Positions 1 through 64,000 of a DNA stretch of 64,000 nucleotides are shown here, piece by piece. The translations under genes and the position numbers were made by a program. Source of the DNA: a virus. Lineage: Duplodnaviria > Heunggongvirae > Uroviricota > Caudoviricetes. The stretch's first letter is position 1. The number at the start of each line of letters is the position of its first letter. The stretch is from positions 6,073-70,072 of IMG/VR virus record IMGVR_UViG_3300035682_000012. One strand, written 5' to 3'. The notes beneath the pieces were generated by a model. That model was not told the origin of the DNA. It did not search any database and saw only the letters and a program-made list of their open reading frames with translations.

Positions 1-352
1 TTAGTGGTAATCTTAGTAGAATATACCGCAATCTCTCTATCTACCTGTTGTAATTTTAAGTTCTGTTGTTGGAACGCATTTGAAAGATAACCAAATATAC
101 CCGCCGATGTAATTACCATCAATAATGCAACTGCCGATACCAAATACCACTTATTAAATCCACCTATATCATTCCACTTTTGTTTTAGATAAGTTGCTGC
201 TACTAATTTGGCAAATTCCAATGAACCTGCCATTACCATTACAGATAAAGCTGCTCCACTAAATAGAACACCCAATCCCGTTACTGAAAAGTACGCAGCA
301 CACCCAGCAATGATTAATGCGGATATTCCTACTAACCATTTTAACCAATTCA
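1..352 (-). CDS. membrane protein, 3' end outside window (start ATG at 352; MNWLKWLVGISALIIAGCAAYFSV...)
   Basis: Open minus-strand frame running off the window start; several hydrophobic helices; not in the ORF table because it has no in-window stop. Confidence 0.45.
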
Positions 353-535
353 TTATCCCTCTCTTTCTAAGTCAATTAAATCATTAACCTTGCCTAATGC
401 AAACAATACTTCATCAAACATTTTGACTGCATCTATGTTTGTGATTTGTTTACTACCTTCTGCTGCTTGTTTTAAGAAGTTTGTTCTAATTTCAATTGCT
501 TCTAAACTTTTTCTGATTTGTTCTTTGTATCTCAT
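353..535 (-). CDS. hypothetical protein (60 aa)
   Basis: Minus-strand ORF packed between neighbours; charged, helical sequence. Confidence 0.4.
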   Translation of the reverse strand: MRYKEQIRKSLEAIEIRTNFLKQAAEGSKQITNIDAVKMFDEVLFALGKVNDLIDLEREG

Positions 536-547
536 ACACTTTATTTT

Positions 548-1384
548 TTATAAATATTTGTTATTTAGAAATCCAACTATACCATTCGCCCATAGTTGGT
601 GAGCTTGAAAGCCAGGATGTCCATCATTTATTACATCAACCCCAATTTCATCGAATATTCTTGTTTTAGTTTTTTCACTTAATGTAACGATATTATTTTC
701 AATTTCACCATTAATTTGTAATTTTAAAATTCTATTATTACGAAAATTTGGAATAAATTTATTAAAATCAATTTGGCTAATAAAATAAGTGTAATTACCC
801 GATATGTAATATTCTATATTATGTAATTCAAAAAATGAACATAATCCTAAATATTTTTTAGCAGTTTCTAACTCCCATTGAATTGGATTTATAAAATTAT
901 TTGAATATTGTTTAATTATAGGAGTAATAGTATCTTTGTAGAATTCATCTTTTATTTGACCCTCATTAATCCAATTGAATGCAGTGTGTACACCTTCTAC
1001 TTTTCCATTACTATCATAATTAGTATTTGCAATTAAATATTTATTGTATTTGTTTGAAAACACATCTAATCTATTTATCGCATCAGGTAATTCTAATATG
1101 AATAGGGTTTTTTTAACTTCATCTAATGTATTTTTTAGAATGTAATCATATACTTTTCTAATAATTCTATCCGTACCACTACCACACTTTGCATCATTTA
1201 TTATTTTAATCGCCAATTGCTTTCCAACTAATGTAGGATAACAAACATCTACTTGTGATTCATATTCGAATCCGTATTGTTCTTTATATGCTGCTCTAAC
1301 GTGTTCTTTCTTTGCTTCAAATCCACCACCTTCGGTAAACGAGCAACCATTAAAATATATTTGATTAAATTTATCTTGTATCAT
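548..1384 (-). CDS. SGNH/GDSL-like hydrolase, paralog 1
   Basis: N-terminal block I 'IYFNGCSFTEGGGF'; C-terminal block V 'NDGHPG' (DxxH); same architecture as 7 other ORFs in the window. Confidence 0.6.
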   Translation of the reverse strand: MIQDKFNQIYFNGCSFTEGGGFEAKKEHVRAAYKEQYGFEYESQVDVCYPTLVGKQLAIKIINDAKCGSGTDRIIRKVYDYILKNTLDEVKKTLFILELPDAINRLDVFSNKYNKYLIANTNYDSNGKVEGVHTAFNWINEGQIKDEFYKDTITPIIKQYSNNFINPIQWELETAKKYLGLCSFFELHNIEYYISGNYTYFISQIDFNKFIPNFRNNRILKLQINGEIENNIVTLSEKTKTRIFDEIGVDVINDGHPGFQAHQLWANGIVGFLNNKYL

Positions 1385-1436
1385 AAAAAAAGGTAGTCTT
1401 TGTGACTACCTTTCAAATATACGAAATATAACTGAG

Positions 1437-1844
1437 TTATCCAACTTTAATGGATACTTTTTTTGGCTTCTTTTCTTCTATCTTAGGTAAAGAGATATGT
1501 AATATACCATCTTTTACCGTTGCTAATGTAGCACTAAGGTCCCAATTAGTTCCAATATTTAACATTTCATCAACAGGAAGTGCAATTGCATTCCAAATTT
1601 TATCATCGGTTTCTTTTTCTATTGATTTTACTTTAATAAAGTTTTGCTCAATTGTAATTTCTAATGTTTCCTTTGTTTGGCCAGGAACTGCTAATCCAAT
1701 TCGTAAGATATCTTCGTTTATATCAACTACTACTTGTTTGTGATTTGAAGTAGCTGTTCTTGTTTTTCTGGCCGCTGTCCAGTTTTGGTATGCATCATCT
1801 ACAAACCAATCGTTTAATAATCTGTCAAATTCATTAATAATCAT
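1437..1844 (-). CDS. Hsp20/alpha-crystallin small heat-shock protein
   Basis: C-terminal 'VKDGILHISLPKIEEKKPKKVSIKV' matches the sHSP 'G-V-L-x-[IV]-x-LPK ... I-x-I' signature; 135 aa. Confidence 0.7.
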   Translation of the reverse strand: MIINEFDRLLNDWFVDDAYQNWTAARKTRTATSNHKQVVVDINEDILRIGLAVPGQTKETLEITIEQNFIKVKSIEKETDDKIWNAIALPVDEMLNIGTNWDLSATLATVKDGILHISLPKIEEKKPKKVSIKVG

Positions 1845-1918
1845 AATTTAATTTTTTTTTGTTAATAATATTCTATATAGTTCAAATACTATACCATTGG
1901 GTTTAATCTGACAATTTG

Positions 1919-2593
1919 TTAGAATTTACCAACATTAAATGAAAATTTGTCATCTTTTACCGACTGTCTTTCAATTACCGTACTCATATGGTCTGCCCAA
2001 TGCATAATGTATTGAATATTTGATTTAAGATATTTTGATGTATCATATACTTTATAATATTTTTCATTGTCCTCATCGTATAGACCATCCGTAAGTTTTA
2101 TACCAAAATATTCGTTCTCATTAATTACAATACCATATTTGGATAATGTAAATAATGTTCTATCAGTTATTGCCATAAAAGAGTTTTTTTCATTTCTTTT
2201 GTATAACTCACCTCTATTTTCAATATGCCATTTAGAATCATTTGGTGCATAATGTAGTTCTTCTTTAGTACCCAATTTACCCAAATCATGATGTATTGCA
2301 ACAAATAGTAATTCTTCTTCGGTGAAATCACATACTCCACCCGCTTCTTCAAATGTTTTTTTCATTTTTAATGCGTTCTTACATACATTAAAGATATGGT
2401 CAATATACCCACCCTCATATGCATTGTGATAGTTTTTATTACCACTTGCAGGTGATACCATTAAGTTTCCACCTAATTCATCATCCGAGTACATAAACAA
2501 AAGTTTTTCTAATCTTTCGCCTGTAAAATATTTGTTAACGATGGCTAGAAACTTATCGTAGTTTGCTTTTAATTCTGCTTCTGTTTTTTTCAT
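1919..2593 (-). CDS. HD-domain phosphohydrolase-like protein
   Basis: 'GGYIDHIFNV' ... 'LLFVAIHHDLGKLG' fits the H...HD metal-binding motifs. Confidence 0.55.
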   Translation of the reverse strand: MKKTEAELKANYDKFLAIVNKYFTGERLEKLLFMYSDDELGGNLMVSPASGNKNYHNAYEGGYIDHIFNVCKNALKMKKTFEEAGGVCDFTEEELLFVAIHHDLGKLGTKEELHYAPNDSKWHIENRGELYKRNEKNSFMAITDRTLFTLSKYGIVINENEYFGIKLTDGLYDEDNEKYYKVYDTSKYLKSNIQYIMHWADHMSTVIERQSVKDDKFSFNVGKF

Positions 2594-2895
2594 TTTGTTA
2601 AATTTTCTTTTGTTAAGATTTTATATAAAAGTTCAATTTCTTCTTCGGTTTCTAACATTGGTAAATTATCAAATAGGGTTATTAAATATTCACCTTCATT
2701 TATTTCCATAGCTTTCCACTCGTCACTTGCGATAGATATCATTGTAGGTCTATTAATAGTTTTAAGCTCATCACCATTGGGTAGTGGTATAATCCAATAA
2801 TAATAATTATTTTCACCATCACTTTCTTCTATTTTAATTGCATTCCATCTTTTAAAAGAATGGTCGGTAATTGGTGTTTGTGGCATTGTTATCAT
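2590..2895 (-). CDS. hypothetical protein (101 aa)
   Basis: Minus-strand ORF, 4 bp overlap (ATGA) with its upstream neighbour. Confidence 0.5.
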   Translation of the reverse strand: MITMPQTPITDHSFKRWNAIKIEESDGENNYYYWIIPLPNGDELKTINRPTMISIASDEWKAMEINEGEYLITLFDNLPMLETEEEIELLYKILTKENLTK

Positions 2896-2919
2896 AAATC
2901 AAATATACAACTTTTTTTC

Positions 2920-3528
2920 CTAATCACAAATTATTCTAATAGATTTTTGTATTGAATCTATTTTTACATCTGAAAATAATTTTGAGTTTGGTATTTCAAT
3001 TGTGAATTTTGCTTTTCCTATAATTGTAATCGTATCACCTTTCATTTTATATATTGGTGCACCCATTGTATTTACCTCACCTGAAAAATATCCTAATTGT
3101 GATGTACCATTTACAATAGGAATTAATTCATCTTTTTGATTAATTAATGTCGGCAATTGTGATATTTGTAATTGACCGGTGTATGGATTAAAATAGGTTT
3201 TAACGATACTACCAACCGAATCACCGGCTTTTAAAAGCCAATAGTGAGAACTACTCCATTCTATTCTACCTGTAACAGGTGAAGGTATTTGATTAGGTTT
3301 ACCATCTACTAAAAATTTACCAGTAATTCTACTTAACGTTTGATTTGTTGTTGTAGATAATACTAAATGATAAAATCCATTATTATCCAATAATAAACTT
3401 TGTTTACCATTTGAATTTAATGCTGAATCAATTGTAAATGAAATAGTGTGTTGTGGTGGAATAGGTGTAACAATATCTTTATTACACGAACATAGTAAAA
3501 CTATGCCAATTAAGGATAAAATCTTCAT
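2920..3528 (-). CDS. predicted lipoprotein (signal peptide + lipobox 'LLCSCNKD')
   Basis: N-terminus MKILSLIGIVLLCSC; promoter-like motif AAAGATACGA 27 nt upstream. Confidence 0.55.
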   Translation of the reverse strand: MKILSLIGIVLLCSCNKDIVTPIPPQHTISFTIDSALNSNGKQSLLLDNNGFYHLVLSTTTNQTLSRITGKFLVDGKPNQIPSPVTGRIEWSSSHYWLLKAGDSVGSIVKTYFNPYTGQLQISQLPTLINQKDELIPIVNGTSQLGYFSGEVNTMGAPIYKMKGDTITIIGKAKFTIEIPNSKLFSDVKIDSIQKSIRIICD

Positions 3529-3553
3529 ATCTTAGGGTTTAATGTTTATACTT

Positions 3554-3563
3554 AAAGATACGA
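3554..3563 (-). promoter_or_regulatory. promoter-like motif AAAGATACGA (TCGTATCTTT on the coding strand)
   Basis: 27 nt upstream of the ATG at 3528; same motif at 25716, 29257, 32276, 45554, 53937, 62027 and variants at 1415, 19131, 19864, 60004. Confidence 0.5.
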
Positions 3564-3583
3564 AATTATTAGGACTTTACCAA

Positions 3584-4360
3584 TTATTTTAGAATATTTG
3601 TTGTAATTAATTGATTATTAACAAGATATGTATATAATTTTTTTGAATATTCTTTATTATGTATGTATCCTGGATGTGCACCATCAATACCATAATCTAT
3701 AAATGGATAAAATTCACCATCAAATCTATTATTATCATTATAATCATTAGTTGCATACCATCCATTCCAAACCCAATTACATTGTTTTGATTCTAAAAAT
3801 AATTTTATTAATTGATGGTTTTTATACCAATTGATAAAATTGTTTGATTTATTTAATAAAGTAAGATGTGCATTATGTTCATTTACACCATTTTCGGTTT
3901 CTTTAAAATACCCCCAACTTTTATGGTGGAATGGTTCTATACCACCTTCATTGGTATAAAATTCTCGTCTATGTGATTCGGTATACATAATTAAAACTAA
4001 ATCAGGTTTTACTAAATCGTAATATGTCATCAAACAACGGGTGATATAATCATTACTTCTACCACCACATCCGAAATTTAAATCAACTCCATTTGGTATT
4101 AATTTACACAATTGATGTGACCATGTTTCGTTATCATTTACACCAACTCCCTCAGTAATAGAACAACCTAATGACATTACCTTAAACCCTTCTTTTTTTA
4201 TACTAGCTCCTCTAAACCCCAATTCATTATAAGTGTAAGTGCAATTTCCTGTAATATCTGAACCCGAATCTTTATATGTTTGATTAACTCTTTCACTTAA
4301 ATTGTTTCTAAACGATGATATTTCAAATCCTTCAGGATTCCAATATTCTAATGGTTTCAT
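3584..4360 (-). CDS. SGNH-like hydrolase, paralog 2
   Basis: 'VMSLGCSITEGVGV' (block I), 'GCGGRSNDY', C-terminal 'DGAHPGYIH' (DxxH). Confidence 0.5.
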   Translation of the reverse strand: MKPLEYWNPEGFEISSFRNNLSERVNQTYKDSGSDITGNCTYTYNELGFRGASIKKEGFKVMSLGCSITEGVGVNDNETWSHQLCKLIPNGVDLNFGCGGRSNDYITRCLMTYYDLVKPDLVLIMYTESHRREFYTNEGGIEPFHHKSWGYFKETENGVNEHNAHLTLLNKSNNFINWYKNHQLIKLFLESKQCNWVWNGWYATNDYNDNNRFDGEFYPFIDYGIDGAHPGYIHNKEYSKKLYTYLVNNQLITTNILK

Positions 4361-4914
4361 ATTAATTTATCTATTTTAAATTCTTTCTCTAATGTTGTAC
4401 AATATATACTCATTTCTCTAATTTCAATTTCCTGAGGTTGTTTTATTAACCAATTTATCATTTTTGCAAGATTTTCAGTATCTAATTTATTTAAACTTTC
4501 AAACCCCGTATGTGTTGATAGTGTAGATGGATATAAATTTATAACTCTAACTTTTTTATTTTTATAATTTGTAATGGTATTTAAAGATACTTTTTTTAAT
4601 TCTTTTTTATTATTTGCATATTCAGGAGACCAATCGGATGAATGATAAACACAACTACTATTCATATTAATAATTGTTTTTGGTAAAAATTTCCATTTGT
4701 CAAAAATTAATTCAAATAATATTGTTTGATAATTTTTTTCATATGCGTTGTTTATAAAAACATCACAATTTTCTAATTGTTCAATAATTTTATTTGGGGT
4801 TTTTATATTAAAACCATTACTTCTACTAAATCCTATAACATCGTATTCTTTTATTAAATTTAAATAAATATCATTTCCAATTCCCTCTGAGTGGCCTGTG
4901 ATTGCAATTTTCAT
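4357..4914 (-). CDS. short-chain dehydrogenase/reductase-like NAD(P)-binding protein
   Basis: N-terminal Rossmann motif 'MKIAITGHSEGIGNDI' (TGxxxGIG); 185 aa. Confidence 0.5.
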   Translation of the reverse strand: MKIAITGHSEGIGNDIYLNLIKEYDVIGFSRSNGFNIKTPNKIIEQLENCDVFINNAYEKNYQTILFELIFDKWKFLPKTIINMNSSCVYHSSDWSPEYANNKKELKKVSLNTITNYKNKKVRVINLYPSTLSTHTGFESLNKLDTENLAKMINWLIKQPQEIEIREMSIYCTTLEKEFKIDKLI

Positions 4915-5432
4915 ATTAGTGACGTTTTTGGGAAATCTAAATTATTAATATGTAAAAATCCAATTATACTCCATCTTTCACCTTTTATTATTTTTTTTAC
5001 TTCATGCATTCTTTGACTAGGAAAAGTATATATGTTACCTGTTTCTTTTGGTAATTGTTCTTTTGGATTATATAAAACAAATTCTCCTCCATCATAATCA
5101 TTGTTTAAACATACTCCCACATTGTGTATTTGTGTTTTATAATATGTGTCGGTGTGTTTTTCAAATTGTTGGCCTTCAATATATTTGTGTATGTATATTT
5201 TATCTAATTCTTTTTTTATTTTTAAATTAGTTTTATTTGTAAAATACATGTGAATTTTATCAAATACCCATTGAGTTTTTTCGTTTCTATTAATTAACCA
5301 CACATCATAGTTTACCTTAAAAGTTTTATCATTATTGGAATATTCATGTTTACCAAAAGAATCTAATTGTTCTAATTCCTTTGATAAATTGATTATGTAA
5401 GTACATTCCTCTTTACTAAATACGATTTTCAT
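4911..5432 (-). CDS. 2OG-Fe(II) oxygenase superfamily protein
   Basis: 'FEKHTDTYY' (HxD) ... 'RMHEVKKIIKGERWSIIGF' (distal His plus 2OG-binding Arg). Confidence 0.55.
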   Translation of the reverse strand: MKIVFSKEECTYIINLSKELEQLDSFGKHEYSNNDKTFKVNYDVWLINRNEKTQWVFDKIHMYFTNKTNLKIKKELDKIYIHKYIEGQQFEKHTDTYYKTQIHNVGVCLNNDYDGGEFVLYNPKEQLPKETGNIYTFPSQRMHEVKKIIKGERWSIIGFLHINNLDFPKTSLI

Positions 5433-6607
5433 TAAATTAAAGTTTTAGGAATTGTTAAATTTTGAACATCACATATTTTATTTAAAAAAAGTTCTTTATA
5501 TATTTGTTTTCTATATTGAAAATCAAAATATAATTTTTGATTAAATTTACATATATCCAAAACCTCTTTACTATTATAAACATTTGATAATTCTAATGCA
5601 CTATCTATAATTTTTTTTATTTTATCTTTACCATTCATTTCATCATAATCCTCGTTGATTACTGAATTAAATGTTTTAAATCCCATATCTCTTAATGTTT
5701 TAAGATAGTGTTTTGATGGCGCATATATAACAAAGGGAACGCCTAAATAAATTGGTTTCCATGTTTTTTCCGTAATATGAATTCTATTGTCATATAACAT
5801 CGTTTCACTTATAATATTAACTTTACTTTGATAATACCAGTTTGGATTTATTATATGTAAATTCTCTTCCTGCATAATTACATCAGTAGTGTATGATACA
5901 TCATCTTCCAATTGAATTGATTTAAAAGCATTTACGTCTATATTGTATTCTAATATCAATTCTTTATTTATATTATTGATGGATACGAAATTCTTTATCC
6001 AAGTAAATCTGGTATCATTTAGTAATCCCCTATTATACAATTCTTCAATAATTTTATATTTTTTATCAGTCATTCTTCTATTTAAACATAAGAATTTTTT
6101 ATTAGGTATTGTTTTATTATTGGTTACAATATCTTTAATATATTTGTTTAGGTTATCATATGTTGCTAAGAAAAAATGTGGAAAAAATAAAGTATTCAAT
6201 ACAAATTTATCATATTTTATTTTGTGAAACCCAACTTTAGAAAAATCATTGTTTATAACAATTAATTTATTAATATCAAATTTATTATTGTTTAATATAT
6301 TAAGAAACTTTGAAAATACTTCATCTTTAAAAAGCTCGGCCTCGCCTCCATCTGCAATAAAATAAAAATTTTTACTTTGTAATTTAGTTAACAATGCTAT
6401 AAATTCAATAGAATGTGTATGTGCTGTGTTTTTATTATGTGGAACCGTCCATTCGTTTTCTAATAAAAAAACTAAAAAATTTAATTTTGTAGTGTCTATG
6501 GTATTGGTATCAATATTATTGAATAAGATACTATTATCTATTTTTTCAATTGAATTTCTAATGTTTGTATTTGGTAGAATATCACTATACCAAAATTGAA
6601 TTTTCAT
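5432..6607 (-). CDS. GT10-family (alpha-1,3-fucosyltransferase-like) glycosyltransferase, paralog
   Basis: 'VNIISETMLYDNRIHITEKTWKPIYLGVPFVIYAP' matches the FucT motif 'FENS..DY[IV]TEK.W....G.VPVV'. Confidence 0.55.
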   Translation of the reverse strand: MKIQFWYSDILPNTNIRNSIEKIDNSILFNNIDTNTIDTTKLNFLVFLLENEWTVPHNKNTAHTHSIEFIALLTKLQSKNFYFIADGGEAELFKDEVFSKFLNILNNNKFDINKLIVINNDFSKVGFHKIKYDKFVLNTLFFPHFFLATYDNLNKYIKDIVTNNKTIPNKKFLCLNRRMTDKKYKIIEELYNRGLLNDTRFTWIKNFVSINNINKELILEYNIDVNAFKSIQLEDDVSYTTDVIMQEENLHIINPNWYYQSKVNIISETMLYDNRIHITEKTWKPIYLGVPFVIYAPSKHYLKTLRDMGFKTFNSVINEDYDEMNGKDKIKKIIDSALELSNVYNSKEVLDICKFNQKLYFDFQYRKQIYKELFLNKICDVQNLTIPKTLI

Positions 6608-7651
6608 TTATATTAAAGTTTTATTTGTAGTATCAATAAACTCATATAAATTATGGAATAGATTTTGATTTTTCCATATTTTATTAAATTCTTTTTTAAA
6701 TAATTCATGTTCCGGATGTTCCGTATCCCATACCTGTTTTAATTTGAATTCACCCTCAGAAAATGTTCCCCAATTAGTTATCTTACCAAAAAACACATTT
6801 ACTTTTTTACCAAAAATAGAATACATTAAATTATAAAATGTTTCCATCTCCATATAGTTACTATCTTGTACAACAAAAGATGTCTTTACACTTATTTTTG
6901 GTAAGGTATTAATGAATTTTAAATTGTTCATTAAGTTTTCCCAATTACCACCTATCCTTGTTTTATTTTCATATGTGTCTTTAGTCCCAGCATCTATACT
7001 AATTTCACAACTTGTTACATATTTGTGCACATTTGGCATACTATCCCACATTTCTTTATTCCACATAGATGCGTTTGTATGTAAATGTATTCTTACTAAT
7101 TGAGGATATTTTTTAGGATTAAAATTTCTTAAATAGTTTCTAAATCCAACTGAAACAAATGGGTCTCCTGAACCTGTAATGTATAAAGTTTTCACGTGTT
7201 TTGAATAATATGTATCAATATCTTCAATCGTTTTTTCAACTCGCTTTATACCTTCACTATTTTCAACAATCAAATCAACTCTACATGATGGACATTTGTA
7301 ATTACAAGTTCTATCGAAATTCATTACCAAATATTCAGGTGTATTATTTTTTATAATTGGACTATTAATGTTTGAATTTGATTTTAAAATAACTGGGCCT
7401 GATGTCACTCCAAAATTTACTAATTTATTTAAATAAGGACAAAGCTCTTTACTACAATATTTAAACGAACCGTCTAAAATAGAATTTCTAATATCTACAA
7501 CCGGTTTACTATTATAAACATCTTTTAGTGGTATTTCACTAAGTTCTACTTTGTTTGATAACCAAGATGGACAACAAACAAAACAAACATTATTATGTAT
7601 TTCTAATGAGGTGAATGGTACGTTACATGTATAATTTTTTAAATCTACCAT
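6608..7651 (-). CDS. radical SAM enzyme
   Basis: 'CNYKCPSC' (CX3CX2C) followed by 'YITGSGDPF' glycine-rich SAM motif; extra N-terminal Cys cluster. Confidence 0.7.
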   Translation of the reverse strand: MVDLKNYTCNVPFTSLEIHNNVCFVCCPSWLSNKVELSEIPLKDVYNSKPVVDIRNSILDGSFKYCSKELCPYLNKLVNFGVTSGPVILKSNSNINSPIIKNNTPEYLVMNFDRTCNYKCPSCRVDLIVENSEGIKRVEKTIEDIDTYYSKHVKTLYITGSGDPFVSVGFRNYLRNFNPKKYPQLVRIHLHTNASMWNKEMWDSMPNVHKYVTSCEISIDAGTKDTYENKTRIGGNWENLMNNLKFINTLPKISVKTSFVVQDSNYMEMETFYNLMYSIFGKKVNVFFGKITNWGTFSEGEFKLKQVWDTEHPEHELFKKEFNKIWKNQNLFHNLYEFIDTTNKTLI

Positions 7652-7704
7652 AATATAGTATCACAAAAATCATTTGTTAATATCTTTTTATATATTGTCA
7701 TATA

Positions 7705-8397
7705 CTATATTAATTGGTTTCTTTTCTCAAATGGTTTTTCAAATTTTTCCCAAACAAACGATTTTAATTCATCATTTATTATTAATTTATTTGTTCTTTT
7801 TGTTGATTTGTTTTTATTTTCTAATATCAATCTTTCACCAAATTTATTTTCAATAAAATCTACAAATTTATCTATGTCTTTAATATCAAACTCATATGTA
7901 CATTTTTTATTACTTTTCCAATATTGTTCAGAAATCAATGTGGTACTAATTAATAAGTTAGGCATATTGTTAATTTCTACTAATTTCTCTTGTCCCGGTT
8001 TTAAAAAATTGTTAATACATTTTAAAGTTCCGGTTTCTGTTGCTAAATGTAAATTATTAATAAAATTATTGTCAAATATGGTATAAATAATTTCGTTAGT
8101 TAAATCTTCCCATTTACATATTGGTTCAAATGGAAGTTCATATTCAATTATATCCCAAATATGGTTTATTGAACTCAACCATTTATCAAACCAATCTCTA
8201 GTAATACACACACTTTCTTTATTTCCAAAATATTTTAAAGATGCATCTAACGATACGTGAATATGTTTATTATGTGTTGATTCTCTATGGTATTTTTCTG
8301 ATTTTATTTTAGAATCTAATATTGCGTTTTCTATTGAAACACTAGCACACTTAGGTGTAATTATCCATATAATATTATCATTTATTAAATAAGACAT
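7705..8397 (-). CDS. sulfotransferase-like protein (tentative)
   Basis: 'IITPKCASVSI' resembles the 5'-PSB P-loop (PK.G[ST]T); 'ITRDWFDKWLSS' resembles the 3'-PB RDP.xR..S motif. Confidence 0.4.
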   Translation of the reverse strand: MSYLINDNIIWIITPKCASVSIENAILDSKIKSEKYHRESTHNKHIHVSLDASLKYFGNKESVCITRDWFDKWLSSINHIWDIIEYELPFEPICKWEDLTNEIIYTIFDNNFINNLHLATETGTLKCINNFLKPGQEKLVEINNMPNLLISTTLISEQYWKSNKKCTYEFDIKDIDKFVDFIENKFGERLILENKNKSTKRTNKLIINDELKSFVWEKFEKPFEKRNQLI

Positions 8398-8399
8398 TA

Positions 8400-8717
8400 T
8401 TATAACATTGTTTTATTGTTTTTAGAATTAGTGATATATCCATATTTAATAAAATGTTCTGTTTCTACATCCTTCCACTTATGTAATGGACATGAACCTT
8501 TTTTATCTAAATGTGTTTTTTTAGTATATACTTTTGCGGATAGTGGACATCCACATTGACCACATTTTAATGACCACTCTTTTCCATTTAAAATTTCCTG
8601 TTTATGTGGACACGTTATACATATTGCAAATCTATTATCTGCTAATTCCTTTTGTTCTGGTGTATGATTTATTTTACTATACCACGCACCTATAATTTCT
8701 TTAAAATCTAATTTCAT
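8400..8717 (-). CDS. Cys-rich zinc-binding protein (105 aa)
   Basis: 'CITCPHK ... CGQCGCPL ... CPLH' cysteine clusters. Confidence 0.5.
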   Translation of the reverse strand: MKLDFKEIIGAWYSKINHTPEQKELADNRFAICITCPHKQEILNGKEWSLKCGQCGCPLSAKVYTKKTHLDKKGSCPLHKWKDVETEHFIKYGYITNSKNNKTML

Positions 8718-8718
8718 A

Positions 8719-9300
8719 TTATAATAATGTTTTTTTGTAATCTTTTTTTTCTATCAATTTTACCCAATTAACTAAAGTATAACGAGTGCCACTTTTTATC
8801 ATCTGTACCCTATGTTCAATATTAGATAAAAATAGTATTAAATTACCCGTACCCTTTTCAATTGTTAATATTTCATTTTTTTCATCTTTTATTTGTAAAT
8901 CACCTTCTTTATAATCATCATTTAATTGTATTACTAATGAACAATATCTATCATAATCTGATACCTTATCTTCAATCACATCTTTGTGCCAATTAAAATG
9001 TCCACCCGGATGATATTCAGTAAACTGAAATTGACTTTCTTCAAAATCTAAATCAAACCCCTTAACAAAAATATGTTTATTTAATAATTTACTCATTTTT
9101 TCTAATAAAAATGGAAATTTTTTATAGTATGGGTAAAATACTTGATTTGATTTTCTAACATCTGTGTTAATATTATCGTCCATATAATCGGTAACAATTT
9201 TTGATGGGACTAATTCTAATTCTTTTAATGAAAAATCTAATATCTGATTACATTCTTCTTTTGTTAAGAAGGTGGGTTCTATTGTATATGTAAATGCCAT
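8719..9300 (-). CDS. 2OG-Fe(II) oxygenase (prolyl 4-hydroxylase-like)
   Basis: 'YHPGGHFNWHKDV' (HxD) ... 'IEHRV' second His. Confidence 0.6.
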   Translation of the reverse strand: MAFTYTIEPTFLTKEECNQILDFSLKELELVPSKIVTDYMDDNINTDVRKSNQVFYPYYKKFPFLLEKMSKLLNKHIFVKGFDLDFEESQFQFTEYHPGGHFNWHKDVIEDKVSDYDRYCSLVIQLNDDYKEGDLQIKDEKNEILTIEKGTGNLILFLSNIEHRVQMIKSGTRYTLVNWVKLIEKKDYKKTLL

Positions 9301-9312
9301 AACTTATTTATA

Positions 9313-9843
9313 TTATAATAATGATTTTGTTTTTTTGGTGTTATAGTTAACCGGCATCCAATGTAAAAAAAATTGTAACACTCTTTCATTTTCATTACAA
9401 ATTAATATGTCTCTCCAATGTATTGTTTTATCCGCATCAAATAATAGGATACCATCGCCTGCATTTATATTAAAACAATGTGGTTGGTTATTAATTTCCG
9501 CACAAATGGGCCATTCTTTATCAATAGTGGATTCTAAACATATAGACATTGTAACACTAATATCCGTTCTATCTATGTGTTTTTCTAAATAAGAATTATT
9601 TTTATATTGTCTAACATATGTGTTAACATTTGTTAAATCATCTATATTACAATTAATTTCTAAAATTTTTGATTTTAACGTATCCAAATATGTGTTGAAT
9701 ATGTACGAAGGTTCGAATCCATACGAATAACCAGTATCTTTTGGTATATCAAAAGAAGCGTTAATCTTTTTTTCAATATCGAATTGGTTTGTAAGATTAA
9801 TACATTCTTCTTTTGTTAATATACCTTTTATAAGGTGTATCAT
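9313..9843 (-). CDS. probable 2OG-Fe(II) oxygenase-like protein
   Basis: 'LEKHIDRTD' (HxD) and a later 'IHWRD'; adjacent to another oxygenase. Confidence 0.4.
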   Translation of the reverse strand: MIHLIKGILTKEECINLTNQFDIEKKINASFDIPKDTGYSYGFEPSYIFNTYLDTLKSKILEINCNIDDLTNVNTYVRQYKNNSYLEKHIDRTDISVTMSICLESTIDKEWPICAEINNQPHCFNINAGDGILLFDADKTIHWRDILICNENERVLQFFLHWMPVNYNTKKTKSLL

Positions 9844-10014
9844 ATAACTAATTATTAGATGATTATTAAATCACTATGAGTTTGCGATTACTATTAAATT
9901 ACCAATTGTTGTCATTGTGGTATTTAAAGTATTGATGTCTGTATTTGATATTATGTTTGCCATTTTATTTTATTTTATACTATATTAATATATTTTTTTA
10001 GTTGATTCTTTTTA

Positions 10015-11505
10015 TTAGCAGGTGAATGAAACACACGTGCTGTAATAACAATACGGGTCATTTTTAGGACACGATTCACATGCGCTATAACAGGAACTAC
10101 ACGCCGCCCCCGGACAAGATACTGAATTATGTTCTATTGAAACGTATGATTGGTTATTGGTTGAACCCGTTGTTTTTGTTAGAAATAACATAGCCTTATC
10201 AACCGAAATAAACCATCCTGAAAATACTCGTTTGGATTGTATATTAGATACTATCGTTTTTCTTACAAACGAAATATTACCATCAGTTGTATCTAATAAT
10301 AATACCACATCACCCGCTATTAAATTAAATAAAGCGTGAAACACAACTATACCTTCTCTTTCTATTAAATATCTTGAACCCATAGTATCTTCCCAAGTAC
10401 TATTATCTTCAAATGTTAGTGTATTTAAAAAAGTTAAAACATTTACTTTTTGTTTATTAGTAACAATATTATTAGAATAAATTGCGGTTGATGCTAATGT
10501 ATTATAGTCTAATGAACCAAATGTATTTGTTATATACCTATCAATGTTAAGTCCATTTTCATTTGGTATCTCTATTGTTTTAATAACGTCACCAATCTGC
10601 AATTCTAATGCGGTTTTAAATGTACCATCGGATAGTTCAACTTCATCGGTATCTACTAATTTAGGTAACCATGGTGTATTTGCCACTGTGTTATAGCTTG
10701 ATTTAAAGTTTGTATCTACTTCAAATGTAGTTGAATTATATGTTACATTATCTAATAACATATTTTGATTTAATTTTGTATATTGTCCTATTTGAATTGA
10801 CTCTAATGTTGCTGGATATAAAATATTTAAACTTCTTAATACAAACGAATGTCCCTCCCATTTTTTAGTAGGGTTATATAGATATTCCATTAAAAAATAA
10901 TCAGATGTTACGTTTTCTAATACTACATCTAATTCTGTTTGATTTGATACTTTATAAAATTTAGGATATTGTTCTTTATCATATCCCGGATATCTAGCTT
11001 TTAAAATAAAATTAGGATGCTCTCCATTATCATTAATATTTGTAATATTATTAACTAATGTGTTTGATTCATTCATATATGCAAATTGTGAACCAAAGGT
11101 TGAATCCTTTATTAAATTCATAAAGTTCACTTTATCTCTACAATATGTATCATCTACTAATGCGGTTGTATCATATGCACTTCTAATAATTAAAGTTTCT
11201 GCATTATCATCAATATATGGAATAGTAATTGCCGATTCACCAACTATATGAAATGCGTATATTATACTATTATTATCACAATACGTTTTTAGTTTTGCAT
11301 CCAATTTTTCTAACTGTCCGATGTAATGAATAGATGTAAAATTATTGGCTTTAATAAACGCGTCAAGTGCTGTTAAATCTAAACAATCGATATCTTCTTC
11401 TACTTTTTCAGGGCCATCCCAACCTACCGCTGTATTGATTTCAATTGGTTTTAAATTACCATCTTTGTCGTACATAAAGTCCGAACCTATTAATACTGTT
11501 CTCAT
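10015..11505 (-). CDS. hypothetical protein with Cys-rich C-terminus (496 aa)
   Basis: Long clean ORF; C-terminal 'SCPGAACSSCYSACESCPKNDPYCYYSTCVSFTC'. Confidence 0.55.
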   Translation of the reverse strand: MRTVLIGSDFMYDKDGNLKPIEINTAVGWDGPEKVEEDIDCLDLTALDAFIKANNFTSIHYIGQLEKLDAKLKTYCDNNSIIYAFHIVGESAITIPYIDDNAETLIIRSAYDTTALVDDTYCRDKVNFMNLIKDSTFGSQFAYMNESNTLVNNITNINDNGEHPNFILKARYPGYDKEQYPKFYKVSNQTELDVVLENVTSDYFLMEYLYNPTKKWEGHSFVLRSLNILYPATLESIQIGQYTKLNQNMLLDNVTYNSTTFEVDTNFKSSYNTVANTPWLPKLVDTDEVELSDGTFKTALELQIGDVIKTIEIPNENGLNIDRYITNTFGSLDYNTLASTAIYSNNIVTNKQKVNVLTFLNTLTFEDNSTWEDTMGSRYLIEREGIVVFHALFNLIAGDVVLLLDTTDGNISFVRKTIVSNIQSKRVFSGWFISVDKAMLFLTKTTGSTNNQSYVSIEHNSVSCPGAACSSCYSACESCPKNDPYCYYSTCVSFTC

Positions 11506-11541
11506 AATTTTATTTTTTCCTTATTATTTCTTATAAATATA

Positions 11542-11934
11542 CTAACTTTGTAATTTAGTAGTTCTTTTAGTATATTTTCTTTTTGGTTTTGGTAGCGATG
11601 AATTATCAATAGATGTGATTAAATCCCTTATTGCACCACATTGTTCGTATTGCTCTTTAGATACAAAGTAATCCATCATTTTATTTAGAAGGTCCTTATA
11701 TTCACTCTTATCGATAGTAGCAAACATTTTACTATCGGTGAACTTAATGATAGCAACTTCTTCTAAATTTTCTTCAATTGCACCTTTTAATATTTGTAAA
11801 ATCCAGGGATATAAGGTATCACCATTCATAGAAATATAGTTAGAAACAGCGGGAGATGCATCTTCATCAAAGTATTTTCTCCAATTAGTTTTTGCGTACA
11901 TATCGGTAATTTTTAATAATTTGTTAATATCCAT
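11542..11934 (-). CDS. hypothetical protein (130 aa)
   Basis: Minus-strand ORF. Confidence 0.5.
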   Translation of the reverse strand: MDINKLLKITDMYAKTNWRKYFDEDASPAVSNYISMNGDTLYPWILQILKGAIEENLEEVAIIKFTDSKMFATIDKSEYKDLLNKMMDYFVSKEQYEQCGAIRDLITSIDNSSLPKPKRKYTKRTTKLQS

Positions 11935-11944
11935 GTATAACTAT

Positions 11945-12673
11945 TTAATTTGTACGAACTACATCTTTTAAATAATCATCCATACTCGTAACTCTAGTTG
12001 TTACCGGCTTTACTACATCGGTTGAAGCTGGTAAATTTTCTACTATTACACTACCATCTTTGTTTTGATAAGTTTGTATTTTTGAAATTCCAGTAACTCT
12101 TGTAGTAGTATCTTCGAATAGAAATCTAATTTGATTTATAATAGCTTCATCATTTAAAATTGTTGAATCATTATTAATGTAAAATTGATATTCTACACTT
12201 TGTACACCCGCTTGAGTAAATCTACTACCCACCCCTGCTTTACTAACTGAATTGACTTGAATTGTTGATACTGAACCACTAACTGAACCCGATGGATTGG
12301 CGGCGGTAACAATACTACCACTATACGAAATTGTATTTGTTTCTACATCAGATGCAAACTTATTTTTATTATATGCTATAGCTCTAGATATATCTAATTG
12401 GACTGAAATTATATCTTTAATAGTATAATATGGATTGCCTTCATCATACGCTTTCTTTAATGCGGAAAATATATGAGATGGTATGTAAATTGAATTACCT
12501 ACACTTATAGTAAAATTAATATTATTAGAATCAAACACTTTATAGGTAATAGTATTAGGGTCTATGGTCGGTAATTCAATAAAGTTTTTGTCAAACACAC
12601 CCGTTAAAAGTGCAGTTGATTTATTCTTTATTGAATAACTACCATAATCATTTACTATTTCTCTACTAAACAT
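11945..12673 (-). CDS. hypothetical protein (start at internal ATG, MFSREIV...)
   Basis: The ORF-table N-terminal extension overlaps a small basic ORF in another frame; ATG at 12673 sits 2 nt after that ORF's stop. Confidence 0.5.
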   Translation of the reverse strand: MFSREIVNDYGSYSIKNKSTALLTGVFDKNFIELPTIDPNTITYKVFDSNNINFTISVGNSIYIPSHIFSALKKAYDEGNPYYTIKDIISVQLDISRAIAYNKNKFASDVETNTISYSGSIVTAANPSGSVSGSVSTIQVNSVSKAGVGSRFTQAGVQSVEYQFYINNDSTILNDEAIINQIRFLFEDTTTRVTGISKIQTYQNKDGSVIVENLPASTDVVKPVTTRVTSMDDYLKDVVRTN

Positions 12674-12674
12674 T

Positions 12675-12800
12675 TTATCTTCCTTGTCCTTTGTACGCCT
12701 TTGGACGTGGACTGTGTTTGTTATAAGATTTCTTTGCCGAACCGGATTTACGAGAACCAAATGAAACCTTTGATGATGTTAATGAACCTTTCTTTGCCAT
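12675..12800 (-). CDS. small basic protein (41 aa, MAKKGSLTSSKVSFGSRKSGSAKKSYNKHSPRPKAYKGQGR)
   Basis: Short ORF below the table cutoff; Lys/Arg/Ser-rich; tightly coupled to the downstream gene. Confidence 0.35.
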   Translation of the reverse strand: MAKKGSLTSSKVSFGSRKSGSAKKSYNKHSPRPKAYKGQGR

Positions 12801-12842
12801 AAATTGTTACTCCTTTGTTTAGGAATAAATATATGGAAATAA

Positions 12843-13088
12843 TTAATTCGTTGTATAAGCTACTTCATCTTTAAGGTATTTCTTAAGTGTATCGAACTCC
12901 TCTGCTTTTTCTGATACTGTCATTCTCAAACTACTAAAGATAACTTTTAAATCATCTATTGTTTGAATTTTGTTATCCCAATCAAACTCATACCAGTTAA
13001 TAGGTTGAGGTGTCGGTTGTGGTTCTTGTACCTGTGTTTCTTCAATTGGAAACAACTCTAATTGTTCTAATTCTTTTTTCTTTGCCAT
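12843..13088 (-). CDS. hypothetical protein (81 aa)
   Basis: Minus-strand ORF. Confidence 0.5.
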   Translation of the reverse strand: MAKKKELEQLELFPIEETQVQEPQPTPQPINWYEFDWDNKIQTIDDLKVIFSSLRMTVSEKAEEFDTLKKYLKDEVAYTTN

Positions 13089-13090
13089 TT

Positions 13091-13363
13091 TTATTTTATT
13101 TTATTAATGATTGTATTAAATTCTTGTCTTTCTATCTTATCTGCGTTATACATTTCAAATTCATCCTTATCCTTATCGTTTCTTAAACAAATGATATGAT
13201 ATTCATTATTCATATCCGATTTGTATATTACATCTTTAACATATCCAAATTCAGCATCATCCATTGAAGCTCTAAACCTCATTACGAATATTGGTTTAGG
13301 TTTATGGACGATATTTGGATTCACACTCATTGGTGGCGGGATTGGTATTGAATTTCCGAACAT
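13091..13363 (-). CDS. hypothetical protein (90 aa)
   Basis: ATG at 13363, immediately preceded by a CCCCCAACCCCC tract. Confidence 0.5.
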   Translation of the reverse strand: MFGNSIPIPPPMSVNPNIVHKPKPIFVMRFRASMDDAEFGYVKDVIYKSDMNNEYHIICLRNDKDKDEFEMYNADKIERQEFNTIINKIK

Positions 13364-13434
13364 AGGATTGAGAGAGGGGGTTGGGGGTGAGAGTAGTCGT
13401 TTTTAGCTTTTTTCGTAAATCGTATTTGTATATA

Positions 13435-14496
13435 TTATTTCTTTAGGTCTTTAATCTTTCCTTTACGCACTTTTGTTTTATCTAACTTAACTACCTCTTT
13501 AGTTTTATTATCAATTTGCCATTTACCCATTACCTTTTCGGTTACCTTTTGGTTTGGTTTCTTTGCATATGGTGCAAAAATTGCTTTACCATCAAATCCA
13601 CCATCATTAGATACCTCACCACTTTCCATATCTACTACATCATTAGCAAACTTAACGGGTTGGTGTTTCTCTTTTACTTCTTCATTATATCTCGCTACCG
13701 CTTTGATTAACTTTTCTTTGATTGGATTTTCGATATTGAATTCTATATTTGCTACATCGGCGTTTAAGATACCTAATTGCTCATCGATGTTATCCATTTT
13801 TAAATCAATATCTACCATTCGGTCTTTGATAAGTGCAATGGAATCATTGATACTATTAAGGATTGTATTCGATTCATAATCATATCCTTTAATGTTATCA
13901 TCCCAATCGTAAGTGTAGTGTGTACCTTCGTTACCATTTTGACCAATGATATCCATTCTTCGTTCCGCTTCCCTTTCCATTTCGTCTTCGGCATACTTTC
14001 TCATTTCTTCAACGGCATCTATATTACGTTCTTCTTCTATTGGTGTTTCACTTTCCCAATCTTTAAATTGACCTTCGTAATCTTCTTTATCATTTTCATC
14101 TATCATTTCATCATCTTCATCACCCCATTCTTTAAATTCGTGTCCTTCACTATCGGCGGTCCAACTACCAAAACCATTTTTAGCTTTCCATTCATCTAAT
14201 CTATCTTTAGGGGTACTATGACGAAGGTCCGTATATGTATCCTCATCATCAAACTTCCATTCCTCTAATTTTTCTTTTAGGTCTTCTCTTTCGTTGTCGT
14301 GAATATCGGCGGAAAGTTGTTTGATTACATCATTCCAAGAACTCATTTCAAAGCCGGAAGCAATGGTGAGACCTTTAAAAATTTCCATTAATTCACTTAA
14401 ATCAAAATCGGAGTGGTCTAATTCAATAGTTACAGTTTTACCATACATAGAAGCGGTAAACTTAGCGGGTGGGTTGGGTGTGTTAGAATATATCAT
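13435..14496 (-). CDS. highly acidic (D/E-rich) protein, 353 aa
   Basis: Long ORF, low-complexity acidic middle, C-terminal lysine-rich tail. Confidence 0.55.
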   Translation of the reverse strand: MIYSNTPNPPAKFTASMYGKTVTIELDHSDFDLSELMEIFKGLTIASGFEMSSWNDVIKQLSADIHDNEREDLKEKLEEWKFDDEDTYTDLRHSTPKDRLDEWKAKNGFGSWTADSEGHEFKEWGDEDDEMIDENDKEDYEGQFKDWESETPIEEERNIDAVEEMRKYAEDEMEREAERRMDIIGQNGNEGTHYTYDWDDNIKGYDYESNTILNSINDSIALIKDRMVDIDLKMDNIDEQLGILNADVANIEFNIENPIKEKLIKAVARYNEEVKEKHQPVKFANDVVDMESGEVSNDGGFDGKAIFAPYAKKPNQKVTEKVMGKWQIDNKTKEVVKLDKTKVRKGKIKDLKK

Positions 14497-14558
14497 TATA
14501 GTATTTTTATGTTACTATAAAGATAGTGAAAAGAAATGGAATAAAAAAATAAAATACT

Positions 14559-15752
14559 CTAAAACTTTAAGTGTTCTCGTAAGTGTGTATCAAATATAAG
14601 CCCATTACAATACTCTCTATTCTCATCCGCGATACCCATAGCAACCTCAATACGTTCTTTCCACTCACTATCACTCATATCCCTTAGCCACTCTATATTA
14701 CGGATTAAAGCGGGAATCCAACTACTATCGTATTGTTCAATCCGTTTTGAAATATCCCAATTAAAGTATATATCCCATAACTCATCCGTATATAGAGAAC
14801 GATAGGGAGTAAGTAAATTGCTTTCCATTAACTTATGTGCTAGAGGGTCAGTATGTATAAAGGGTTTACCTAAGTATAATAGCTTAATAGTTTTCTCATT
14901 GAACTTAATAAGATGTAAATGGGGAGATATAATAGGGAATGTTTCATACACTACTTCCATCTGAGAGTGTATAGTATGTTCTAAAAATTGATGTGTATAT
15001 GTGTTTCCATTCACTCCATTGTTTTGATTAGGATTAGCTAACTGAGGATTAAAATGGGGAGAAGTGTAGTTTAATAACGGCAAGTGTACTTTATTATATG
15101 TAGGTATAGTATTCGTTGTAAACTTTAATTCTACCTTATCATTTTGGAGAAAGTGTTTTGCTAATCCTATCCTTACCCTATCCGTCAACTTATTAATATG
15201 TAGACCTACTCTATGCTTTTTAGGATGATGTTTAAATACCTCACTACCATAGAAAAATATCTCACCCGGAAATTGGCCATTGTTATAATAGCTTTGTAAT
15301 GCTACCTTATTAGAAAAGATAAAATTATTGTATTTGATTAGGGGTATATCCCAAATTATCTTTACACCCTTCATTTTCTCTATTCGTTCTAATAAAGTAG
15401 TTGATGTTCTTGTTTCATTCAACATAAAATAATCTTCGGTATGTTTTGCTACAACAATTAGGACCTTTGTAGTTTCATCTAAACCCTCTAACCTATCTAA
15501 TAGAGGAAGGTAATCCGATTCCATTACACCGATAGATATGAGTAATACATTAACCCAACCCGGTCTAAATGTGCTTGTAGTGATATGTGTTAGATTATTA
15601 TATTCCCATAAGAAGTTATACCCATCTAATCTAAAATTACGGGTAGTATGGTTAGAGGACCCGAGACGGGATATATTTTTTATCTCATCCTTTGTCCAAA
15701 AATAGGGTTCTATTGATTGCCAATCCGCAATGAAGTTTACATTTATATCCAT
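14559..15752 (-). CDS. GT10-family fucosyltransferase-like glycosyltransferase, paralog
   Basis: 'EVVYETFPI ... FNEKTIKLLYLGKPFIHTDP' FucT-like motif; clear paralog of 15743..17029. Confidence 0.55.
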   Translation of the reverse strand: MDINVNFIADWQSIEPYFWTKDEIKNISRLGSSNHTTRNFRLDGYNFLWEYNNLTHITTSTFRPGWVNVLLISIGVMESDYLPLLDRLEGLDETTKVLIVVAKHTEDYFMLNETRTSTTLLERIEKMKGVKIIWDIPLIKYNNFIFSNKVALQSYYNNGQFPGEIFFYGSEVFKHHPKKHRVGLHINKLTDRVRIGLAKHFLQNDKVELKFTTNTIPTYNKVHLPLLNYTSPHFNPQLANPNQNNGVNGNTYTHQFLEHTIHSQMEVVYETFPIISPHLHLIKFNEKTIKLLYLGKPFIHTDPLAHKLMESNLLTPYRSLYTDELWDIYFNWDISKRIEQYDSSWIPALIRNIEWLRDMSDSEWKERIEVAMGIADENREYCNGLIFDTHLREHLKF

Positions 15753-17029
15753 CCTAATTCTTTTATCCTACCAAATATTGAGGTGTTATAATATACATCT
15801 TCGAAGTGTTTAATATTTTCTTTAGCGATAAGGTTTGCCTCATTTATCAAATCGTTATATTCCATTTCATCCATATCTAACAATTGTTGGATTCTCTCAA
15901 ACAATAAATCTAACCACATTGTGTTACCTACCTCTATGTAAGTATCTTTATTGAAATAACTAGCATTATACATTTGTAATAACTCCGGTCCTAATAAGCA
16001 ATCATATTGTTTAAACCCATACTCTTTTACTAAATGATACATAACAGGATCAGTATTAATAAAAGGTTTACCTAATAAAATATTCTTTAATATTTTTTCA
16101 GTAGGTTTTCTATGTGCCTTTGATGTTTCTTTGGTATTAGTTTCATATACTATATCGATATCTGAATTGATAAATAGTTTAGCTAACCCTAAGAAATAAT
16201 TTGGTGGGTGATACCCATGCTCTGCGTTTTTGTTTGGATTGTACCTTAGTGTACTACTTCGTTCTATAAAGTAAGAATCATGCTCCATATACTTTTCTAA
16301 TGGATAATTAGTTTCACTTAATAATCTATTATGATGTACGAACTGATGTTTATAGTTAATAGTTAAAAACATTTTAGGATGTGATATATAATCCGTAGTA
16401 ACAAATAGTTTAACCAGTCTATACCTTTCACCGATACCATTACCGATTGTACCCATATGAAACCCAATTCGTTTATCTTTTTTTAATCTACTGAATACAT
16501 CTTTGTTATAATAGAAATTAGTAATACCATCCCCACTCATTTCTTTTTGTAAATTAATATAATCGTAGAAATATATTTTAGGTTCAAACACTGCCGTCTC
16601 TGTATTAATCAATGGTGCGTTATGTATAACCTTTATATTATTACATTTAGAAATTTTATCAAACATTATATCCTCAATCTCACCTCTAATACTAAATATG
16701 TTTTGTTCTAAATTACCCCCAATGATTATAATTTTTACGTCCGTATTGATATATTTGTTTACTAAATCACATAATGGTTGATAATCCTCTGCAAACATTC
16801 CTATCTTTATAATATGAATTGTGTCACTACATAAATCCGTATCAGGTATAGGTTTACCTACAACGTGCTCAATGGTATATCCACCCCACTCACATTTTTG
16901 TTCCATAAAATTTTTGGTAAGGTCTTTGATTTCATCCAATTCTGCGTATGTGAAAAGTAACCCATTATCCTGCCGTTGATAGAAATTTATTTTCTTCATT
17001 GTAACATATTTAGTTTGTGTACTACACAT
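15743..17029 (-). CDS. GT10-family fucosyltransferase-like glycosyltransferase, paralog
   Basis: 'DIVYETNTKE ... PTEKILKNILLGKPFINTDP ... EYGFKQY'. Confidence 0.55.
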   Translation of the reverse strand: MCSTQTKYVTMKKINFYQRQDNGLLFTYAELDEIKDLTKNFMEQKCEWGGYTIEHVVGKPIPDTDLCSDTIHIIKIGMFAEDYQPLCDLVNKYINTDVKIIIIGGNLEQNIFSIRGEIEDIMFDKISKCNNIKVIHNAPLINTETAVFEPKIYFYDYINLQKEMSGDGITNFYYNKDVFSRLKKDKRIGFHMGTIGNGIGERYRLVKLFVTTDYISHPKMFLTINYKHQFVHHNRLLSETNYPLEKYMEHDSYFIERSSTLRYNPNKNAEHGYHPPNYFLGLAKLFINSDIDIVYETNTKETSKAHRKPTEKILKNILLGKPFINTDPVMYHLVKEYGFKQYDCLLGPELLQMYNASYFNKDTYIEVGNTMWLDLLFERIQQLLDMDEMEYNDLINEANLIAKENIKHFEDVYYNTSIFGRIKELGWI

Positions 17030-17183
17030 ATAAGTATATGATTTTCCTATACGTGAAAATTTTAACCTTACAATATTTGTGTACTAGGCTCACATATAAA
17101 AAAAATTTAATTTGTCGCATTACAAGAAATGGAGAAGTCGTATTTTTGATATCACATTTTGTGACATCAAAATTTTGGGCATG

Positions 17184-17211
17184 AAAAAACCGGATAGATT
17201 TCTCTACCCGG
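17184..17211 (-). terminator. rho-independent terminator downstream of the histone-like gene
   Basis: Minus-strand RNA CCGGGUAGA-GAAA-UCUAUCCGG (9 bp stem with one G-U pair, GNRA loop) followed by UUUUUU. Confidence 0.6.
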
Positions 17212-17245
17212 CCCTTACACTATGAAAAACTAACCAATAAAATTT

Positions 17246-17701
17246 CTATTCAAACTCTGCTTCTATTTCCTTAGCTACTGCTCTGCTCTTTTTAGCAGTT
17301 GTTATAGCGTGTTCGTTAGTTCTTAGTAAAATCTCTTGTCCTATGTACCTATTGGCTAGATTCTCGTTTACAAATCTCTTTAGTGTTCTACTCTTATATA
17401 CTACACTATATACGTCTTGCATTAAGTTTTCTGAGTAGTTACTTACTATCTTATATAGTTTTTCGTACTTTTGTCTTATTGTCTCTCTCTTTGTTAGTTT
17501 CTTAGCTATTTGTTTTTTAGCTACCGCCTTTGTTTGTTTCTTAGCTACTACTTTTTTAGCTACAACTTTTTTCTTAGGTACTGCTTTCTTTACTACCTTC
17601 TTAGCTACTACTTTCTTTGCTACTACCTTCTTTTTAGGTGTTGCTTTCTTTGTTACTGACTTAGTTACTTTCTTTGCTTTCATTGTTACTTTCTTACTCA
17701 T
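17246..17701 (-). CDS. histone H1-like lysine-rich DNA-binding protein
   Basis: Reiterated 'KKVVAKKVVAKKVVKKAVPKKKVVAKKVVAKK' in the N-terminal half, helical C-terminal half. Confidence 0.65.
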   Translation of the reverse strand: MSKKVTMKAKKVTKSVTKKATPKKKVVAKKVVAKKVVKKAVPKKKVVAKKVVAKKQTKAVAKKQIAKKLTKRETIRQKYEKLYKIVSNYSENLMQDVYSVVYKSRTLKRFVNENLANRYIGQEILLRTNEHAITTAKKSRAVAKEIEAEFE

Positions 17702-17757
17702 AATGTTATTGTTTATATGTTATTGTTTTAAAGAATTTATTTTTGTTACCGGTCCTA

Positions 17758-18048
17758 TTAGTTAAGTCCGTATTGTGTTAATATGTTATTGCCTTCAGCT
17801 ACCCGCTCTATTTTTTTGTTACGTTGCTTTACTACATCATTCATTGCCTCACCCATTGCCATAGTCATACCCATCATTTCGGGAGTCGATTGAAAGGGAC
17901 CATTTTCATCATTGAATAATTTTTCAAGTGTTTGTATCGTAGCTTCGGCGGTATGTTTAGGTGTCCTGTCACTATGTACTATTGCTACTAATACTGAATA
18001 CAATTGGCTTATTGCATTTTGTTCGTTTGTTAGTTCTCTTTTACTCAT
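17758..18048 (-). CDS. hypothetical protein (96 aa)
   Basis: Minus-strand ORF. Confidence 0.5.
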   Translation of the reverse strand: MSKRELTNEQNAISQLYSVLVAIVHSDRTPKHTAEATIQTLEKLFNDENGPFQSTPEMMGMTMAMGEAMNDVVKQRNKKIERVAEGNNILTQYGLN

Positions 18049-18239
18049 ATGTTATTATTTTATAGTTTTACTCATTGTTTGTAATGCAGTGTATAAGTTT
18101 AATAGCTTATCCAATTGCTCATTGCTCAAATTGTTCATTGCTTTACAATCTGATTCTAATGCTATACCCATTGTTAATACTACCATTTTCAATTGCTTCT
18201 TACTCATTGTAATTGTGATGTCGCTTCTTTTCATGTTGA

Positions 18240-18569
18240 TTATTTATGTGTTGAATTTAATTTATAAGATTTTTGTTGTAAGAACTCAGTCTCTATTGTA
18301 TGTGCTAGTTTCTTACCTTTGACTACATCCAGTATCCATACATTGTAAACATCAGCACCATACTTACGCATGTCCTTATGTAATAACCAAGTACATTCAC
18401 CGGTCCTAGCTTTACTCATATGTTTTTGAAATCTACGATTAGCTGCATATCGGACCGACTTAGTATGATAAAATTGTGATAAACTAGTAACACCTATATA
18501 ACACGCACCAGTGATAGTGTTTTCTATTTCGTATATTAAGTGCTTGCTATCCTTTCTTGTCTTAACCAT
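18240..18569 (-). CDS. GIY-YIG domain protein (109 aa)
   Basis: 'HLIYEIENTITGACYIGVTS' (GIY..YIG) plus downstream Arg/Glu/Asn consistent with the GIY-YIG nuclease core. Confidence 0.6.
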   Translation of the reverse strand: MVKTRKDSKHLIYEIENTITGACYIGVTSLSQFYHTKSVRYAANRRFQKHMSKARTGECTWLLHKDMRKYGADVYNVWILDVVKGKKLAHTIETEFLQQKSYKLNSTHK

Positions 18570-18707
18570 ATTACTTGCTTTTAATTGTTTGAATAATTGT
18601 TTTGATTAATACCGACCCGAATAAACAAAGTGCGGTGATAATGATAAACTCTAAAATTGAAATTGATTGACCCATAGTTGATAAAAATTGATTGATTAAA
18701 AAATTGA

Positions 18708-19112
18708 TTAAGCCCAGTACATTATAAGGATATTCTCGACCTGCTTATTACCTAATCCCATCGCCTTCAATTCACGTTTAACCGATGGTATAAATTTCTT
18801 ATCAATCTGCCCGTAGCTCATAGGGTAGTCAGAAATGATACGAGTAATTTGAGCAGACTCTTTTTTCAACATACTAAAAAACGCACACGCCTTTAAAATT
18901 TCGGGTTTGTTTCTACATACTACCTTATGCATACGACCCATAAAATCCTTAAACATTACTATTGAATTAGGTTTTACCGCGTTACTCATTTTAGTAGCAG
19001 AAAAATTAACATAAACAGGTCTCTCGTTACGAGCAGTACTATAAGCTTTGTCAGTAAATTCATTTGTCATTTTGTTATTCATATATAAAATTTTTGTTAT
19101 GTGAGGAGTCAA
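18708..19112 (-). CDS. hypothetical protein (134 aa)
   Basis: Minus-strand ORF, preceded by repeated intergenic element C. Confidence 0.5.
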   Translation of the reverse strand: MTPHITKILYMNNKMTNEFTDKAYSTARNERPVYVNFSATKMSNAVKPNSIVMFKDFMGRMHKVVCRNKPEILKACAFFSMLKKESAQITRIISDYPMSYGQIDKKFIPSVKRELKAMGLGNKQVENILIMYWA

Positions 19113-19378
19113 ACCTTCGACTCAATACATAAAGATAACCCTTTTTCGTGGACTTTTAACACGTTTTAGGTACTATTTTAAAAATTCTTTATTGACTATC
19201 AACGAGTTACGTCACCAAATATGTGGGACCGGCATAAGTCATTGACGCTGAACCACTTACATATGCTACTGAAAATCAATGACTTATGTATTTCACCCCT
19301 TCATATTAGAAAAAATCTAAATATATTCAATTTTATTAGATAATTTTCATTTCAAAGCGGTGCTATTTTAAATAATAT

Positions 19379-19744
19379 CTAACGAAACAAATCTCGTTTA
19401 CATTTCCATTTCAATTTATCCGCGAGTTCATTGGCTTGAATCTCAAATGGATTTTCATGGTAATCAAATTTTTCATCGTATTCGTAGTATTTCTTTGTAC
19501 TTTGTTTGTAGTGTGCCCATTCATGTATAATAGTATGAATGATATCAATTACAGATTTATGATTGCTTTTATAAACTGAAATTATATTATCTTCGAAATC
19601 ATAATCACCACTACTATCGTCCTCTGCAATCGTTGCCCACTCTAATGCCGGCAAAGTGTGTCTTCTATAATTCAGACCAGCATTACGTTTGCACCAATTC
19701 ATAACTCTTAGAGCATCCTTTCTTTTGAATTGTTTTATTGTCAT
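19379..19744 (-). CDS. HExxH-motif protein (putative zinc metallopeptidase-like)
   Basis: 'IIHTIIHEWAHYKQ'. Confidence 0.45.
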   Translation of the reverse strand: MTIKQFKRKDALRVMNWCKRNAGLNYRRHTLPALEWATIAEDDSSGDYDFEDNIISVYKSNHKSVIDIIHTIIHEWAHYKQSTKKYYEYDEKFDYHENPFEIQANELADKLKWKCKRDLFR

Positions 19745-20346
19745 TTCGGTCAGTTTTAAAATAAACGGGTTAGGTGGTCGCTATTTTGAAGGGGTAAGTA
19801 TAAAGGGAGTAACCAAGCAACCATTTGAGAATAGTATTTATTCTGTCCTAACCCGTTATAACTAAGATACGATAATTTATTTAATCTACCAAATTATATT
19901 GAATCTTTTTGTGTGGGGTATGTGTGTAAAAATAGTCTCTAAAAAATTTTGCGGTCCGACTGAATGGATGGATAAGGTCTAAATGCCGTTGTGATACCTA
20001 TTGTTTCCTTTCCATTCTCTTTGTAACCCTTATTAGTGTTATATTGTGGGGGTTTGTGGGTATAAGTGGGAAATTATTGTACGATGGACCTTATTATTGC
20101 GTTATTTGGTATCAATATACATAAATAGGGATATGATACACTTATACCCGTTATTTGATACCATCTAATAAATGATACTATCTAATTCTTTTACTTCGCT
20201 CCTTATCCCATTGGTAAGTAAAGAAAGCTATGAATAGGGGTGTTATAATCCATTGATACCATTCTACCTTTGTTAATTGTGTAAAGTACAAAAGGAACAT
20301 AATTGTATTTAGTATTGCGAGTGTGAGTGATATGTTTTTATTCATA

Positions 20347-20673
20347 TTAATTATTCATTTGTAGTATTAACTCTATATTGTGTAGAAACATATCTTTCCA
20401 ACGGATTTGTGCAATTGTTAATTGTTTTCTACGTTGTGGCTCTAACATATTGTATAAGGTATAGTAATTATAAGTGTCCATACCTTTACCTTTTACTTTA
20501 TTCCTTTGTAGTATTAAGATTTCATCCCCTTTTGTAAATGTGTTATTAGTAGAATGGATATTGATTTGATAATAGTCTTCGTATTCATATACACCTTCTA
20601 TATTATACCCATCAGTTGTACGATGTAATACCCTTTCACCTTTCAGTTTACTTCTATTGTGTATTGTTAGCAT
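20347..20673 (-). CDS. MLTIKN-family small protein
   Basis: N-terminus MLTIHNRSKLKG; ~105 aa like its paralogs. Confidence 0.6.
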   Translation of the reverse strand: MLTIHNRSKLKGERVLHRTTDGYNIEGVYEYEDYYQINIHSTNNTFTKGDEILILQRNKVKGKGMDTYNYYTLYNMLEPQRRKQLTIAQIRWKDMFLHNIELILQMNN

Positions 20674-20775
20674 ATCCTTTACTTTATTAGTTTTATTATT
20701 TCTATATACACTACTATCATTATTAGTGTTATTATCATTACGCTTATAGTTAGTGTTAGTAGTGACATAGTATTC

Positions 20776-21024
20776 TTATACATTCCTTAGTTCCATACAT
20801 ACACTACATACATTATCTGAATCCTTTTTTATATTATGTATATTACAATATTGGGTTTCTTTACTATGTGTATTATATGTATTGTTATCTGAACTACCGC
20901 TACTATTTCCTTTGCCACTTTTTTCTCTTATCCAATTATACATCCAATCGTTTTGATTACTCATATCGATTATTTTTATATCTTTTTCCGTGTATCTATA
21001 ATTCATATCAATTATTTTTTCCAC
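20776..21024 (-). CDS. hypothetical protein (82 aa), C-terminal CxxC
   Basis: Minus-strand ORF. Confidence 0.45.
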   Translation of the reverse strand: MEKIIDMNYRYTEKDIKIIDMSNQNDWMYNWIREKSGKGNSSGSSDNNTYNTHSKETQYCNIHNIKKDSDNVCSVCMELRNV

Positions 21025-21311
21025 TCACCACTCTTTAATAAGTTTGTTATATAATCCATACTTTGTAATGTAGTAAGGTATACGGGTGCATCATACGTTT
21101 TACCTTTGTATATTACACACGTTGGATGCCATACCATACTACCATTATCTAATTCTAACTTATTCATATTATCTACGTTTGATTTGTTTATTGATTATCT
21201 TATTAAGGTATATAGTTGATACCCTACTTGCCTTACCCCTTTGCCTTATACCCCATATTAAATTATTGATTAAGAATATACTCTTTATACTATGTGCTCT
21301 ATTCATATTAA

Positions 21312-21641
21312 TTACATTTCAATTATTGTTTTCAATTCATACATCATACTATCCATCGTATCAATATTTTCTATTCTTATTATACATCTATTCAATACAC
21401 CTATTACGATATCAATAGAAGTTATCATATATTCATACTCACTCGCTCCATCCGGCCTTTCACGTCCTATCTTCATTGTCAATTCATTATTATGATTTTT
21501 TGAGAATGCATCGCTGGTCCCTATAATTATTTCATATGCCGATTTGTTTTCCCTTACATCTAATATCTTCCATGATTCGGTCATAGAATGTGTCATAATA
21601 TATTGACCTTTTAATTTCTTATAGTTTTGTATTGTTAGCAT
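21312..21641 (-). CDS. MLTIKN-family small protein (true start at internal MLTIQNYKKLKG)
   Basis: The ORF-table extension overlaps the next paralog; internal ATG gives a ~110 aa family-sized protein. Confidence 0.55.
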   Translation of the reverse strand: MLTIQNYKKLKGQYIMTHSMTESWKILDVRENKSAYEIIIGTSDAFSKNHNNELTMKIGRERPDGASEYEYMITSIDIVIGVLNRCIIRIENIDTMDSMMYELKTIIEM

Positions 21642-21646
21642 AAGGT

Positions 21647-21925
21647 TTATATTATATTTGCCATAAAATGTGTCATAGTTAGTAAAAACTTTTTGCAATC
21701 CAATACATCCTTTTTTTGTACCCACATTTGCTGCCCTTCATATGTCATACAATAGTAATCCTTATATGGATGATTGATTTGTGGTGGGTGTATACGGCTT
21801 AGAGTGACCTTATTTAGTGGGTATCCGTTATCAATCCAAAATACATACGCCCAATCAATTTCTTGCACTCTAACATTTACCTTTGTATAATTTCTTATCC
21901 TATCTATGTTATGTATTGTCAACAT
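21647..21925 (-). CDS. MLTIKN-family small protein
   Basis: MLTIHNIDRIRNY. Confidence 0.6.
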   Translation of the reverse strand: MLTIHNIDRIRNYTKVNVRVQEIDWAYVFWIDNGYPLNKVTLSRIHPPQINHPYKDYYCMTYEGQQMWVQKKDVLDCKKFLLTMTHFMANII

Positions 21926-22246
21926 TTATATTGCGTTTAATATTTGCTCAATTTCATTCCTAAATTTCTCGGGTGTGTTTAACCTTTCTTTTATATAATG
22001 AAATAGTAATCCATCAATTTCAATTCCATAAACATAACAATCTTTATTTTGGCTGTTATCAAACACTATACGTCCCTTTTTATGTAGGGTTATATTTTTT
22101 CTTACCAAATGTGGCGGTGATACCTCTCTTATTGAAAAATGTGTAACCTCACTCGTAGTATTATCCCAACCTTTGAAATACCATCCTTTGCCTTTTACAT
22201 TTAATGAATACCCATTTATTTTATGGATGTTTTTAAGTATTAGCAT
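21926..22246 (-). CDS. MLTIKN-family small protein
   Basis: MLILKNIHKINGY. Confidence 0.6.
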   Translation of the reverse strand: MLILKNIHKINGYSLNVKGKGWYFKGWDNTTSEVTHFSIREVSPPHLVRKNITLHKKGRIVFDNSQNKDCYVYGIEIDGLLFHYIKERLNTPEKFRNEIEQILNAI

Positions 22247-22550
22247 CTTCGTCTCTTTTTATATTTGCAATTATACAATTCATATAATAGATTAGCCCTA
22301 CGGGTGATATATCAATAGGGCGTATTAGGACCTCATATAATTTACCATTACGATTTGTTTTCATTCTATACATGCCCATTACTTCATCCTTATTCCTATC
22401 AAATGTAACGTACCATTGTGTTGATTTGTAATGGCCTACATTAGTTAGTACAAATTGATATTCGGTAGGGGCTTCAATTGCTTCATACACTTCCCACTTA
22501 TCCGTTATTTGTTTGCCGTTAATTTTTTCTATGTTTCTTATCTTTAGCAT
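22233..22550 (-). CDS. MLTIKN-family small protein
   Basis: MLKIRNIEKINGK. Confidence 0.6.
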   Translation of the reverse strand: MLKIRNIEKINGKQITDKWEVYEAIEAPTEYQFVLTNVGHYKSTQWYVTFDRNKDEVMGMYRMKTNRNGKLYEVLIRPIDISPVGLIYYMNCIIANIKRDEDANT

Positions 22551-22551
22551 A

Positions 22552-22851
22552 TTATTTCATTATCATTTCAACCGCTCTTATAAAAGTTTGTTTATTACTT
22601 ATTTGTTCTACCTTTAATAACATACTATTAATAGGAGTAGCTTCATTCCATATTATATAACCCTTATCCGTTTTAAATCTATTCAATACAATTTTAATAT
22701 CACTATACGTTTTATTTATATGTCTCAAATGAATATGATATTGTTCGTTACCCTCTTGATTCCAACTCCATGTGTTAAGTACATAATAAACTCCCGTACC
22801 ACCATCAATTCTTTGATTGATTAGTGTAAACATATTTTCTATTGTTAGCAT
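22552..22851 (-). CDS. MLTIKN-family small protein (start at internal MLTIENMF)
   Basis: Family N-terminus at an internal ATG; the conserved 'attgttagcat' on the + strand marks the start. Confidence 0.55.
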   Translation of the reverse strand: MLTIENMFTLINQRIDGGTGVYYVLNTWSWNQEGNEQYHIHLRHINKTYSDIKIVLNRFKTDKGYIIWNEATPINSMLLKVEQISNKQTFIRAVEMIMK

Positions 22852-22922
22852 TGTATATATAGTTTTTACTATCAAAAAAATTTAGGTAACGACACTTTTT
22901 TCCCCCAACCCCCGCCCGCCGT

Positions 22923-23099
22923 TATTTACTTATTCTTTTGTTTATTAAATTCTTCTATTAAACTTTCTATCATATCATCCCCTAAATGAATATTATGTAA
23001 GAATTTAATCATAGAATATTGTGCTAAATACATTGATGTGGATACTTTTTTATCCCCGTCTACTAATTCTATTCTAATTTGTGCTTCTGTATTTTCCAT
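22923..23099 (-). CDS. small hypothetical protein (58 aa, MENTEAQIRIELVDG...)
   Basis: ORF just below the table cutoff, filling the gap between two family members. Confidence 0.35.
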
Positions 23100-23110
23100 A
23101 TTATTTTGTT

Positions 23111-23434
23111 TTATTTACTGAAACTATCTAATTGTCCGCCTAACATACCAGGAAACATTTTGAAATCTAATAAACCTTTTGTTAGTGTTACACAATTACT
23201 ATTTTGGTCATTATACATTCGCCATTCGTTTGCTGTACTATCGAATTCATTATATCTTAATATTTTAAATTTTATATACTTTGGATGCTTTACTCCGAAT
23301 GATTTACCATAATCAAATCTAACTTTGATATTATAATCATATTTTAGTTCCTCTATACTCATTACTACCCAATGTGCATGCACTGTCTCTATTTTAGTTC
23401 CTTCTATCTTTTGTATATTACCTATTTTTAGCAT
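23111..23434 (-). CDS. MLTIKN-family small protein
   Basis: MLKIGNIQKIEGT. Confidence 0.6.
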   Translation of the reverse strand: MLKIGNIQKIEGTKIETVHAHWVVMSIEELKYDYNIKVRFDYGKSFGVKHPKYIKFKILRYNEFDSTANEWRMYNDQNSNCVTLTKGLLDFKMFPGMLGGQLDSFSK

Positions 23435-23435
23435 A

Positions 23436-23747
23436 CTATTCGTTTAACATTTTATCAATTGCTTGCTTTATAAAGTACGGGCTTATTTGATGTAAACTTA
23501 ACCACCTATTTATTTTAGTTTGGTCAAAATCTTTATACAATCTATAAACAGGTTCGTTTCTACCGCTTACATATTGGCTCTCTCTATTCAAATAAAATAT
23601 ATTTTGTATTTTACCATTTATAGAAACAGCAAATCCATATACATCTTTATAAGTATCAACTGCTTCAGTTGCCTTAATTATATGCCATTTGTAAGGTAGT
23701 GGTGATGTTATGTTTATTATCTTATCTATGTTTTGTATTTTTAGCAT
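23436..23747 (-). CDS. MLTIKN-family small protein
   Basis: MLKIQNIDKIINI. Confidence 0.6.
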   Translation of the reverse strand: MLKIQNIDKIINITSPLPYKWHIIKATEAVDTYKDVYGFAVSINGKIQNIFYLNRESQYVSGRNEPVYRLYKDFDQTKINRWLSLHQISPYFIKQAIDKMLNE

Positions 23748-23758
23748 ATCATTTTTAT

Positions 23759-24073
23759 TTAACCTAATGCAACTAATCTTAACTTGTCAATGAATATATC
23801 CATATTACCAATTTCTTTTGGTGTTATGTAGTATATGTGTCCCGTGCTACTATGTAATTTATAATCATAGTTACCATCACGTCCCACCTCATCCCTATCT
23901 AATGTGACCGTTATTGCCCATTTTCTATTAGTTAATTCAAATATGTATTTATGGTTTTTTGTAGTGAACATTGCTCCATCCATATCAAATTTTTCCTCAA
24001 CCCTTTCTACATAAAAGTTTTTCTTACCGAGTGTTTTATGCTGTATCTTATTTATGTTTTGTATTCGTAGCAT
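23759..24073 (-). CDS. MLTIKN-family small protein
   Basis: MLRIQNINKIQHK. Confidence 0.6.
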   Translation of the reverse strand: MLRIQNINKIQHKTLGKKNFYVERVEEKFDMDGAMFTTKNHKYIFELTNRKWAITVTLDRDEVGRDGNYDYKLHSSTGHIYYITPKEIGNMDIFIDKLRLVALG

Positions 24074-24074
24074 A

Positions 24075-24317
24075 CTATTTATTTAAAAACCATTTTCCAA
24101 ATTTGAATATCATTTTGAAAATACCAATTATTAAAATCATAGGTATTATCACCGGCCAAAATATAGAGAATGCAGTAAATGCTTGTTCATTACTATCCCA
24201 GTCATCCCATTCCATTTTACGATTATCATAATCAAATCCAATTTTCACTCCAAAGTATTTGAAAAATGTTAGTGTCAATAAAAATCCTATTATGTATATT
24301 GTTATTATTGTTATCAT
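24075..24317 (-). CDS. small membrane protein (80 aa, 2 TM)
   Basis: Hydrophobic segments IITIYIIGFLLTLTFF and WPVIIPMILIIGIF. Confidence 0.5.
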   Translation of the reverse strand: MITIITIYIIGFLLTLTFFKYFGVKIGFDYDNRKMEWDDWDSNEQAFTAFSIFWPVIIPMILIIGIFKMIFKFGKWFLNK

Positions 24318-24526
24318 ATGTTATTCCATTTATTTGCGAAGTTATTATCATTTTTAAGTAAATAATCAAACTCTTCTATTTTTAATATTCTAAATTTTCC
24401 GGTAGAGTCTTCCACTAACCAATTATCATAAAGCCAATCATCTAAATCACCTACATCTGATTTTCTCCATAGTTCGTCCATTCCGTTACCATAGTTATCA
24501 TATAGTGTTTCTAATGCTGTTTTCAT
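24314..24526 (-). CDS. hypothetical protein (70 aa)
   Basis: Minus-strand ORF, ATGA overlap with the next gene. Confidence 0.5.
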   Translation of the reverse strand: MKTALETLYDNYGNGMDELWRKSDVGDLDDWLYDNWLVEDSTGKFRILKIEEFDYLLKNDNNFANKWNNI

Positions 24527-24654
24527 TTTATTTCTTCGATTTTGATGCTTTAATCAATTTTGATGCTTTAATCAATAGTATTGTTATCCATACTACTGCC
24601 GTCAATACACATGCTATTTCTACTATCAATGCTATCGTTGCTATTGTTTTCATT

Positions 24655-25524
24655 CTATATAAATTTTATTATTGCTAAATCTTTTTGTTTTGCTTCTACC
24701 ATTATGTCCACTATGTTGCCGTATGTTTCAGGAATCCTTTCAATGAAATCACTATGTGCCTGTGGCTTACTACCCATCTTACTTTCAGAATAGTGAACTG
24801 CCGGTGTTATACCTTTCGGCCATGTACTCATAGCTAACTCTAATGCATCTTGCTCACTTAAATTTCCGGTATTGAATGTGTGATGATGATAATCAAATAC
24901 AATAGGTATCTTTATTGCATTGTGAATATACATTAAGTCTTTAACTGAATACATACTCGCCTTATCGTCATTCTCAATTGTTAATCTGCTCTTTACTGAA
25001 TCAGATAGTAGTTTAAAATTATCTATGAACCTATCCATCGCACTTTGCTTATCACCATACACTCCGTTACAATGTATATTGATTTTATTGTAAGGTGTTT
25101 TAGATAATCCTATCGCATCCATCAACCTACCATGCACTTCTAAATCATTTATTGTATTTTGTACTACCGCTTCTTTTGGTGAAACTAATACATTAAAAGG
25201 ACCTGGATGAAATGATAATCTTTGTCCATACTTTGTTGCTTTATCACCACATCTTTTTAGTATGATTGCAATTTCATTCCAATCTTTTAATTGTTCAAAT
25301 TGATATTCAGTAGCCCATGGCATCATATCGGAACTCATACGATACATCTTAATACCATTCTGCTCATTCCATTCTATAATCCGTTCTAAGTCCGCTACAT
25401 TTTGTATAACACAATCCGATACATAATCCAGTCCCTTTTCTAAAAAAGTTCTCTTAATCATTGTTCGGTTTGTAGTGACCTTTTTACCCAAACTCATATT
25501 AATACATGCATATCCTAAATTCAT
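24655..25524 (-). CDS. uvdE: UV DNA damage endonuclease (UvdE/Uve1 family)
   Basis: 'TIENDDK', 'VFDYHHH', 'MVEAKQKDLAI' and the overall TIM-barrel UVDE layout, co-linear with bacterial UvdE. Confidence 0.88.
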   Translation of the reverse strand: MNLGYACINMSLGKKVTTNRTMIKRTFLEKGLDYVSDCVIQNVADLERIIEWNEQNGIKMYRMSSDMMPWATEYQFEQLKDWNEIAIILKRCGDKATKYGQRLSFHPGPFNVLVSPKEAVVQNTINDLEVHGRLMDAIGLSKTPYNKINIHCNGVYGDKQSAMDRFIDNFKLLSDSVKSRLTIENDDKASMYSVKDLMYIHNAIKIPIVFDYHHHTFNTGNLSEQDALELAMSTWPKGITPAVHYSESKMGSKPQAHSDFIERIPETYGNIVDIMVEAKQKDLAIIKFI

Positions 25525-25694
25525 ACTTTCTTTGTTTTTCGTTTGAGTAATTCGGTTTCTATTTTAGATATTCTACCTTCCATAGAATGTATTTTAAATC
25601 TATGTATGAAATTACCTAATATTGTTTTAGGTATTCTAGCTTGCTCTGCAATCAATGATGCTTTCATTGCTCTTAGAATTTTTCTTAGTGCCAT
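25521..25694 (-). CDS. small protein (57 aa, MALRKILRAMKASLIAEQARIPK...)
   Basis: The ORF-table start is TTG-derived; the internal ATG at 25694 lies 24 nt downstream of the promoter-like motif. Confidence 0.45.
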   Translation of the reverse strand: MALRKILRAMKASLIAEQARIPKTILGNFIHRFKIHSMEGRISKIETELLKRKTKKV

Positions 25695-25715
25695 ACTATG
25701 AATTAGTTTATACTT

Positions 25716-25725
25716 AAAGATACGA
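25716..25725 (-). promoter_or_regulatory. promoter-like motif AAAGATACGA
   Basis: 24 nt upstream of the ATG at 25694. Confidence 0.5.
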
Positions 25726-25796
25726 AATATATATGAAACTATCAAAAAAAAATTAGGTTAAACGACCTTCGCTCAACCCCCGCCCCTTCCCGCTGA

Positions 25797-26180
25797 TTAT
25801 ATTGTTTGCATACAAATTATAATCTTATCCGTTGTGTCAAACTCATCTTTATTTAACCATAATGTGTGACCATTATATTCCAGTATATAACATCCATTTT
25901 CGGTTTGCTTTCTATGTAATAAGAAAGTTTCTATTTGGCTCATTTCTTTATTAGCCAATGTAAATTCATAATGATATTGATTCTCGTTTGCACCAATTAC
26001 TTTTAACCAATCACTATATTCTTGTCCGATTAATTGTTGCGGATTTTTTATTGTTAGCATATTATTTTGTTTTATCATTCGGTCATCAAACACACTCATA
26101 TCACATACATCGCACCAGTCAGTATCATCATAGTTAATTGGATTGTTGCATCTAATACAATCATGTACATTCATATCCAT
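25797..26180 (-). CDS. zinc-ribbon N-terminal extension fused to an MLTIKN-family domain
   Basis: 'CIRCNN ... CDVCDMS' (2x CxxC) in frame upstream of 'MLTIKNPQQLIG'. Confidence 0.5.
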   Translation of the reverse strand: MDMNVHDCIRCNNPINYDDTDWCDVCDMSVFDDRMIKQNNMLTIKNPQQLIGQEYSDWLKVIGANENQYHYEFTLANKEMSQIETFLLHRKQTENGCYILEYNGHTLWLNKDEFDTTDKIIICMQTI

Positions 26181-26500
26181 TTCATTTTTGATATATCTTG
26201 AATAATTGCATTCATATCAGTTGCTACCCAATTCCAATTCTTTATTAATACCTTATCTATATAACGAGTTTCTGTTGTCCTATAAACGTAACTATTAATT
26301 ATACCCCACATACCATACTTACCCTCAGGATTAGCTTCTCTTGCTAAATAGATAGAACACAATGGTATGCAATCCTTATCCCTTATTCTAAATTCATATA
26401 CCAATTTTTTTTCCTCTACATCATATATGGTGCAACGTTCAAACAGGAAAAAATCACTTTCTGTCATTGGGTTACCTATATAATTCTTTATTGTTAGCAT
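26171..26500 (-). CDS. MLTIKN-family small protein
   Basis: MLTIKNYIGNP. Confidence 0.6.
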   Translation of the reverse strand: MLTIKNYIGNPMTESDFFLFERCTIYDVEEKKLVYEFRIRDKDCIPLCSIYLAREANPEGKYGMWGIINSYVYRTTETRYIDKVLIKNWNWVATDMNAIIQDISKMKWI

Positions 26501-26501
26501 A

Positions 26502-26798
26502 CTATTTAATTATAAGTTCGGTAATTCGTTTTATCATTTTCCGCTTTGTATCGATTTTATTCTTTGCTAATAAACTTCGTTGAACATTTCCATTCTTATC
26601 CCAATACCATAATTCATATAATGCCGTGTCACCTCGTCCAATTGGTGTCCGCTCTAAACTCATTTCAAATCCAATGTTATGGTTATTAGCCACTACTATT
26701 CTATATTGAGTTTCAGTTTCCTCAACATTATGGATAAATACAGTCGTATCTCTAATCTTTGTATTTACAATTTCAATATAATTCTTAATTGTTAGCAT
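26502..26798 (-). CDS. MLTIKN-family small protein (start at internal MLTIKNYIEI)
   Basis: Internal ATG gives the family N-terminus. Confidence 0.55.
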   Translation of the reverse strand: MLTIKNYIEIVNTKIRDTTVFIHNVEETETQYRIVVANNHNIGFEMSLERTPIGRGDTALYELWYWDKNGNVQRSLLAKNKIDTKRKMIKRITELIIK

Positions 26799-27085
26799 AT
26801 CAATCCGTTTATACACCTAACTACATATCGCATATTTTTTAGTTGGTCTTTTGTTATTGCCATATACTCCGTACCATATGTTAGTATGAACAATCCAATA
26901 GGTGTAGGTTTGCGGCTTATAGTACAATATATAAAATAGTTATAACCACGATTATTTATACTGATATGATAATGATTGAGTGAACTTCTAATTTTATTTA
27001 TAGACCAACCATTCCCTACATCTGATAATACAATGTTCTCACTATTTTTTATCGTTATCCGATTTTGTTTCAATGTTGGCTGCAT
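26792..27085 (-). CDS. divergent MLTIKN-family member (..NRITIKNSENI..)
   Basis: Family-like length and 'ITIKN' near the N-terminus. Confidence 0.45.
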   Translation of the reverse strand: MQPTLKQNRITIKNSENIVLSDVGNGWSINKIRSSLNHYHISINNRGYNYFIYCTISRKPTPIGLFILTYGTEYMAITKDQLKNMRYVVRCINGLIC

Positions 27086-27329
27086 TTAAAAGTTCAGTTA
27101 GTAATTTATTACCATTAACATCTTTTTTCTTACTAAGATTAGTATTAATTTCTGATAAAATTTCTACACCCTTTGTGCTATCATGTTCTTTGATACCCGC
27201 TAACTTTTGTAAATGTTCTACAACTTCCGGTTCAGGTGCATACACTTTTGGATTCAATAAACGTTTTTGTTCTTGCTTTGCACCTACTAACCAACCGATA
27301 ATAAATGCCATAATTAATAATACTATCAT
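27042..27329 (-). CDS. small single-pass membrane protein
   Basis: N-terminal TM MIVLLIMAFIIGWLVGA. Confidence 0.5.
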   Translation of the reverse strand: MIVLLIMAFIIGWLVGAKQEQKRLLNPKVYAPEPEVVEHLQKLAGIKEHDSTKGVEILSEINTNLSKKKDVNGNKLLTELLNAANIETKSDNDKK

Positions 27330-27332
27330 AAT

Positions 27333-27638
27333 TTATTTCTTTTTATGTTTTTCTTTTAATGTTGTTATAATCACATTACGAACTTCTGCTTCAAATTCCT
27401 TACTATGTTCTCTCGCATAATCCGTTTGTGTTTTTGGTTTACTACCAATTGAGCCCATTGTGTCATCATTTAGTGAACTAGTTTTATACGGGTAAACTGC
27501 TCCTGTAATTTCCATATCAAAATACCCACCATCTTTTTTAATTTGATTGGTTAATTGTTTTGTACCTTGTTTTATTCCTACCATAAATGCAACACACCAT
27601 ACAATAATCAATACAATTAGTGTTATTATAATTTCCAT
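27333..27638 (-). CDS. small single-pass membrane protein
   Basis: N-terminal TM MEIIITLIVLIIVWCVAFMVGI. Confidence 0.5.
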   Translation of the reverse strand: MEIIITLIVLIIVWCVAFMVGIKQGTKQLTNQIKKDGGYFDMEITGAVYPYKTSSLNDDTMGSIGSKPKTQTDYAREHSKEFEAEVRNVIITTLKEKHKKK

Positions 27639-27979
27639 AACTTAGTTTTTTTCTTTTTTGGTTTAACAAATAAATTTATACCAATACCATGTTCATCACC
27701 CGATACTAAATCGTATGAACTATAAAGATATATTTTTTTATTCTTTTTATCAATGATTGCCCTATCAATATAAATCATTTGATATTGTTCATTCGTTTCC
27801 TTTTCAATTCTATTTTTCCAATGTTCTCTTTGCCATTCAACCAAATCTCTAAATTGATTGTAATGTATTGTGTCTCTATTTGGATACTGTGCATTTACTA
27901 AGCATACCCACAATAACGATACTAATAAAATTGCTATTACTTTTTTCATATTACTTTGTTTTACTTTTTTTGTTCTCAC
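27626..27979 (-). CDS. secreted/periplasmic small protein with signal peptide
   Basis: 'MKKVIAILLVSLLWVCLVNAQ' signal-peptide-like N-terminus. Confidence 0.5.
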   Translation of the reverse strand: MRTKKVKQSNMKKVIAILLVSLLWVCLVNAQYPNRDTIHYNQFRDLVEWQREHWKNRIEKETNEQYQMIYIDRAIIDKKNKKIYLYSSYDLVSGDEHGIGINLFVKPKKKKTKLWKL

Positions 27980-28060
27980 TTATTTTTTCATCTAATATTG
28001 TTATGCCAAATATAAGAATTGTCATTCCGCAAAATACAATCATTGAGTAATCCATATCAT

Positions 28061-28381
28061 TTAGTTTTTATGTGCTATACCTTTTTTATTAAATAAGTCA
28101 TCGTAGCTACCACTTTCGTTTTCAATAACTTCATCTTGTTCTAGTGAACCCATAACCCTTACTGCTTCTACAAATCCTTCGGTGAATATTAACTTTTCAT
28201 TTTCATCGCTACCACTATAAAATTGTGCAGCAAATCCAGTTAATGTTTCTAAGTTTTCGATTTGTTCTTTTAACTTATCCACACGTACTTGCTTAGACCA
28301 TTTACCCATATTGTTTACTGATTCATAGTATTTCCAATATTCTAATTCCTCTTTTAGTTTTTTTAATGCTTTTGTTTCCAT
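28061..28381 (-). CDS. hypothetical coiled-coil protein (106 aa)
   Basis: Minus-strand ORF. Confidence 0.5.
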   Translation of the reverse strand: METKALKKLKEELEYWKYYESVNNMGKWSKQVRVDKLKEQIENLETLTGFAAQFYSGSDENEKLIFTEGFVEAVRVMGSLEQDEVIENESGSYDDLFNKKGIAHKN

Positions 28382-28397
28382 TGTATTTTTATTAATG

Positions 28398-29039
28398 TTA
28401 AAAAGGATTTGATGGTGTATGTAATTTTAATTCATCAATTTGTCTTTGTAACTCTTTTATTGTATCTACTATTGAACCATGTGTATATGTTGTATTACCA
28501 TTAGTGTAAACAATATTAGTTCCATTTGTAGTTATACCGGGTGAATGAACACCATGTGTTGGTGCTGATGTTAATTGTCTACTTAACATTTCATCAATTA
28601 TTTCCTCATACCTTACTCTAAATAAAGCAATAGTTCTAATATCAACTAATTCTATTTTGTGTTTTATATTCAAGCCGTTGCCATCCAATAATTTAAGTAT
28701 GTGTTCACCATACGCAGGTGTTATGCCCCCACACCCCAATAATAATTCTAAATGCCATTTTGGTTTTTGTGGTAAGTTTAAATTTAATACATCTGCATAA
28801 TAACATTCACCTGTTGCATTATGTATTGGATTAACTATCGTATAACCTTTGTATGTAAACCCACTAGTCTTATCCCAATTCTTAATTTTCATAGGTTTCT
28901 TTAATTTACTTTTATTTGTTGGTACATCTTTGCCACCCCATACTCCTAATAAACAACTGATATGGTCATAATTAACTAAGTAATCATAATCCGTATTAGA
29001 TGTATCATTGCCACATATACTACATACCCATTGATTCAT
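28398..29039 (-). CDS. hypothetical protein (213 aa), N-terminal CxxC
   Basis: Minus-strand ORF. Confidence 0.5.
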   Translation of the reverse strand: MNQWVCSICGNDTSNTDYDYLVNYDHISCLLGVWGGKDVPTNKSKLKKPMKIKNWDKTSGFTYKGYTIVNPIHNATGECYYADVLNLNLPQKPKWHLELLLGCGGITPAYGEHILKLLDGNGLNIKHKIELVDIRTIALFRVRYEEIIDEMLSRQLTSAPTHGVHSPGITTNGTNIVYTNGNTTYTHGSIVDTIKELQRQIDELKLHTPSNPF

Positions 29040-29250
29040 TTCGTTTTGTTTTATACAAAGATACTAAATGAATTATCAATATTGTACTATTCACCACTAT
29101 AACCGGATTATCATTTCGTATAATTCCGTATGACATCCATAATACGCAACCAATTGAGTTTAATATTCTCAATAGTTTCATATTCTTAGCCATCATTGAT
29201 ATTAATGTAACTATTGTAGCCACATATCCTAGTATTTCTATTGTATTCAT
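29020..29250 (-). CDS. small membrane protein (start at internal MNTIEILGYVATIV)
   Basis: 2-3 hydrophobic helices; ATG at 29250 immediately downstream of the AAAGATACGA motif. Confidence 0.5.
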   Translation of the reverse strand: MNTIEILGYVATIVTLISMMAKNMKLLRILNSIGCVLWMSYGIIRNDNPVIVVNSTILIIHLVSLYKTKRNESMGM

Positions 29251-29284
29251 ATACTTAAAGATACGAAAAATTACCCATTTTACC

Positions 29285-29313
29285 AAAGAAAAAGGGTACT
29301 TTTTATGTACCCC
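29285..29313 (-). terminator. rho-independent terminator
   Basis: Minus-strand GGGUAC-AUAAAAA-GUACCC followed by UUUUUCUUU, just downstream of the stop of 29380..30177. Confidence 0.5.
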
Positions 29314-29379
29314 TTACTGCTATTGACTTGCATGACATGCAACATATTAAATATTTTTGTTATATGAGACTTTTACGGA

Positions 29380-30177
29380 CTATAAAGAATATCCATATAA
29401 TTGTGTTTCTATTTTAATAATAGGTATTTTTCCTATAATTGCACGGAGTTTTGGAGTATCTAATTCAATTCTGCTATTAGTATGATGATGACCTTTGTCT
29501 AAAATTGATTTAATTGCCAAATATAAAAAATTAAAATGTTTTTTTGATTCTATATCCATAGATACAAATTCTGGTATTAAATCTAATATTAGTTTGCATT
29601 CGTAATCCGTTTTAGGTAACGATAAATCTAAAAGATTACCATGCGAATATTGATATGTATTTGTAAAATTTTCTAAAAATGTTGAAATCATTTCCATATT
29701 TAGAAATGTATAATTAGTATTATATCCTTTAAAAAGAGAATCTTTTATTGATTTTGAATCAAAATTAAACTTATTTCGTTCAAACGCTAAAATTTCAAAT
29801 ATTTGTGGTTGATAATGTGTATCATCTATTTCGTACATTATCTTAGTATAGTTATTGATATATGATTCTATATCAGGTATGTTATATTTCTTTTTTAAAT
29901 TTAAAACATTTTCCGGTCCATCAATTGAATTCATAAACCAATTATACGTTGTAATAAATCTATCTATTGGATTTCTTGTAAAAATATAAAATTGCGTTTT
30001 TTCATCAAATGGATTAGGTGAATTATATAATATAGTAGCCTCCTCATATTTTATATTATTGTAATTAAAAAATAACATAAAGGTATTTATCATTTGTAAA
30101 CTACCTGTTTTATTAGTAAATTGTAGTGCAATATTATAATCTGGTAAAAAATATCCTTTCATTATAATATATCCCAA
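29380..30177 (-). CDS. sulfotransferase-like protein (carbohydrate-sulfotransferase-type motifs)
   Basis: 'FTNKTGSLQ' (5'-PSB-like) and 'IFTRNPIDRFITTYNWF' matching the 3'-PB 'RNPxDRxxSxY' signature. Confidence 0.5.
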   Translation of the reverse strand: MGYIIMKGYFLPDYNIALQFTNKTGSLQMINTFMLFFNYNNIKYEEATILYNSPNPFDEKTQFYIFTRNPIDRFITTYNWFMNSIDGPENVLNLKKKYNIPDIESYINNYTKIMYEIDDTHYQPQIFEILAFERNKFNFDSKSIKDSLFKGYNTNYTFLNMEMISTFLENFTNTYQYSHGNLLDLSLPKTDYECKLILDLIPEFVSMDIESKKHFNFLYLAIKSILDKGHHHTNSRIELDTPKLRAIIGKIPIIKIETQLYGYSL

Positions 30178-30989
30178 TTTTCATTTACATATCCATATAA
30201 AAACTCAGCAAACTTTATGTTGCCGAAATAACCAGGATGTAAATCGTTTAATATATCAGCACCTAATTCATCCTTTATAGTATATCCGTTTTTCATTATC
30301 CAATGATGAAAATCAGTATGCCCTTCTATATTTAATTCGTTTGATAATAATGATTTATCCAAAACACCTTTTAGTTTTTGACCACCTTCAAAATATATAA
30401 ATTTAATTTTATGGTATTTTAAAAATGTCAATAACATCTCTGCCTCTCTATTCATTTTAGCAACTTCAATATCATAATCTATAAAGTTATCTAAGTATTT
30501 TTCTAATGCACCATCTTTATTTGTATTTTTAAAATCACCATGGTGCCCATCCATATAATACCCACGTGTTGCGTATATATGGTCTCTTACACCATTCTCA
30601 TTAACTGAATGATTTACTACTACCCAACTATTTAGATTGGTTGAATACATATCTAATCTATGAAAGTATGCGGGTAATTCTAATAACAATAGTAACTTAT
30701 CTTTTTTATCCCAATTTCTTTTTACAAAATCAAATGCCTCTCTAACTGCTCTACCAGTTCCACCACCACTTGCTGCTTTGTTTTCTACCTTACATCCTAG
30801 CATATCTGCTAATCTACTAGCATATGTAACTTCTAATTGATTATCCCACCATACATTGTATTTTTCTTTGTAGATATCACGTACTAATGTTACCTTATCG
30901 TCTGCATACTTAATAGTTTCTAATCCGCCACCTGCACTATGTGAACATCCGGTTGCAAATACGATTTCTATATTATGTTTGTTTGTCAT
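30162..30989 (-). CDS. SGNH/GDSL-like hydrolase, paralog 3
   Basis: 'FATGCSHSAGGGLE' block I; C-terminal 'NDLHPGYFG' (DxxH). Confidence 0.6.
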   Translation of the reverse strand: MTNKHNIEIVFATGCSHSAGGGLETIKYADDKVTLVRDIYKEKYNVWWDNQLEVTYASRLADMLGCKVENKAASGGGTGRAVREAFDFVKRNWDKKDKLLLLLELPAYFHRLDMYSTNLNSWVVVNHSVNENGVRDHIYATRGYYMDGHHGDFKNTNKDGALEKYLDNFIDYDIEVAKMNREAEMLLTFLKYHKIKFIYFEGGQKLKGVLDKSLLSNELNIEGHTDFHHWIMKNGYTIKDELGADILNDLHPGYFGNIKFAEFLYGYVNENWDIL

Positions 30990-31198
30990 ATAAATTTTTT
31001 ACATCTTTCAATTGAATCATTTTCTGCTCTTACTTTTGCACGATACATTATTCTAACAATAGCACCTAATTGTTCATCGGTTAAATCATCATCTAATATT
31101 ATTTCTTTACGAATTAATAATGTTTCTTTAGCTTCCTCTGCCCATGCTATTATTTCTTTTGCGTAATGTTTTTCCATATTAATTAAACCATTTATCAA
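30986..31198 (-). CDS. hypothetical protein (70 aa)
   Basis: Minus-strand ORF with ATGA overlap. Confidence 0.45.
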   Translation of the reverse strand: MINGLINMEKHYAKEIIAWAEEAKETLLIRKEIILDDDLTDEQLGAIVRIMYRAKVRAENDSIERCKKFI

Positions 31199-31439
31199 AT
31201 TCAGTTGGCTCTGGTCTGTCTACTTTCTTTGTTATCTTTCTTGTTTTTACAAAAGGTTCATCACTCTTAACACCATCCATTTGTTTAGGGTTTGATTTCT
31301 TTACCTTTACCTTTTCTGGATTCAATTCTGCTCTTAATTGAATTTTCTCTCGCATAGTTAAATCTGTCATTCTATGGTATTGTTTTAAATCCAATGCCGA
31401 TTCAACTATATAATATCCTTCCTTATCTTGCTTCAACAT
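31179..31439 (-). CDS. hypothetical protein (86 aa)
   Basis: Minus-strand ORF. Confidence 0.45.
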   Translation of the reverse strand: MLKQDKEGYYIVESALDLKQYHRMTDLTMREKIQLRAELNPEKVKVKKSNPKQMDGVKSDEPFVKTRKITKKVDRPEPTEFDKWFN

Positions 31440-31704
31440 TTGTTTCGGTTTTAGTCATTTGTTTATGTATTCTCGCTGCGATTTCATATTGCTCATTCTC
31501 TACACATACCGCTAACATATCAGGTAACATACTTTCATCAAATTCTAATTGGTTTTGTTCATCTGTATTTTGATTATATAATGCAATCAATTCATTCATT
31601 ACTCCTTCCATAAACTCACTATCCTTTAATGTGTTTATAAGTTGCTGCATAAATACTTTTCTTATTTCACCATCCCCTTTGTGTTTGTTACGTCTACTTT
31701 TCAT
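31423..31704 (-). CDS. hypothetical protein (93 aa)
   Basis: Minus-strand ORF. Confidence 0.45.
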   Translation of the reverse strand: MKSRRNKHKGDGEIRKVFMQQLINTLKDSEFMEGVMNELIALYNQNTDEQNQLEFDESMLPDMLAVCVENEQYEIAARIHKQMTKTETNVEAR

Positions 31705-31705
31705 A

Positions 31706-32260
31706 TTAGCTATTGGTTGTATCGGTTAATGGAACTATTGATTGTCTATTGTTATCACCATCGGTTATAACTCTGATTGAATTGATTTCAGCTAAATCGG
31801 TTAAAGTGACCTTTTCTATATTAATACCCCACTCTTTAACTTTAGCACCAATTGTTTTGGTTAATTCAACTTCTATATCAATCAAGTCTTCCCAATTTCG
31901 TTCCTCAATAATTTCTCTAATCATTGCACCCGTTGTGTCTACCAATACATCAGTCGGGTGTGCTAACTTAGTTAAAAACAAATATGCATCTGCAATATCA
32001 TACCTAACAATTGCTCTTACTACTATATTTCTATAATCTAATGATGTGATTGATTGTGGATGCAAATGTATTGATTGTGTTACAATGGTTTGATGCCATA
32101 CTGAATCTACAAATGGTATTTTCCAATGTAAACCCGGATCTTTTATATCATTAAACTTACCGAATCTTAATACCAATGCCTTTTCCCACATATCCACTAC
32201 GAATACGGGCATTATTGAATGTCCAAATTGTTGTATTACTGCTATTAATTTATCAAACAT
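31706..32260 (-). CDS. SPFH/band-7 (stomatin/prohibitin-like) domain protein
   Basis: 'EKALVLRFGKF' near the N-terminus and 'GINIEKVTLTDL' resemble HflK/C-stomatin core motifs; promoter-like motif 20 nt upstream. Confidence 0.6.
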   Translation of the reverse strand: MFDKLIAVIQQFGHSIMPVFVVDMWEKALVLRFGKFNDIKDPGLHWKIPFVDSVWHQTIVTQSIHLHPQSITSLDYRNIVVRAIVRYDIADAYLFLTKLAHPTDVLVDTTGAMIREIIEERNWEDLIDIEVELTKTIGAKVKEWGINIEKVTLTDLAEINSIRVITDGDNNRQSIVPLTDTTNS

Positions 32261-32275
32261 AACCTTTATTTTTAT

Positions 32276-32285
32276 AAAGATACGA
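32276..32285 (-). promoter_or_regulatory. promoter-like motif AAAGATACGA
   Basis: About 18 nt upstream of the ATG at 32260. Confidence 0.5.
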
Positions 32286-32378
32286 TAAATTATTCAAACT
32301 ACCAAATGTTATTGTGATTTTCTATTCTTAGCCTTTACATCTATTGTACCTTTGGTATTAGTTTTACCAACTGAATTG

Positions 32379-32648
32379 TTAGATACTATCTTGTTCTGCT
32401 TCTTCTTGTCGGACTTCATTATGTTCTGCAATAGGATGTCCTTTTGACTCATTGATTTGCTCATATTCTAAATCTTGTATTGTTTCTAAAAATATATAAT
32501 CGTTGGATGTTTTGGGTCTTAATATGTAATCAGCTTCGTAATATTCTTTGGCTAATTCTAAATCATTTATGCGTTCACCATCGATTGTTTTTTTAACGAT
32601 ATATAGTTTATCATTAAACTTCATCAATTGTCTATTTAATTGAAACAT
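32379..32648 (-). CDS. hypothetical protein (89 aa)
   Basis: Minus-strand ORF. Confidence 0.45.
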   Translation of the reverse strand: MFQLNRQLMKFNDKLYIVKKTIDGERINDLELAKEYYEADYILRPKTSNDYIFLETIQDLEYEQINESKGHPIAEHNEVRQEEAEQDSI

Positions 32649-32649
32649 A

Positions 32650-32892
32650 TTATTTAGATTTTGTTTCTTTTGCTTTTTGTTCTGCTAAATAATCACCTAA
32701 TACTTTACTGCCTCTTTTAGTAGTCATTAATTCTTTTTGTGAAACTCTTATACCATTACGATATACTCTTAGTTCTAGCTCCTCGCCATTTTTTAACATA
32801 AAGAAATGATATTCAGGCTTAAAGAATTGCTTTATTTTTCTAAATATATTCATAATGTAAATATACAATAAGTTATCCATTATACCAAACAA
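32650..32892 (-). CDS. hypothetical protein (80 aa)
   Basis: Minus-strand ORF. Confidence 0.45.
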   Translation of the reverse strand: MFGIMDNLLYIYIMNIFRKIKQFFKPEYHFFMLKNGEELELRVYRNGIRVSQKELMTTKRGSKVLGDYLAEQKAKETKSK

Positions 32893-32942
32893 AAATAGGG
32901 GTATTTTTTAATTACCCCTATTGTTAATATAAATATATAATA

Positions 32943-33281
32943 TTATTCAGTTACTTCTTCTACTGGAATTTCTACAACTGGTCCAACACCTGTCTCATGT
33001 ACATCATCTGCATGCACACCATTCACATCTTTATCCCAAACAAAACAATATCCAGGGTTTGCTACTGATGCTGCTGATGCTTTTACTTTATCATTTGGAG
33101 TGATAACTAAGTATCTGTCGGTTTCAAACTCATCCATACTTAACACAGCTGCTGTGAATATAGTTCCATCTTCATTTACTAATGTAACACCAACTTGTCC
33201 AGCTTGATACAATGCTTCATTTGCATCTGATAATTCTCTGAATCCAGCGTATTTAACTTCTCTTGTTATTAATTCTGACAT
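32943..33281 (-). CDS. hypothetical protein (112 aa)
   Basis: Minus-strand ORF; noticeably less AT-rich codon usage than its neighbours. Confidence 0.5.
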   Translation of the reverse strand: MSELITREVKYAGFRELSDANEALYQAGQVGVTLVNEDGTIFTAAVLSMDEFETDRYLVITPNDKVKASAASVANPGYCFVWDKDVNGVHADDVHETGVGPVVEIPVEEVTE

Positions 33282-33284
33282 TTT

Positions 33285-34079
33285 TTAATCTCCTTTTTCT
33301 TTTATATAAGTATTATGATTTATGTAATTAAGTATGTTTTTGGCTATAAATTTATGTCCAGTTTCTCCAAAATGTGAATCTTTTACTATTTTATTAGTTT
33401 CAAATTCAATAATCAAATCAGTATTCCAATCTATATGATTACTACATTCATATGCCGTTTCTACAATTCCTCTGTCACATTCAAATTTAATTAAATTAGG
33501 AAAATTTAATATAGATGTATTTTCTTTTATACACTGCTCTATATTTGGATAACTCCATAAAAATACATTTTTAGTTACATTACTTTTAATGTAATTTAAT
33601 AATGATAATATTATTACAACAGAATTTATCGATATCCAATCTTCAAAATCTAAATGTGCCATATAAAATTGACGATATTTATCATTATCATATTTTAAAC
33701 TACCGCCGGCTTGAAATGCAGTAGTTTCCCACTTTCCTTCATTGTTTTTATACGGAACTTCAAATCTATGATAATGTGTTAATTGAAATAATACAACATC
33801 ATTTTCTTTTATATTTGGTAGGTCTTTTAATAGCTTTTTAAATTGTTGTGAATTACTATCACCACCTTCTGCTCTTAATATCCAATCTAAGTTCAATTCA
33901 TTTGCTATTATTTCAAAAAATGGCATTCCCTTTCTACCTAACCATTTGGTATAGTCAGTTTCCATAAAATTAATATCATTCTTTATTCTAGGTAATCCTG
34001 GATCTTCAAAGTGTGAATATCCTAATAGATTGCCGGCACTATGTGAACATCCATATATGTATAACTTATCCATTTTCAT
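33285..34079 (-). CDS. SGNH/GDSL-like hydrolase, paralog 4
   Basis: 'YIYGCSHSAGN' block I; C-terminal 'DSHFGETGH'. Confidence 0.6.
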   Translation of the reverse strand: MKMDKLYIYGCSHSAGNLLGYSHFEDPGLPRIKNDINFMETDYTKWLGRKGMPFFEIIANELNLDWILRAEGGDSNSQQFKKLLKDLPNIKENDVVLFQLTHYHRFEVPYKNNEGKWETTAFQAGGSLKYDNDKYRQFYMAHLDFEDWISINSVVIILSLLNYIKSNVTKNVFLWSYPNIEQCIKENTSILNFPNLIKFECDRGIVETAYECSNHIDWNTDLIIEFETNKIVKDSHFGETGHKFIAKNILNYINHNTYIKEKGD

Positions 34080-34749
34080 TTATGTATTTGTGTATCATTT
34101 CTGCAACTCGTCTATGTGATTCCGTACTCATATGACCATCTTGCATTTCACCACTTTCCGCCAAAGTTGTTAATTTATAATGCTTAGTGTATCTACCCAA
34201 TGTATTAAATTGTTCATCACCAAATTTTATTGTAACTTTTGAATTTACATCCTCTCTAAAAAAGTATTCGTAATCTTTACACATCCAATCTTCATAGAAA
34301 AACACATAATATTTAAATCCAATCAATTTACTTAATTCTTTTAAGAAAATATGTGTTTGTATTATTGGATGTTGTGATTTTAGGTCTGTAATTTTATACC
34401 AACTTTCATTATTAATATCATTTGGATTTGGATTAATTCCTTTACGTTCTGCCCATGCACCGTTGTATATTTCTTTTTGCTGTGTATCATACCAAACGGA
34501 CCTACTAAAATGTGTAAATTGTACTATTAGTAAATCATCTTTTTTTATGTTATTGATATTTTTAAAGATTTCGGTAACAATACTATCATTACCTTGTCCA
34601 CTCTTATCCGGTTGATTATATTTTAAATCAAACCATTCACTTAAATATTTTCCATATGGTTTTATACCATCGGTTTTTGCTTCATCTTTCCAAATAGTAG
34701 TAGAATGTGAACATCCAAATATCCAAATATTATTTTGTTCCATTTTCAA
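34066..34749 (-). CDS. SGNH/GDSL-like hydrolase, paralog 5
   Basis: 'WIFGCSHSTT' block I; C-terminal 'DGHMSTESH'. Confidence 0.6.
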   Translation of the reverse strand: MKMEQNNIWIFGCSHSTTIWKDEAKTDGIKPYGKYLSEWFDLKYNQPDKSGQGNDSIVTEIFKNINNIKKDDLLIVQFTHFSRSVWYDTQQKEIYNGAWAERKGINPNPNDINNESWYKITDLKSQHPIIQTHIFLKELSKLIGFKYYVFFYEDWMCKDYEYFFREDVNSKVTIKFGDEQFNTLGRYTKHYKLTTLAESGEMQDGHMSTESHRRVAEMIHKYINENG

Positions 34750-35461
34750 AATATTTTATTATAATATCTGCCCAAAGTTTGTGACCGGGTGCACCAAAAT
34801 GTCCATCGGGAACCTCACCATTTGTTTCTTGTGCTAATGCCATTTTATTATCATATACAAATGAACTAAATTTTTTATATTTATCTGGTATTAAAAATAC
34901 GTCGGTATCTACACCATCTAATATATCATTATCATGTGTCCATATACATACATTATCACATATCGAATTTAATAAATATTTTACTGCTTTGATTTGTCGA
35001 ATCAATCTATCTTTAAATACTTTATTATTTCTATTGTTTACAATTTCTAATAATCCTTGTCTACTTAAAGCATTATTTTGAAATACAATATCCGATGTTG
35101 TTGATATACTATTTATGTTAGTTGGTGATAATATATTATTTATGAAAACATCAAATCTTTCAAAATAAGATATTCCAATTATAATATAATCATCTTTCTT
35201 TATATCTTTTATATGTGTAAATACATTATCAAATATCATTTCATTTGATGCACCACCACTAGCTGTATTGATTAATTCTAAATTGAAATGGTTAGACACA
35301 TAATCAGGATAGATTAGAATTTCCTCTCCATCCTGTTTGTTTAAATATTTTCTATACGAAATCGTAGTTGGTGAATATGGGTTTTCTTTAGGTGACCGAA
35401 TACACCCATCACCTGCGGTAAACGAATCACCGAAGCACCATAATTTATTTTGTGTAACCAT
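34730..35461 (-). CDS. SGNH/GDSL-like hydrolase, paralog 6
   Basis: 'WCFGDSFTAGDG' (canonical GDS block); C-terminal 'DGHFGAPGH'. Confidence 0.65.
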   Translation of the reverse strand: MVTQNKLWCFGDSFTAGDGCIRSPKENPYSPTTISYRKYLNKQDGEEILIYPDYVSNHFNLELINTASGGASNEMIFDNVFTHIKDIKKDDYIIIGISYFERFDVFINNILSPTNINSISTTSDIVFQNNALSRQGLLEIVNNRNNKVFKDRLIRQIKAVKYLLNSICDNVCIWTHDNDILDGVDTDVFLIPDKYKKFSSFVYDNKMALAQETNGEVPDGHFGAPGHKLWADIIIKYFENGTK

Positions 35462-35478
35462 TATTTAGTATTAATATA

Positions 35479-35745
35479 CTACCATTCAATCAACTTAGCA
35501 ATAGGCCATGCTGGATTTGAAATACTTACTAAATGTGCTTCTTCTACTAATCTTTCTTTTAATTCATCATCTTCGATGTCTAAAAAATTAACATGTTCGT
35601 ATTTCACTAATTCGTCTTCAGCAATTGTTATTGTTGAAAATGTATTATCTTTATTTAATACAATAAGTCCAAATAATTTTGCTTCTACTAATTCTACATT
35701 TCCAGCGTGCTCTAAAAATGGTCCAAATGCTTCTAAATTTATCAT
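35479..35745 (-). CDS. hypothetical protein (start at internal MINLEAFG)
   Basis: The ORF-table extension overlaps the kinase gene; the internal ATG removes the overlap. Confidence 0.45.
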   Translation of the reverse strand: MINLEAFGPFLEHAGNVELVEAKLFGLIVLNKDNTFSTITIAEDELVKYEHVNFLDIEDDELKERLVEEAHLVSISNPAWPIAKLIEW

Positions 35746-35780
35746 TTTGTTTTGTTTTATATAAATATATGTTTTTATTA

Positions 35781-36512
35781 TTACAATGTAACTACACCAC
35801 GTTTTTGTACAACTTTTGTTGCACAATCATTTGCGTATTCAATACTAACTTCTATACTTTTTGTTTTTAAATAACTAACTACTAATGAAGCCATAAAGGT
35901 ATCACCTGCACCACTCAAATCTCTAACCTCAATATCGTTGTTAACCGGATATGTAATACCATCATACATTGCACCTCGTTCACTCATTGTTATAATTAAT
36001 CTTTCTCGCCACATTTCGTATTCCTGTCCTTTACAATTTTCCCACTCAACTTCATTTATCTTAATGAATGTATAATTACGCATTTCTGCTGATAATGGTT
36101 TCTTTGTATCTATAAAAGTTAATGGATGTGAATCACTAATCAATTTCAAATCTGATAATGATAGAAATCCTTTGTCATAATCACTTACAATAACTGCATC
36201 ATAATCATTGAATGGAACTCTTTTTACATCAAATGAATTACTAACCTTATCATTACTATCAATTCTGATAATCATATGATTTGCTTTTTCCTCTACATAT
36301 CTAGTCTTTGTAATTTGTTCTTTGTTAGTAACCAACTCAACTTTCTCAGCTCCCAACGATTTAAGATTAGCTACTACATTACCACTCATACCCATATTGG
36401 TAATTGTTCTACTCGGTTCAAATATTGGCACAGGTCCTTCGGGACATAATCTTTTACAATAACCATATACAAATACATCAGTACAACTATCACCGATAAC
36501 TAAAACTTTCAT
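35781..36512 (-). CDS. pfkB-family carbohydrate kinase (HldE/RfaE kinase-domain-like)
   Basis: N-terminal 'KVLVIGDSCTDVF ... PEGPVPI' and C-terminal 'DLSGAGDTFMASLV' pfkB signature. Confidence 0.65.
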   Translation of the reverse strand: MKVLVIGDSCTDVFVYGYCKRLCPEGPVPIFEPSRTITNMGMSGNVVANLKSLGAEKVELVTNKEQITKTRYVEEKANHMIIRIDSNDKVSNSFDVKRVPFNDYDAVIVSDYDKGFLSLSDLKLISDSHPLTFIDTKKPLSAEMRNYTFIKINEVEWENCKGQEYEMWRERLIITMSERGAMYDGITYPVNNDIEVRDLSGAGDTFMASLVVSYLKTKSIEVSIEYANDCATKVVQKRGVVTL

Positions 36513-36568
36513 AATAACGATTTCCTATAAGTATTAATATGTTCAAAAAAATGATTAGCCATTCGTTG
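36508..36568. repeat. 61 bp direct repeat (copy 1), spanning the end and junction of SGNH paralogs
   Basis: 'ttcataataacgatttcctataagtattaatatGttcaaaaaaatgattagccattcgttg', identical except for one base to 37271..37331. Confidence 0.7.
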
Positions 36569-37282
36569 GTTAAACTTTTTTAGTATTTCTACTGACATGA
36601 TTTGTTGTCCTTTTACACCAATATGTCCATCTTGCATCTTACCATTACTTTCATCGGAAATAGTTGCTTTGTGTTCTTTGAAACAATCCTCTCCACCTAT
36701 ATATTTGTTCTCAAATTTAAGAAAGTATGGTTTTTTTAGAATTTCAATTTCATGTATATTTGGAGAATCTGGAGATTCTAAACACCAAAATACAACATTT
36801 TTTGTTTTTAGTAAATTTATTAATTTTTCAAATCTATTAAGTTGTCTGTGTTTGTATGCCGGTAATCCTGCAAAATAAACTGCAAAATCTACTAATGTTT
36901 CGTGTTTATGGTCAGTCATATCATCATCACCTATTAAGTTTACGTTAATATGTCTACTATCATCATATCTAACAATTGTATGTAAAAAACTAAATGAGCT
37001 TTTGTGTGGAACATCAAATCTACTATAATATGTAGCTTGGATTACAACATAATCGTTTTCTCCAATCTTATCTGCGTTATTTAAAATGTTGTCCAATATA
37101 TAGTCATTGGATGCACCTACTCTAGCGTGATTATGTAGTTCCAAATTTAATTCATGTGCTACTATTTCACACCAATATCTTTTATCAATATCATCGGATA
37201 AAGTAACTTCATAGAATGGGTCAGAATTATTAAAGCCGTGCCCATGTGAAAAACTATCACCGAAAATCCATAACTTATTCAT
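36509..37282 (-). CDS. SGNH/GDSL-like hydrolase, paralog 7
   Basis: 'WIFGDSFSHGHG' block I; 'DGHIGVKGQ'; C-terminal 'MANHFFEHINTYRKSLL' shared with paralog 8. Confidence 0.65.
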   Translation of the reverse strand: MNKLWIFGDSFSHGHGFNNSDPFYEVTLSDDIDKRYWCEIVAHELNLELHNHARVGASNDYILDNILNNADKIGENDYVVIQATYYSRFDVPHKSSFSFLHTIVRYDDSRHINVNLIGDDDMTDHKHETLVDFAVYFAGLPAYKHRQLNRFEKLINLLKTKNVVFWCLESPDSPNIHEIEILKKPYFLKFENKYIGGEDCFKEHKATISDESNGKMQDGHIGVKGQQIMSVEILKKFNQRMANHFFEHINTYRKSLL

Positions 37283-37331
37283 AATAACGATTTCCTATAA
37301 GTATTAATATATTCAAAAAAATGATTAGCCA
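37271..37331. repeat. 61 bp direct repeat (copy 2)
   Basis: See copy 1; encodes the shared C-terminus '...MANHFFE[HY]INTYRKSLL' plus the gene junction. Confidence 0.7.
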
Positions 37332-37950
37332 TTCGTTGATGTCCTAACTCATTAAAATGTTTATCAATATTACCATTCGGTTCTATAATATGTTGTTCCT
37401 CTAATTGGTCTTGCCACTTTGTATAAAACGAATAGTTTGTAAATTCGTTTGTTGAATTGGGTGCAGGTATAAAAGTAATAATCTCTTTGTATTTTTTAAA
37501 ATCTGAATGAACTTGTCCTTCTGCACTCCAATAGTAAATTGATATTTTTTTTTTAATACACCAATTGTTTACTTGTTTATTAAACCAATTATAATTAACC
37601 TTCCTCATTTCTACTAAATTATCTGCAAATGTTCCACCATTAGAATGTCTACTAAAATAAGCTTCTAAATCTATTAATTGTGCTTTTGTTGGATAAATAT
37701 TATACCTATCAAAGAATGTAAATTCAAATACAACCTTATCGCCTGGCTGAATTTCATCTCTCCTATCTATGAATTGCAATATAGATACCCAATTACATTG
37801 TCCAGGACGTGCACTATTTACTAATTCTAAATCTAATTTATCCGCCAATACATACGGCCAACTAATTCTTAATGTATCTTCATCAGTAGGTTGAATCAAA
37901 TTCATTCCGGTTGAAAACGAACAGCCAAATACCCAAAGTTTATTTTTCAT
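37279..37950 (-). CDS. SGNH/GDSL-like hydrolase, paralog 8
   Basis: 'WVFGCSFSTGMN'; C-terminal 'GHQRMANHFFEYINTYRKSLL'. Confidence 0.6.
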   Translation of the reverse strand: MKNKLWVFGCSFSTGMNLIQPTDEDTLRISWPYVLADKLDLELVNSARPGQCNWVSILQFIDRRDEIQPGDKVVFEFTFFDRYNIYPTKAQLIDLEAYFSRHSNGGTFADNLVEMRKVNYNWFNKQVNNWCIKKKISIYYWSAEGQVHSDFKKYKEIITFIPAPNSTNEFTNYSFYTKWQDQLEEQHIIEPNGNIDKHFNELGHQRMANHFFEYINTYRKSLL

Positions 37951-38092
37951 TATCGTTCCAATTTAAAAAATCTTCACCTTTGTAATCGGGATGATTTTCT
38001 TTCATATAATCAATTCCCCTTACCCAAAAAAATGAAACGATTGCAGCCATTATAAAGCTGCAACCGATTCCTATTACATAACTCATTATCAT
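37948..38092 (-). CDS. small membrane protein (48 aa)
   Basis: Short ORF below cutoff, MIMSYVIGIGCSFIMAAIVSFFWV; its stop overlaps the ATG of the next gene. Confidence 0.3.
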
Positions 38093-38095
38093 ATC

Positions 38096-38806
38096 TTATT
38101 CTTTTATTTCTATTGAATTCCAATCATTTGTTTCAGTGTCCCATATCCAAATAGGATTAGCTAATACATAACGAATGTTTAATAACGATGCATTCAAACT
38201 TATCATACCCTCTAACGGCACTTCGGTTTCCTCTTTAATCATTCCACCACATTCATGTATGTGTCCAAATACGTGGACCTTAGGGTGTATGTCATTGATT
38301 CTATACGCTAACATCTCACATCCTACATTATAGTTGCCTCTCACACTCACATCAAATCTACCATATCTAGGTGTATGTGTCACTAACAAATCTACACTTC
38401 CGTCAGTTGGTACTTTTTGCCATACCGAATCTAATTCTGCATTTCTTTGTTTCATAAATGCCCACATACCAAATACAGGAGACCATGGACTACCATAGAT
38501 ACCTAACCCATCGATGTTTATAAAACTATCTTCTAAATAGGTAACTCCATAATTATTTGCCAATAACCAATTACGCCTATCGGTTTGCTGTAATACAAAA
38601 TCATGATTGCCCGCTACTAATACTTTATGTTTTGCATTTTGTTTACTAAACCAATTCATAAATAAATCAGTTTCTTCAAATTCACCATAACGAGTACAAT
38701 CCCCACTATGTACAATAATATCTACATACGGCAATTCACCATATAATTCAGTAATCTCAAGGTGTCTACCATGAGTGTCACTTAGGAACATTATTTTCAT
38801 AACCAA
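38096..38806 (-). CDS. calcineurin-like metallophosphoesterase
   Basis: 'MFLSDTHG' (DxH), 'HSGDCT' (GD), 'VAGNHDF' (GNHD/E), 'GHIHE'. Confidence 0.75.
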   Translation of the reverse strand: MVMKIMFLSDTHGRHLEITELYGELPYVDIIVHSGDCTRYGEFEETDLFMNWFSKQNAKHKVLVAGNHDFVLQQTDRRNWLLANNYGVTYLEDSFINIDGLGIYGSPWSPVFGMWAFMKQRNAELDSVWQKVPTDGSVDLLVTHTPRYGRFDVSVRGNYNVGCEMLAYRINDIHPKVHVFGHIHECGGMIKEETEVPLEGMISLNASLLNIRYVLANPIWIWDTETNDWNSIEIKE

Positions 38807-39935
38807 TTAATTTTTCTATTTCTAATATTGTATTGGTAGGATTAAAGCCTTCCATTATAAATTTATAATTCTTTTCTAATCTTTGTTGAACATTATCCGA
38901 TTCATATATTGCTTTAACTTCATCAATTGATAATTCATTGATTCGTTTTAAAGCATCTACAAATATTTCTATTCTTTCAGTTTCCGTTTTATTATCATCC
39001 CATCCAATTTCTAATCCAAATACATCTTCAAATGTTTCGATTCCATATCCTCTTAATGCTGAGTTAAACCCATTACATTGTAAAGATAAGAATATATTTT
39101 TACATAACCAAGATCTAATTGTTTTTTCTGTCAACCTTAAATCATCACCACTATCACCACTACTTTCAATAGTAAATGAAATATATGAATCTAATGAGTT
39201 TGTATTAATAGTATTATACATATCATTTGTATCTGAGCTTTGTATCTGTCCTAATGCTACCGCATCTTTGTTCTCATATATAAAAAACTCATTTACAAAT
39301 TGATTTAAGTATTCGGTATCAATTATTAAATCATCATTACCACTACGTCCCCCACCCGGTCTATTTCTATAATTAATAAAATCTTGTATTGTAGAAAGAT
39401 TACCAAACGTATCTTTTTTTATTATATTACCAAATGTATAATAACATTGGCTTAATTGAATATCTGCTTTTTTTAGCAATTCAAATATTTTAAGTCTTCG
39501 TAAATTTATAGACCTATTAAAGAAATTAAACTTCTTTGTTCTATTATTGTTTGGTATATAGGCTACTTTTGAAAATAAGTTTGTAAATGGATAACATCTA
39601 TTTTTAAATGATAAATCATTTTCAATACTATACACATCTAAATGCGTTGTTAAGAAATATATAGTATGATTTGTATTTCTACTTTCTATAATTGCTTTAC
39701 GCCTATGTTCATTACAATATTCATGTTTAATAAACAAAAATATATTTAATTTTATATTTGGATTTACCGATTTGTTTATATTATCAATTGTATCTAATGT
39801 AGTAAATAATACATCATTATCTTTAAGATTACCAATGTAACTAAAATCATTATGTTGTAATTCTATAAGATTATATCCAATTGATTCAAAATATTTAAAA
39901 TCTAAACCATAAATAGAATCGTAATAAAATGTCAT
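38778..39935 (-). CDS. GT10-family fucosyltransferase-like glycosyltransferase, divergent paralog
   Basis: 'FTIESSGDSGDDLRLTEKTIRSWLCKNIFLSLQ ... GYGIETF'. Confidence 0.45.
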   Translation of the reverse strand: MTFYYDSIYGLDFKYFESIGYNLIELQHNDFSYIGNLKDNDVLFTTLDTIDNINKSVNPNIKLNIFLFIKHEYCNEHRRKAIIESRNTNHTIYFLTTHLDVYSIENDLSFKNRCYPFTNLFSKVAYIPNNNRTKKFNFFNRSINLRRLKIFELLKKADIQLSQCYYTFGNIIKKDTFGNLSTIQDFINYRNRPGGGRSGNDDLIIDTEYLNQFVNEFFIYENKDAVALGQIQSSDTNDMYNTINTNSLDSYISFTIESSGDSGDDLRLTEKTIRSWLCKNIFLSLQCNGFNSALRGYGIETFEDVFGLEIGWDDNKTETERIEIFVDALKRINELSIDEVKAIYESDNVQQRLEKNYKFIMEGFNPTNTILEIEKLIGYENNVPK

Positions 39936-39936
39936 T

Positions 39937-40134
39937 TTATATTTTTAAATCTTTAATCGTATCAACTATATCTGCTTCATCTTTATAAATTTCATATACC
40001 TTATCCAATGCTTCATTATAGGCTGCTTCTGCTATTTTGTGTGCATCATCTAATTTAATATATGAAAATGTATCACCATCTTTGTTTTTAAGCGAAAGGA
40101 AGCCAGTTGCTTTTAATTTGTTTTCCCATTTCAT
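39937..40134 (-). CDS. hypothetical protein (65 aa)
   Basis: Minus-strand ORF. Confidence 0.45.
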   Translation of the reverse strand: MKWENKLKATGFLSLKNKDGDTFSYIKLDDAHKIAEAAYNEALDKVYEIYKDEADIVDTIKDLKI

Positions 40135-40309
40135 ATGTACTACTTTTTTGAATAAGTATCATCCTTTGTAAGTTTCCGTAATAAATCTTGCTGACCTTTT
40201 GTAAAGTTTCCTTTATCCGTCAGATGTTTATCTAATGATTCTAATAATTTAAGTTTACGGGTAAAGTAATCTCTCGCTTGCTCTAATAATAATCTATCAT
40301 ATCTGCTCA

Positions 40310-41521
40310 TTAATTAAATGTTTTAGTTATAGGGTCTTGTTTCCAATGATATATTTTTCCATTTATAGTAATACCATCTAAATAATAAACATTATCTTTC
40401 TGATATAAATTTAATTTGGACATCCATGCTTTTGAATTAGTTTGATATGTTATAATATTGTTTTCTTTAAACGTTTTATAATTATCAGTTGTTTTATACA
40501 CACTTAATTGAAATCCATTATACCAATTAGTACCACTATCGATTGTTCTATTTAATATTATTTCAGTTGTACCATCATTATCGATGTCGGCTGCTACAAT
40601 ATCCAATACCAATGCCCATCCATTTATATTTGGTTCACATATAATTGTATTGTTACTAAATTCATTATTATTATTCCAAAATATAGTAGATTTAGAATAC
40701 CTATCTGAATTTGGGAATCCTTCAAACCCAGTCATTATAATATCCAATTGATTATCTTCATTTACATCTAATATTTCAATTGTTAAATAACCGGATGCTC
40801 CTTTATATTTCCAATCGGTTGCATTAAAACTACCATTGCCACTACCATATAAAACTTTAATGCTATTTCCGGCAGTTACAACGATATCAATATTACCATC
40901 TTTATTTAAGTCACCACTTGCTCCCCCATGCCAAAAGGATTTACCAATATCAGGTAATGTTCCTATTTTATATTTGCCTGTTTTTTTGTCACTTAATAAC
41001 AATGTGTTGTTTTCGCCTGGCCAATAGTTATTACTTTCATATCCATGATTACATAAAAACAAATCCGGTAAACTATCATTATTAAAATCACCAACAATTG
41101 TTTTTCTTGTTGTTTGATTACCGGTGTAGTCACTCGGTAACATACTATTATCACTAATATATGTTTTACCTTTATTTATAAACACATCTGGTTTTGAATT
41201 AAATTCGCCATCCGATGTGTATGGATAAAAAATATCTTCTAATCCATCGTTATTCATATCTACATATACCCAACCATTATTACTATTACCATTGTATTTT
41301 CCAATATTCCTAATACCAAGGTTTGTTCTAAGTGAATCAATATTGATAAAGTTTTTTGTATTTTTTAATTCATATGATGTCTTACCATAATATATAATTT
41401 TTGGTAATTCAGTCGGTGTTAATACAATCGGTGTTACTACAATTGGTGGTATCACACTCGGTATAGTTTTATTACAACTAACCGCTATAACTAATATAAT
41501 TCCTAATACTATATTTTTCAT
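40310..41521 (-). CDS. exported FG-GAP/VCBS-repeat (integrin-alpha-like beta-propeller) lipoprotein
   Basis: Signal peptide plus 'AVSCNKT' lipobox; repeated 'DxNxDGxxD' blades (DMNNDGLEDIF, DFNNDSLPDLF, DLNKDGNIDIV, DVNEDNQLDII, DIDNDGTTEII). Confidence 0.6.
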   Translation of the reverse strand: MKNIVLGIILVIAVSCNKTIPSVIPPIVVTPIVLTPTELPKIIYYGKTSYELKNTKNFINIDSLRTNLGIRNIGKYNGNSNNGWVYVDMNNDGLEDIFYPYTSDGEFNSKPDVFINKGKTYISDNSMLPSDYTGNQTTRKTIVGDFNNDSLPDLFLCNHGYESNNYWPGENNTLLLSDKKTGKYKIGTLPDIGKSFWHGGASGDLNKDGNIDIVVTAGNSIKVLYGSGNGSFNATDWKYKGASGYLTIEILDVNEDNQLDIIMTGFEGFPNSDRYSKSTIFWNNNNEFSNNTIICEPNINGWALVLDIVAADIDNDGTTEIILNRTIDSGTNWYNGFQLSVYKTTDNYKTFKENNIITYQTNSKAWMSKLNLYQKDNVYYLDGITINGKIYHWKQDPITKTFN

Positions 41522-42078
41522 ATCATTTTATTATTATTACGATACCTGTTATTATTATTTAACAATTCACTTGCTTTTAAATTATTAACATCTATATTTA
41601 GATATTCACATAATTTTTTAAGTTCGGTTTTTGTTTTAAAAATGCCTTCATATGTTATATGAAATGCATCTATACTAACGATATCTTTATTTTGTTTAAT
41701 AAATTCTCTTTCTATTCTATGTATTTCATATATTCTGTCTGAAATCCATTTATCATTTATTTTATATTTTGAATGATAATCATAATTTGGTTTTTCATCA
41801 CAATATAATAAACTAACTGCACTATCAAATGTATCAGTACGTGTTAGTGTTATTACTTTATCAAACTTTGATATATAATTTGGTATATCTTTAATATGAT
41901 GATGTATTTCTTTAACAATAAAGTTATTACTATTTAACTCAAACTCAACCGGAAATAGTGGATTATGTAATTCGTTTATTGTTTTGTACCCCAACTCTAT
42001 TCCCAACCATTTTAATAAAGTTGTAGAACCACTCCTCATATTAGCAATAATTAATATTCTCATACTAATTTTTAACAA
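41518..42078 (-). CDS. sulfotransferase-family protein
   Basis: 'ILIIANMRSGSTTLLKWL' matches the PAPS 5'-phosphosulfate-binding P-loop ([PR]SGST.L). Confidence 0.5.
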   Translation of the reverse strand: MLKISMRILIIANMRSGSTTLLKWLGIELGYKTINELHNPLFPVEFELNSNNFIVKEIHHHIKDIPNYISKFDKVITLTRTDTFDSAVSLLYCDEKPNYDYHSKYKINDKWISDRIYEIHRIEREFIKQNKDIVSIDAFHITYEGIFKTKTELKKLCEYLNIDVNNLKASELLNNNNRYRNNNKMI

Positions 42079-42415
42079 ATAATTGAATACCTACTATTAC
42101 AAATCCCAATCCTAAACATAATGCATTCTTTAAACTTAATGGCTCTTTGAATAAAAAGTGTGACATCAAGGTAAATATAATTACACCGATACCAAATCCT
42201 AACAAACGAGAAGGCCATATCTGCCCACCAAACCCAGCTATGAATGAGTTTACACTTTGTATGTAAACCCATCCTAGTGGTAATGATGCTAATATAACCA
42301 ACCATTGATACTTCTCATACCAACCATACTTGTAACTACCTTGTAATTGTAAGAATGTACCAATCTGTCCTAAGATACCAAATAAGATACCTATGATTAT
42401 TTTATTATAATTCAT
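42065..42415 (-). CDS. 4-TM small membrane transporter-like protein (SMR/EamA-like)
   Basis: 116 aa, four hydrophobic helices, Gly-rich motifs similar to ArnE/EmrE-type proteins. Confidence 0.35.
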   Translation of the reverse strand: MNYNKIIIGILFGILGQIGTFLQLQGSYKYGWYEKYQWLVILASLPLGWVYIQSVNSFIAGFGGQIWPSRLLGFGIGVIIFTLMSHFLFKEPLSLKNALCLGLGFVIVGIQLFVKN

Positions 42416-43034
42416 TTGTTATATATTTTCTTTTCAAAATACATTCGTAATAATCCACAACCTCATCTTTGCCATCTTTACTACGAACCCATTTTTGTCC
42501 AAATTCTTTTTTACATTGCTCTATTCTCTCTCTCTTTGATTTAGTTTTATCGGTATGGTTTTTATAATATAACCAACTTGTCCAATAGTGGTCGTGGTAA
42601 GGACTATAAATTGTTATTGCTATTTGATAACCAAAGAACACAAACGAAAATACAGGGTTCCATTCAAATCTATAATCGGTATCAGTCCACTTTATTTTCC
42701 AACCCAACCCACAATAACTGAATCCTACTTTAAGTGGTACTGCAAAGTTATAGTTTTTCTTTTCTTCAAATAACTCCTCAAAAGATTTTATCTTACGAGC
42801 ATGCGTAGGATTTAATTCATTGTATTTCTTTTGTGTTGCTATTTCCGATGTAACCGCTGCAGTTATCAGTTTATTATTTCCTTTAACCCATTTTCTAGGA
42901 AAGAAATAAGGAACACCTATTGCTATTTTACCAGCATAGAAACCAACTTTAAATGGTTTGAATGGTGAGTTTAATATTCCCAACCAACTGAAACGATTTA
43001 TTAAGTATTTTAATTCAAATTTTAACTTATTCAT
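42405..43034 (-). CDS. hypothetical protein (209 aa)
   Basis: Minus-strand ORF. Confidence 0.5.
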   Translation of the reverse strand: MNKLKFELKYLINRFSWLGILNSPFKPFKVGFYAGKIAIGVPYFFPRKWVKGNNKLITAAVTSEIATQKKYNELNPTHARKIKSFEELFEEKKNYNFAVPLKVGFSYCGLGWKIKWTDTDYRFEWNPVFSFVFFGYQIAITIYSPYHDHYWTSWLYYKNHTDKTKSKRERIEQCKKEFGQKWVRSKDGKDEVVDYYECILKRKYITNEL

Positions 43035-43039
43035 ATTAC

Positions 43040-43270
43040 CTATTTTTTATTTTCAATGTTTTTATTATGGAGTTCAACAAAATACTCCGCAATATGTTTA
43101 TGCAACTCCCCAGATCCAACTATCCAATATTCATCTTGACTATCCCCATCATCAAAAAGTATAGGTTCAATAGGCTTTATAGTCCTACACCAACATCTTT
43201 CTCCTTGATTACAAGTGCCTATTTGCCATTTAATAGTAAGTGCTTTTTGTTCTGCTTCTTCAAATTTCAT
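43040..43270 (-). CDS. hypothetical protein (76 aa)
   Basis: Minus-strand ORF. Confidence 0.45.
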   Translation of the reverse strand: MKFEEAEQKALTIKWQIGTCNQGERCWCRTIKPIEPILFDDGDSQDEYWIVGSGELHKHIAEYFVELHNKNIENKK

Positions 43271-43292
43271 ACTATCTATTTAATTTTGTTAT

Positions 43293-43508
43293 TTAATATA
43301 CTTCAATATCATTTAGTTCAACTAATTCACCTTGAGTATGTCTATATACCCTATCAAAAAATTCTCCTAACAATTTATAATCCTCAGGAATCATATGACA
43401 AAAATCAAATGCGGGAATTGCATCATGAATTTTACCTTGAACCACTTTATCCCGTTTATCATCTGGTTTGTATTCAAACACAATATGACCTCTAAAAATA
43501 TATTTCAT
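43293..43508 (-). CDS. hypothetical protein (71 aa)
   Basis: Minus-strand ORF. Confidence 0.45.
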   Translation of the reverse strand: MKYIFRGHIVFEYKPDDKRDKVVQGKIHDAIPAFDFCHMIPEDYKLLGEFFDRVYRHTQGELVELNDIEVY

Positions 43509-43509
43509 A

Positions 43510-44034
43510 CTATCTATTTAATTTTGTTATACATTCATCAATCTTATTTCTTAACTTACCTTTGAATTGCATTTCACCATTTACTTTTACGTGTCTCCAT
43601 TGTGGGATATTCATAAACTTAAAGTGTAATGCTACATTCAAATCATCAATTGCTATCCAATTACTAATCTTATTATCTTTAACCCACTTTGCTATTTGTG
43701 CCGCTCTCATATAATCATTTGAACATCTACTCATCTTATCCCACAGGTATTGATATGTTGTTGTATCAATTAAATGTGAACGATGTATTCCATAGTGTTG
43801 AAATATTGCACGCATCTGGTCAAATGAAAAATGATTTCTCCAATCTGAGCTCAATACTAACTCAGCATTTGTTTCATCTAATATAGTTTTCAATGCTTCA
43901 CATTCAGGTATATCCCAAGCATATGGTATTGTAAATGGTGATACATTTCCTTCATCAATTATAACCTTTCCATCACCCCAATTTCCCCACGCTAAAGGCC
44001 CATCTACATCTATGAATATTATTTTCTTTCTCAT
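43510..44034 (-). CDS. HAD-superfamily phosphatase-like protein
   Basis: N-terminal 'KIIFIDVDGPL' (HAD motif I DxD) and later 'IAIDDL'. Confidence 0.45.
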   Translation of the reverse strand: MRKKIIFIDVDGPLAWGNWGDGKVIIDEGNVSPFTIPYAWDIPECEALKTILDETNAELVLSSDWRNHFSFDQMRAIFQHYGIHRSHLIDTTTYQYLWDKMSRCSNDYMRAAQIAKWVKDNKISNWIAIDDLNVALHFKFMNIPQWRHVKVNGEMQFKGKLRNKIDECITKLNR

Positions 44035-44037
44035 AAC

Positions 44038-45147
44038 TTATTCGTATTCGTTTCTATCAATATTAATTACATATGGAAAACGGGGAATACCATCAGGTGT
44101 TAAATTAAAATACTTAATCGTTGCTTGCTTACCGATTAGTTTCTTTTTACTCTTTAACATTTCAGCCGTTTCATCCCATGTTCCTTTTACATTTGATTTG
44201 AAAGGTTTTCCATCAATCGTTTCAAATACCATATAACCAGCAGTGCCGGTTCTATTACCCTCACCCTCTACAATATCTAAGATAGTATATTCATCATCAA
44301 CAAACGATTTGTGTTTTAATAAATTCTTACTTCGTTTGTTTTCATACTTACCATCTATTCTTAAGATTTGACCTTCATAACCTTGTTCTACATATCCACC
44401 ATATAATTCCTCAACCATATCTGCATTATCAACTTTATATGTTTGTACTATTCTACAATACTTACCTACTTGTGAAAATGTTTCAAATAGTATTCCTAAA
44501 TCATACATTCTTTTTACAAAGTTATTATCTGAACTAGGTAAATCGTATATGTGATACTCTATACTTTTTTCACTTTCAATTAAATCCTCTTTAGTTGGTT
44601 TTGTTTTTTTAACCAAAGATACAATCTTATTGAAATCATTAGCGAACTTATCGGCATATAACTCACCATCTAATATCAAATCAGGATTCATTACAAATAC
44701 ATGCCATAAGCTATACATGATATGTTGCGCTGAAAGAATAGGTTTACCATTTCTGCTAAACATACCATCTTTTGTCACTATACAACGAATACCATCTAAC
44801 TTAGCTTGCGAATAAATTGGATATGTAACTTTATCTTTACAATCCTCCCACTTTGCAGCTAACATTGGTTCAAAGTATTGTGTTTTGTTTATGTGTTTAA
44901 TATTCTCAAAGTAACCACTCTCTAATTTCTTAGTTCGTTTAGCTACCGCCTCTGCCATCGTTTGTTCTTTATCCGTAGTTTCATTTGCTCTACCAATATT
45001 CTTACCATAACAAATTGTCCACTCATTCGTAGTAATAGCACCGCCAACTTGTCCACTATGGGTTCGGTATTTATTACCTACTACTTCAATTGTCCATTCT
45101 TGCGTTGCACCGGTCTTTGTTTTTTTGTAAATTGTTTCTAATTTCAT
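44038..45147 (-). CDS. ATP-dependent DNA ligase
   Basis: Motif I 'AKLDGIR', motif III 'LILDGELY', motif IV 'EGQILR', motif V 'NLLKHK'. Confidence 0.85.
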   Translation of the reverse strand: MKLETIYKKTKTGATQEWTIEVVGNKYRTHSGQVGGAITTNEWTICYGKNIGRANETTDKEQTMAEAVAKRTKKLESGYFENIKHINKTQYFEPMLAAKWEDCKDKVTYPIYSQAKLDGIRCIVTKDGMFSRNGKPILSAQHIMYSLWHVFVMNPDLILDGELYADKFANDFNKIVSLVKKTKPTKEDLIESEKSIEYHIYDLPSSDNNFVKRMYDLGILFETFSQVGKYCRIVQTYKVDNADMVEELYGGYVEQGYEGQILRIDGKYENKRSKNLLKHKSFVDDEYTILDIVEGEGNRTGTAGYMVFETIDGKPFKSNVKGTWDETAEMLKSKKKLIGKQATIKYFNLTPDGIPRFPYVINIDRNEYE

Positions 45148-45164
45148 ATTTTAGGTTTTATATT

Positions 45165-45503
45165 TTATTTACGTTTATCATATTCGGCATCTAAAATCCC
45201 TTGCATTGAAGCTAAGAAATTCTTTTTATCTAGTAATCTATCTTTCGGCCATGCTGTAATTGAAATAAATTTATCATAGTGTTCATAACATACGCAAATA
45301 TTATAACCAAATTCCCCTGCTTTTCTTTCAATTTGAATAGCGGCACCAACACTATCTTTACTATTACTATTTCTACTTAAACGAATATTATAATGGTCTG
45401 CGTTTATGTGATGTTCACTAGCACCACATACTTCTACTCCCAAGACTTCCCATTTTCCAATGTATGTATTTTTTAATTTTTCTATATTATTTAGTGTTAG
45501 CAT
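45165..45503 (-). CDS. MLTIKN-family small protein
   Basis: MLTLNNIEKLKNTY. Confidence 0.55.
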   Translation of the reverse strand: MLTLNNIEKLKNTYIGKWEVLGVEVCGASEHHINADHYNIRLSRNSNSKDSVGAAIQIERKAGEFGYNICVCYEHYDKFISITAWPKDRLLDKKNFLASMQGILDAEYDKRK

Positions 45504-45530
45504 ATATTATGATTTTTTATTATATGAGTA

Positions 45531-45655
45531 GTCATTCTCTCAACTCAATACATAAAGATACGACTTTATATTGAATTGGCAATGCCCAAAGTGAACTAAT
45601 TTTAAAAGTTTTTATTGAGAATCAACTAGTTACGTCAATATAACCTTATCATATT
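45531..45655. repeat. ~120 bp repeated intergenic element, copy A
   Basis: 'cattctctcaactcaatacataaagatacgactttatattg...caaagtgaactaattttaa...ttacgtcaatat' aligns along its length with copies at 53911..54035 and (more loosely) 19111..19230. Confidence 0.55.
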
Positions 45656-45683
45656 AGTATTTTTTATTATATGATACCTAATA

Positions 45684-46007
45684 TTATTTAAAATTATAGT
45701 TATCCAATTTTGCTAAACATTTTGTTATCATAGTTGCCAAATCAGCTGCACTTCTAACATCTGAATTATCTATTTCGACTTCGGTAGCTGCTGCCCATCC
45801 CATAACATATAGTTTATAATTACCTTGTGGTTTTTTATCTCTGTCTAAATAAACTTCACAATCCGGTTTGCCCGCACCATCATCTTTAAATACAAATACA
45901 TAAGAATCATAATTCATTCTTTGATTATGTAGATTATAAAATTCTTTTATGGTTCGGCTATTACAAGTATAACCAACCATTTTTTCTATGTTTTTTATTG
46001 TAAGCAT
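45684..46007 (-). CDS. MLTIKN-family small protein (start at internal MLTIKNIEKM)
   Basis: Internal ATG. Confidence 0.55.
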   Translation of the reverse strand: MLTIKNIEKMVGYTCNSRTIKEFYNLHNQRMNYDSYVFVFKDDGAGKPDCEVYLDRDKKPQGNYKLYVMGWAAATEVEIDNSDVRSAADLATMITKCLAKLDNYNFK

Positions 46008-46008
46008 A

Positions 46009-46272
46009 TTATAATTTTTCAAGTTTAGCAATTACATCCATTACATCTTCGGGTCTTAAATAACCAAGTACATCATTCGTAATCGGCGTATCGTAACATA
46101 TTTCACCATCTTTGAAAATAGCTAATTCATACAATCCGATATCACCACCATACGAGTGCGGACTTTGTACTACTGATACTTCATATCCATTATCTAATTT
46201 AGTTCTACTTACAATACCAAACTCAGCACCCATAGGGTTTGTTTTAAATTCAATATCTTTAAATGTTTTCAT
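46009..46272 (-). CDS. hypothetical protein (87 aa)
   Basis: Minus-strand ORF. Confidence 0.45.
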   Translation of the reverse strand: MKTFKDIEFKTNPMGAEFGIVSRTKLDNGYEVSVVQSPHSYGGDIGLYELAIFKDGEICYDTPITNDVLGYLRPEDVMDVIAKLEKL

Positions 46273-46325
46273 AATTTGTTTTATTTAATCTATAAAGGTA
46301 GTTAATTTTTCTGATACTACCAAAT

Positions 46326-46676
46326 CTATTTATATGCTTTAATAGGTTTAATTTTCATTTGCCAATTATTGTTACCCGCCATTTGGCATATCATATAACC
46401 AAACCAATCTTTGTTTTTAATACAATTCAAAGTCACTTCGGTTCTTAAATGAGATGCGTGTGTTTGATACATAACATAGTTACCACTATATTTTGCACTG
46501 CTATCCCTTAATAGAGTAAATCCAATGTAATCTTGTATTGTTCCATTTTGTTTTATCAATGAAACTGTTATTGCATACTTTTCCGTACCTTCGTTTATAT
46601 CCTCAATGGATAATGTATAACCATCACATTCAATATAATTACCTTTAAGTTCATTAAAGTTTTTAATGGTTAGCAT
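46326..46676 (-). CDS. MLTIKN-family small protein
   Basis: MLTIKNFNELKGNY. Confidence 0.6.
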   Translation of the reverse strand: MLTIKNFNELKGNYIECDGYTLSIEDINEGTEKYAITVSLIKQNGTIQDYIGFTLLRDSSAKYSGNYVMYQTHASHLRTEVTLNCIKNKDWFGYMICQMAGNNNWQMKIKPIKAYK

Positions 46677-46679
46677 ACA

Positions 46680-47207
46680 CTATGGTTTAAGTTGTTTAAT
46701 ATGTTTACAAGTTTGTGGTGTTTCTTTACTATACTGATATGCAGGACAAGTACAACTCCAATCACTAGTTCCAAGTACATTTTCGGTCACTTCATATGTT
46801 GTATTAGGACCTGAACTACTCGCTACACTATGTTTAATTTCAGTTAACGTCATATCAGTCATACCCATTGTATCAGGTTGTACCACTTCTAAATTAACTT
46901 TATTTGCCACATCATACATACTATCGATAACAAATTCCTTAAATCGTTCTATCGTTAGAATTGAATCTTTTACGATAGGCATATCTTCATGTATATACCA
47001 ACCATCCATACCATCACCAATTGCACATATTTTAACATTGTATTGGTTTTTATCCCAATTCATTTCAAACAATACACAATTTTTCCAACTTCCATCGTAT
47101 CGTTGCTGAACAAAGAATCCCTCTTTACATACATCAATTTCAATTTCAGTATTTCCAAATTTAATTTTTTCGTTATCTACTTTGTGAAAGTTTTCTGGCT
47201 TTTTCAT
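46680..47207 (-). CDS. SWIM zinc-finger protein
   Basis: C-terminal 'CTCPAYQYSKETPQTCKHI' (CxCx(n)CxH). Confidence 0.55.
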   Translation of the reverse strand: MKKPENFHKVDNEKIKFGNTEIEIDVCKEGFFVQQRYDGSWKNCVLFEMNWDKNQYNVKICAIGDGMDGWYIHEDMPIVKDSILTIERFKEFVIDSMYDVANKVNLEVVQPDTMGMTDMTLTEIKHSVASSSGPNTTYEVTENVLGTSDWSCTCPAYQYSKETPQTCKHIKQLKP

Positions 47208-47608
47208 ATTTTATAAATTTTAATTTTTCTTAATTTAGTTTGTTTATCGTTTGCTCCAATTAATATATCAATTCGTTTCGTATATCGTTTGTTCATTACA
47301 TCGTGAACTCTATATGTACCATCATATTTGCCGGCACCAACAATTCTAATCTTTTGTCCAAACTTATATTTCTTTTTTAAATCTCTACTAACTGCAATAA
47401 TTCTATGTTTCTTTGGATTAGTAATCTTAAATCCACTCGCAGTTATATTTGGTGTACTATCCGTTTCGGCTGCATTTGCTTTATATGTGGTTAGTGTCAC
47501 TATTTCGGGAGTAATCGTTTCAATCATTGTGTTGATTCTTAATTCCTCTCGTTCCATTTCGTAAGGTAAACATACCATTGCGATTGCTAGTATTATATTG
47601 TAATTCAT
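47204..47608 (-). CDS. 3D-domain (MltA-like) protein with N-terminal membrane anchor
   Basis: N-terminal TM; 'ITASGF ... IIAVSRDL ... GQKIRIVGAGKYDGTYRVHDVMNKRYTKRIDILI' resembles the 3D-domain core. Confidence 0.4.
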   Translation of the reverse strand: MNYNIILAIAMVCLPYEMEREELRINTMIETITPEIVTLTTYKANAAETDSTPNITASGFKITNPKKHRIIAVSRDLKKKYKFGQKIRIVGAGKYDGTYRVHDVMNKRYTKRIDILIGANDKQTKLRKIKIYKI

Positions 47609-47611
47609 AAC

Positions 47612-47941
47612 TTATAATAATTTAGGTGTCCATTCATCCGTTAGTAATTTAAGTTTGTTCATTAGACTATTTATATTCACTATGTCCTCATGCTTTATCC
47701 AATAGGGATATCTTACACAATATGCTTCGTTACTCCATTTTCCAATTGTGTAATAACCATCCGATATAGCTGATGGGTTAAGTTCTACCGGCCTTCTATT
47801 TAATATAATGATATGTCTCATATTACCTCGCCATACATTAATTCTATATTCATCTCTCCTTTCATCAATATCTTCAATGTAGTTTTTATCATCCCATTGT
47901 TTACGGAATAGTTTTTCAAAGTTCTTAATTGTTAGTTTCAT
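47612..47941 (-). CDS. MLTIKN-family small protein (start at internal MKLTIKNFEKL)
   Basis: Internal ATG. Confidence 0.5.
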   Translation of the reverse strand: MKLTIKNFEKLFRKQWDDKNYIEDIDERRDEYRINVWRGNMRHIIILNRRPVELNPSAISDGYYTIGKWSNEAYCVRYPYWIKHEDIVNINSLMNKLKLLTDEWTPKLL

Positions 47942-48302
47942 AATATTTTCTTTTATGTCTTTCTTCAAATTTATCCTCTACTAATTGTGCTGCTTTCTTA
48001 TACCCTTTATCTAATAGTAATATGATTGAATACATATCAGCCGCAACTTCATCACTTTCGTTTCTATCCTTTGTGTGTTTCAACATTATGTGTGCTACTT
48101 CATGTGCTTCTACCCACCACAATTCATCTTTGGTCAATTTCACTTCACCATCTATGAATACACAACCCGAACTTGTCTCAGCGAAACCAAAACCACATTG
48201 TTCAAATAGTGGTTTCATTACTTCATATCGGTAGTCATCTTTGGTTAGTATTGCAACTGCAACATCACTTTTGAACTCACTAAAATATGTTTTTGTTTTC
48301 AT
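47925..48302 (-). CDS. HExxH-motif protein (ImmA/IrrE-like metallopeptidase, tentative)
   Basis: 'WWVEAHEVAHIMLKH'. Confidence 0.4.
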   Translation of the reverse strand: MKTKTYFSEFKSDVAVAILTKDDYRYEVMKPLFEQCGFGFAETSSGCVFIDGEVKLTKDELWWVEAHEVAHIMLKHTKDRNESDEVAADMYSIILLLDKGYKKAAQLVEDKFEERHKRKYYETNN

Positions 48303-48667
48303 TAACTTTTAATTAAATCGTTAAGCATACTTTGAATATTTACTACCGATGATATTCTTTCCTTATCATATCCTTTATGGAATAAAGGTAGATATGAACC
48401 ATTCGGTCGTTTTTCAAATAACTGAACTTCAATGTGATTACTTCCATTGTTTAATGTAATATCCATTCTCATTATTTCCGGTACTGCAAATGTTGTTGGT
48501 AACCAGTTGAAATGAACTCCATATTTTTTATATGTCCCATCATTTCCTAAATCGGTCACTTTGGTGCATACATATTGTTGTGTATTTGCGGAGAACACAC
48601 CAATAGTAAATACCTTATCCATTAGCATCATTGGTCCTCTTTCTTTCTTTGGAAATATTTTTTTCAT
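48302..48667 (-). CDS. hypothetical protein (121 aa)
   Basis: Minus-strand ORF. Confidence 0.5.
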   Translation of the reverse strand: MKKIFPKKERGPMMLMDKVFTIGVFSANTQQYVCTKVTDLGNDGTYKKYGVHFNWLPTTFAVPEIMRMDITLNNGSNHIEVQLFEKRPNGSYLPLFHKGYDKERISSVVNIQSMLNDLIKS

Positions 48668-48685
48668 AACTTATTGTTTTTAATG

Positions 48686-48901
48686 TTATCTATATAATGT
48701 TACAAACTCGCCGAACTCTCTATCAAACACTTCTAATAAATGTTCGTAATTACCTTTCATCATTTCTGCTTGAATAGCTTTACCATCTAATCCTAATTGC
48801 TTAGCTAATCTACTAGCCATACCAATCAATACAAACGCGTTACCATCAGGTCCCGTCAAATCAATTTCAATTCCCAATTTTTCATTTTTACTTTTTATCA
48901 T
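48686..48901 (-). CDS. hypothetical protein (71 aa)
   Basis: Minus-strand ORF. Confidence 0.45.
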   Translation of the reverse strand: MIKSKNEKLGIEIDLTGPDGNAFVLIGMASRLAKQLGLDGKAIQAEMMKGNYEHLLEVFDREFGEFVTLYR

Positions 48902-48996
48902 AACTTTTTATTTTATTTGTGACTCTTTCCATTTCATGATGTTGTTTTATCCACTCTCTAAGAATGAATAGAACTTTTGTTATTATTGTTTTCATA

Positions 48997-49374
48997 TTAC
49001 CACCAACTTGTGTAATATACTGTCTTACCATTTGCTATTGCTTCCCTTGCTTTAGTAACAAATAACAAATCGTTTTCATTTTCTTCATCACCATTAGAAC
49101 TCTCACCAAAAAAGAAACCGGATGTATCAGGCAAATTACCTTCTCTAATATCCGCTTCTAATGCATCTAAATCAAAAGTATCTAATACAACACAATCACC
49201 ATTAAAACTATCCGATGTTCCACCCTTTGTATCATATATAGATTGCATCCAACCATGTAAGTTAGGATGTTTACGCCAATAGAAAACTTCCTCTGGTTTA
49301 AAATTCTTAGTTTCAAAGTCTACATCCGTTTTCGGTTTTGCGTTAGTAGAAAACGCGTACATGTCTAATCCCAT
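48997..49374 (-). CDS. hypothetical protein (125 aa)
   Basis: Minus-strand ORF. Confidence 0.5.
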   Translation of the reverse strand: MGLDMYAFSTNAKPKTDVDFETKNFKPEEVFYWRKHPNLHGWMQSIYDTKGGTSDSFNGDCVVLDTFDLDALEADIREGNLPDTSGFFFGESSNGDEENENDLLFVTKAREAIANGKTVYYTSWW

Positions 49375-49378
49375 AATT

Positions 49379-49711
49379 TTACTTTTTATTTTTTATTGAT
49401 ATAATATGTTTACAATCTTTACCACGTCCGAAACCATGTGCCGGGCAACTACAAGTCCAAATACCTTCATCATTTACTACCTTATATACATTACCTTTAC
49501 TACCATTTACTTTAAACTCTTTTAGTTTTGTTTTTATTAGTTTAGGTTTTTTACCATACTCAATTTTATGCCATAATGTTTCTAACTCACTCCATTGATA
49601 ATTTCTATTTACTTTAACCCAGCCATCACCATCGGAACTACATATAACATACCATTGTTTATCAAAGATTCCTTGATATGAAACAGGTGGGAAATGTGAT
49701 TTAAATTTCAT
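49379..49711 (-). CDS. SWIM zinc-finger protein
   Basis: 'WTCSCPAHGFGRGKDCKHI'. Confidence 0.55.
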   Translation of the reverse strand: MKFKSHFPPVSYQGIFDKQWYVICSSDGDGWVKVNRNYQWSELETLWHKIEYGKKPKLIKTKLKEFKVNGSKGNVYKVVNDEGIWTCSCPAHGFGRGKDCKHIISIKNKK

Positions 49712-49721
49712 AACTTATTTT

Positions 49722-50057
49722 TTAATATTGATAATCTGCAATCTTTTCAACTGCGGTGTCAATCGTGTCAATCAAACTATCAATGTAAACCATATCAAAT
49801 GTTTTCTTAATTGAACTATCTGCATTAATTAAGTGTACCTCAAATGTATCACTCCAATCTAATGTAATTAATACCCATCCTTTGTGATGATGTCCACTAA
49901 CTTTAAATAATAAACCTTTATTATCTAAACTACTCATTTCACACATTCCCCAACTCCATACAACAGGACCAACGGAACGAATATTGGTTAATAACTCTGA
50001 TACATTAAACTCTCTTTTAAGTAAAGAGAATGAAACTGATTTGATTTTACTTGTCAT
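49722..50057 (-). CDS. hypothetical protein (111 aa)
   Basis: Minus-strand ORF. Confidence 0.5.
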   Translation of the reverse strand: MTSKIKSVSFSLLKREFNVSELLTNIRSVGPVVWSWGMCEMSSLDNKGLLFKVSGHHHKGWVLITLDWSDTFEVHLINADSSIKKTFDMVYIDSLIDTIDTAVEKIADYQY

Positions 50058-50212
50058 AACTTATTTTATTTTCTTTGAATACTCTTTGTTTATTATTATT
50101 GTTTCTATATCCGTATTAGTGGTCAATTGTGTAATATGTGAATAAGATAATTTGTTTATATTTACCCTATCACCTAACTTTGTCACTATGGTTATATCGT
50201 AATATGTTTTCA

Positions 50213-50617
50213 TTAGTCTAAATGATTTCTACCACCAGCTCCCATTGAACCAAATGTTGCCGTACTCATAAATGTTTCAATACCATGTTTCTTAAATGGT
50301 TTTTCTTTCTTTGGTTTGATACCCATCTTACGATTGTATCTTTGTGTGAATAACAATAACAAATCATAGAACCTATCTTTCCAAAACTCTATTGCTTTTG
50401 TTTCTACCTTATCGTACCTATCAACACGCTTTGCTCTACCATATTTAGTAACAATAGGCTCACCCCAAACAGGTGTATAACATTTCACTTTTGTTTCACC
50501 TTCCATATCCTTCTTTGTTAAGTATGTTAAGGCTTCATTACATAAGTCTAAGGCTTCTTTATGATAACCTGCTTTGCTCATCCATTTTGATTTCTCAATC
50601 GATTCTATTAAGTTCAT
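50213..50617 (-). CDS. hypothetical protein (134 aa)
   Basis: Minus-strand ORF. Confidence 0.5.
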   Translation of the reverse strand: MNLIESIEKSKWMSKAGYHKEALDLCNEALTYLTKKDMEGETKVKCYTPVWGEPIVTKYGRAKRVDRYDKVETKAIEFWKDRFYDLLLLFTQRYNRKMGIKPKKEKPFKKHGIETFMSTATFGSMGAGGRNHLD

Positions 50618-50618
50618 A

Positions 50619-50834
50619 TTAATTATTTTTAAAGTTTAAGTTAGAATATTTTTTCATATCGTATTGTCTCATTAAGTCACCAGCATTTAGTTTCAATGTT
50701 GGGTCCTCATATGATTGAGATATATTTAACTCCCGCATCCAATTCTGAAATTCTAAACTGCCCATTGTTTCTTCTCGTTGTTCTTCAATTTCTCTCATTT
50801 TAAGAAAGAATTTCATTTTAATTGTATCTAACAT
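50619..50834 (-). CDS. hypothetical protein (71 aa)
   Basis: Minus-strand ORF. Confidence 0.45.
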   Translation of the reverse strand: MLDTIKMKFFLKMREIEEQREETMGSLEFQNWMRELNISQSYEDPTLKLNAGDLMRQYDMKKYSNLNFKNN

Positions 50835-50835
50835 T

Positions 50836-51030
50836 TTATTTGTTTTTATTTTTAAAAATTGCTTCTGTAATTATTAAGTAATACCATCTCGGTAAGTAAA
50901 ATAAACATTTAATGAATACATAAAGATTGTATTTTACATCATGTTCTAATGCTCTACCTTTCATTTGTTTTTTGATTGTAAATAGCAACGGAAATAACGC
51001 TACTAAATACCATAATAAAAATGTTCTCAT
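50836..51030 (-). CDS. small membrane protein (64 aa)
   Basis: MRTFLLWYLVALFPLLFTI hydrophobic N-terminus. Confidence 0.45.
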   Translation of the reverse strand: MRTFLLWYLVALFPLLFTIKKQMKGRALEHDVKYNLYVFIKCLFYLPRWYYLIITEAIFKNKNK

Positions 51031-51031
51031 A

Positions 51032-51718
51032 TTAACATCCCCTCAATGCATACTTGCCGTTTAATTGTTTAGCTAAATACCAACCACGCTTTGCTGAATG
51101 TTTTGTTAATGATTGATGATGATGAATAAAACTGCCACCATTCAATATCGTTTTGTTACCCCTAATATCAACATCATAGTACGTTTTCAATTCAGTAAAA
51201 CTTGCATCAAATCTATTATTCATAAACTGCCATATTTGTTTTGTAATCTGCCCATATGGTTGATTAGAACGTGGATGCACTTTTGGTGTGTTTGTCACTA
51301 CGGCTTTTTGTTTGTTTTGATAATATAAATTCATTATTGTTTGATACACATTGCTACCTTTACCTTGTATCGTATTGTAATATCCATCTGCTAAACCCAA
51401 TTTCATATTACCTAACATACGAGCAATAACTACATTATTATCATTCAACTTCATATTCTGTCTATGAATACCTTTTGAACTATTGTAGTTTGGATTCTTA
51501 GGATGCAAATAGATGTCAATGTATGTTGCTTTACGCCAAGGTACATCATTTTGTTTACCAACACTCCAATTTGTTACTACTGATTTTCGGTTATTATGTC
51601 TACCTTTCAATACTACCCAACCAAAGATTTGCTCTAATACTTTTTTAATTTCGATAACTTGCTCCTCACTTTTCATTGGGATAGTTGCGATAAAGGTTTT
51701 TGTTCTATTGATACTCAT
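51032..51718 (-). CDS. hypothetical protein (228 aa)
   Basis: Minus-strand ORF. Confidence 0.5.
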   Translation of the reverse strand: MSINRTKTFIATIPMKSEEQVIEIKKVLEQIFGWVVLKGRHNNRKSVVTNWSVGKQNDVPWRKATYIDIYLHPKNPNYNSSKGIHRQNMKLNDNNVVIARMLGNMKLGLADGYYNTIQGKGSNVYQTIMNLYYQNKQKAVVTNTPKVHPRSNQPYGQITKQIWQFMNNRFDASFTELKTYYDVDIRGNKTILNGGSFIHHHQSLTKHSAKRGWYLAKQLNGKYALRGC

Positions 51719-51728
51719 GTTGTTTGTT

Positions 51729-52079
51729 TTATTTTATATAAGAAGGTCCGTACTCACCCCATTGTGCAGTTCCATCTATTATGTTACCACGTGCATGTTT
51801 TGCTGGTGCTTTCCAAGTTGCCGGTTTCAATAAGTCACCTTTCTTAATCGGTGCACCTTTCAAATCACCATCCACTCTACTAATGAAACCCCAACAAGTA
51901 GTTCCAGTCCATAAACGGATATACTTATTACCAATTTCAACTACTAACTCCTTATATTGTCTAACCATATCAGCAGTAGTATAATACTTTAATCGTTTTG
52001 CATTCACTTCATCAATAAATGTGGCAACAATAGGATTGCCTTTAAGATACTCTATTGCTTTTGCATCGGTTGTTCTCAT
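51729..52079 (-). CDS. hypothetical protein (116 aa)
   Basis: Minus-strand ORF. Confidence 0.5.
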   Translation of the reverse strand: MRTTDAKAIEYLKGNPIVATFIDEVNAKRLKYYTTADMVRQYKELVVEIGNKYIRLWTGTTCWGFISRVDGDLKGAPIKKGDLLKPATWKAPAKHARGNIIDGTAQWGEYGPSYIK

Positions 52080-52080
52080 A

Positions 52081-52569
52081 TTATCTATTTTGGTTTAATG
52101 TGAATAATTTTTTATTGTTATATCTTTGTTCATCTTGTTTTAGAGTATCTGCATAATTATTGAATGCACTATAATCTCTTTGTTTAGCATCTTCATCTGC
52201 ATCTTCGTTTGATATTACTCTATACTCACCATTTACTATTCTATCATCTTCGGTAAAACCCGCACCATCATATTCAGGTTCAATTTCCTCATCAATAGCA
52301 TTTTTAAGAATATCACGTTCTCTATCGTATTGTTCTGCATTAAACTTACTTACATATTCTAATGCTTCATCTAAACTTTTACACTCATCATATAAAGCAG
52401 TTTGTATTTTATCTCTCAATACTACTGATTTATTTAATTCATTAGTAAAGTATTCTATACTACTAATATTTGTACCCAACTCTTTTAAGTGAGATTCATT
52501 TTGTTCTACTAACTTACTAGTTGCATAATACAACTGATTCAATTCCAATAATGTTAATTCTAAATTCAT
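52081..52569 (-). CDS. acidic coiled-coil protein (162 aa)
   Basis: Minus-strand ORF. Confidence 0.5.
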   Translation of the reverse strand: MNLELTLLELNQLYYATSKLVEQNESHLKELGTNISSIEYFTNELNKSVVLRDKIQTALYDECKSLDEALEYVSKFNAEQYDRERDILKNAIDEEIEPEYDGAGFTEDDRIVNGEYRVISNEDADEDAKQRDYSAFNNYADTLKQDEQRYNNKKLFTLNQNR

Positions 52570-52827
52570 ATATTATAGTTTTTATTTATTTTTACGAGCC
52601 CAATTCTTTTGAGCTTTTTTCTTTTTGTTTGGTACAACTTTTGGTTTATACCTACCATCAAACACACCCGCTTCTTTTTGGTCACTTCGTTTGATAGTTC
52701 GTTCATACGCCGTTTTCATTATCTATCTTTTAATCTTACAAACACTTCTTTGATTTTTGGTGTTTCTAATCTTTTCAAAAATTTCTCTAATTTTTTATCT
52801 AAGAATTTCTTTTGTTTCTTTGTCATA

Positions 52828-53676
52828 CTATTTTACTTTTACTAATTTACTTTGAGCGGCTTTTGTTATCATTGGATTAACATCATACACACTAAACTTG
52901 CTATCCATAGGGATAATGAATTTGTTATGTGCAGTATCAATCTTAGTTCTAACAAACTTAAACTTCAATCCTACAATTACACCCGTCTCATCTAAGTGTC
53001 TCATATCGTATGCATCACCATCAATTACTTTATAACCCATAAATGATATTGGTAATTGTTTACCTTCAAATACCATAGCAACTCTACCTTTATTATTTTC
53101 TAATAACTCTAATGATTGTAACATATTGTAACCACTAAAAGAATAAGTCAAATCATAGTTAGAATACTTATCTAACAACTTAAAGCGATTAGCAACCTTA
53201 GTATAATCATAAAATGTCACTTCGTTGAATATATCGAAAATCACTTTACCATTGAATTTAAACAATGTTGGCTGAATATCGGATGTGCCATTTAATCTAA
53301 CTGAAAATGTAAAACCTTTAGCAATTGCATCAGCTTTAGCTTTACTAATCTCAGCTACTAACCAACCCATAAAGAACTCTCTCTGCTCAAAGAACAATTT
53401 AGTTTTTTTGATACGAGCTTTATTGATTGCGTTTTTCTTAACATCAATTCTATTGTGTCCACTTTCAGTTAAACAAGCTTCTCTACATTCAGCCGTAGAA
53501 CCCGGACAAACATTGTAACCACTTTGTTCAGCAGGAGCAAGATACAATATGTAAGTCATTTCATTGTACTTTAACCCTTTAGCGATTTTTGAACTGCTCG
53601 CTACACTACCTAAATAAGATAAACCCGTTTGCTTTTTAGCATTACCAATTGTTGTAAACTTCATTGTGTTATTCAT
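52828..53676 (-). CDS. conserved phage-type protein with N-terminal Cys cluster (CPGSTAECREACL), function unknown
   Basis: 282 aa; the pattern recalls a widespread phage protein family (GP88-like), but I cannot verify this. Confidence 0.45.
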   Translation of the reverse strand: MNNTMKFTTIGNAKKQTGLSYLGSVASSSKIAKGLKYNEMTYILYLAPAEQSGYNVCPGSTAECREACLTESGHNRIDVKKNAINKARIKKTKLFFEQREFFMGWLVAEISKAKADAIAKGFTFSVRLNGTSDIQPTLFKFNGKVIFDIFNEVTFYDYTKVANRFKLLDKYSNYDLTYSFSGYNMLQSLELLENNKGRVAMVFEGKQLPISFMGYKVIDGDAYDMRHLDETGVIVGLKFKFVRTKIDTAHNKFIIPMDSKFSVYDVNPMITKAAQSKLVKVK

Positions 53677-53729
53677 ATATTTGCTTTTAATTGTTATAGA
53701 AAAAAAATGTGGGATAAACCCACAATTTT

Positions 53730-53918
53730 TTATTTAGTTTCTTCATTATGTTTAAATACTATTTCAAACTTTCTATCTTCAATAGAAAAACTATCTAAGA
53801 CTGTTTGTAATTGTTTTGCCAGATTATCTAATTTAGATTCATCTTTAAATTCAAATTCAATGTTGAACTGAAATGTTACACTATTCATATTATAAAATTT
53901 TACTATGTGACTACCCAT
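53730..53918 (-). CDS. hypothetical protein (62 aa)
   Basis: Minus-strand ORF 21 nt downstream of the promoter-like motif in repeated element B. Confidence 0.45.
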   Translation of the reverse strand: MGSHIVKFYNMNSVTFQFNIEFEFKDESKLDNLAKQLQTVLDSFSIEDRKFEIVFKHNEETK

Positions 53919-54035
53919 TCTCTCGACTCAATACATAAAGATACGACTTTATATTGGACTTTGAACAGGCCAAAGTAACTATTTTTAGGTTTTTCAAAGA
54001 TTTTTGACTGACTATCAATGAGTTACATATATGAT
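53911..54035. repeat. ~120 bp repeated intergenic element, copy B
   Basis: Same conserved blocks as copy A. Confidence 0.55.
53937..53946 (-). promoter_or_regulatory. promoter-like motif AAAGATACGA within repeated element B
   Basis: 21 nt upstream of the ATG at 53918. Confidence 0.5.
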
Positions 54036-54178
54036 TTTTTTATATATGGGTAAAAAGTTATAGACATATATAACCCATTGAGAATCAATAAGTTATAACT
54101 CTTTGATAATCAATGGGTTAGGAATTTGAGTTATTATATTACATTTTTATATAATATCAACCCTTATTTTATGTATTA

Positions 54179-54583
54179 TTACCAGGAAATTTCCCAATCT
54201 TTAAACTCTGCCGCTAAACAATCTATTTTATAATCCATTCTGCCACCAACAACTTCCTGAATTTTATTTTTTGCTACATTTCTGATACCATTGATACCAT
54301 GTGTTAATTCTAAATTGTTTCCCTCTTTAATTCCTTTACGATAGTTCGATTCATTCTGCCAAATATGTGCATTGATTTGTGATAATACTACAATTGCTCT
54401 AATCGTTTCGCCACTAATTGGCTTGTCACTATTATCTAAACACAATTGAATATCATGTACGATATCCGCAATTTCCTGTGCGTATTCTGCTTTGTGTTCA
54501 GGAATCTTTACTTCTTTTAATTGAGCTATACTCAATCTGTCAATTAACTCCGCTAATGTTGGGAGATATTTTCTTTCACTCAT
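54179..54583 (-). CDS. hypothetical protein (134 aa)
   Basis: Minus-strand ORF, ATGA overlap with the next gene. Confidence 0.5.
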   Translation of the reverse strand: MSERKYLPTLAELIDRLSIAQLKEVKIPEHKAEYAQEIADIVHDIQLCLDNSDKPISGETIRAIVVLSQINAHIWQNESNYRKGIKEGNNLELTHGINGIRNVAKNKIQEVVGGRMDYKIDCLAAEFKDWEISW

Positions 54584-55677
54584 AGTTGTATGTTTTTTAA
54601 ATAACGAATTAATGTATTTCTATTGTGTTCAAATTCTTCAAAGTTATCATAATAAATACTATGTAAATCGGAGTATGATAAACTAGCAAATTCATTTACC
54701 TTAGTATTAAATGCATCTAAATCATATCCCATATTATTACAATGATACAAAGGACATTCAAATGAAAATCCTAAATGCTTACTAAATTGTTCCAATGTAT
54801 TTTCAGGCCCCCAAAAACTAAATGGATTCATAAACATTAATGGCTTATAAATCTTTTCTGAATAGTGTAGTATATTACTTCTATCTGCGTATGGATGTAC
54901 GGGTGTACGTGAACTAAATCCTTCCGTTATAATTTCAAAGTAAGTATTATGAAAATGCGTTACGTTTGTATTTTGTGGTTGAAAGTAAACAGGATTTGCT
55001 ATATGTTTAATATCATTTTCAAATACATAACTTGCATTGTTATCACCATCTAATTCTATTGGTAATACTTTATATGCATCTGATTTTAAAATGTATTCCA
55101 TATCCGAATTACTCACATCATACATTCTACTATCAAACTTGTCATTAGCCAATGTCCAATTAAAACTAACTAAACCATCATCTAAATTATTATTGTTGTA
55201 TAATGATTCAAATATTTTAAACCTTTCAGTTCTCATATGATGATTAAGAAACAAATATTTCTTTAATCGTTTCTTAGTTCTTAATACATCCCATTGTATA
55301 AATTTGTTTGATTGTATAAACCCATCTTTTGTAAAGTTGTCTGCTAATTGTAAGGCGTGTAATGGAAAAAATACATGCGATTTGAATTGACAATTGAGTA
55401 TGTTTACCGTCAGTATTTTAAGATTAAACCCACTCAACTCTGCTTCTAATCGTTTATAGGTATTTACATCAATATAACTTTCAGTAGAAATAAAATCTAA
55501 ATATACGTTTTCAATGTTTTGTTTTTTTATGAATAATTCAATACGTTCAATTTTAGGACGAGATGAATCTTCCATTATACTTAATACTAAACATTCTTTT
55601 GTAGGTTTTATATAACCACATGGTAAATGGTCATATTCTACAAACTCTTTATTCTCATATCTAAAATATTTATTCAA
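54580..55677 (-). CDS. GT10-family fucosyltransferase-like glycosyltransferase, paralog
   Basis: 'YFEIITEGFSS ... HYSEKIYKPLMFMNPFSF ... HLGFSF'. Confidence 0.5.
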   Translation of the reverse strand: MNKYFRYENKEFVEYDHLPCGYIKPTKECLVLSIMEDSSRPKIERIELFIKKQNIENVYLDFISTESYIDVNTYKRLEAELSGFNLKILTVNILNCQFKSHVFFPLHALQLADNFTKDGFIQSNKFIQWDVLRTKKRLKKYLFLNHHMRTERFKIFESLYNNNNLDDGLVSFNWTLANDKFDSRMYDVSNSDMEYILKSDAYKVLPIELDGDNNASYVFENDIKHIANPVYFQPQNTNVTHFHNTYFEIITEGFSSRTPVHPYADRSNILHYSEKIYKPLMFMNPFSFWGPENTLEQFSKHLGFSFECPLYHCNNMGYDLDAFNTKVNEFASLSYSDLHSIYYDNFEEFEHNRNTLIRYLKNIQL

Positions 55678-56926
55678 CTGAAAACAATTTTATAGTATTA
55701 ATCTTTTCTTTCTCTATTAGTTTAACTAAAACATGATAGTTGTACTCACAATTAAAATAAGTTTCATCAACCAGTTCTCTTAACGTTTCTATATCCATAC
55801 TTGCTAAGTTATCCAATATGGATAAAAATTTAGCAAACCTTCGTTTATAAAATATAGCTTTTGCGTTATCCTCATGTCTAACCTCGTCCATTATCTCATA
55901 AAATTCGGTAGTATCATCTAATATACTTGCATCATATAATTGTGGGAACAACTTAAATCCATATTCCTCTAATCCTTTATAGATACCCGCACTACCAAAT
56001 ATCAAAAATGGTTTCTTACATACGATAGGTCTAAATGCCTTCTCAGTTAGTGAACAAAAATCAACCGGGTCACTTAGTGTTTCTATTACCAAATCAATTA
56101 ATGCGTTATTATTCTTTTCAAAGTTTACCCACTTACAATTGTAATAGTGTCCACCTTCTAATTCATTTTGAAATACTCTAACAGGAAATTGAAATGAATC
56201 ATCTATATCATCCAATAGTTTTTTATTACCATCTCGTTCCCTTTCTGAATATGTGATATACTTTTTACCATCATCCCAATGTCTAAAAAAGAAAGTTGCT
56301 TCACACTTACTTAACATCCTATTATCTAATAAGTGTTTGTATAAGTGCATTCTTGCTTCTCTCGGTTGGTTGTTAGTAGTATAGAAATGTTTTTGTGCAT
56401 TTGAACTATTAACTACAATATTTTCTGCTTCTATTTTCTCTATATTGTTTTCCAAAAAGTAAGGTAAACATCCTAAGTTATAGATTACATTTATATTTTC
56501 CCAATCATGCGACCAATTCTTTGATGCGATACTAATAAATACCTTATCAATTTGGTCACCGAAAAAACGATTAAGGTGAAATACCAATTCAGGTACAGGA
56601 CCACCGACAGTAAGAAAGTCCATATCCTCACCATAGAATATCAACTTCTTTATAACACCAGTCCTAAGTTTGTCTAAAATTTCTTTTGATTTCTCTAATT
56701 GTAAGAAACCAGGTATTGCAGATGAAATTGATTCAGTATAGAACATACAATAAACTTCATCATCCTCTACAAATTTTATATCACCATACTTTTGTACGCT
56801 GAATATAAATTGCTTCATATGCCCTTGTCTAATATAATTGTTTTGACCTTCCTCTGAATAGAAGTCTAAATCAACGATACCCCAACTACTTTTATATTCT
56901 GTAAACTTAATTTTAATCTCTTGCAT
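55670..56926 (-). CDS. GT10-family fucosyltransferase-like glycosyltransferase, paralog
   Basis: 'IDLVIETLSD ... LTEKAFRPIVCKKPFLIFG ... EYGFKLF'. Confidence 0.55.
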   Translation of the reverse strand: MQEIKIKFTEYKSSWGIVDLDFYSEEGQNNYIRQGHMKQFIFSVQKYGDIKFVEDDEVYCMFYTESISSAIPGFLQLEKSKEILDKLRTGVIKKLIFYGEDMDFLTVGGPVPELVFHLNRFFGDQIDKVFISIASKNWSHDWENINVIYNLGCLPYFLENNIEKIEAENIVVNSSNAQKHFYTTNNQPREARMHLYKHLLDNRMLSKCEATFFFRHWDDGKKYITYSERERDGNKKLLDDIDDSFQFPVRVFQNELEGGHYYNCKWVNFEKNNNALIDLVIETLSDPVDFCSLTEKAFRPIVCKKPFLIFGSAGIYKGLEEYGFKLFPQLYDASILDDTTEFYEIMDEVRHEDNAKAIFYKRRFAKFLSILDNLASMDIETLRELVDETYFNCEYNYHVLVKLIEKEKINTIKLFSVE

Positions 56927-57329
56927 ATGTCTTATAATAACTATATAAACTCATTAAATCGCCACCACACTTTTCTACTGCTTCATCCCAAATATTCAAA
57001 CCAAAGACGGTTTTAAAATCATGTTCTAATTTATAAAGTATCTTTTGTTCGTCTTTATGTGCTTCTAATTCTAATTTAATAGCTTTTAATCGTTTCATTC
57101 TACTTGCTTCTAATGCTGCTTCTATACGATTCTTTTCATCGGTCCCACCATAGTTATCATATGTTTGTTGATATGCCTGTTTTGCGGTTGCTCGCATTTT
57201 ATCAGCTTCACCAAACATAAACGAATAATCATAATCACCATTTTGTATCTTATCAAATAAAGGTGCTCTATCTGAAAGGGGTTTCTTTCTTTTACCTGTT
57301 GCCCACCATCTGAATTTGTTGTATGCCAT
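56913..57329 (-). CDS. hypothetical protein (138 aa)
   Basis: Minus-strand ORF. Confidence 0.5.
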   Translation of the reverse strand: MAYNKFRWWATGKRKKPLSDRAPLFDKIQNGDYDYSFMFGEADKMRATAKQAYQQTYDNYGGTDEKNRIEAALEASRMKRLKAIKLELEAHKDEQKILYKLEHDFKTVFGLNIWDEAVEKCGGDLMSLYSYYKTYARD

Positions 57330-57331
57330 AA

Positions 57332-57649
57332 CTAACCATTTAATTGAATATTCATAACTTGTCTTCGTAAGTAGATTTCGTTTAATTTATGTGTAACCTC
57401 TGATACTATTCTTTCGTCCTTTATAACTTCTGCTACCGCACTTTCAACATCGGCGGTACAAAAACGAGTATCATAGTAGGCATTTATCCTATCCATTGTT
57501 TCCTCTACTTTAGCTTCCCAATATTGCTCGGTTAATGCTGATTGTGATTCAAATTGTTCATATAAATAATCTTCATCACCACTTTCATTAATTGGTGTGT
57601 TTGTTGGTAGTTGTTGTTTGCTCATAATATTCTTTAAATTTTGTTTCAA
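57332..57649 (-). CDS. hypothetical protein (105 aa)
   Basis: Minus-strand ORF. Confidence 0.5.
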   Translation of the reverse strand: MKQNLKNIMSKQQLPTNTPINESGDEDYLYEQFESQSALTEQYWEAKVEETMDRINAYYDTRFCTADVESAVAEVIKDERIVSEVTHKLNEIYLRRQVMNIQLNG

Positions 57650-57774
57650 TAAATTCTATTGCTTCACTATCACCACTATATGCATCGTATGATGAATAAT
57701 TTTTTATAAACTTTTCAATTCCATGTGTTTCTAATTCCCACATTACGGAACTAAGGTTTGATATGTGGCAATGA

Positions 57775-58110
57775 TTAAATCCCATCTTTTAATCCTCTCT
57801 TTTTAATAAGTATATCAATAGATGCACTTTCGTTTTGTTTTATAATTGGTTTTAAACTATCATACAACCCATCTGAGAACACTTCATCCGTTCCCTTATC
57901 ACTATTTGCTACTGCCGTAGAAATGTGTGCAAATCGTTTTAATTTGTACGGAGAGAGTGGTACAATATGTTGTTTGAGACTTAGGGCTTTAGCATCCAGG
58001 TACTCGAATAATTCCGAGTCGGTCATTTGTTTTAGTTCCTCGTCTGTCTTATTAAATTCCATACTCAAATATACTAATAAATAATGAATTAAAAAAATAA
58101 AGGGGAACAT
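57775..58110 (-). CDS. hypothetical protein (111 aa)
   Basis: Minus-strand ORF. Confidence 0.5.
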   Translation of the reverse strand: MFPFIFLIHYLLVYLSMEFNKTDEELKQMTDSELFEYLDAKALSLKQHIVPLSPYKLKRFAHISTAVANSDKGTDEVFSDGLYDSLKPIIKQNESASIDILIKKRGLKDGI

Positions 58111-58132
58111 TTCTGCTCCCCGTTTGTATGTT

Positions 58133-59980
58133 TTAAACTACATTTTGTGTAGATATATTCATTAATGGATTTTCCAAATCTAAATTATCAATTGTGTTAG
58201 TACCACGTTTTGATTTAGATTTAATATGTCCTTTATGTTTAGTATTCCCAAATAATTCTGCTTTTCTCTTTGAAGCATTTCCAAATGATGGTAAAAACGA
58301 TGTGTATGAAGGCATAGTAGTTGCATCAGTCCAATTAATGTCACTAAAGTAACCATCCTCTTGCTTATTTTCCATTTTAGAAATAAAAGCACTTTTCAAA
58401 TTTTCATTAACTACATTAACAATTGTATCGTGTTTATCATGCCATCCGGTTACAAAACTATCTCCAATATGTTTGCGAAATGCTTTGTCTATATTATTCT
58501 TATCATATTGTGATTCCTTACATTTTGTTTCAATTGATTTGAAGCTTTTCAAAAAGTTAGAATCATCCATTTCTTCTTTAGAGGTAAAATATCTTCGACT
58601 AGATTGGTTTACCTTATCAAGTGTTTGTTTACCATCTTCTGTTTCCCAATAATATGTATTGATTGGATGCATTGGATTGTTATAATACTCACATATTGCA
58701 ATAAAATCAGTAATAACGTTTTCTAAATTACTTAATTCTATCTTTGGTTTCCATATTCTACCAGACGAATCCATATATTGAAATACTTTAGTTATATAGT
58801 TATATAAAAATATAGATAAAATAAACATTGATGGTTTTGATATTATCGCAGTTAACGCTTCATTATTATTTTCGTTACTTCCAATTTTGTTAAAAACTTT
58901 AGCAACTTTTAATAAATCTGATTTCATACTCTTTAAATCCGATTCGCTTATTTCACAATCTTTGCTTAAGATAGATGATAACATTTGTTGTTCATTCTTA
59001 AATCCAAATCTTTGTAATTGCTTTATATCATAATAACATGTATCTGCTATAACTGATATGAGATATTCAAATCCACCATCTTTCTTTTGAAACTTACCTG
59101 TTCCAAATTTTACTGGATTTGCTTTACCATATAACATCTCCAATATCCCACCTACTGAACTATCAGTTGTTTCTGATGCAATATTATCTCTAACAAAAAT
59201 TGTAAATGGATTCTTTGTTAACTTAAACTTATGTAGAAATTCTGACCAACTAGTGGATGAATTACTATACCATATAAATTTGGCTATATCTTCAAATGAA
59301 TCTGCTTCAGTAATTTCAATTATATTGATAGGGCATTCACTTAAATATTTTAAATATATATTCGTTGTTTCTTCAACTGAAAGTCCTTTGAATTCTTTAA
59401 TTTGTTTTGAAGGATTTGTTGAGGTACATTTTGTTTCTAAATCTTTTAAAGATTCAAATTTTATTTCCTTATCATTAACTATAAATGGTGCAAATTGAAT
59501 TTCAGCATTTGTTTTTGGTAATTTACCAGTCAAATCACTTATATATTGTGTCATTCTATGTTGCCCATTAACTGAAAAATATTTATCTTTAAATCTCTTT
59601 TCAGAAAAATAGTTAATATCATCTTTCAAATAAGCAATAGATGTATCATATATTGCCTTTTGCGATAATTCTGCATTTAATTTTGAAATTTCTTTAGTAG
59701 CTAATTCACTTTTCAATACTTTGATAATTGTTTTCGCTGAAATATAATATACCGGCGATGATGTACCAAATCCATTGGTAGCCGCCGTAACCATATTTTT
59801 ACGAACTGCTTTCTTTAGTTCTTTAATATATCTATTGATTCTAGTTGAATTAATAAATTTATCTTTATTTTCAAATATATATCTTAAATCACTACCCAAT
59901 GCTTCAACTGCAATTCTTAATGATTTTTTGATTTCTATTTTCTTTTTTCCATTTGAAATGGTAAAAATTGTTTTTAACAT
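58133..59980 (-). CDS. large hypothetical protein (615 aa) with a possible DGQHR/ParB-like 'NGQHR' motif
   Basis: 'YFSVNGQHRMTQY' at about residue 130; long clean ORF; promoter-like AAATATACGAAATATAA 28 nt upstream. Confidence 0.5.
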   Translation of the reverse strand: MLKTIFTISNGKKKIEIKKSLRIAVEALGSDLRYIFENKDKFINSTRINRYIKELKKAVRKNMVTAATNGFGTSSPVYYISAKTIIKVLKSELATKEISKLNAELSQKAIYDTSIAYLKDDINYFSEKRFKDKYFSVNGQHRMTQYISDLTGKLPKTNAEIQFAPFIVNDKEIKFESLKDLETKCTSTNPSKQIKEFKGLSVEETTNIYLKYLSECPINIIEITEADSFEDIAKFIWYSNSSTSWSEFLHKFKLTKNPFTIFVRDNIASETTDSSVGGILEMLYGKANPVKFGTGKFQKKDGGFEYLISVIADTCYYDIKQLQRFGFKNEQQMLSSILSKDCEISESDLKSMKSDLLKVAKVFNKIGSNENNNEALTAIISKPSMFILSIFLYNYITKVFQYMDSSGRIWKPKIELSNLENVITDFIAICEYYNNPMHPINTYYWETEDGKQTLDKVNQSSRRYFTSKEEMDDSNFLKSFKSIETKCKESQYDKNNIDKAFRKHIGDSFVTGWHDKHDTIVNVVNENLKSAFISKMENKQEDGYFSDINWTDATTMPSYTSFLPSFGNASKRKAELFGNTKHKGHIKSKSKRGTNTIDNLDLENPLMNISTQNVV

Positions 59981-60034
59981 ACTTTTAAATTTTAGTGTTT
60001 ATTAAATATACGAAATATAATTGGATTTACCAAA

Positions 60035-60637
60035 TTATATATTTTGTTCTTTGTATAATTTCATATACTTGTCACTCATTTTTTTGTAGTTCATTCTGAA
60101 ATTAGGGGGCATTGCTTCATAGATAGCTTTATTACTATATGGTGCGTTGCCTGGTCTACTCCATCTCTTTGAGTATCTCATATAATTGTAGAACTGAACA
60201 TATGCGTTTGCTTTTTTAATATAATCGTTAAGGTCAATTGGTAGTTTCCATTTCTTAATTAGCTTTACCGAGCGTTTCTCATTATCCAATTCTAAATCTC
60301 TACTCCATTCTATTGCTTTCTTAACACTACGAATTTTTTTACCACCCAACCAATCGTCTAAATGGGTCACTCCGGTCGAACCGGTTTTCCATATGTTAGT
60401 GCTCTTATCTTGCCATTGTGTTAAGTGTGCATATTCATGTGTTAATATACCTAACCAATCTTTACTTTTACCCGCTACTACTAATCTCATAGTTTCCTCA
60501 CAAAAGTAACCACTACATCTTATATTACCACTCAATACTAAATATTTTACAGGTCGTATTTGGCATCTAATCCCCACTTCCTTACAATGTCCTTTCACAT
60601 GATTAATGAAAGCTCTTACGTTTTTTGTTAATGCCAT
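60035..60637 (-). CDS. HExxH-motif protein (putative zinc metalloprotease, 200 aa)
   Basis: 'GILTHEYAHLTQW'. Confidence 0.45.
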   Translation of the reverse strand: MALTKNVRAFINHVKGHCKEVGIRCQIRPVKYLVLSGNIRCSGYFCEETMRLVVAGKSKDWLGILTHEYAHLTQWQDKSTNIWKTGSTGVTHLDDWLGGKKIRSVKKAIEWSRDLELDNEKRSVKLIKKWKLPIDLNDYIKKANAYVQFYNYMRYSKRWSRPGNAPYSNKAIYEAMPPNFRMNYKKMSDKYMKLYKEQNI

Positions 60638-60667
60638 TTTGTTTTATTATTAATTTAAAAAATAAAG

Positions 60668-60686
60668 GAGGGTACAAATTGTACCC
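60668..60686 (-). terminator. hairpin (GGGTAC-loop-GTACCC) followed by a T-run on the minus strand
   Basis: Near-perfect palindrome GGGTACAAATTGTACCC, then UUUAUUUUUU in minus-strand RNA; lies between the AAA gene and the HExxH gene. Confidence 0.45.
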
Positions 60687-60746
60687 CCCTTAGTTATTTA
60701 GGTATAGTCGTTATGAGTATGTATAAAACTATACCCTCATAACATA

Positions 60747-61979
60747 TTACCAAACAATAGTATCGTCATTCGCATCTTCCTCTTTCACTTCGTTGAATAA
60801 CTTTTCACCTTCATTCTCATCTACTACGAATTTTTGTATAAGTTGCTTAATGTAAGTACGCTCACTATCCATACCACCATCTTGTGAATAGAACGGGAAG
60901 ATTGCTACCTCAGCTGCTTCTAACAAACTGAAACCATCATACAACAAACCTGCCATCTCTACTGAAATACGAGTTGATACAGCAGTTGTCAATTTACCCG
61001 CCTCACCTTTGATTTGGTCTCTAGTGTGTGCCGCAATCTCTGCTACTGATTTCAAATTGTAATCATTCGTATCAGGATATAACATCTTTAACAATTCATA
61101 TTCCTGCTCAGCATTCAATACATCTACCTCAATTGTCACGAATCTATCTAACAATGCTCTATCCATTACACGCGTTGCAGTATATTCAGAACCGATGTTT
61201 GCAGTTGCAATAAAGGTAACACCTTCTGCCACCTTAACAATTGGTGAATTTTCTTGCTCATCTAATCGTAAGTATCTTTGTGTTTGGTCTAACACTGTCA
61301 TTAGGATATTAGCGGCTTCTGGATGAGCTCTACTTAATTCATCTAATAACACAACTGCGTAAGGTGTCTTAATAGCTTTAACGAATGCACTCTCACTAAA
61401 ATAAGTACCACTTGCTTTGTTAAAGTGTGTGTTACCAATTAATGCCGCCCTCGGGTCTTGCGTCGCACCTAAGTTAAAGTAATGAAACGGTCTTTTCAAT
61501 GCCGCAACTAATGCTTTAGCTGCCATTGTCTTACCACTACCCGCAGGTCCTGTCATCATAATATTTCGCGCTCGAACCGCTGAACGTAATAAATATTTCC
61601 ACTTCAACTCGTTCATAATTAAGTTAGCAGGTTTTAACGCCATACCCTCTTTATGAATGAAATCGATAACATCTTTATGCTCCGTTGGATTTTCTACGAT
61701 AGTTTCAGCGATATCCGTATTCATCGGCTTAACCAACATATCCGTATATTCTTGCATTTCTACCATACGATAGCTTTTAGCTCCGTTTTTGTTTACATGC
61801 GCACGAATTGCTTTATTTTGTGCTGATGCTTTTTTTCGTAAAGAACTACCTACTATTGTAGAATCTGAACTACTTAATACATCACCCGCAGTATTAACTA
61901 AGTTAAAACGGGATTTAAGATTTTCTACTTTGTACACTTCATTTGTGTAACCATACTCTTGTGTTGCTTTTTTACTCAT
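60747..61979 (-). CDS. MoxR/CobS-like AAA+ ATPase
   Basis: Walker A 'MMTGPAGSGKT', Walker B 'VVLLDELSRA', sensor/arginine-finger region; 410 aa. Confidence 0.8.
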   Translation of the reverse strand: MSKKATQEYGYTNEVYKVENLKSRFNLVNTAGDVLSSSDSTIVGSSLRKKASAQNKAIRAHVNKNGAKSYRMVEMQEYTDMLVKPMNTDIAETIVENPTEHKDVIDFIHKEGMALKPANLIMNELKWKYLLRSAVRARNIMMTGPAGSGKTMAAKALVAALKRPFHYFNLGATQDPRAALIGNTHFNKASGTYFSESAFVKAIKTPYAVVLLDELSRAHPEAANILMTVLDQTQRYLRLDEQENSPIVKVAEGVTFIATANIGSEYTATRVMDRALLDRFVTIEVDVLNAEQEYELLKMLYPDTNDYNLKSVAEIAAHTRDQIKGEAGKLTTAVSTRISVEMAGLLYDGFSLLEAAEVAIFPFYSQDGGMDSERTYIKQLIQKFVVDENEGEKLFNEVKEEDANDDTIVW

Positions 61980-62026
61980 AACTGAATTTTTAATGTTTAT
62001 TGTTTAATTATTGTTTGATATATCAT

Positions 62027-62036
62027 AAAGATACGA
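62027..62036 (-). promoter_or_regulatory. promoter-like motif AAAGATACGA upstream of the AAA+ ATPase gene
   Basis: 48 nt upstream of the ATG at 61979. Confidence 0.45.
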
Positions 62037-62154
62037 AATTCTGCCCACACTACCAAAACTATTTATAACCTATTGAATATCAACACATTATACACATCCA
62101 TTTAGGGTAATGTATAACACATTGATAATCAATTAGTTAAGTTTTAGTGTGTTT

Positions 62155-64000
62155 TTACGCTTTTTTCATAAAAAGCTCATTCATTGTTTTAATGATAGGA
62201 ACGATTTGTTTAACATCAATAAAACGGCTGTCACTTCCGTACATTGTTTTAAAGTTGTCAGATGAACTACTATATGAACTGCCACCAACAAAGTAACTCA
62301 TAACTTGTATACCCATATCTTTGATTTGTCCTACCATTTTCTTAGTGTGTAACAAAGCGTTTCTACCACTATAAGAACATTGTTGATTTGAGAATGTTGG
62401 CTCACCATCACATATGTTTAAGAAATAAGAATCCATATCTTTGTTGCTCTCTACAAAATGTTTAAGTATCGCTTGATAACATAAACCTTCAGGTGTTGTA
62501 CCATTGGCGTGTAATGCAGGAAACAATCTCTTAACTTTCTCAAACTTATCAAATCTACTATCATACGCAATACATATGTAAGGTTTATCACCCCACGTAC
62601 CTCTGATAGAAACTTGTACATTTAAGTTACTTACCATTGATGCTGCTTTACAAATAGCAATTGTTACGGCTAATGTATCATCCCACACACTACCACTCAT
62701 TGAACCACTACCATCAATAGTAACGTGCAACATTACTTTCTTAAACCTATCTACTTCTTTGGTACTGAATACATTTACATAATCATATCCTAATGCCGCT
62801 ACCATTCTCTTATCAATTCTACCATTCTTTTGGCGTGGATTGATTGTTTCTCTTTCCTCACTACGAACTGCAATACGCTTACCTAAAATAGTACCCATTA
62901 CGATACCTCTTTGTAAAGTATCAGCATTCCAGTTATTCCATTTATCATTCCAAAAACTAGCGAAAGGGAACGAACTATCTTGCATCAATCCTTCGGTCAT
63001 TTTCTTAGATACGATACATTGAACCGGTTGAATATATCCACCATTCTCTAATTTAGTATCACCTACGGATTGCATTTCAGTTCCACTCTCAGCCATTTGG
63101 TCTAAGGTTTCATCCTCTTTCTTAGTTAATCCTTTCTTTTTGATATTGTTATTAACGAAGTCCTTTTGCTTTTGGATTTGTTTATCCAATTGTTTCTTAG
63201 CAGTATCACTCATTAAATCTTTACCATTACCAGTTTGTGAAGCACCACTCGTAGAGTCACCTTTCTCACCCATCACAGGTGCATCACCACCACTACCACC
63301 CATTTCATCGTTTTGTTTATCACCTGCCTCTGCTCCAGTTTCATTACCTGCTTCGTTTACATCTGCAGGGTCACCATTACCCTTACCTTTACCATCTTTA
63401 CTTAAATCAACTAAGATATGTTGTAAGATAGTGTTGGTAATCTTTTCTGCTACCTCTAATGAATCGGTTGTATTTTTTAATCTACTAATATTCTTAAGGT
63501 CTAATGTTTCGTAGATTTCTTTCAAACCTTTCAATTTGTTAAGGTCAGTATTTTGATTTGTGATATTGATAATACGGAACATATACGATTGTAATGTTTC
63601 ATCCGTATATTCATCACTTATCAATCCTTTGTCAATAGTCTTATCATAGAAATACTCATCATACAATGCTCTATAATAGTCTCTATAACCTGGACAAGTA
63701 TTGTAGATATATTGGTCAATCCTTCTATCCTCTACAAAGTTTACCAATGATTTAACTACATCAAATAATTGTTCTTTGTTTCGATAATGTTGTGTACCAT
63801 CAAAAGAAGGGTCATTTACATCTAAACCCGCTGCTTTTGCAAAGTTATTAAACATTTCGGTTGGTGCAGAATAAGCAGGCATTAATTCAAAGTCCGTAAG
63901 AACAATGTGTGATGCTTCGTGCAATGCCAAACCTACCGCGATATCAAACTTTTCAGGTTTAACCTCAGCTGATAATACTACCGATTTACCATCAGTATAA
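62155..64000 (-). CDS. VWA-domain protein (CobT-like), 5' end beyond the window
   Basis: MIDAS 'VTIDGSGSMSGS'; low-complexity acidic/Gly linker; the reading frame stays open to position 64000 ('...LALHEASHIVL' contains HExxH). Confidence 0.75.
   Translation of the reverse strand, partial: YTDGKSVVLSAEVKPEKFDIAVGLALHEASHIVLTDFELMPAYSAPTEMFNNFAKAAGLDVNDPSFDGTQHYRNKEQLFDVVKSLVNFVEDRRIDQYIYNTCPGYRDYYRALYDEYFYDKTIDKGLISDEYTDETLQSYMFRIINITNQNTDLNKLKGLKEIYETLDLKNISRLKNTTDSLEVAEKITNTILQHILVDLSKDGKGKGNGDPADVNEAGNETGAEAGDKQNDEMGGSGGDAPVMGEKGDSTSGASQTGNGKDLMSDTAKKQLDKQIQKQKDFVNNNIKKKGLTKKEDETLDQMAESGTEMQSVGDTKLENGGYIQPVQCIVSKKMTEGLMQDSSFPFASFWNDKWNNWNADTLQRGIVMGTILGKRIAVRSEERETINPRQKNGRIDKRMVAALGYDYVNVFSTKEVDRFKKVMLHVTIDGSGSMSGSVWDDTLAVTIAICKAASMVSNLNVQVSIRGTWGDKPYICIAYDSRFDKFEKVKRLFPALHANGTTPEGLCYQAILKHFVESNKDMDSYFLNICDGEPTFSNQQCSYSGRNALLHTKKMVGQIKDMGIQVMSYFVGGSSYSSSSDNFKTMYGSDSRFIDVKQIVPIIKTMNELFMKKA

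Follow-up and report, generated by a model that had tools for sequence, protein, structure and literature searches.

We interpret three genes of a large, uncultured, low-GC tailed phage as a virus-encoded sulfotransferase trio, and the variable island anchored by one of them (C1) as a locus for the sulfation of a glycoconjugate, a reading that we hold with moderate confidence. The window (the whole stretch of 64,000 nucleotides that was analysed) carries all three genes on the minus strand, C2 at 21 kb and C3 at 33 kb from C1 (Table 1); the largest of the related contigs are at least 335 kb long. Taken together, relatives' profiles, predicted structures and fold searches support placing each of C1, C2 and C3 in the PAPS-dependent sulfotransferase fold. 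Within that fold the three are mutually very divergent and apparently restricted to viruses; pattern scans of GTDB species genomes recovered no relative of C1 or C3, and a tblastn search of deposited phage genomes with C3 gave no match.

Translation of the three ORFs reproduced every motif string named in the original prediction: 'ITPKCAS' and 'ITRDWFDKWLSS' in ORF 7705-8397 (C1), 'NKTGS' and 'FTRNPIDRFITTYNWF' in ORF 29380-30177 (C2), and 'ANMRSGSTTLL' in ORF 41518-42078 (C3). Because relatives begin at the same points, the true starts of C2 and C3 are likely to be the ATG codons at 30162 (MKGYF...) and 42063 (MRILII...), respectively. Direct Pfam searches matched none of the three window proteins to a sulfotransferase model, and direct PDB sequence searches with them returned no matches. 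The similarity emerges from families and predicted structures.

Table 1. Features of the window discussed in the text
Feature	Position	Strand	Description
GDSL-like protein	3584-4360	-	C1 operon
Continuation of C1 operon	3584-6607	-	Tightly packed, ORF overlaps 0-4 nt
SDR-like fragment	4357-4914	-	Partial, sub-threshold match; C1 operon
2OG oxygenase	4911-5432	-	Pfam 2OG-FeII_Oxy_3; C1 operon
'GT-like' paralogue	5432-6607	-	~390 aa; C1 operon
Radical SAM enzyme	6608-7651	-	Directly downstream of C1; Pfam Radical_SAM E 6.5e-8
C1	7705-8397	-	230-aa sulfotransferase-fold protein; closest structure heparan sulfate 2-O-sulfotransferase (HS2ST)
f2	8400-8717	-	105 aa, Cys-rich; stop 2 nt before C1 start; constant C1 partner
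2OG-Fe(II) oxygenase, P4H-like	8719-9300	-	Directly upstream of f2 and C1; Pfam 2OG-FeII_Oxy_3 E 2.2e-14
f3	10015-11505	-	496 aa; conserved ...EHN motif, then hypervariable Cys-rich C-terminal tail
YgjV / SemiSWEET-like membrane protein	29020-29286	-	88 aa; just downstream of C2; Pfam Imp-YgjV 36.7 bits (cut-off 23.5), MtN3_slv 22.8 bits
C2	29380-30162	-	260-aa Sulfotransfer_2-like protein
SGNH-like	30162-30989	-	GCSHS (block I), ASGGGTG, DLHPG; overlaps C2 start by 1 nt; paralogue of 548-1384; no Pfam match
Five SGNH/GDSL-like paralogues	33285-34079, 34066-34749, 34730-35461, 36509-37282, 37279-37950	-	Array 33285-37950
PfkB-type kinase	35781-36512	-	Within the 33285-37950 array; PfkB E 4.3e-13
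Metallophosphoesterase	38096-38806		Pfam-confirmed
'GT10-like' paralogues	5432-6607, 38778-39935, 54580-55677, 55670-56926		~390 aa
FG-GAP repeat (beta-propeller) protein	40310-41521	-	Start overlaps C3 stop; Pfam FG-GAP_3 E 4.1e-22
C3	41518-42063	-	181-aa minimal Stf0/Sulfotransfer_3-like protein
Four-helix membrane protein	42065-42415	-	116 aa; ends 1 nt before C3 start; Pfam SMR (Multi_Drug_Res) E 0.063 at best
HAD_SAK_2	43510-44034		Pfam-confirmed

The evidence supports a resemblance of C1 to HS2ST and the Sulfotransfer_2 family. In the C1 model the proposed 5'-phosphosulfate-binding (PSB) loop, P15-K16-C-A18-S19, joins strand E9-12 to helix H19-28, and the proposed 3'-phosphate-binding (3'-PB) motif, R67...K72..S75, places R67 and S75 on strand E61-66 / helix H69-87; the conserved H45-x-H47 contributes the candidate catalytic base (H45/H47). 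C2 appears closest to Sulfotransfer_2, an assignment supported at the level of sequence. An exhaustive profile search yielded only 31 relatives, all distant, 17 of which match the Pfam model (PF03567) at E<=1 (best E 4.8e-5), whereas the window protein has no match to it at that threshold. The family profile has the sulfotransferase 3rnl as its top PDB match (E 0.015); of its 14 PDB matches 10 are sulfotransferases, and each of these alignments is anchored on the RNPxDR motif. Conserved residues comprise K18-x-G20-S21, R63-N-P65-x-x-R68-x-x-T71-x-Y73 and D114-x-H116-x-x-P119-Q120, in which the invariant first element would form the PSB loop, R63 and T71 the putative 3'-PB pair, and D114/H116 the candidate base.

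For C3 a confident AlphaFold2 model (pLDDT 89.3) supports a minimal Stf0/Sulfotransfer_3-like enzyme, predicted to be structurally closest to Stf0: the top Foldseek match is Stf0 1tex (E 3.8e-5), and sulfotransferases account for 29 of the 33 matches at E<=1e-3. Among 14 relatives, four match Sulfotransfer_3 and three match Stf0 (best E 0.0029); the window protein matches neither PF13469 nor PF09037, the gathering threshold not being reached. Its invariant residues (R10-S-G12-S13-T14, K51, R75...S84 and Y138-E139) hold across 36 sequences of 22-93% identity. The model runs from strand E2-7 through the RSGST loop into helix H13-24 and places R75 and S84 on strand E69-74 / helix H78-90; by conservation, K51/E139 is the candidate base.

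Three features of the superfamily, namely a 5'-phosphosulfate-binding loop, a 3'-phosphate-binding motif and a fold closest to solved sulfotransferases, were found. In the models of both C1 and C3 the PSB motif occupies a strand-loop-helix and the 3'-PB motif a strand-helix; each family conserves the residues of the two motifs at 95% or more, down to 22-23% identity; and pairwise hhalign comparisons of the three families bring both motifs into register (P 8.6e-4, 1.5e-3 and 0.014). Relatives' profiles, AlphaFold2 and Foldseek (for C3) and the conserved PAPS-site motifs bear out the original prediction of three sulfotransferase-like genes. Compared with the HS2ST/Sulfotransfer_2 (PF03567) carbohydrate sulfotransferases, the phage proteins lack a membrane anchor and are soluble, with lengths of 230-260 aa, none of the window proteins reaches any Pfam threshold, and C1 has Trp, Tyr or Lys at the position of the family's Pro in 'RDP'. 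C3 shares with the mycobacterial trehalose sulfotransferase Stf0 (PF09037) the RSGST loop, the Arg...Ser 3'-PB pair and a C-terminal (T)YE motif, but at 181 aa, against ~240-270 aa, it is without most of the acceptor-binding cap.

If the motif matches were due to chance, the proteins would fall outside this enzyme class, and the missing direct Pfam and PDB matches accord with that view. A combined pattern, framed post hoc (a PSB-like loop within the N-terminal 45 residues and, 35-80 residues on, R[DNT][PWD]xx[RKD]xx[ST]), nevertheless matches C1 and C2 and occurs 0 times in 500 shuffles of the whole proteome (132 window ORFs), and the evidence from fold, profiles and conservation converges; chance was already disfavoured and we regard it as exceedingly improbable. 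Very unlikely, too, is the possibility that one or more of these proteins, most of all C1 and C3, are instead kinase-like P-loop enzymes with nucleotides or modified DNA bases as substrates. The DNA hypermodification pathway to which they would belong would draw on the 2OG oxygenases, radical SAM enzyme, carbamoyltransferase and glycosyltransferases as well. Against this, the Walker A motif GxxxxGK[ST] occurs in none of the three families, the loops being PK(C/N)AS, NK(S/T)GS and RSGST; the conserved Arg...Ser pair that follows strand four is the 3'-phosphate site of sulfotransferases and is absent from kinases; sulfotransferases rank above kinases in every search; and the APS kinase of the island points to PAPS.

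In the window C1 is part of a tightly packed array that runs from 9300 to 3584. The f2 protein, for which no family match was found, lies beside C1 in 46 of 48 variants, and f3 is a partner in 41 of 44. Past the EHN junction the f3 tails are hypervariable and rich in Cys, Tyr and Ser; long f3 homologues carry a near-threshold Peptidase_S74 domain, weak Hint-domain matches were also obtained, and f3 is possibly fibre- or spike-like. The family of the oxygenase at 8719-9300 is present in 46 of 50 C1 neighbourhoods, the GDSL-like family in 25 and the GT-like family in 16. The predicted radical SAM enzyme, confirmed by Pfam, is 89% identical to its counterpart in a 335-kb contig and occurs in 23 of 46 variants.

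Other enzymes proposed for the window fared unevenly. Two of three P4H-like 2OG oxygenases stand (4911-5432 and 8719-9300), the third (9313-9843) showing the HxD...H pattern only, and the SDR amounts to a partial match. The supposed SGNH esterases form genuine paralogue families with visible block-like motifs (GCSHS, ASGGG, DLHPG), and homologues of the 33285-37950 array adjoin C1 in relatives; their Pfam matches are sub-threshold (Lipase_GDSL E 3.6e-4 for the array, below cut-off; scores of 21.2 and 17.5 bits, with cut-offs of 23.6 and 32.9, respectively). The metallophosphoesterase and the HAD-like phosphatase are present, but repair or nucleotide functions are more plausible for them than a role in glycan metabolism; the HAD protein is probably not a glycan enzyme because it represents the RNA-repair 'Swiss Army Knife' type, with a DNA ligase as neighbour. 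The 'GT10-like' genes gained no support as fucosyltransferases: no glycosyltransferase match was found in Pfam (19 members) or PHROGs, a PDB profile search gave spurious deoxycytidine kinase matches only, and hhalign against relatives' GT9 and GT4 enzymes gave a probability below 1%. Their sole likeness to the GT10 signature is an invariant E...EK motif, and a fucosylated-glycan pathway is unproven. None of the window ORFs tested matches a recognisable glycosyltransferase family, and the window holds no carbamoyltransferase.

The distribution of C1 among related phages is more informative. C1 is present in 70 IMG/VR viral contigs of up to 335 kb, and a C3 homologue lies within ~3 kb of it on the same strand at 39 of the 70 loci (21 of the 44 variants with enough flank), directly adjoining it at L061, L062 and L067. 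This linkage holds down to 27-29% C1 identity (e.g., L071-L073 and L061/L062) despite rearrangement of the island. At L050, C1-, C2- and C3-type genes fall within 6 kb, and one 287-kb viral contig carries all three families. An APS kinase (PF01583; 144 aa, 63.2 bits against a cut-off of 21.1, E 3.6e-17) is found in relatives only, ~4 kb upstream of C1 in 18 of the 37 variants with enough flank; a six-frame HMM search of the window found no APS kinase or other gene of PAPS synthesis. An adjacent 127-aa nucleotidyltransferase of the island was considered as ATP sulfurylase (Sat) and rejected as NMNAT-like. The invariant core of the island is f3, f2 and C1, to which about half of the related phages add C3 and the APS kinase. 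The notion that these families are individually scattered fails because their distribution is not random. Together these data support a sulfation module in related phages, and since C1 and C3 adjoin an APS kinase gene there, a sulfation step run by the phage is likely.

Also recurrent in the island of relatives are a carbamoyltransferase, methyltransferases, GT4 and GT9 (TibC-like) glycosyltransferases, radical SAM enzymes, several 2OG oxygenases and genes for SGNH-like esterases/acyltransferases. At their N-termini the GT9 enzymes bear the TibC domain known from protein heptosyltransferases, and the oxygenases include an Asp/Asn beta-hydroxylase and P4H-like enzymes, both protein-modifying families. 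The island holds glycan-unrelated genes as well (Hsp20, HD, peptide deformylase, NMNAT-like and UvdE), so that some genes may co-occur through synteny inherited within one phage lineage and not through a functional link.

Rhizobial Nod factors are decorated by the sulfotransferase NodH, with PAPS synthesis by NodPQ, the carbamoyltransferase NodU, the methyltransferase NodS, the fucosyltransferase NodZ and the acetyltransferase NodL. Bacteria also possess clusters for sulfated capsular polysaccharides, e.g., Vibrio KMM 8419 (PMC11641403). Like both, the phage island pairs a PAPS-supply gene with sulfotransferases and has a NodU/CmcH-type carbamoyltransferase, methyltransferases, glycosyltransferases and acyl-handling enzymes; unlike them it is phage-encoded and without ATP sulfurylase, polymerase, flippase or chitin-synthase backbone genes, and the likeness is one of functional analogy only, not cluster homology. 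Glycan-modifying sets cited in PMC12619734 include those of mycobacteriophage virion glycosylation, the chlorovirus and mimivirus glycan machinery and seroconverting phages. These resemble the island in being virus-encoded enzyme sets in variable genome regions. To our knowledge, and in the literature searched, no such system combines sulfotransferases with an APS kinase.

If the island serves sulfation, C1, C2 and C3 would work in the cytoplasm of infected cells, because they carry no signal peptide. PAPS would come from the host, with an extra supply from the phage APS kinase wherever a relative carries one, and sulfate would be transferred from it to hydroxyls of a glycoconjugate built or remodelled by the co-located enzymes. 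A glycan is suggested as acceptor by the neighbouring genes; candidates are a virion fibre protein with such decoration and an intermediate of a host envelope polysaccharide, a protein (fibre) being as possible an acceptor as a glycan. The fuller reading, in which the enzymes are true sulfotransferases whose acceptor is not a glycan but a protein or peptide, is one to which we give a low probability. C1, the 2OG hydroxylases, the radical SAM enzyme and f2 would then modify the tail or body of f3, in a manner perhaps analogous to RaxST/RaxX tyrosine sulfation or to hydroxylation and glycosylation of viral fibres. In its favour, f3, f2 and C1 are the sole near-invariant trio; the f3 tails and the Peptidase_S74 fibre-chaperone domain of some homologues fit such a substrate, as do the hydroxylases and the TibC domain.

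It is likewise unlikely, in our judgement, that the three are independent auxiliary genes with no common pathway, the apparent toolkit being an artefact of reading the many accessory genes of a large phage genome and the conserved neighbourhoods a product of common descent in one lineage. The 21-33 kb separating them in the window, the different local context of each and the mixed gene content of the island would suit this account, as would the C2 homologues, which occupy other neighbourhoods, often near a metallophosphoesterase. Phage sulfotransferase genes are sporadically on record, with role unknown (PMC8290583), including Sulfotransfer_3 (PF13469) annotations from phages of OM43 and Synechococcus (PMC10580990). 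Yet the C1-C3 linkage outlasts both deep divergence and heavy rearrangement, and an APS kinase, with no obvious use except the making of PAPS, recurs in the same island.

A bolder extension of the glycoconjugate reading, which we regard as doubtful, is that of a large freshwater phage lineage with its own sulfation programme, in which f3 is decorated with a sulfated glycan. The phage APS kinase would provide PAPS for two or three sulfotransferases specific to the virus, which would be joined in decorating f3 by the hydroxylases, radical SAM enzyme, carbamoyltransferase and glycosyltransferases. If true, this would be a first case of bacteriophage-encoded biosynthesis of a sulfated glycoprotein, and the variable island would be a host-range or immune-evasion cassette.

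Direct sequence searches of Pfam and the PDB were negative for all three candidate sulfotransferases, C1, C2 and C3, so that the original prediction of three sulfotransferase-like genes cannot be confirmed by simple search. It is supported by profiles of the relatives of C2, by structure models and Foldseek matches for C1 and C3, and by conserved motifs. Every peptide string quoted in that prediction was found in the three ORFs; judged from relatives, the true start of C2 is the ATG at 30162 and that of C3 the ATG at 42063.

A word-indexed search with C2 recovered close relatives only, and a shallow profile of these matched nothing in the PDB other than GCN5 proteins, which we judged spurious. 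Exhaustive HMMER searching of 1.84 billion representatives with a profile extended the family to 31 relatives, and no more; it was the addition of distant members that gave a signal in the PDB and Pfam where the shallow profile had given none. Scanned singly, 17 of the 31 match Pfam Sulfotransfer_2 (best E 4.8e-5) and two match Sulfotransfer_1. In the PDB the broadened profile scores best with a bacterial sulfotransferase (3rnl, E 0.015), and ten of its 14 matches there are sulfotransferases, every one aligned at the RNPxDR 3'-phosphate motif. Invariant or nearly so across the family are K18, G20, R63, N64, P65, R68, D114, H116, P119 and Q120.

For C3 the AlphaFold2 model (pLDDT 89.3, with relatives down to 30% identity) has the sulfotransferase Stf0 (1tex) as its top Foldseek match in the PDB (E 3.8e-5, probability 1.0). 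Sulfotransferases account for 29 of the 33 matches at E<=1e-3, the remaining four being adenylate-kinase-like P-loop proteins. Weak matches to Sulfotransfer_3 and Stf0 were found in four and three, respectively, of 14 relatives (best E 0.0029), and among 36 distinct sequences (22-93% identity) R10, G12, K51, R75 and S84 are at least 95% conserved. The C1 family comprises more than 200 proteins; a scan of 59 members against Pfam and of the profile against the PDB gave no sulfotransferase signal and no link by sequence to a known family, and the assignment of C1 thus came from structure alone. Foldseek E-values for the C1 model (pLDDT 89.8) are weak (0.03 or above), yet the top 22 matches are all sulfotransferases. 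In a set of 49 distinct homologues, with paralogues at 23-30% identity among them, P15, (K/R)16, A18, S19, H45, H47, R67 and S75 are at least 95% conserved. We regard C2 and C3 as sulfotransferase-fold enzymes with good confidence, and C1 with moderate confidence. Among known enzymes, C1 and C2 are nearest to HS2ST/Sulfotransfer_2 and C3 to Stf0/Sulfotransfer_3.

Two motifs for the cofactor PAPS, the 5'-phosphosulfate-binding (PSB) loop and the 3'-phosphate-binding (3'-PB) motif, connect the three families. In the C1 and C3 models a strand-loop-helix carries the PSB motif and a strand-helix junction the Arg...Ser motif, as in sulfotransferases. Pairwise hhalign comparison of the three family profiles places both motifs in register (P 8.6e-4, 1.5e-3 and 0.014); earlier runs with shallow family alignments were not significant. 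A combined pattern requiring both motifs at the right spacing, set up after the data had been seen, matches C1 and C2 and occurred 0 times in 500 shuffles of 132 window ORFs. The Walker A sequence GxxxxGK[ST] is absent from all three loops. The ORF at 30162-30989, which matched both regular expressions, was ruled out as a fourth sulfotransferase: its motifs stand only 21 residues apart and its sequence is SGNH-like.

Pattern scans of GTDB species genomes, a method of limited sensitivity, detected no relatives of C1 or C3. In IMG/VR the C1 family occurs at 70 viral loci, representing 50 distinct variants. All ORFs within 10 kb either side of C1 were clustered, and the fractions that follow count variants with adequate flanks. 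The variable accessory region around C1 (the island) has a near-invariant core of three genes: C1, a fibre-like protein, f3 (41 of 44 variants), and a small Cys-rich protein, f2 (46 of 48). A C3-family gene lies on the strand of C1, typically ~2.7 kb downstream, in 21 of 44 variants (39 of the 70 loci); at three loci (L061, L062 and L067) it directly adjoins C1, and the linkage is kept in L071-L073, where C1 is only 27-29% identical to that of the window. APS kinase, the enzyme that makes PAPS (144 aa; Pfam 63 bits against a cut-off of 21), is found ~4.2 kb upstream of C1 in 18 of 37 variants. The families are thus not randomly distributed; a random distribution is what the original prediction had named as telling against it. 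The kinase is independent support for PAPS chemistry. All three families come together within 6 kb at L050, and are present on one 287-kb contig, with C2 ~190 kb from the island. Seven loci (L010, L020, L035, L036, L038, L069 and L070) have tandem duplicates of C1, or a triplication further along the island; the copies are highly diverged, and each retains the PSB loop, an HxH motif and the 3'-PB motif.

Other recurring members of the island are a NodU/CmcH-type carbamoyltransferase (61-68%), a radical SAM enzyme (50%), large GT4/GT9 (TibC-domain) glycosyltransferases (30%), multiple 2OG oxygenases including an Asp/Asn beta-hydroxylase, GDSL-like genes and methyltransferases. The island also holds unrelated genes, for Hsp20, an HD protein, peptide deformylase and an NMNAT-like protein, so that inherited synteny may account for part of the co-occurrence. 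In relatives such as L007 a 127-aa NMN-adenylyltransferase-like gene and one for a DUF2061 membrane protein come after the APS kinase; both are also found without it. The 127-aa protein was considered as a mini ATP sulfurylase and rejected, since it is NMN-adenylyltransferase-like (PDB profile E 1.4e-6).

The island of the window phage is a reduced, dispersed version of that of its relatives. A six-frame HMM search with the relatives' island families found neither APS kinase nor carbamoyltransferase in the window, no APS kinase lies within ~4 kb beyond its left edge, and none of the ORFs tested could be assigned to a recognisable glycosyltransferase family. The PAPS source would have to be the host or a gene elsewhere in the genome. 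C3, 33 kb from C1, has a 4-TM protein on one side and an FG-GAP protein on the other; C2 is flanked by an SGNH-like gene and a YgjV/SemiSWEET-like membrane protein. At most of the loci L082-L091 (not L085 or L086) a metallophosphoesterase homologue and a ~227-aa gene lie 1-4 kb downstream of the C2 homologue, whereas in the window an SGNH array separates C2 from the metallophosphoesterase.

Features of the window (by window position) and of related loci
Feature	Position	Strand	Remark
"GT10-like" paralogues, ~390 aa	5432-6607; 38778-39935; 54580-55677; 55670-56926	-	
C1	7705-8397	-	230 aa
f2	8400-8717	-	105 aa; ends 2 nt before C1 start
f3	10015-11505	-	496 aa
Neighbouring paralogous ORFs	14559-15752; 15743-17029	-	~400 aa each
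UV endonuclease UvdE	24655-25524	-	
YgjV/SemiSWEET-like membrane protein	29020-29286	-	88 aa; downstream of C2
C2	29380-30162	-	260 aa
Band_7 (stomatin-like) gene	31706-32260	-	~1.5 kb upstream of C2
Tandem array of five SGNH/GDSL-like paralogues	33285-37950	-	broken by next entry
PfkB-family sugar-kinase-like gene	35781-36512		
Metallophosphoesterase	38096-38806		
C3	41518-42063	-	181 aa
HAD_SAK_2 phosphatase-like domain and ATP-dependent DNA ligase	43510-45147	-	
GP88-family protein	52828-53676	-	
CobS-like AAA_5/CbbQ ATPase and adjoining CobT-like protein	60747-63930	-	
f3 relatives	L069:3647-5578; L066:7222-9168		
APS kinase, NMN-adenylyltransferase-like gene, DUF2061 protein	L007:5309-6346		

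The broader claim was of a sulfated, fucosylated, acylated glycan pathway. The sulfotransferases and a linked sulfation module are upheld; the fucosylated and acylated pathway and its target are unproven. The "GT10-like" genes prove to be four paralogues sharing an invariant E...EK motif; Pfam, PHROGs, PDB profile and hhalign searches detected no link between them and any glycosyltransferase, GT10 included, which leaves fucosylation unsupported rather than disproved. Matches of the proposed SGNH esterases are sub-threshold, although two or three real paralogue families exist. The radical SAM, metallophosphoesterase and HAD assignments were correct, as were two of three 2OG oxygenases, the third showing only an HxD...H pattern. 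The HAD domain belongs to the RNA-repair HAD_SAK_2 type and stands beside a DNA ligase; these two and UvdE look like nucleic-acid repair functions.

The window is ~29% G+C, with uniformly negative GC skew and tightly packed ORFs, nearly all on the minus strand; no tRNA genes were found in its 64 kb. tblastn with C1, C2 and C3 against 50,697 phage records returned zero matches, and neither Megablast with 12 kb of the window nor tblastn with one 615-aa ORF found anything among deposited phage genomes. The DNA ligase and CobS-like ATPase best match huge uncultured phages (LR756511, LR756508), Microcystis phage Mel-JY01 and T4-like alphaproteobacterial phages. Metagenome contigs of up to 95 kb carry proteins identical to the window's, and IMG/VR viral contigs of up to 335 kb carry homologues. 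On these grounds we take the window to belong to a large uncultured tailed phage. To judge by the sample series, several of the source datasets appear to be freshwater lake metagenomes. The CobS-CobT pair is typical of large aquatic phages, and a CobT-like hit was the sole match when ten large window ORFs were searched against PHROGs. The window also encodes a GP88-family protein and two neighbouring paralogues without family match.

Beyond the observed fold, conserved cofactor motifs and linkage, both to APS kinase and among the sulfotransferase-like genes, the enzymes would perform cytoplasmic PAPS-dependent O-sulfation of a glycoconjugate built or remodelled by their neighbours. The acceptor could be an intermediate of a host envelope glycan, or the phage's own f3. 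In f3 a conserved (I/V)EHN junction precedes a hypervariable, Cys-rich tail of 30-50 aa; there are weak matches to Hint domains in the PDB, and long homologues end in a near-threshold Peptidase_S74 domain (a fibre intramolecular chaperone). On this sequence evidence, f3 could be a fibre- or spike-like protein that processes itself. Its neighbour f2 (CxxC...CxxCxC...C) has no family match.

Among the systems closest in logic is rhizobial Nod-factor decoration, in which NodH acts with NodPQ, NodU, NodS and NodZ; the likeness is one of analogy, the clusters not being homologous. The same holds for bacterial sulfated capsule clusters, which combine cysC with sulfotransferases (PMC11641403). Phage sulfotransferase genes are on record with a role described as unclear (PMC10580990), and reports of sulfotransferase and cysC genes in phages class them as auxiliary genes of unclear function. 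Within our incomplete coverage of papers no description of this module was found; the 'moraphage' paper (PMC12619734) was ruled out as an account of the lineage, containing neither the lineage nor any sulfur genes.

What is new is three highly divergent, apparently virus-specific families of sulfotransferase-like proteins, for which candidate active-site residues are defined, and their place in a recurring phage island that holds APS kinase, carbamoyltransferase and glycosyltransferases together with a hypervariable fibre-like protein. Because this context names candidate acceptors and partner enzymes, the role of phage sulfotransferases becomes a testable question. C3, a minimal predicted enzyme, would rank among the smallest known sulfotransferases, which makes it attractive for enzyme engineering. 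Should sulfate be added to a virion protein or to a host envelope glycan, phages would have a new means of altering surface charge, receptor recognition or superinfection.

Follow-up and report, generated by a model that had tools for sequence, protein, structure and literature searches.

Three intergenic spacers in the 64,000-nucleotide stretch of phage DNA analysed here (the window) are probably copies of one phage gene-control cassette, which combines a palindromic putative protein site, a Bacteroidetes-style promoter and a short leader. It is a familiar type of phage element, in a new version. The copies occupy the spacers at 19.1k (copy A), 45.5k (copy B) and 53.9k (copy C), directly upstream of minus-strand ORFs; all genes lie on that strand. 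Read along the minus strand, the order of parts is one to three copies of a 25-bp operator, then an A/T-rich stretch (25 or 35 nt), a weak -33 element, 19 nt, the -7 box TATCTTTA, the leader and the ATG, with 55-57 nt from the -7 box to the ATG in all three copies. The host would most likely be a member of the Bacteroidetes, infected by a large AT-rich uncultured phage. Host RNA polymerase would start about 5 nt after the -7 box, a protein bound at the operator would modulate transcription start, and the leader would act as a 5' stabiliser or protein-binding signal.

The preliminary description had reported repeats at 19111, 45531 and 53911, and these are real, with exactly three copies in the window. 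With up to three mismatches, GTAACTNNTTGATNNTCAATAAA matched only at 19188-19210, 45611-45633 and 54004-54026, all on the minus strand, where 0.09 matches were expected. A 28-nt leader pattern, searched with the same tolerance, matched at 45533-45560 and 53916-53943; copy A falls outside it with more than three differing positions, its leader reading GAAGGTTTG versus GAGAGAATG in copies B and C. Local pairwise alignments covered 121 columns for A/B (77% identity), 123 for A/C (80%) and 146 for B/C (82%). Their scores were 75, 80 and 111, respectively, compared with a mean of 22-23 for shuffled sequences (sd 3, maximum 36) and a best score of 52 between other pairs of intergenic spacers. When the core TCGTATCTTTATGTAT was masked, the upstream parts still scored 40-54 (shuffle maximum 33-39) and the downstream parts 25-39 (shuffle maximum 20-28), the downstream A/B score of 28 merely equalling the shuffle maximum. 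The similarity is thus not limited to the 10-bp promoter motif, and the span conserved in all three copies is about 131-141 nt (19080-19210, 45501-45633 and 53886-54026).

The details given earlier needed correction in several places. The 41-nt string 'cattctctc..tatattg', assigned to all three copies, and the 'ccaaagt..cta' block, assigned to A and B, are actually common to the 45.5k and 53.9k copies, and the 19.1k copy has only 'gactcaatacataaagata' in common with the 41-nt string. The 'ttgactatcaa.gagttac' block, likewise assigned to all three, is common to the 19.1k and 53.9k copies, with ttgagaatcaactagttacgt in its place at 45.5k. The three spacers do rank among the largest in the window, but they measure 296, 180 and 290 nt rather than 180-260 bp, and the spacer at 19745-20346 exceeds them.

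In copy A, the proximal putative operator (19185..19209, minus strand reading TAACTCGTTGATAGTCAATAAAGAA) agrees with the palindrome consensus at 13/16 positions and is also present in homologous cassettes. It is centred at 19197, which is 60 bp upstream from the first T in the -7 box and at about -72 relative to the inferred transcription start site (TSS). Two distal degenerate operator-like sites in inverted orientation, 19235-19259 (13/16) and 19262-19286 (12/16), jointly form a 13-bp inverted repeat (CATAAGTCATTGA/TCAATGACTTATG) and are kept in orthologues of copy A (contigs L002, L004, L139 and others). Between the proximal operator and the -33 element, the 25-nt A/T-rich spacer (19160..19184, minus strand) holds the 'AAAATAGT' block, which is absent from homologous cassettes with the operator 10 bp nearer the -7 box. 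The core promoter (19130..19159, minus strand) consists of the -33 element TTA at 19157-19159, a 19-nt spacer and the -7 box TATCTTTA at 19130-19137. The inferred leader (19083..19125, minus strand) would begin at a TSS near 19125, contains the hairpin GAGTC-N8-GACTC at 19106-19123 and is A-rich before the ATG at 19080-19082, which opens the 124-aa gene A (18708-19082, minus strand). Another in-frame ATG lies further upstream in the leader (MTPHIVKNYNM...), but many homologues do not have it, and it was rejected as the true start.

Copy B has the same layout on the minus strand. Its putative operator (45608..45632, minus strand reading TAACTAGTTGATTCTCAATAAAAAC) is centred at 45620, 60 bp upstream of the -7 box and at about -72, and is followed by the promoter region (45553..45607) with an A/T-rich spacer at 45583-45607, the -33 element TTG at 45580-45582, 19 nt and TATCTTTA at 45553-45560. 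The inferred leader (45504..45548) carries the hairpin GAGTT-N8-GACTA at 45529-45546, with four of five pairs formed, and runs to the ATG at 45501-45503 of gene B, a 112-aa ORFan (45165-45503, minus strand) after which comes a DNA ligase gene (44038-45147). Copy C differs in its upstream part. Two abutting distal putative operators, 54071-54095 and 54096-54120, both match at 16/16 positions and have their centres 140 and 165 bp upstream of the -7 box, and a proximal degenerate operator (54001..54025, minus strand reading TAACTCATTGATAGTCAGTCAAAAA, 12/16) is homologous to the proximal sites of A and B, with its centre 70 bp upstream of the -7 box at about -82. The promoter region of copy C (53936..54000, minus strand) has a spacer (53966-54000) of 35 nt, 10 nt longer than in A and B, the -33 element TTC at 53963-53965, 19 nt and the -7 box at 53936-53943. 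In its inferred leader (53889..53931, minus strand; ATG 53886-53888) the 5' arm and loop of the hairpin are kept, whereas the 3' arm is not complementary (3/5 pairs). Gene C, a 52-aa ORFan (53730-53888), and an intrinsic terminator (53708-53724) follow on the minus strand, and downstream of this terminator lies a conserved GP88-family gene (52828-53676) without its own promoter. Genes A, B and C matched no Pfam or PHROG family.

The repeats do carry a predicted promoter, and the same -7 box is found in all three. TATCTTTA is included in TCGTATCTTTA, the general promoter motif of the window (12 matches against 2.75 expected), and the general promoters read TTTGGTA-N14-TCGTATCTTTA, i.e., TTTG, 20 nt and TATCTTTA. 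Promoters recognised by Bacteroidetes sigma-A have a -33/-7 architecture of TTTG and TAHHTTTG, with the box at -12..-5 (PMC6847099, PMC9723704), and from this box position the TSS was placed about 5 nt after the box (PMC9723704). TATCTTTA agrees with TAHHTTTG at seven of eight positions, with an A for the near-invariant G at -5 (PMC6847099), and so fits T-12 A-11 H H T-8 T-7 T-6 of the sigma-A (sigma-ABfr) promoters. At 19-20 nt upstream, (T)TTGG or ATTGCC is found in the general promoters and in most cassette homologues; among the three copies, TTG stands there in B, but copies A and C deviate from it with TTA and TTC. Unlike host sigma-A promoters, the cassettes have a conserved TCG just upstream of the box and a conserved stretch of about 20 nt downstream. 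This hints at phage-specific recognition, and a phage-encoded sigma factor could act at the -7 box instead of that of the host.

The translation signals are of the same kind. Shine-Dalgarno-like 4-mers precede 9% of the 121 ORFs of the window versus a background of 11%, hence without enrichment, and A peaks at -10..-13. In the cassettes, an A-rich, Shine-Dalgarno-free stretch precedes the start codon, which often stands in ATGAATA. A similar A-rich initiation pattern without Shine-Dalgarno sequences has been described for Flavobacterium (PMC6847099). The window also resembles Bacteroidetes sigma-A systems in its predicted mRNAs, which have leaders, no Shine-Dalgarno sequences and A-rich initiation regions.

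About 90 homologous cassettes were found in viral and metagenomic contigs, all oriented with the downstream gene and at a fixed distance from it. A cassette 18-mer retrieved 13 true homologues among 13 matches from IMG/VR, and a 24-mer retrieved 77 metagenome loci. The degenerate 18-mer gave 34 matches in 185,579 reference (GTDB) genomes (596 Gb), all attributable to chance and none with flanking similarity. In these data the cassette is restricted to phage contigs. The related contigs reach about 250 kb, and in syntenic phages the copies sit at orthologous positions. Two DNA probes and two of three proteins tried had no match among 50,697 deposited phage genomes, including the DNA at 18000-25500 and a 615-aa ORF; the ligase matched best a 595-kb uncultured phage and then T4-like phages of alphaproteobacteria. 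The phage group is thus one without close cultured relatives.

The gene content next to the cassettes varies among these relatives. Contigs L006 and L011 lack gene B and have the ligase gene immediately after the cassette; in L198 gene B is found upstream of the cassette, and in L007 it is preceded by an extra ORF. Gene C and its terminator are absent in L010, L140 and L171. The variable module between cassette C and the GP88-family gene (53679-53881) comprises most of the gene C/terminator unit (53708..53888), and this indel is flanked on both sides by ATATGAATA. Variable neighbours, several copies of about 130 nt, intergenic location and palindromes might be expected of promoter-carrying insertions that are MITE-like, as had been proposed, or mobile in some other autonomous way, but we consider such an origin highly improbable. 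The copies have no common terminal inverted repeats and no flanking target-site duplications, their internal palindromes being operators only; orientation and distance to the ATG are fixed, syntenic relatives have positional orthologues, and the reference genomes hold no copy at all. Moreover, the indels consist of the neighbouring ORFs and spare the cassette. At their junctions stand short start-codon repeats (ATATGAATA, AATATG), microhomology within the conserved leader/start-codon region, which points to recombination rather than transposition. What survives of the mobile-element idea is that small ORFs appear to be gained, lost and moved exactly at the cassettes by recombination.

A well-described parallel is the promoter-early stem-loop (PeSL) cassette of T4-like phages (Arbiol et al., 2010, PMC2839356; Comeau et al., 2014, PMC4122927). 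Both are repeated composite elements of about 100 nt around a strong host-type early promoter, located ahead of small ORFans in the plastic parts of a large phage genome, and in both ORFans are inserted, deleted or replaced at the cassette, PeSL crossovers having been mapped between promoter and ATG. By analogy, the near-identical copies of about 130 nt would serve as recombination substrates that shuffle small ORFs. The two differ in composition and number. PeSLs join a promoter to a terminator stem-loop, whereas copies A, B and C have no terminator beside the promoter; the cassettes, unlike PeSLs, have dyad-symmetric putative operators upstream and, in the transcribed part, a conserved leader; their promoter belongs to the Bacteroidetes -33/-7 type instead of sigma70; and there are three cassettes per 64 kb, compared with about 50 PeSLs per genome. 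Recombination-prone cassettes, so far represented by the PeSLs of T4-like coliphages and vibriophages, would thereby extend to phages with Bacteroidetes-type signals.

The first 20 nt of the leader, TGTATTG(A/G)GT(C/T)GAGAGA, are almost invariant, and most family members form a small 5'-terminal hairpin there, which in the window is a 5-bp helix present in copies A and B only. In a sliding-arm analysis this helix was paired in 81% of cells versus 38-54% when the arms were slid, a modest signal. It contains a single covarying pair, AU in 20 sequences and GC in 12, with an observed score that none of 500 shuffles reached. These features, together with the unusual length of the spacers, the perfection of the 13-bp inverted repeat in copy A and a fold of copy C better than that of its shuffles (z = -4.4), speak for a structured RNA, that is, a riboswitch-like element, an independent small RNA gene or a long 5' leader with a regulatory role. 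Such an RNA is nevertheless very unlikely. Copies A (z = -1.9) and B (z = -1.7) fold no better than shuffles, the value of copy C arises because its two adjacent operator palindromes pair with each other, and no structure is common to the three copies. About two-thirds of the conserved length, including the palindromic part, lies upstream of the -7 box, leaving a leader of about 43-45 nt with a hairpin of at most 5 bp. Rfam gave no match at the gathering threshold for the whole window, nor at E<=1 for the copy A region (18900-19500), and a tRNA/tmRNA search found none. RNAalifold found no consensus structure for 36 distinct leaders, in an ungapped alignment that puts sequences with a 1-nt deletion out of register. 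No terminator follows the leader: a terminator-like hairpin was not found next to copies B and C, nor a G+C-rich terminator stem in any of the three. Without an Rfam match, a common RNA fold or terminal inverted repeats, the small-RNA, long-leader and MITE interpretations of the preliminary description fail.

The leader hairpin itself might have another role. Its invariant purine loop GAGAGAAU could form part of a nut/boxB- or put-like signal by which transcription from the three promoters resists the many intrinsic terminators of the region. The leaders of lambda nut boxB and HK022 put likewise place a short hairpin with a conserved purine-rich loop right after particular phage promoters. Conservation is higher in the loop and 5' arm than in the 3' arm, which is typical of protein-bound hairpins and not of simple stabilisers, and other 5'-proximal hairpins starting with GGGTTGAG occur in related contigs. 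Furthermore, cassette C is followed by the 52-aa ORF, the terminator and then the conserved promoterless gene. However, copy C, which is precisely the one with the terminator ahead of it, lacks the hairpin, as do its orthologues. Pairing in the cassettes has weak support, from one covarying pair; no N-like or Q-like protein was identified; and conservation of +1..+20 may equally result from RNA polymerase contacts during promoter escape. An antitermination function is for these reasons distinctly unlikely.

The operator is a 25-bp palindrome, TAAC-N3-TTGA-N3-TCAA-N3-GTTA, with the fuller consensus TAACTCATTGATWATCAATGAGTTA. At a threshold of at least 13/16 positions, the window contains seven sites where 1.4 are expected, three of them perfect and all seven upstream of promoters, spread over five promoter regions across 60 kb. 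In a collection of 160 unique strong sites, Watson-Crick complementarity at the variable positions was not above expectation (0.49 versus 0.57, 0.30 versus 0.35 and 0.48 versus 0.54). The absence of covariation suggests that a hairpin is not under selection, and the palindrome reads as a putative protein-binding site and not as an RNA hairpin. Its symmetry indicates that it is probably bound by a symmetric, dimeric DNA-binding protein. Within the cassette family, the proximal site lies 50 bp (23 cassettes), 60 bp (17) or 70 bp (4) from the -7 box, with centres near -62, -72 and -82 from the inferred TSS; as the cassettes are homologous, these 10-bp steps do not count as independent events. In general-class promoters the operator lies at 45, 54-56, 69 or 76-77 bp, and there is thus no single helical face common to all. 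In a comparison meant to separate activation from repression, promoters with and without operators did not differ in the quality of the -33 element.

This arrangement resembles activator and bending-protein sites of well-studied promoters. Class I CRP sites are centred at -61.5, -71.5, -82.5 and -92.5, Fis sites precede rrnB P1, and IHF sites lie upstream of lambda pL and Mu Pe. Here, too, putative dyad-symmetric or bending-protein sites are found behind an A/T-rich stretch, upstream of the -35-equivalent. Counted from the inferred TSS, the centres of the cassette family fall near those of class I CRP sites, whereas the general-class promoters differ, and a 25-bp palindrome of four 4-bp blocks is unlike CRP, FNR and Fis sites.

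The palindromes could also be architectural sites for an HU/IHF-type nucleoid protein, of host or phage origin, that bends the upstream DNA around the polymerase, much as IHF or Fis bound upstream boost strong promoters. From the dyad outward, the half-site reads W (93% A/T) A (68%) T C A A N4 T T A. In 81 low-GC sites, position 0 is A/T in 93%, +1 is A in 68%, TCAA at +2..+5 is conserved at 95-100% and TTA at +10..+12 at 99-100%. Each half-site thereby agrees with the IHF consensus WATCAANNNNTTR, as given in PMC8942017 and PMC10380432, at all of its nine specified positions. Placement near -62, -72 and -82 and further upstream, behind the A/T-rich stretch, is also in line with this possibility. 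The layout of rrnB P1, with upstream sites behind an A/T-rich stretch, is similar. A universal protein family would, in addition, more easily explain why phages with two promoter types have the motif in common. On the other hand, IHF is a heterodimer with asymmetric sites, whereas the palindrome is symmetric, and its symmetric TCAA blocks would put the presumed kinks about 7 bp apart instead of the 9 bp seen in crystal structures of IHF and HU complexes. Canonical IHF is not typical of Bacteroidetes. The conservation of G/C at +/-9 and of the N3 positions goes beyond the IHF consensus, which does not require it, and phmmer, given HU, IHF and TF1 as queries, found nothing in the window or in about 200 related loci translated in six frames. 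On balance, a nucleoid-protein site is unlikely.

As replication-origin or partition (centromere-like) sites the palindromes make even less sense, and we regard that role as extremely improbable. They are clustered, tandem DnaA-box sequences (TGTGGATAA) lie between an operator pair and a promoter in the related contigs L026, L031 and L097, and a 15/16 site adjoins the RepL-like gene of crAssphage. The window sites, however, are distributed over five promoter regions, each a short defined distance upstream of a promoter, and the window has no iteron or AT-rich unwinding arrangement, with only a degenerate DnaA-box-like stretch at 62085-62110. A single crAssphage site can be expected by chance when 50,697 genomes are searched.

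A protein site being the preferred interpretation of the palindrome, we searched for the protein. Pfam analysis of the 121 window ORFs revealed no DNA-binding family, HTH included, and no MarR-like gene, among the 25 families listed of 36. The ORFs around the operator array of contig L026 gave nothing in Pfam, and in other operator-rich contigs it found only Sigma70_r2, marginally and in contig L091, and a Crp-type HTH, weakly and below the cutoff. BLASTP clustering of the ORFs of 23 operator-rich loci yielded no family common to all. Gene A, the gene most often found downstream of the cassette, was considered as an autoregulator and rejected: it has 296 homologues but no Pfam domain, its AlphaFold model is poor (pLDDT 62), and a Foldseek search of the PDB with this model returned nothing below E = 0.6. 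Motif strings searched in the literature gave only unrelated matches and the FabT TTGATTATCAA operator. The FabT operator, ANTTTGATTATCAAATT, is of the MarR family and has a palindromic core of the TTGA-N3-TCAA form, as found here; that of MexR, another MarR-family protein, is GTTGA-N5-TCAAC. MarR-family proteins bind as winged-helix dimers, and flanking contacts by such a dimer would, by analogy only, explain the outer TAAC/GTTA blocks.

In unrelated viral contigs with a GC content of 34-49%, the same palindrome is found ahead of sigma70-like promoters, often as pairs with a 50-bp distance. A single-site pattern retrieved 119 loci, 33 of which have at least two strong sites. Among cultured phages, BLAST with a GC-rich operator pair gave no match, and the window operator pair matched only lone palindromes below significance, in crAssphage and Lak phages. 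Possibly, though with a fairly low probability, TAACTCATTGATWATCAATGAGTTA is the site of a regulator or of a symmetric HU/IHF-like protein common to many uncultivated phages (28-49% GC, with Bacteroidetes-type and sigma70-type promoters), an early-promoter control code carried across host phyla, with the window cassettes as the version of one lineage, coupled to a nut-like leader. Since the operator recurs in many unrelated viral contigs, naming its binder could explain the regulation of much viral dark matter. The analysis provides a testable map of transcription organisation in abundant uncultured large freshwater phages, in the form of a promoter consensus, a conserved leader and a 25-bp operator usable as bait for the regulator. 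Promoter and leader may also be useful parts for genetic tools in flavobacteria.

Operators in the window are not confined to the cassettes. A fourth operator-bearing promoter, which is not a cassette copy, lies at 62026..62139 on the minus strand, with operators at 62115-62139 (16/16) and 62066-62090 (15/16). Its promoter is of the general class, TTTGGTA-N14-TCGTATCTTTA (62026-62056, minus strand), and serves an AAA_5 ATPase gene (60747-61979); the AAA_5 gene pair with operators in between also occurs in contigs L075, L080 and L113. Another general-class promoter (3553-3583, minus strand) has one 13/16 operator-like site, 3604-3628, just upstream. Some promoters of this class, at 25.7k and 29.3k, directly follow a terminator.

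Copies A, B and C, three look-alike intergenic elements on the minus strand at 19080-19210, 45501-45633 and 53886-54026, were read on both strands and then aligned pairwise (local), with shuffles and other spacer pairs as controls. The alignments spanned 121-146 columns at 77-82% identity and scored 75-111, compared with 22-23 ± 3 for shuffles (maximum 36) and 52 for the best-scoring pair among other spacers. The three conserved copies noticed in the preliminary description are thus real, and mismatch-tolerant pattern searches of the window returned exactly these three. After masking of the shared core, scores were 40-54 for the upstream parts (shuffle maxima 33-39) and 25-39 for the downstream parts (shuffle maxima 20-28), where A/B, at 28, was level with its shuffle maximum. 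The similarity therefore extends past the promoter motif, as had been proposed. The earlier assignment of individual sequence blocks to copies had mixed up the labels, and the spacers concerned are among the largest but not the largest, since 19745-20346 is larger.

The copies are best explained as a promoter-operator-leader cassette that is also a recombination module. From its upstream end, each cassette consists of at least one palindrome TAAC-N3-TTGA-N3-TCAA-N3-GTTA; an A/T-rich spacer of 25 nt in A and B and 35 nt in C; TTA, TTG or TTC separated by exactly 19 nt from the box TATCTTTA; the near-invariant TGTATTG(A/G)GT(C/T)GAGAGA; and about 25 A-rich nt followed by ATG. The box is present in all three copies, which agrees with the earlier suggestion that the elements carry a promoter, and it lies 55-57 nt from the ATG both in the window and in almost every homologue. 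Transcription would start at about 19125, 45548 and 53931.

An 18-mer across box and leader identified 13 IMG/VR loci, all with the complete cassette, and a degenerate 24-mer identified 77 metagenome loci, mostly from lakes and all homologous. Together with the window, the viral and metagenome loci gave 94 cassette occurrences with 77 distinct sequences. By position in syntenic genomes (75-97% identity), the homologues sort as orthologues of A, of B or of C. A degenerate 18-mer had 34 matches in 185,579 reference genomes, none with flanking similarity, which calibrates the chance level and shows the cassette to be restricted to phage contigs.

Structured leaders, small RNA genes and MITE-like insertions had also been considered. 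Copy C does fold well (z = -4.4), but this stems from two abutting palindromes, and A and B did not fold better than shuffled sequences. No Rfam matches were found at gathering over the whole window or at E<=1 over 18900-19500 around copy A, no terminator follows the leader, and RNAalifold predicted no leader structure. An insertion origin is contradicted by the lack of shared terminal inverted repeats and target duplications, and by the fixed orientation and fixed distance to the ATG. In 36 distinct homologues the first 20 nt of the leader are almost invariant. A 5-bp helix, G(A/G)GT(C/T)...GAC(T/C)C, begins 2-3 nt past the inferred start site and is paired in 81% of cells, compared with 38-54% in slid controls. 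One of its pairs is A-U in 20 sequences and G-C in 12, with a single mismatched combination; because both states occur among orthologues of one gene, the change probably happened more than once. In copy C and its orthologues the 5' arm and loop are retained but the 3' arm is not. These patterns hint at a small 5'-terminal hairpin overlying a sequence-level signal. Tentatively, the hairpin could stabilise the mRNA or act as a nut-like element that binds a protein, and the signal could serve promoter escape or protein recognition.

The promoter motif TCGTATCTTTA is over-represented in the window, with 12 matches where 2.75 are expected. In the other spacers it reads TTTGGTA-N14-TCGTATCTTTA(A/T)GTAT, i.e., TTTG, 20 nt and TATCTTTA. 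The primary sigma factor of Bacteroidetes uses TTTG and TAHHTTTG in a -33/-7 architecture with the box at -12 to -5 (PMC6847099, PMC9723704), and these promoters of the other spacers fit this architecture with A for G at -5 as the single difference. Upstream of 121 ORFs, SD-like tetramers are not enriched (9%, background 11%) and adenine has its maximum at -10 to -13; Flavobacterium shows both features (PMC6847099). From these sequence features we infer a Bacteroidetes-type host. A phage factor might read the TCGTATCTTTA promoters. On operator-rich contigs, an L091 ORF (10182-10865) has a marginal Sigma70_r2 match (23.9 bits, cutoff 24), and a 289-aa L026 ORF (4638-5507, minus strand) appears sigma-like by eye and has no Pfam match. 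At 29245-29290 (minus strand), directly downstream of a terminator hairpin, the promoter TTTGGTA-N14-TCGTATCTTTAAGTATATG has its first ATG just 5 nt past the -7 box, which points to an mRNA with little or no leader. A leader of about 125 nt (19745-19868, minus strand) separates a general-class promoter, i.e., one outside the three copies, near 19874 from the gene at 19382-19744. It may be cis-regulatory: it forms a long-range helix ACGGGTTAGG...CCTAACCCGT (z = -4.1; 0/200 shuffles fold equally well), and its sole Rfam match, SCARNA21 on the opposite strand (E = 0.23), is not credible.

The window contains 8 occurrences of the palindrome core TTGA-N3-TCAA (2.4 expected), and 7 sites score at least 13/16 (1.4 expected), 3 of them perfect. 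A promoter follows closely downstream of all 7, namely that of A, of C or of the AAA-ATPase gene (62 kb), or the one at 3.5 kb; the B proximal, A distal (19262) and C proximal (54001) sites score 12/16 and were recognised by homology. The 160 unique strong sites from all fetched loci have the consensus TAACTCATTGATWATCAATGAGTTA. Watson-Crick complementarity at variable symmetric positions was 0.49, 0.30 and 0.48, where column composition gives 0.57, 0.35 and 0.54; as it is at or below composition, there is no selection for a hairpin or cruciform. The economical reading is that a symmetric protein dimer would bind the palindrome. Homologous cassettes have 0-4 sites, most commonly 2 (28/67), with centre-to-centre spacings of 25-28, 36 or 50 bp. 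The proximal site lies 50 bp (23 cassettes), 60 bp (17, the class of A and B) or 70 bp (4, the class of C) upstream of T-12, which corresponds to about -62, -72 and -82; the spacing has thus shifted by whole helical turns. The rule is not universal, since general-class promoters have sites at 45, 54-56, 69 and 76-77 bp. The quality of the -33 element did not differ between promoters with and without operator, so activation is not told from repression.

The single-site pattern occurs in at least 119 viral loci, 33 of which contain at least two strong sites, far more than expected by chance. These multi-site loci include contigs of 34-49% G+C (e.g., L035, L068, L077 and L091) with site pairs exactly 50 bp apart every few hundred bases. 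A-tracts and sigma70-like -35/-10 hexamers follow the pairs of L035, and L091 has a promoter-like TTGACA upstream of the pair. The operator is thus common to unrelated phages with two different promoter types. From the dyad outward, each palindrome half reads as the IHF consensus WATCAANNNNTTR (PMC8942017), which makes an HU/IHF-like protein a lead for the binder. However, neither the window nor about 200 related loci contain an HU or IHF gene. Furthermore, the palindrome is symmetric and its implied kink spacing is unlike that of IHF complexes. No HTH-type family was seen among window ORFs in the 25 listed of 36 Pfam families, and no fold could be assigned to gene A, the commonest gene downstream of the cassette. 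The protein that reads this 25-bp palindrome, common to many uncultivated phages, is the most interesting end of the analysis.

In the gene pair at 60747-63930, operator palindromes occupy the spacer between a 575-591-aa ORF and an AAA_5 (MoxR/CbbQ-like) ATPase gene, an arrangement kept in the otherwise divergent L075, L080 and L113. The related small-phage contig L026 (6460-6485) has two tandem DnaA-box sequences (TGTGGATAA, reverse complement of TTATCCACA) between operator pair and promoter; L031 and L097 have a similar pair, and the window spacer at 62085-62110 just a degenerate version. A single 15/16 palindrome (TAACTTATTGATAATCAATGTATTA) occupies the spacer beside the RepL-like replication gene in crAssphage ZA (MK238400.1, ~96.7 kb), and Lak megaphages have weaker matches (13/16); these may be due to chance.

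Gene order around the cassettes varies. Cassette B directly adjoins the ligase gene in L006 and L011; the 112-aa gene B separates the two in the window, yet another ORF does so in L007, L137 and L187, and in L198 gene B is upstream of the cassette. In L010, L140 and L171 cassette C directly adjoins the GP88-family gene; a 52-aa ORF and terminator are inserted at this place in the window, L001, L143, L149 and L155. The indel junctions are short start-codon repeats (ATATGAATA, AATATG) inside the conserved cassette end, and many downstream genes start with ATGAATA. The cassettes would thereby double as a recombination module at which small ORFs are exchanged. In the promoter-early stem-loop (PeSL) cassettes of T4-like phages, crossovers occur between promoter and ATG (PMC2839356, PMC4122927). 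Genes are likewise gained, lost and moved at B and C with junctions in that interval, but unlike PeSLs copies A, B and C have no terminator stem-loop and carry upstream operators and a conserved leader. A G-rich terminator-like hairpin (ggcgggggttg...), with a T-run and TTGATAGT behind it, occurs in both spacers at 25700-25796 and 22852-22925; the one at 25.7 kb leads directly into a general-class promoter, an arrangement nearer to classical PeSLs than that of the three copies.

The window has 29% G+C, with all substantial ORFs on the minus strand and very short spacers. Its recognisable proteins are phage-like or auxiliary, including an ATP-dependent DNA ligase, a GP88-family protein, a GIY-YIG homing-endonuclease-like ORF, an AAA_5 ATPase, UvdE and 2OG-Fe(II) oxygenases. 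The DNA of 18000-25500 had no match among 50,697 deposited phage genomes, the nearest ligase relatives are from a 595-kb uncultured phage and then T4-like phages, and metagenomic contigs with gene A homologues reach 252 kb; the window therefore belongs to a large uncultured phage. The Lys/Ala/Val-rich repetitive protein encoded at 17246-17701 may be a phage DNA-condensing protein, with a weak histone H1-like HC2 match (E = 6e-4, below the Pfam cutoff). About 10 small ORFs at 20656-26812 and 45979-46021 (repeat families D3, D6-D8) have common conserved 5' ends (minus strand ...TATGCTAACAAT..., N-termini MLT...) and look like paralogous small early genes or conserved start regions. A 61-nt direct repeat (98% identity; 36508-36568 and 37278-37338) lies at the starts of two adjacent genes of ~240-257 aa (35781-36512/36509-37282 and 37279-37950) that appear to be tandem paralogues, and across this point the relative L011 aligns as though one of the copies were missing.

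Follow-up and report, generated by a model that had tools for sequence, protein, structure and literature searches.

Two arrays of paralogous genes in a phage accessory region

We analyzed a 64,000-nucleotide stretch of DNA (the window) from an uncultured large phage with an AT-rich genome (29% GC). An open reading frame (ORF) listing, a six-frame motif scan, and a hidden Markov model (HMM) revealed 17 clear members of one gene family, all on the minus strand and arranged in two arrays within a variable accessory region: 13 members in a 6.7-kb stretch (20347-27085) and 4 at 45165-47941. Member lengths range from 87 to 116 aa, and the genes are packed stop to start. The initial annotation had placed MLTIKN-like starts at these positions, which the listing and the motif scan confirmed, and its counts (about 14 in the first array and at least 18 overall) were close to those given by the HMM, namely, 13 + 4 = 17 members plus a probable 18th. 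The zinc-ribbon fusion that it reported at 25797-26180 is real, with CIRC...CDVC followed by ...NNMLTIKNPQQ. The features are as follows.

20347..20673, minus strand: family member, 108 aa, MLTIHNRSKL; HMM E = 7e-24, leave-one-out HMM without the N-terminus E = 5e-7; AlphaFold2 (AF2) pLDDT 85.7
21312..21641, minus strand: family member, 109 aa, MLTIQNYKKL; motif scan, HMM, leave-one-out HMM
21647..21925, minus strand: family member, 92 aa, MLTIHNIDRI; motif scan, HMM, leave-one-out HMM
21926..22246, minus strand: family member, 106 aa, MLILKNIHKI; motif scan, HMM; broader HMM E = 3e-31
22233..22550, minus strand: family member, 105 aa, MLKIRNIEKI; motif scan, HMM, leave-one-out HMM
22552..22851, minus strand: family member, 99 aa, MLTIENMFTL; motif scan, HMM, leave-one-out HMM
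23111..23434, minus strand: family member, 107 aa, MLKIGNIQKI; motif scan, HMM
23436..23747, minus strand: family member, 103 aa, MLKIQNIDKI; HMM; entire cassette missing in the closest relative, L002
23759..24073, minus strand: family member, 104 aa, MLRIQNINKI; motif scan, HMM, leave-one-out HMM
25797..26180, minus strand: 127-aa zinc-ribbon fusion; double-CxxC zinc ribbon (26061-26180) and family domain (25797-26060, MLTIKNPQQL); HMM
26171..26500, minus strand: family member, 109 aa, MLTIKNYIGN; motif scan, HMM, leave-one-out HMM
26502..26798, minus strand: family member, 98 aa, MLTIKNYIEI; AF2 pLDDT 87.9, pTM 0.78
26792..27085, minus strand: family member, 97 aa, internal Met-less motif MQPTLKQNRITIKNSENI; HMM, leave-one-out HMM
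45165..45503, minus strand: family member, second array, 112 aa, MLTLNNIEKL; ORF listing, HMM, leave-one-out HMM
45684..46007, minus strand: family member, second array, 107 aa, MLTIKNIEKM; ORF listing, HMM, leave-one-out HMM
46326..46676, minus strand: family member, second array, 116 aa, MLTIKNFNEL; ORF listing, HMM, leave-one-out HMM
47612..47941, minus strand: family member, second array, 109 aa from ATG (MKLTIKNFEKL), ORF open back to a TTG at 47968; HMM, leave-one-out HMM
28398..29039, minus strand: probable divergent member, 213 aa; zinc ribbon, then PMKIKNWDKTSG domain, then C-terminal extension

The region is hyperplastic. Relatives carry different auxiliary genes at the same spot: L001 has heme oxygenase and bilin reductase there, and L084 has a flavodoxin-like reductase. 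Scans of the array for sigma-70 promoters and terminators found no more than expected from shuffles; a promoter pattern of the Bacteroidetes type, which could have hinted at the host, was not enriched; and an Rfam search of 19000-29000 returned no match. The same genome contains further tandem paralogue families.

Homology and limits of the family

An HMM built from the members matched the 17 ORFs at E values of 1e-18 to 1e-25, with the next best ORF in the window at 0.29. When the first 12 residues were removed, leave-one-out HMMs still recovered 16 of the 17, the sole miss being 21926..22246. Pairs of members share a median identity of 20% when compared from end to end, 50% in the first 12 residues, and 16% after residue 12. 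The members are true paralogues, homologous beyond the N-terminus. The initial annotation had considered that they might fail to align outside the N-terminus and adopt unrelated folds; instead, the bodies align and share one predicted fold.

The zinc-ribbon protein at 28398-29039 aligns colinearly with the family over 102 columns in hhalign (E = 5.7e-4, with a probability of only 29%), and its orthologue in L021/L022 matches the family HMM at E = 3e-4, suggesting that it is a probable, divergent 18th member. Three other candidates, a SWIM protein (46680-47207) and the genes at 48302-48667 and 46009-46272, were rejected by hhalign. A membrane protein at 24075-24317 starts with ATGATAACAATA (MITI...), a resemblance that we attribute to chance because its orthologues begin differently.

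No match at or above threshold was found for the members in Pfam, PHROGs v4, NCBIfam, or PADLOC, for all 86 aligned sequences in Pfam, or for the family profile among PDB sequences; the best subthreshold match across curated families was a WYL domain (E = 0.19). Against GenBank phages, megablast of the array gave no match, and tblastn of one member and the HMM consensus gave nothing below E = 4. A Flavobacterium match in a scan of genome representatives was spurious, being a 21-residue chance similarity with no HMM match, and a search of the literature on tandem paralogue families in jumbo phages found nothing relevant. By these comparisons, the family is previously undescribed and confined to one clade of uncultured phages (contigs of up to ~250 kb), where it comprises ~400 clusters at 50% identity. 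No signal peptides or transmembrane segments were seen in the member sequences, and net charge varies from -5 to +6 between paralogues.

Predicted fold and the conserved N-terminus

We modelled two copies with AF2, 26502..26798 from an alignment of mixed paralogues and 20347..20673 from an orthologue-only alignment. Both models have the same fold, though the copies are only 23% identical. Each copy is thereby predicted to be a two-layer alpha+beta domain, with an N-terminal arm (M-L-T-I-x-N), a short one-turn helix (x-x-K-[IL]), five antiparallel strands, and a C-terminal helix. In both models, the first 10 residues form the arm and short helix with a mean pLDDT of 78 to 86; the structure prediction proposed in the initial annotation as a check on this segment thus models it as part of the domain. 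The annotation's suggestion of a conserved first beta-strand holds insofar as the conservation pattern is that of a structural element, but DSSP assigns residues 1 to 6 to an extended arm and not to a strand.

Across 165 sequences sharing less than 60% identity, the motif is conserved at L2 (95%), I4 (100%), N6 (98%), K9 (74%), and L/I10 (95%), whereas position 5 varies freely, which is the pattern of a packed element. Conserved and variable positions alternate along the strands, and E29, Y34, and R54 are also conserved. On every strand, one face is hydrophobic and conserved, and the opposite face and the loops are hypervariable. The arm and the helices probably cover the conserved face.

The motif lies at residue 1 in most members but is internal in 26792-27085, in the zinc-ribbon fusions, and in P0157, P0169, P0183, and P0195, standing 10 to 70 residues inside longer proteins. 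N-terminally extended homologues keep it without the Met, as FLTIEN, VLTIEN, KLKIHN, or NRITIKN. The motif codons of 26792-27085 (CGG ATA ACG ATA AAA AAT) are identical in L001 to L004, and in the clade L012 to L036, TTA often replaces CTA with the peptide unchanged. As judged from these sequences, the motif is under protein-level selection.

A conserved N-terminus on a diverse family recalls the T-even internal proteins (IPI, IPII, and IPIII). These are also ~100 aa long and otherwise diverse in sequence, with ~10 conserved residues at the N-terminus, a position that the motif takes in most but not all members here. Each genome has several of them in a hypervariable locus, where the conserved 5′ end is usable as a recombination handle (PMC3012670, PMC9026906). 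IPI of T4 is an anti-restriction effector (PMC3012670, PMC9026906). By analogy, the N-terminus could be a capsid-targeting sequence that docks the paralogues on the scaffold core, with the bodies acting as injected anti-defence effectors, and the parallels in gene size, variability, locus, and 5′-end recombination speak for this possibility. So does the invariance of I4 and N6, which exceeds that of ordinary core positions, where I, V, and L interchange; the role of the N-terminus may thus go beyond packing to something more specific, which would fit recognition by a common partner. However, the IPs share only their leader, their mature parts being unrelated to one another, whereas the bodies here are homologous with one predicted fold, and the N-terminal segment is modelled inside that fold and also occurs internally. 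Furthermore, the prohead protease cuts the propeptide after L/I-x-E (or S/A-x-E) at its end (PMC9026906), while no conserved Glu was found at positions 5 to 12 here (in 105 sequences, Glu occurs 16 times at position 5, 9 times at position 8, and 8 times at position 9; the 165-sequence profile agrees). Neither head genes nor a prohead protease was recognized in the window. We therefore consider packaging of this kind very unlikely and the detachable capsid-targeting tag suggested in the initial annotation disfavoured. The motif M-L-T-I-x-N instead appears to be an integral part of the domain, with packing of the arm suggested by pLDDT and the conservation pattern.

A coding repeat at the gene starts and at cassette junctions

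A start 10-mer had been described as recurring at each start, but the exact sequence TTGTTAGCAT is found at only 6 of the 17. A looser signal is clear: the 12-mer ATGCTAACAATA, allowing at most one mismatch, has 14 matches in the window (1.4 expected from shuffles), 11 of them at family starts, and 9 copies of an 18-nt junction element, AATRRTATGCTAAMAATA, are present versus 0.44 expected. Between copies, 12 to 18 nt around the starts (AATRRT-ATG-CTA-ACA-ATA) are near-identical. CTA encodes 68 of the 91 Leu2 residues (75%) compared to 15% of Leu elsewhere in the same genes, and codons 3 and 4 are ACA (92%) and ATA (87%). The CTA bias is independent of the following codon. GTTAAC sites are underrepresented (8 versus 21 expected), but their avoidance does not account for CTA, which is equally frequent where codon 3 is not Thr.

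Comparison of related contigs reveals three independent cassette indels or swaps, each with its junction inside the motif. In the zinc-ribbon fusion (25797..26180), the body after the motif is swapped relative to L002 between 100% identical flanks, and the body found here is 96% identical to a free-standing gene of L004 (11306-11569). The others are a one-cassette indel relative to L002 at 23436-23747, bounded on both sides by motif copies, and a one-cassette indel that distinguishes L037 from L038, where the crossover falls between codons 6 and 7. The body of 26502..26798 is also a patch of 85 to 96% identity within DNA otherwise 100% identical to L002. In a crude genome-wide test for breakpoint enrichment, alignment segments (HSPs) end at the motif in 10 of 114 cases against ~4 expected by our own rough estimate, a modest excess of ~2.5-fold among events that are not independent. 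As the junctions of cassette deletions, insertions, and swaps fall in the short repeat, copy number and composition differ between close relatives (11 to 21 copies per 20-kb locus in the richest), and the repeat is probably the crossover point.

These data raise the possibility that conservation is mainly a nucleic acid signal, the 12 to 18 nt serving as a recombination or translation-reinitiation element with the peptide as a by-product. The synonymous bias at codons 2 to 4, the excess of the junction element with three cassette junctions inside it, and stop-to-start coupling with no Shine-Dalgarno sequence all point this way. On the other hand, the peptide is kept where the DNA has changed (TTA, TTG, or CTT at Leu2; the ATG-less copy at 26792-27085; and the F/V/K-L-T-I-x-N fusions), codons 5, 6, and 9 vary within the motif both synonymously and nonsynonymously (Asn6 is AAT or AAC at ~50/50, and at least eight residue types occur at position 5), and GTTAAC avoidance leaves the CTA bias unexplained. 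We also rejected a special initiation context lacking a Shine-Dalgarno sequence, as such sequences are absent phage-wide and the family needs no initiation device of its own. A translation-initiation context, another reading in the initial annotation, is thus not the main cause, given this absence and the Met-less internal copies that keep x-L-T-I-x-N, although a nucleotide-level bias is present at codons 2 to 4. A primarily nucleic acid origin is distinctly unlikely. The motif is also no trivial result of a repeated DNA element, as the annotation had allowed, but reflects both protein selection and such an element. That it would be a recombination junction had not been foreseen.

In the hyperplastic regions of T4-like and jumbo phages, as in the gene-accordion arrays of large DNA viruses, clusters of small, fast-evolving, noncore genes show presence/absence variation between close relatives; auxiliary metabolic genes have inserted there too, and short direct repeats mediate duplication and deletion. 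Close relatives of this phage show the same presence/absence variation, but here one family accounts for 13 genes in 6.7 kb, and the repeat that mediates exchange is itself coding, placed at the conserved start of the genes. The body swap behind a constant zinc ribbon at a short coding repeat resembles shufflons, with their constant N-terminus and variable C-terminus, except that the repeats are direct and not inverted. No dedicated recombinase was recognized near the arrays among the proteins scanned. The exchanges resemble the products of ordinary homologous or microhomology recombination that became fixed in separate lineages, not programmed switching.

Selection and proposed function

For clear orthologue pairs, dN/dS is 0.06 to 0.67, compared to 0.05 to 0.25 for the neighbouring UvdE, indicating functional genes under relaxed purifying selection. 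No pair has a gene-wide dN/dS above 1, and an arms race is thus not demonstrated. With tandem homologues, varying copy number and content, and purifying selection, the locus fits the description of a tandem paralogue family in a phage accessory region.

The closest known systems also include the two-layer alpha+beta sandwich adaptors, namely, type III secretion chaperones (SycH, ExsC, ShcA, and the CesT family), YbjN-like and frataxin-like proteins, and the TriTu immunity protein. Identity with CesT/SycH-type chaperones was rejected, as the family does not match the combination of an alpha-beta-beta-beta-alpha-beta-beta-alpha fold, a homodimer, and an associated effector or secretion system that defines them.

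We give roughly even chances to a lineage-specific multigene family of diversified cytoplasmic binders or inhibitors built on one scaffold, with the motif serving both in the fold and at cassette junctions. Each paralogue would offer its own surface to its own target, a protein of the host or of a competitor, in host takeover or anti-defence, and the recombination-prone array would let the repertoire turn over. Alternatively, all copies could share one biochemical role (a sponge for small-molecule or nucleotide signals or an oligomeric structural or adaptor protein), with copy number reflecting dosage and drift. The conserved polar residues N6, K9, E29, Y34, and R54 could form one common site, dN/dS is below 1 throughout, and the other tandem families suggest that the genome is prone to duplication in general. 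Copies kept for dosage usually resemble one another in sequence, whereas these paralogues show ~16% identity outside the motif and widely differing net charge, and they persist as individually recognizable orthologues across relatives, which argues against interchangeability. We regard a shared role as unlikely. Similarly doubtful is a variant in which the arm (M-L-T-I-x-N...K-[IL]-x-G), with R54, E29, and Y34, would be a common docking handle that brings ~20 effector surfaces to one machine, its DNA being kept as the crossover site; this could mean capsid loading without proteolytic removal or presentation to one host hub. If so, the array would be a cassette system that shuffles its own effector library, with one sequence acting as both the targeting and the recombination signal.

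Large uncultured phages hold many unannotated small genes, and the family described here is cleanly definable: it comprises ~400 clusters, has two models predicted with confidence, and matches nothing in the databases searched. At present, it is a well-documented family and not a new mechanism, one whose functional role we can only infer; most likely, its members are diversified binders that act in the cytoplasm, in host takeover or anti-defence, with T4-like capsid targeting disfavoured. The family is also a concrete case in which to test whether the conserved N-terminus of a phage multigene family serves targeting or folding. Near-identical genomes show visible reshuffling of the repertoire at a defined coding repeat of 12 to 18 nt, and if the copies are anti-defence or host-takeover binders, they would constitute a compact, naturally occurring library on one scaffold and a model of effector diversification by cassette exchange.

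Family membership and homology

Two tandem arrays of small genes with MLTIKN-like starts, proposed in the initial annotation, were recovered in both the ORF lists and a motif scan. The family HMM retrieved 17 ORFs with E values of 1e-18 to 1e-25, the best other stop-to-stop segment of the window reaching only 0.29. The first array (20347-27085) contains 13 of these members and the second (45165-47941) contains 4, and their products range from 87 to 116 aa. Member 25797-26180 indeed bears the N-terminal double-CxxC zinc ribbon ascribed to it in that annotation, and in member 26792-27085 the motif is internal and Met-less (NRITIKN). One further protein is a probable, divergent 18th member:

28398-29039, minus strand, divergent Zn-ribbon protein of 213 aa (...PMKIKNWDKTSG...)

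Aligned to the family with hhalign, it was colinear over 102 columns (E = 5.7e-4, with a probability of only 29%). For three more small proteins encoded within the second array, hhalign rejected membership. One of these is the 175-aa protein at 46680-47207, which has a C-terminal SWIM-type zinc finger just below the Pfam cutoff (E = 8e-4).

Median pairwise identity among the window members is 50% within the first 12 residues, 16% past residue 12, and 20% overall. We built leave-one-out HMMs with the first 12 residues deleted and scored them against all window ORFs. For 16 of the 17 members, the left-out sequence ranked first, with an E value of ≤1.2e-4 in 14 of these. The family members are homologous past the N terminus.

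Profile searches yielded 249 family proteins and 396 clusters at 50% identity; the orthologue group of member 20347-20673 comprises at least 60 sequences. All proteins found were metagenomic "hypothetical proteins" of ∼90 to 125 aa, with the domain beginning at residue 1 in nearly all. No match was obtained in Pfam, PHROGs, NCBIfam, PADLOC, PDB sequences, or GenBank phages, and no member turned up when cellular genomes were scanned to a limited extent. Among 80 viral contigs sharing the UV-damage endonuclease gene UvdE, which lies inside the first array (24655-25524), the family occurred nearby only where UvdE was at least ∼72% identical. The family is real, well delimited, and previously undescribed, and it is a lineage-specific expansion.

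For clear orthologue pairs between the window and five related viral contigs (L001 to L004 and L037), dN/dS was 0.06 to 0.67, mostly 0.2 to 0.5, and gene-wide positive selection was detected in none of these pairs; the value for UvdE was 0.05 to 0.25. The copies are thus maintained genes that evolve faster than the neighboring enzyme.

Predicted fold and the N-terminal motif

AlphaFold2 modeled member 26502-26798 from a mixed paralogue MSA (pLDDT, 87.9; pTM, 0.78) and member 20347-20673 from its own orthologues only (pLDDT, 85.7; pTM, 0.80). The order of elements was identical in both models: a coil at residues 1 to 6, a helix at residues 7 to 10, five strands, and a C-terminal helix. As the leave-one-out HMMs and both models agree, the case in which the members fail to align outside the N terminus and have unrelated folds, raised in the initial annotation, does not apply.

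In a conservation profile of 165 family sequences filtered to <60% identity, the N terminus comprises M1, L2 (95%), T3 (74%), I4 (100%), and N6 (98%), followed by K9 (74%), L/I10 (95%), and G12 (51%). Position 5 of the motif accommodates at least eight residue types, and I4 and N6 vary less than core residues ordinarily do. In the body, an aromatic column at 22, V/I24, E29, Y34 (98%), I/F36, L52, R54 (94%), and Y65 stand out, and hydrophobic positions of the C-terminal helix are also among the most conserved. In every strand, conserved hydrophobic positions alternate with hypervariable ones; therefore, the sheet has one conserved face and one that can vary freely. The conserved face would be the one covered by the helices and the arm (motif residues 1 to 6), and the detail of arm packing is likewise predicted. 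All copies could share a single function or ligand, which we consider unlikely.

The motif need not coincide with a translation start. Orthologues of 26792-27085 retain CGG-ATA-ACG-ATA-AAA-AAT at the internal motif, and metagenomic homologues with N-terminal extensions of 40 to 70 residues keep FLTIEN, VLTIEN, VLTIKN, KLKIHN, or YLTIKN with no Met. Furthermore, no conserved Glu was found downstream of the motif in the profiled sequences, and hence no prohead-protease site of the T4 or phiKZ type as defined previously (PMC9026906). Since the motif is kept internally without Met, in a segment that is modeled as part of the fold (mean pLDDT of 78 to 86 for residues 1 to 10), and lacks this Glu, two earlier readings of it, as a detachable capsid-targeting tag and as mainly a translation-initiation context, are both disfavored.

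Nucleotide-level signal at gene starts

Beside the protein conservation, a nucleotide-level component exists at the motif. Leucine is encoded by TTA in 66% and by CTA in 11% of cases across the window, whereas 14 of 16 window members have CTA as codon 2. In a set of 91 distinct members, drawn from the window and from related loci, CTA occupies codon 2 in 68, versus 15% of Leu codons elsewhere in the same genes, although the inclusion of orthologues in these counts inflates the P values. The 16 paralogues of the window, themselves saturated elsewhere, suffice to show the bias. Members use ACA for Thr3 in 92% of cases and ATA for Ile4 in 87%; motif codons 5, 6, and 9 show no homogenization. Avoidance of GTTAAC does not explain the bias, as CTA is equally frequent where codon 3 is not Thr (21/27). 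An 18-nt element that includes the upstream stop codon, AATRRTATGCTAAMAATA, occurs in 9 copies versus 0.44 expected. The family's preference for CTA-ACA-ATA at codons 2 to 4 would fit a motif serving primarily as a nucleic-acid signal, a reading that we regard as quite improbable.

Another repeated start region is found at two adjacent small genes starting at 43270 and 43508 (minus strand), with near-identical 22 nt upstream of ATG (aacaaaattaaatagatagt ATGAAAT).

Recombination at the motif and locus turnover

The closest relative, L002, has a UvdE 99% identical to that of the window and matches the window at 100% identity in both flanks of the Zn-ribbon gene. Between these flanks, the stretch that begins immediately after ATGCTA in the internal motif (26060) and ends shortly beyond the stop codon (25797) encodes the body of another family member in L002. 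The body of 25797-26180 in the window shares 96% identity with a free-standing gene in L004 and 86% with one in L037. In a second event, gene 23436-23747 is missing from L002, and the indel spans exactly one motif copy to the next. In a third, a single cassette distinguishes L037 from L038; in the L037 gene, codons 1 to 6 come from the upstream copy and all codons from 7 on from the downstream copy. The body of 26502-26798 forms a patch of 85 to 96% identity in otherwise identical DNA, starting directly after the motif. Copies per 20-kb locus number 1 to 5 in more distant relatives, 9 to 14 in L001 to L004, and 16 to 21 in L037 and L038. The same window-L002 comparison contains further indels without motif involvement, and blastn HSP ends are enriched only ∼2.5-fold near motif starts in a crude test; therefore, junctions recur at the motif but are not confined to it, in a region that is plastic in general.

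A G-rich element on the minus strand, GGGGCGGGGGTTGRGSG...GTCGTT.ACCTAA followed by a T run and GATAGT, is conspicuous in this 29% GC genome and lies in two copies at 25735-25800 and 22865-22930 (three window matches versus 0.03 expected). The first copy, which adjoins the cassette swap at its right junction, forms a terminator-like hairpin (z = −2.8); the second folds poorly, and both are kept in L002. The slot beside UvdE inside the array (24075-25745) holds two small ORFs, one encoding a membrane protein. Its counterparts hold a heme oxygenase and a ferredoxin-dependent bilin reductase in L001 (4282-6633) and a flavodoxin-like FMN reductase in L084 (8228-9671), another related contig. The slot seems to be a hotspot at which auxiliary metabolic genes insert.

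Genome setting and other paralogues

The window appears to belong to the genome of a large phage whose lineage is uncultured. Its GC content is 24 to 35% (∼29% around the arrays), GC skew is steadily negative, and all long ORFs are on the minus strand; no tRNA genes were found. Related contigs reach 247 to 251 kb. The nearest match (47%) of the ATP-dependent DNA ligase (44038-45147) is in a 595-kb uncultured phage, followed by T4-like phages of alphaproteobacteria, and the CobS-like ATPase is nearest to those of a 484-kb uncultured phage and a Microcystis phage. Most large window proteins have no match in PHROGs or Pfam. A Shine-Dalgarno-like sequence is absent from 82 of 89 nonfamily genes, whose upstream regions are A-rich, and no enrichment of a Bacteroidetes-type promoter pattern was seen in the window. 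The HpaI-type site GTTAAC is scarce (8 observed versus 21 ± 4 expected from shuffles), which may reflect restriction-site avoidance.

Duplication seems to be widespread in this phage genome. A second tandem paralogue family (33285-37950) has five genes encoding 223 to 264 aa with 21 to 28% identity, one with a subthreshold GDSL-lipase match. An interleaved PfkB-like gene (35781-36512) has the same 25 nt upstream as 36509-37282. Five further pairs were detected by blastp (E values of 1e-5 to 1e-31).

Paralogues outside the MLTIKN family
33285-34079, second paralogue family
34066-34743, second paralogue family
34730-35461, second paralogue family
36509-37282, second paralogue family
37279-37950, second paralogue family
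548-1384 and 30162-30989, pair
5432-6607 and 54580-55575, pair
14559-15752 and 15743-17029, pair
38778-39935 and 55670-56926, pair
4911-5432 and 8719-9300, pair

Comparison with known systems and proposed role

The nearest functional analogy is the internal-protein locus of T-even phages, which combines a conserved leader with diverse small bodies and includes an anti-restriction role for IPI (PMC3012670, PMC9026906). Four features define that locus: a terminal leader, a cleavage site, mutually unrelated bodies, and packaging of the proteins. Two of them are not seen in the present family, in which no such cleavage site was found and the bodies are homologous; the motif is terminal in nearly all members and internal in some. 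Packaged proteins of the CTS type are a very unlikely explanation.

We give roughly even chances to the copies being cytoplasmic binders or inhibitors with differing targets, serving host takeover or antidefense. They share a single scaffold whose conserved face includes the N-terminal arm and whose opposite face and loops are hypervariable. The tightly coupled tandem genes are gained, lost, and swapped as cassettes at the conserved start, under purifying yet relaxed selection, in a hyperplastic region where relatives such as L001 and L084 insert differing auxiliary genes. The recombinogenic start may thereby allow the repertoire to turn over. The interest of the family lies in a structural N terminus that is coupled to a recombination junction.
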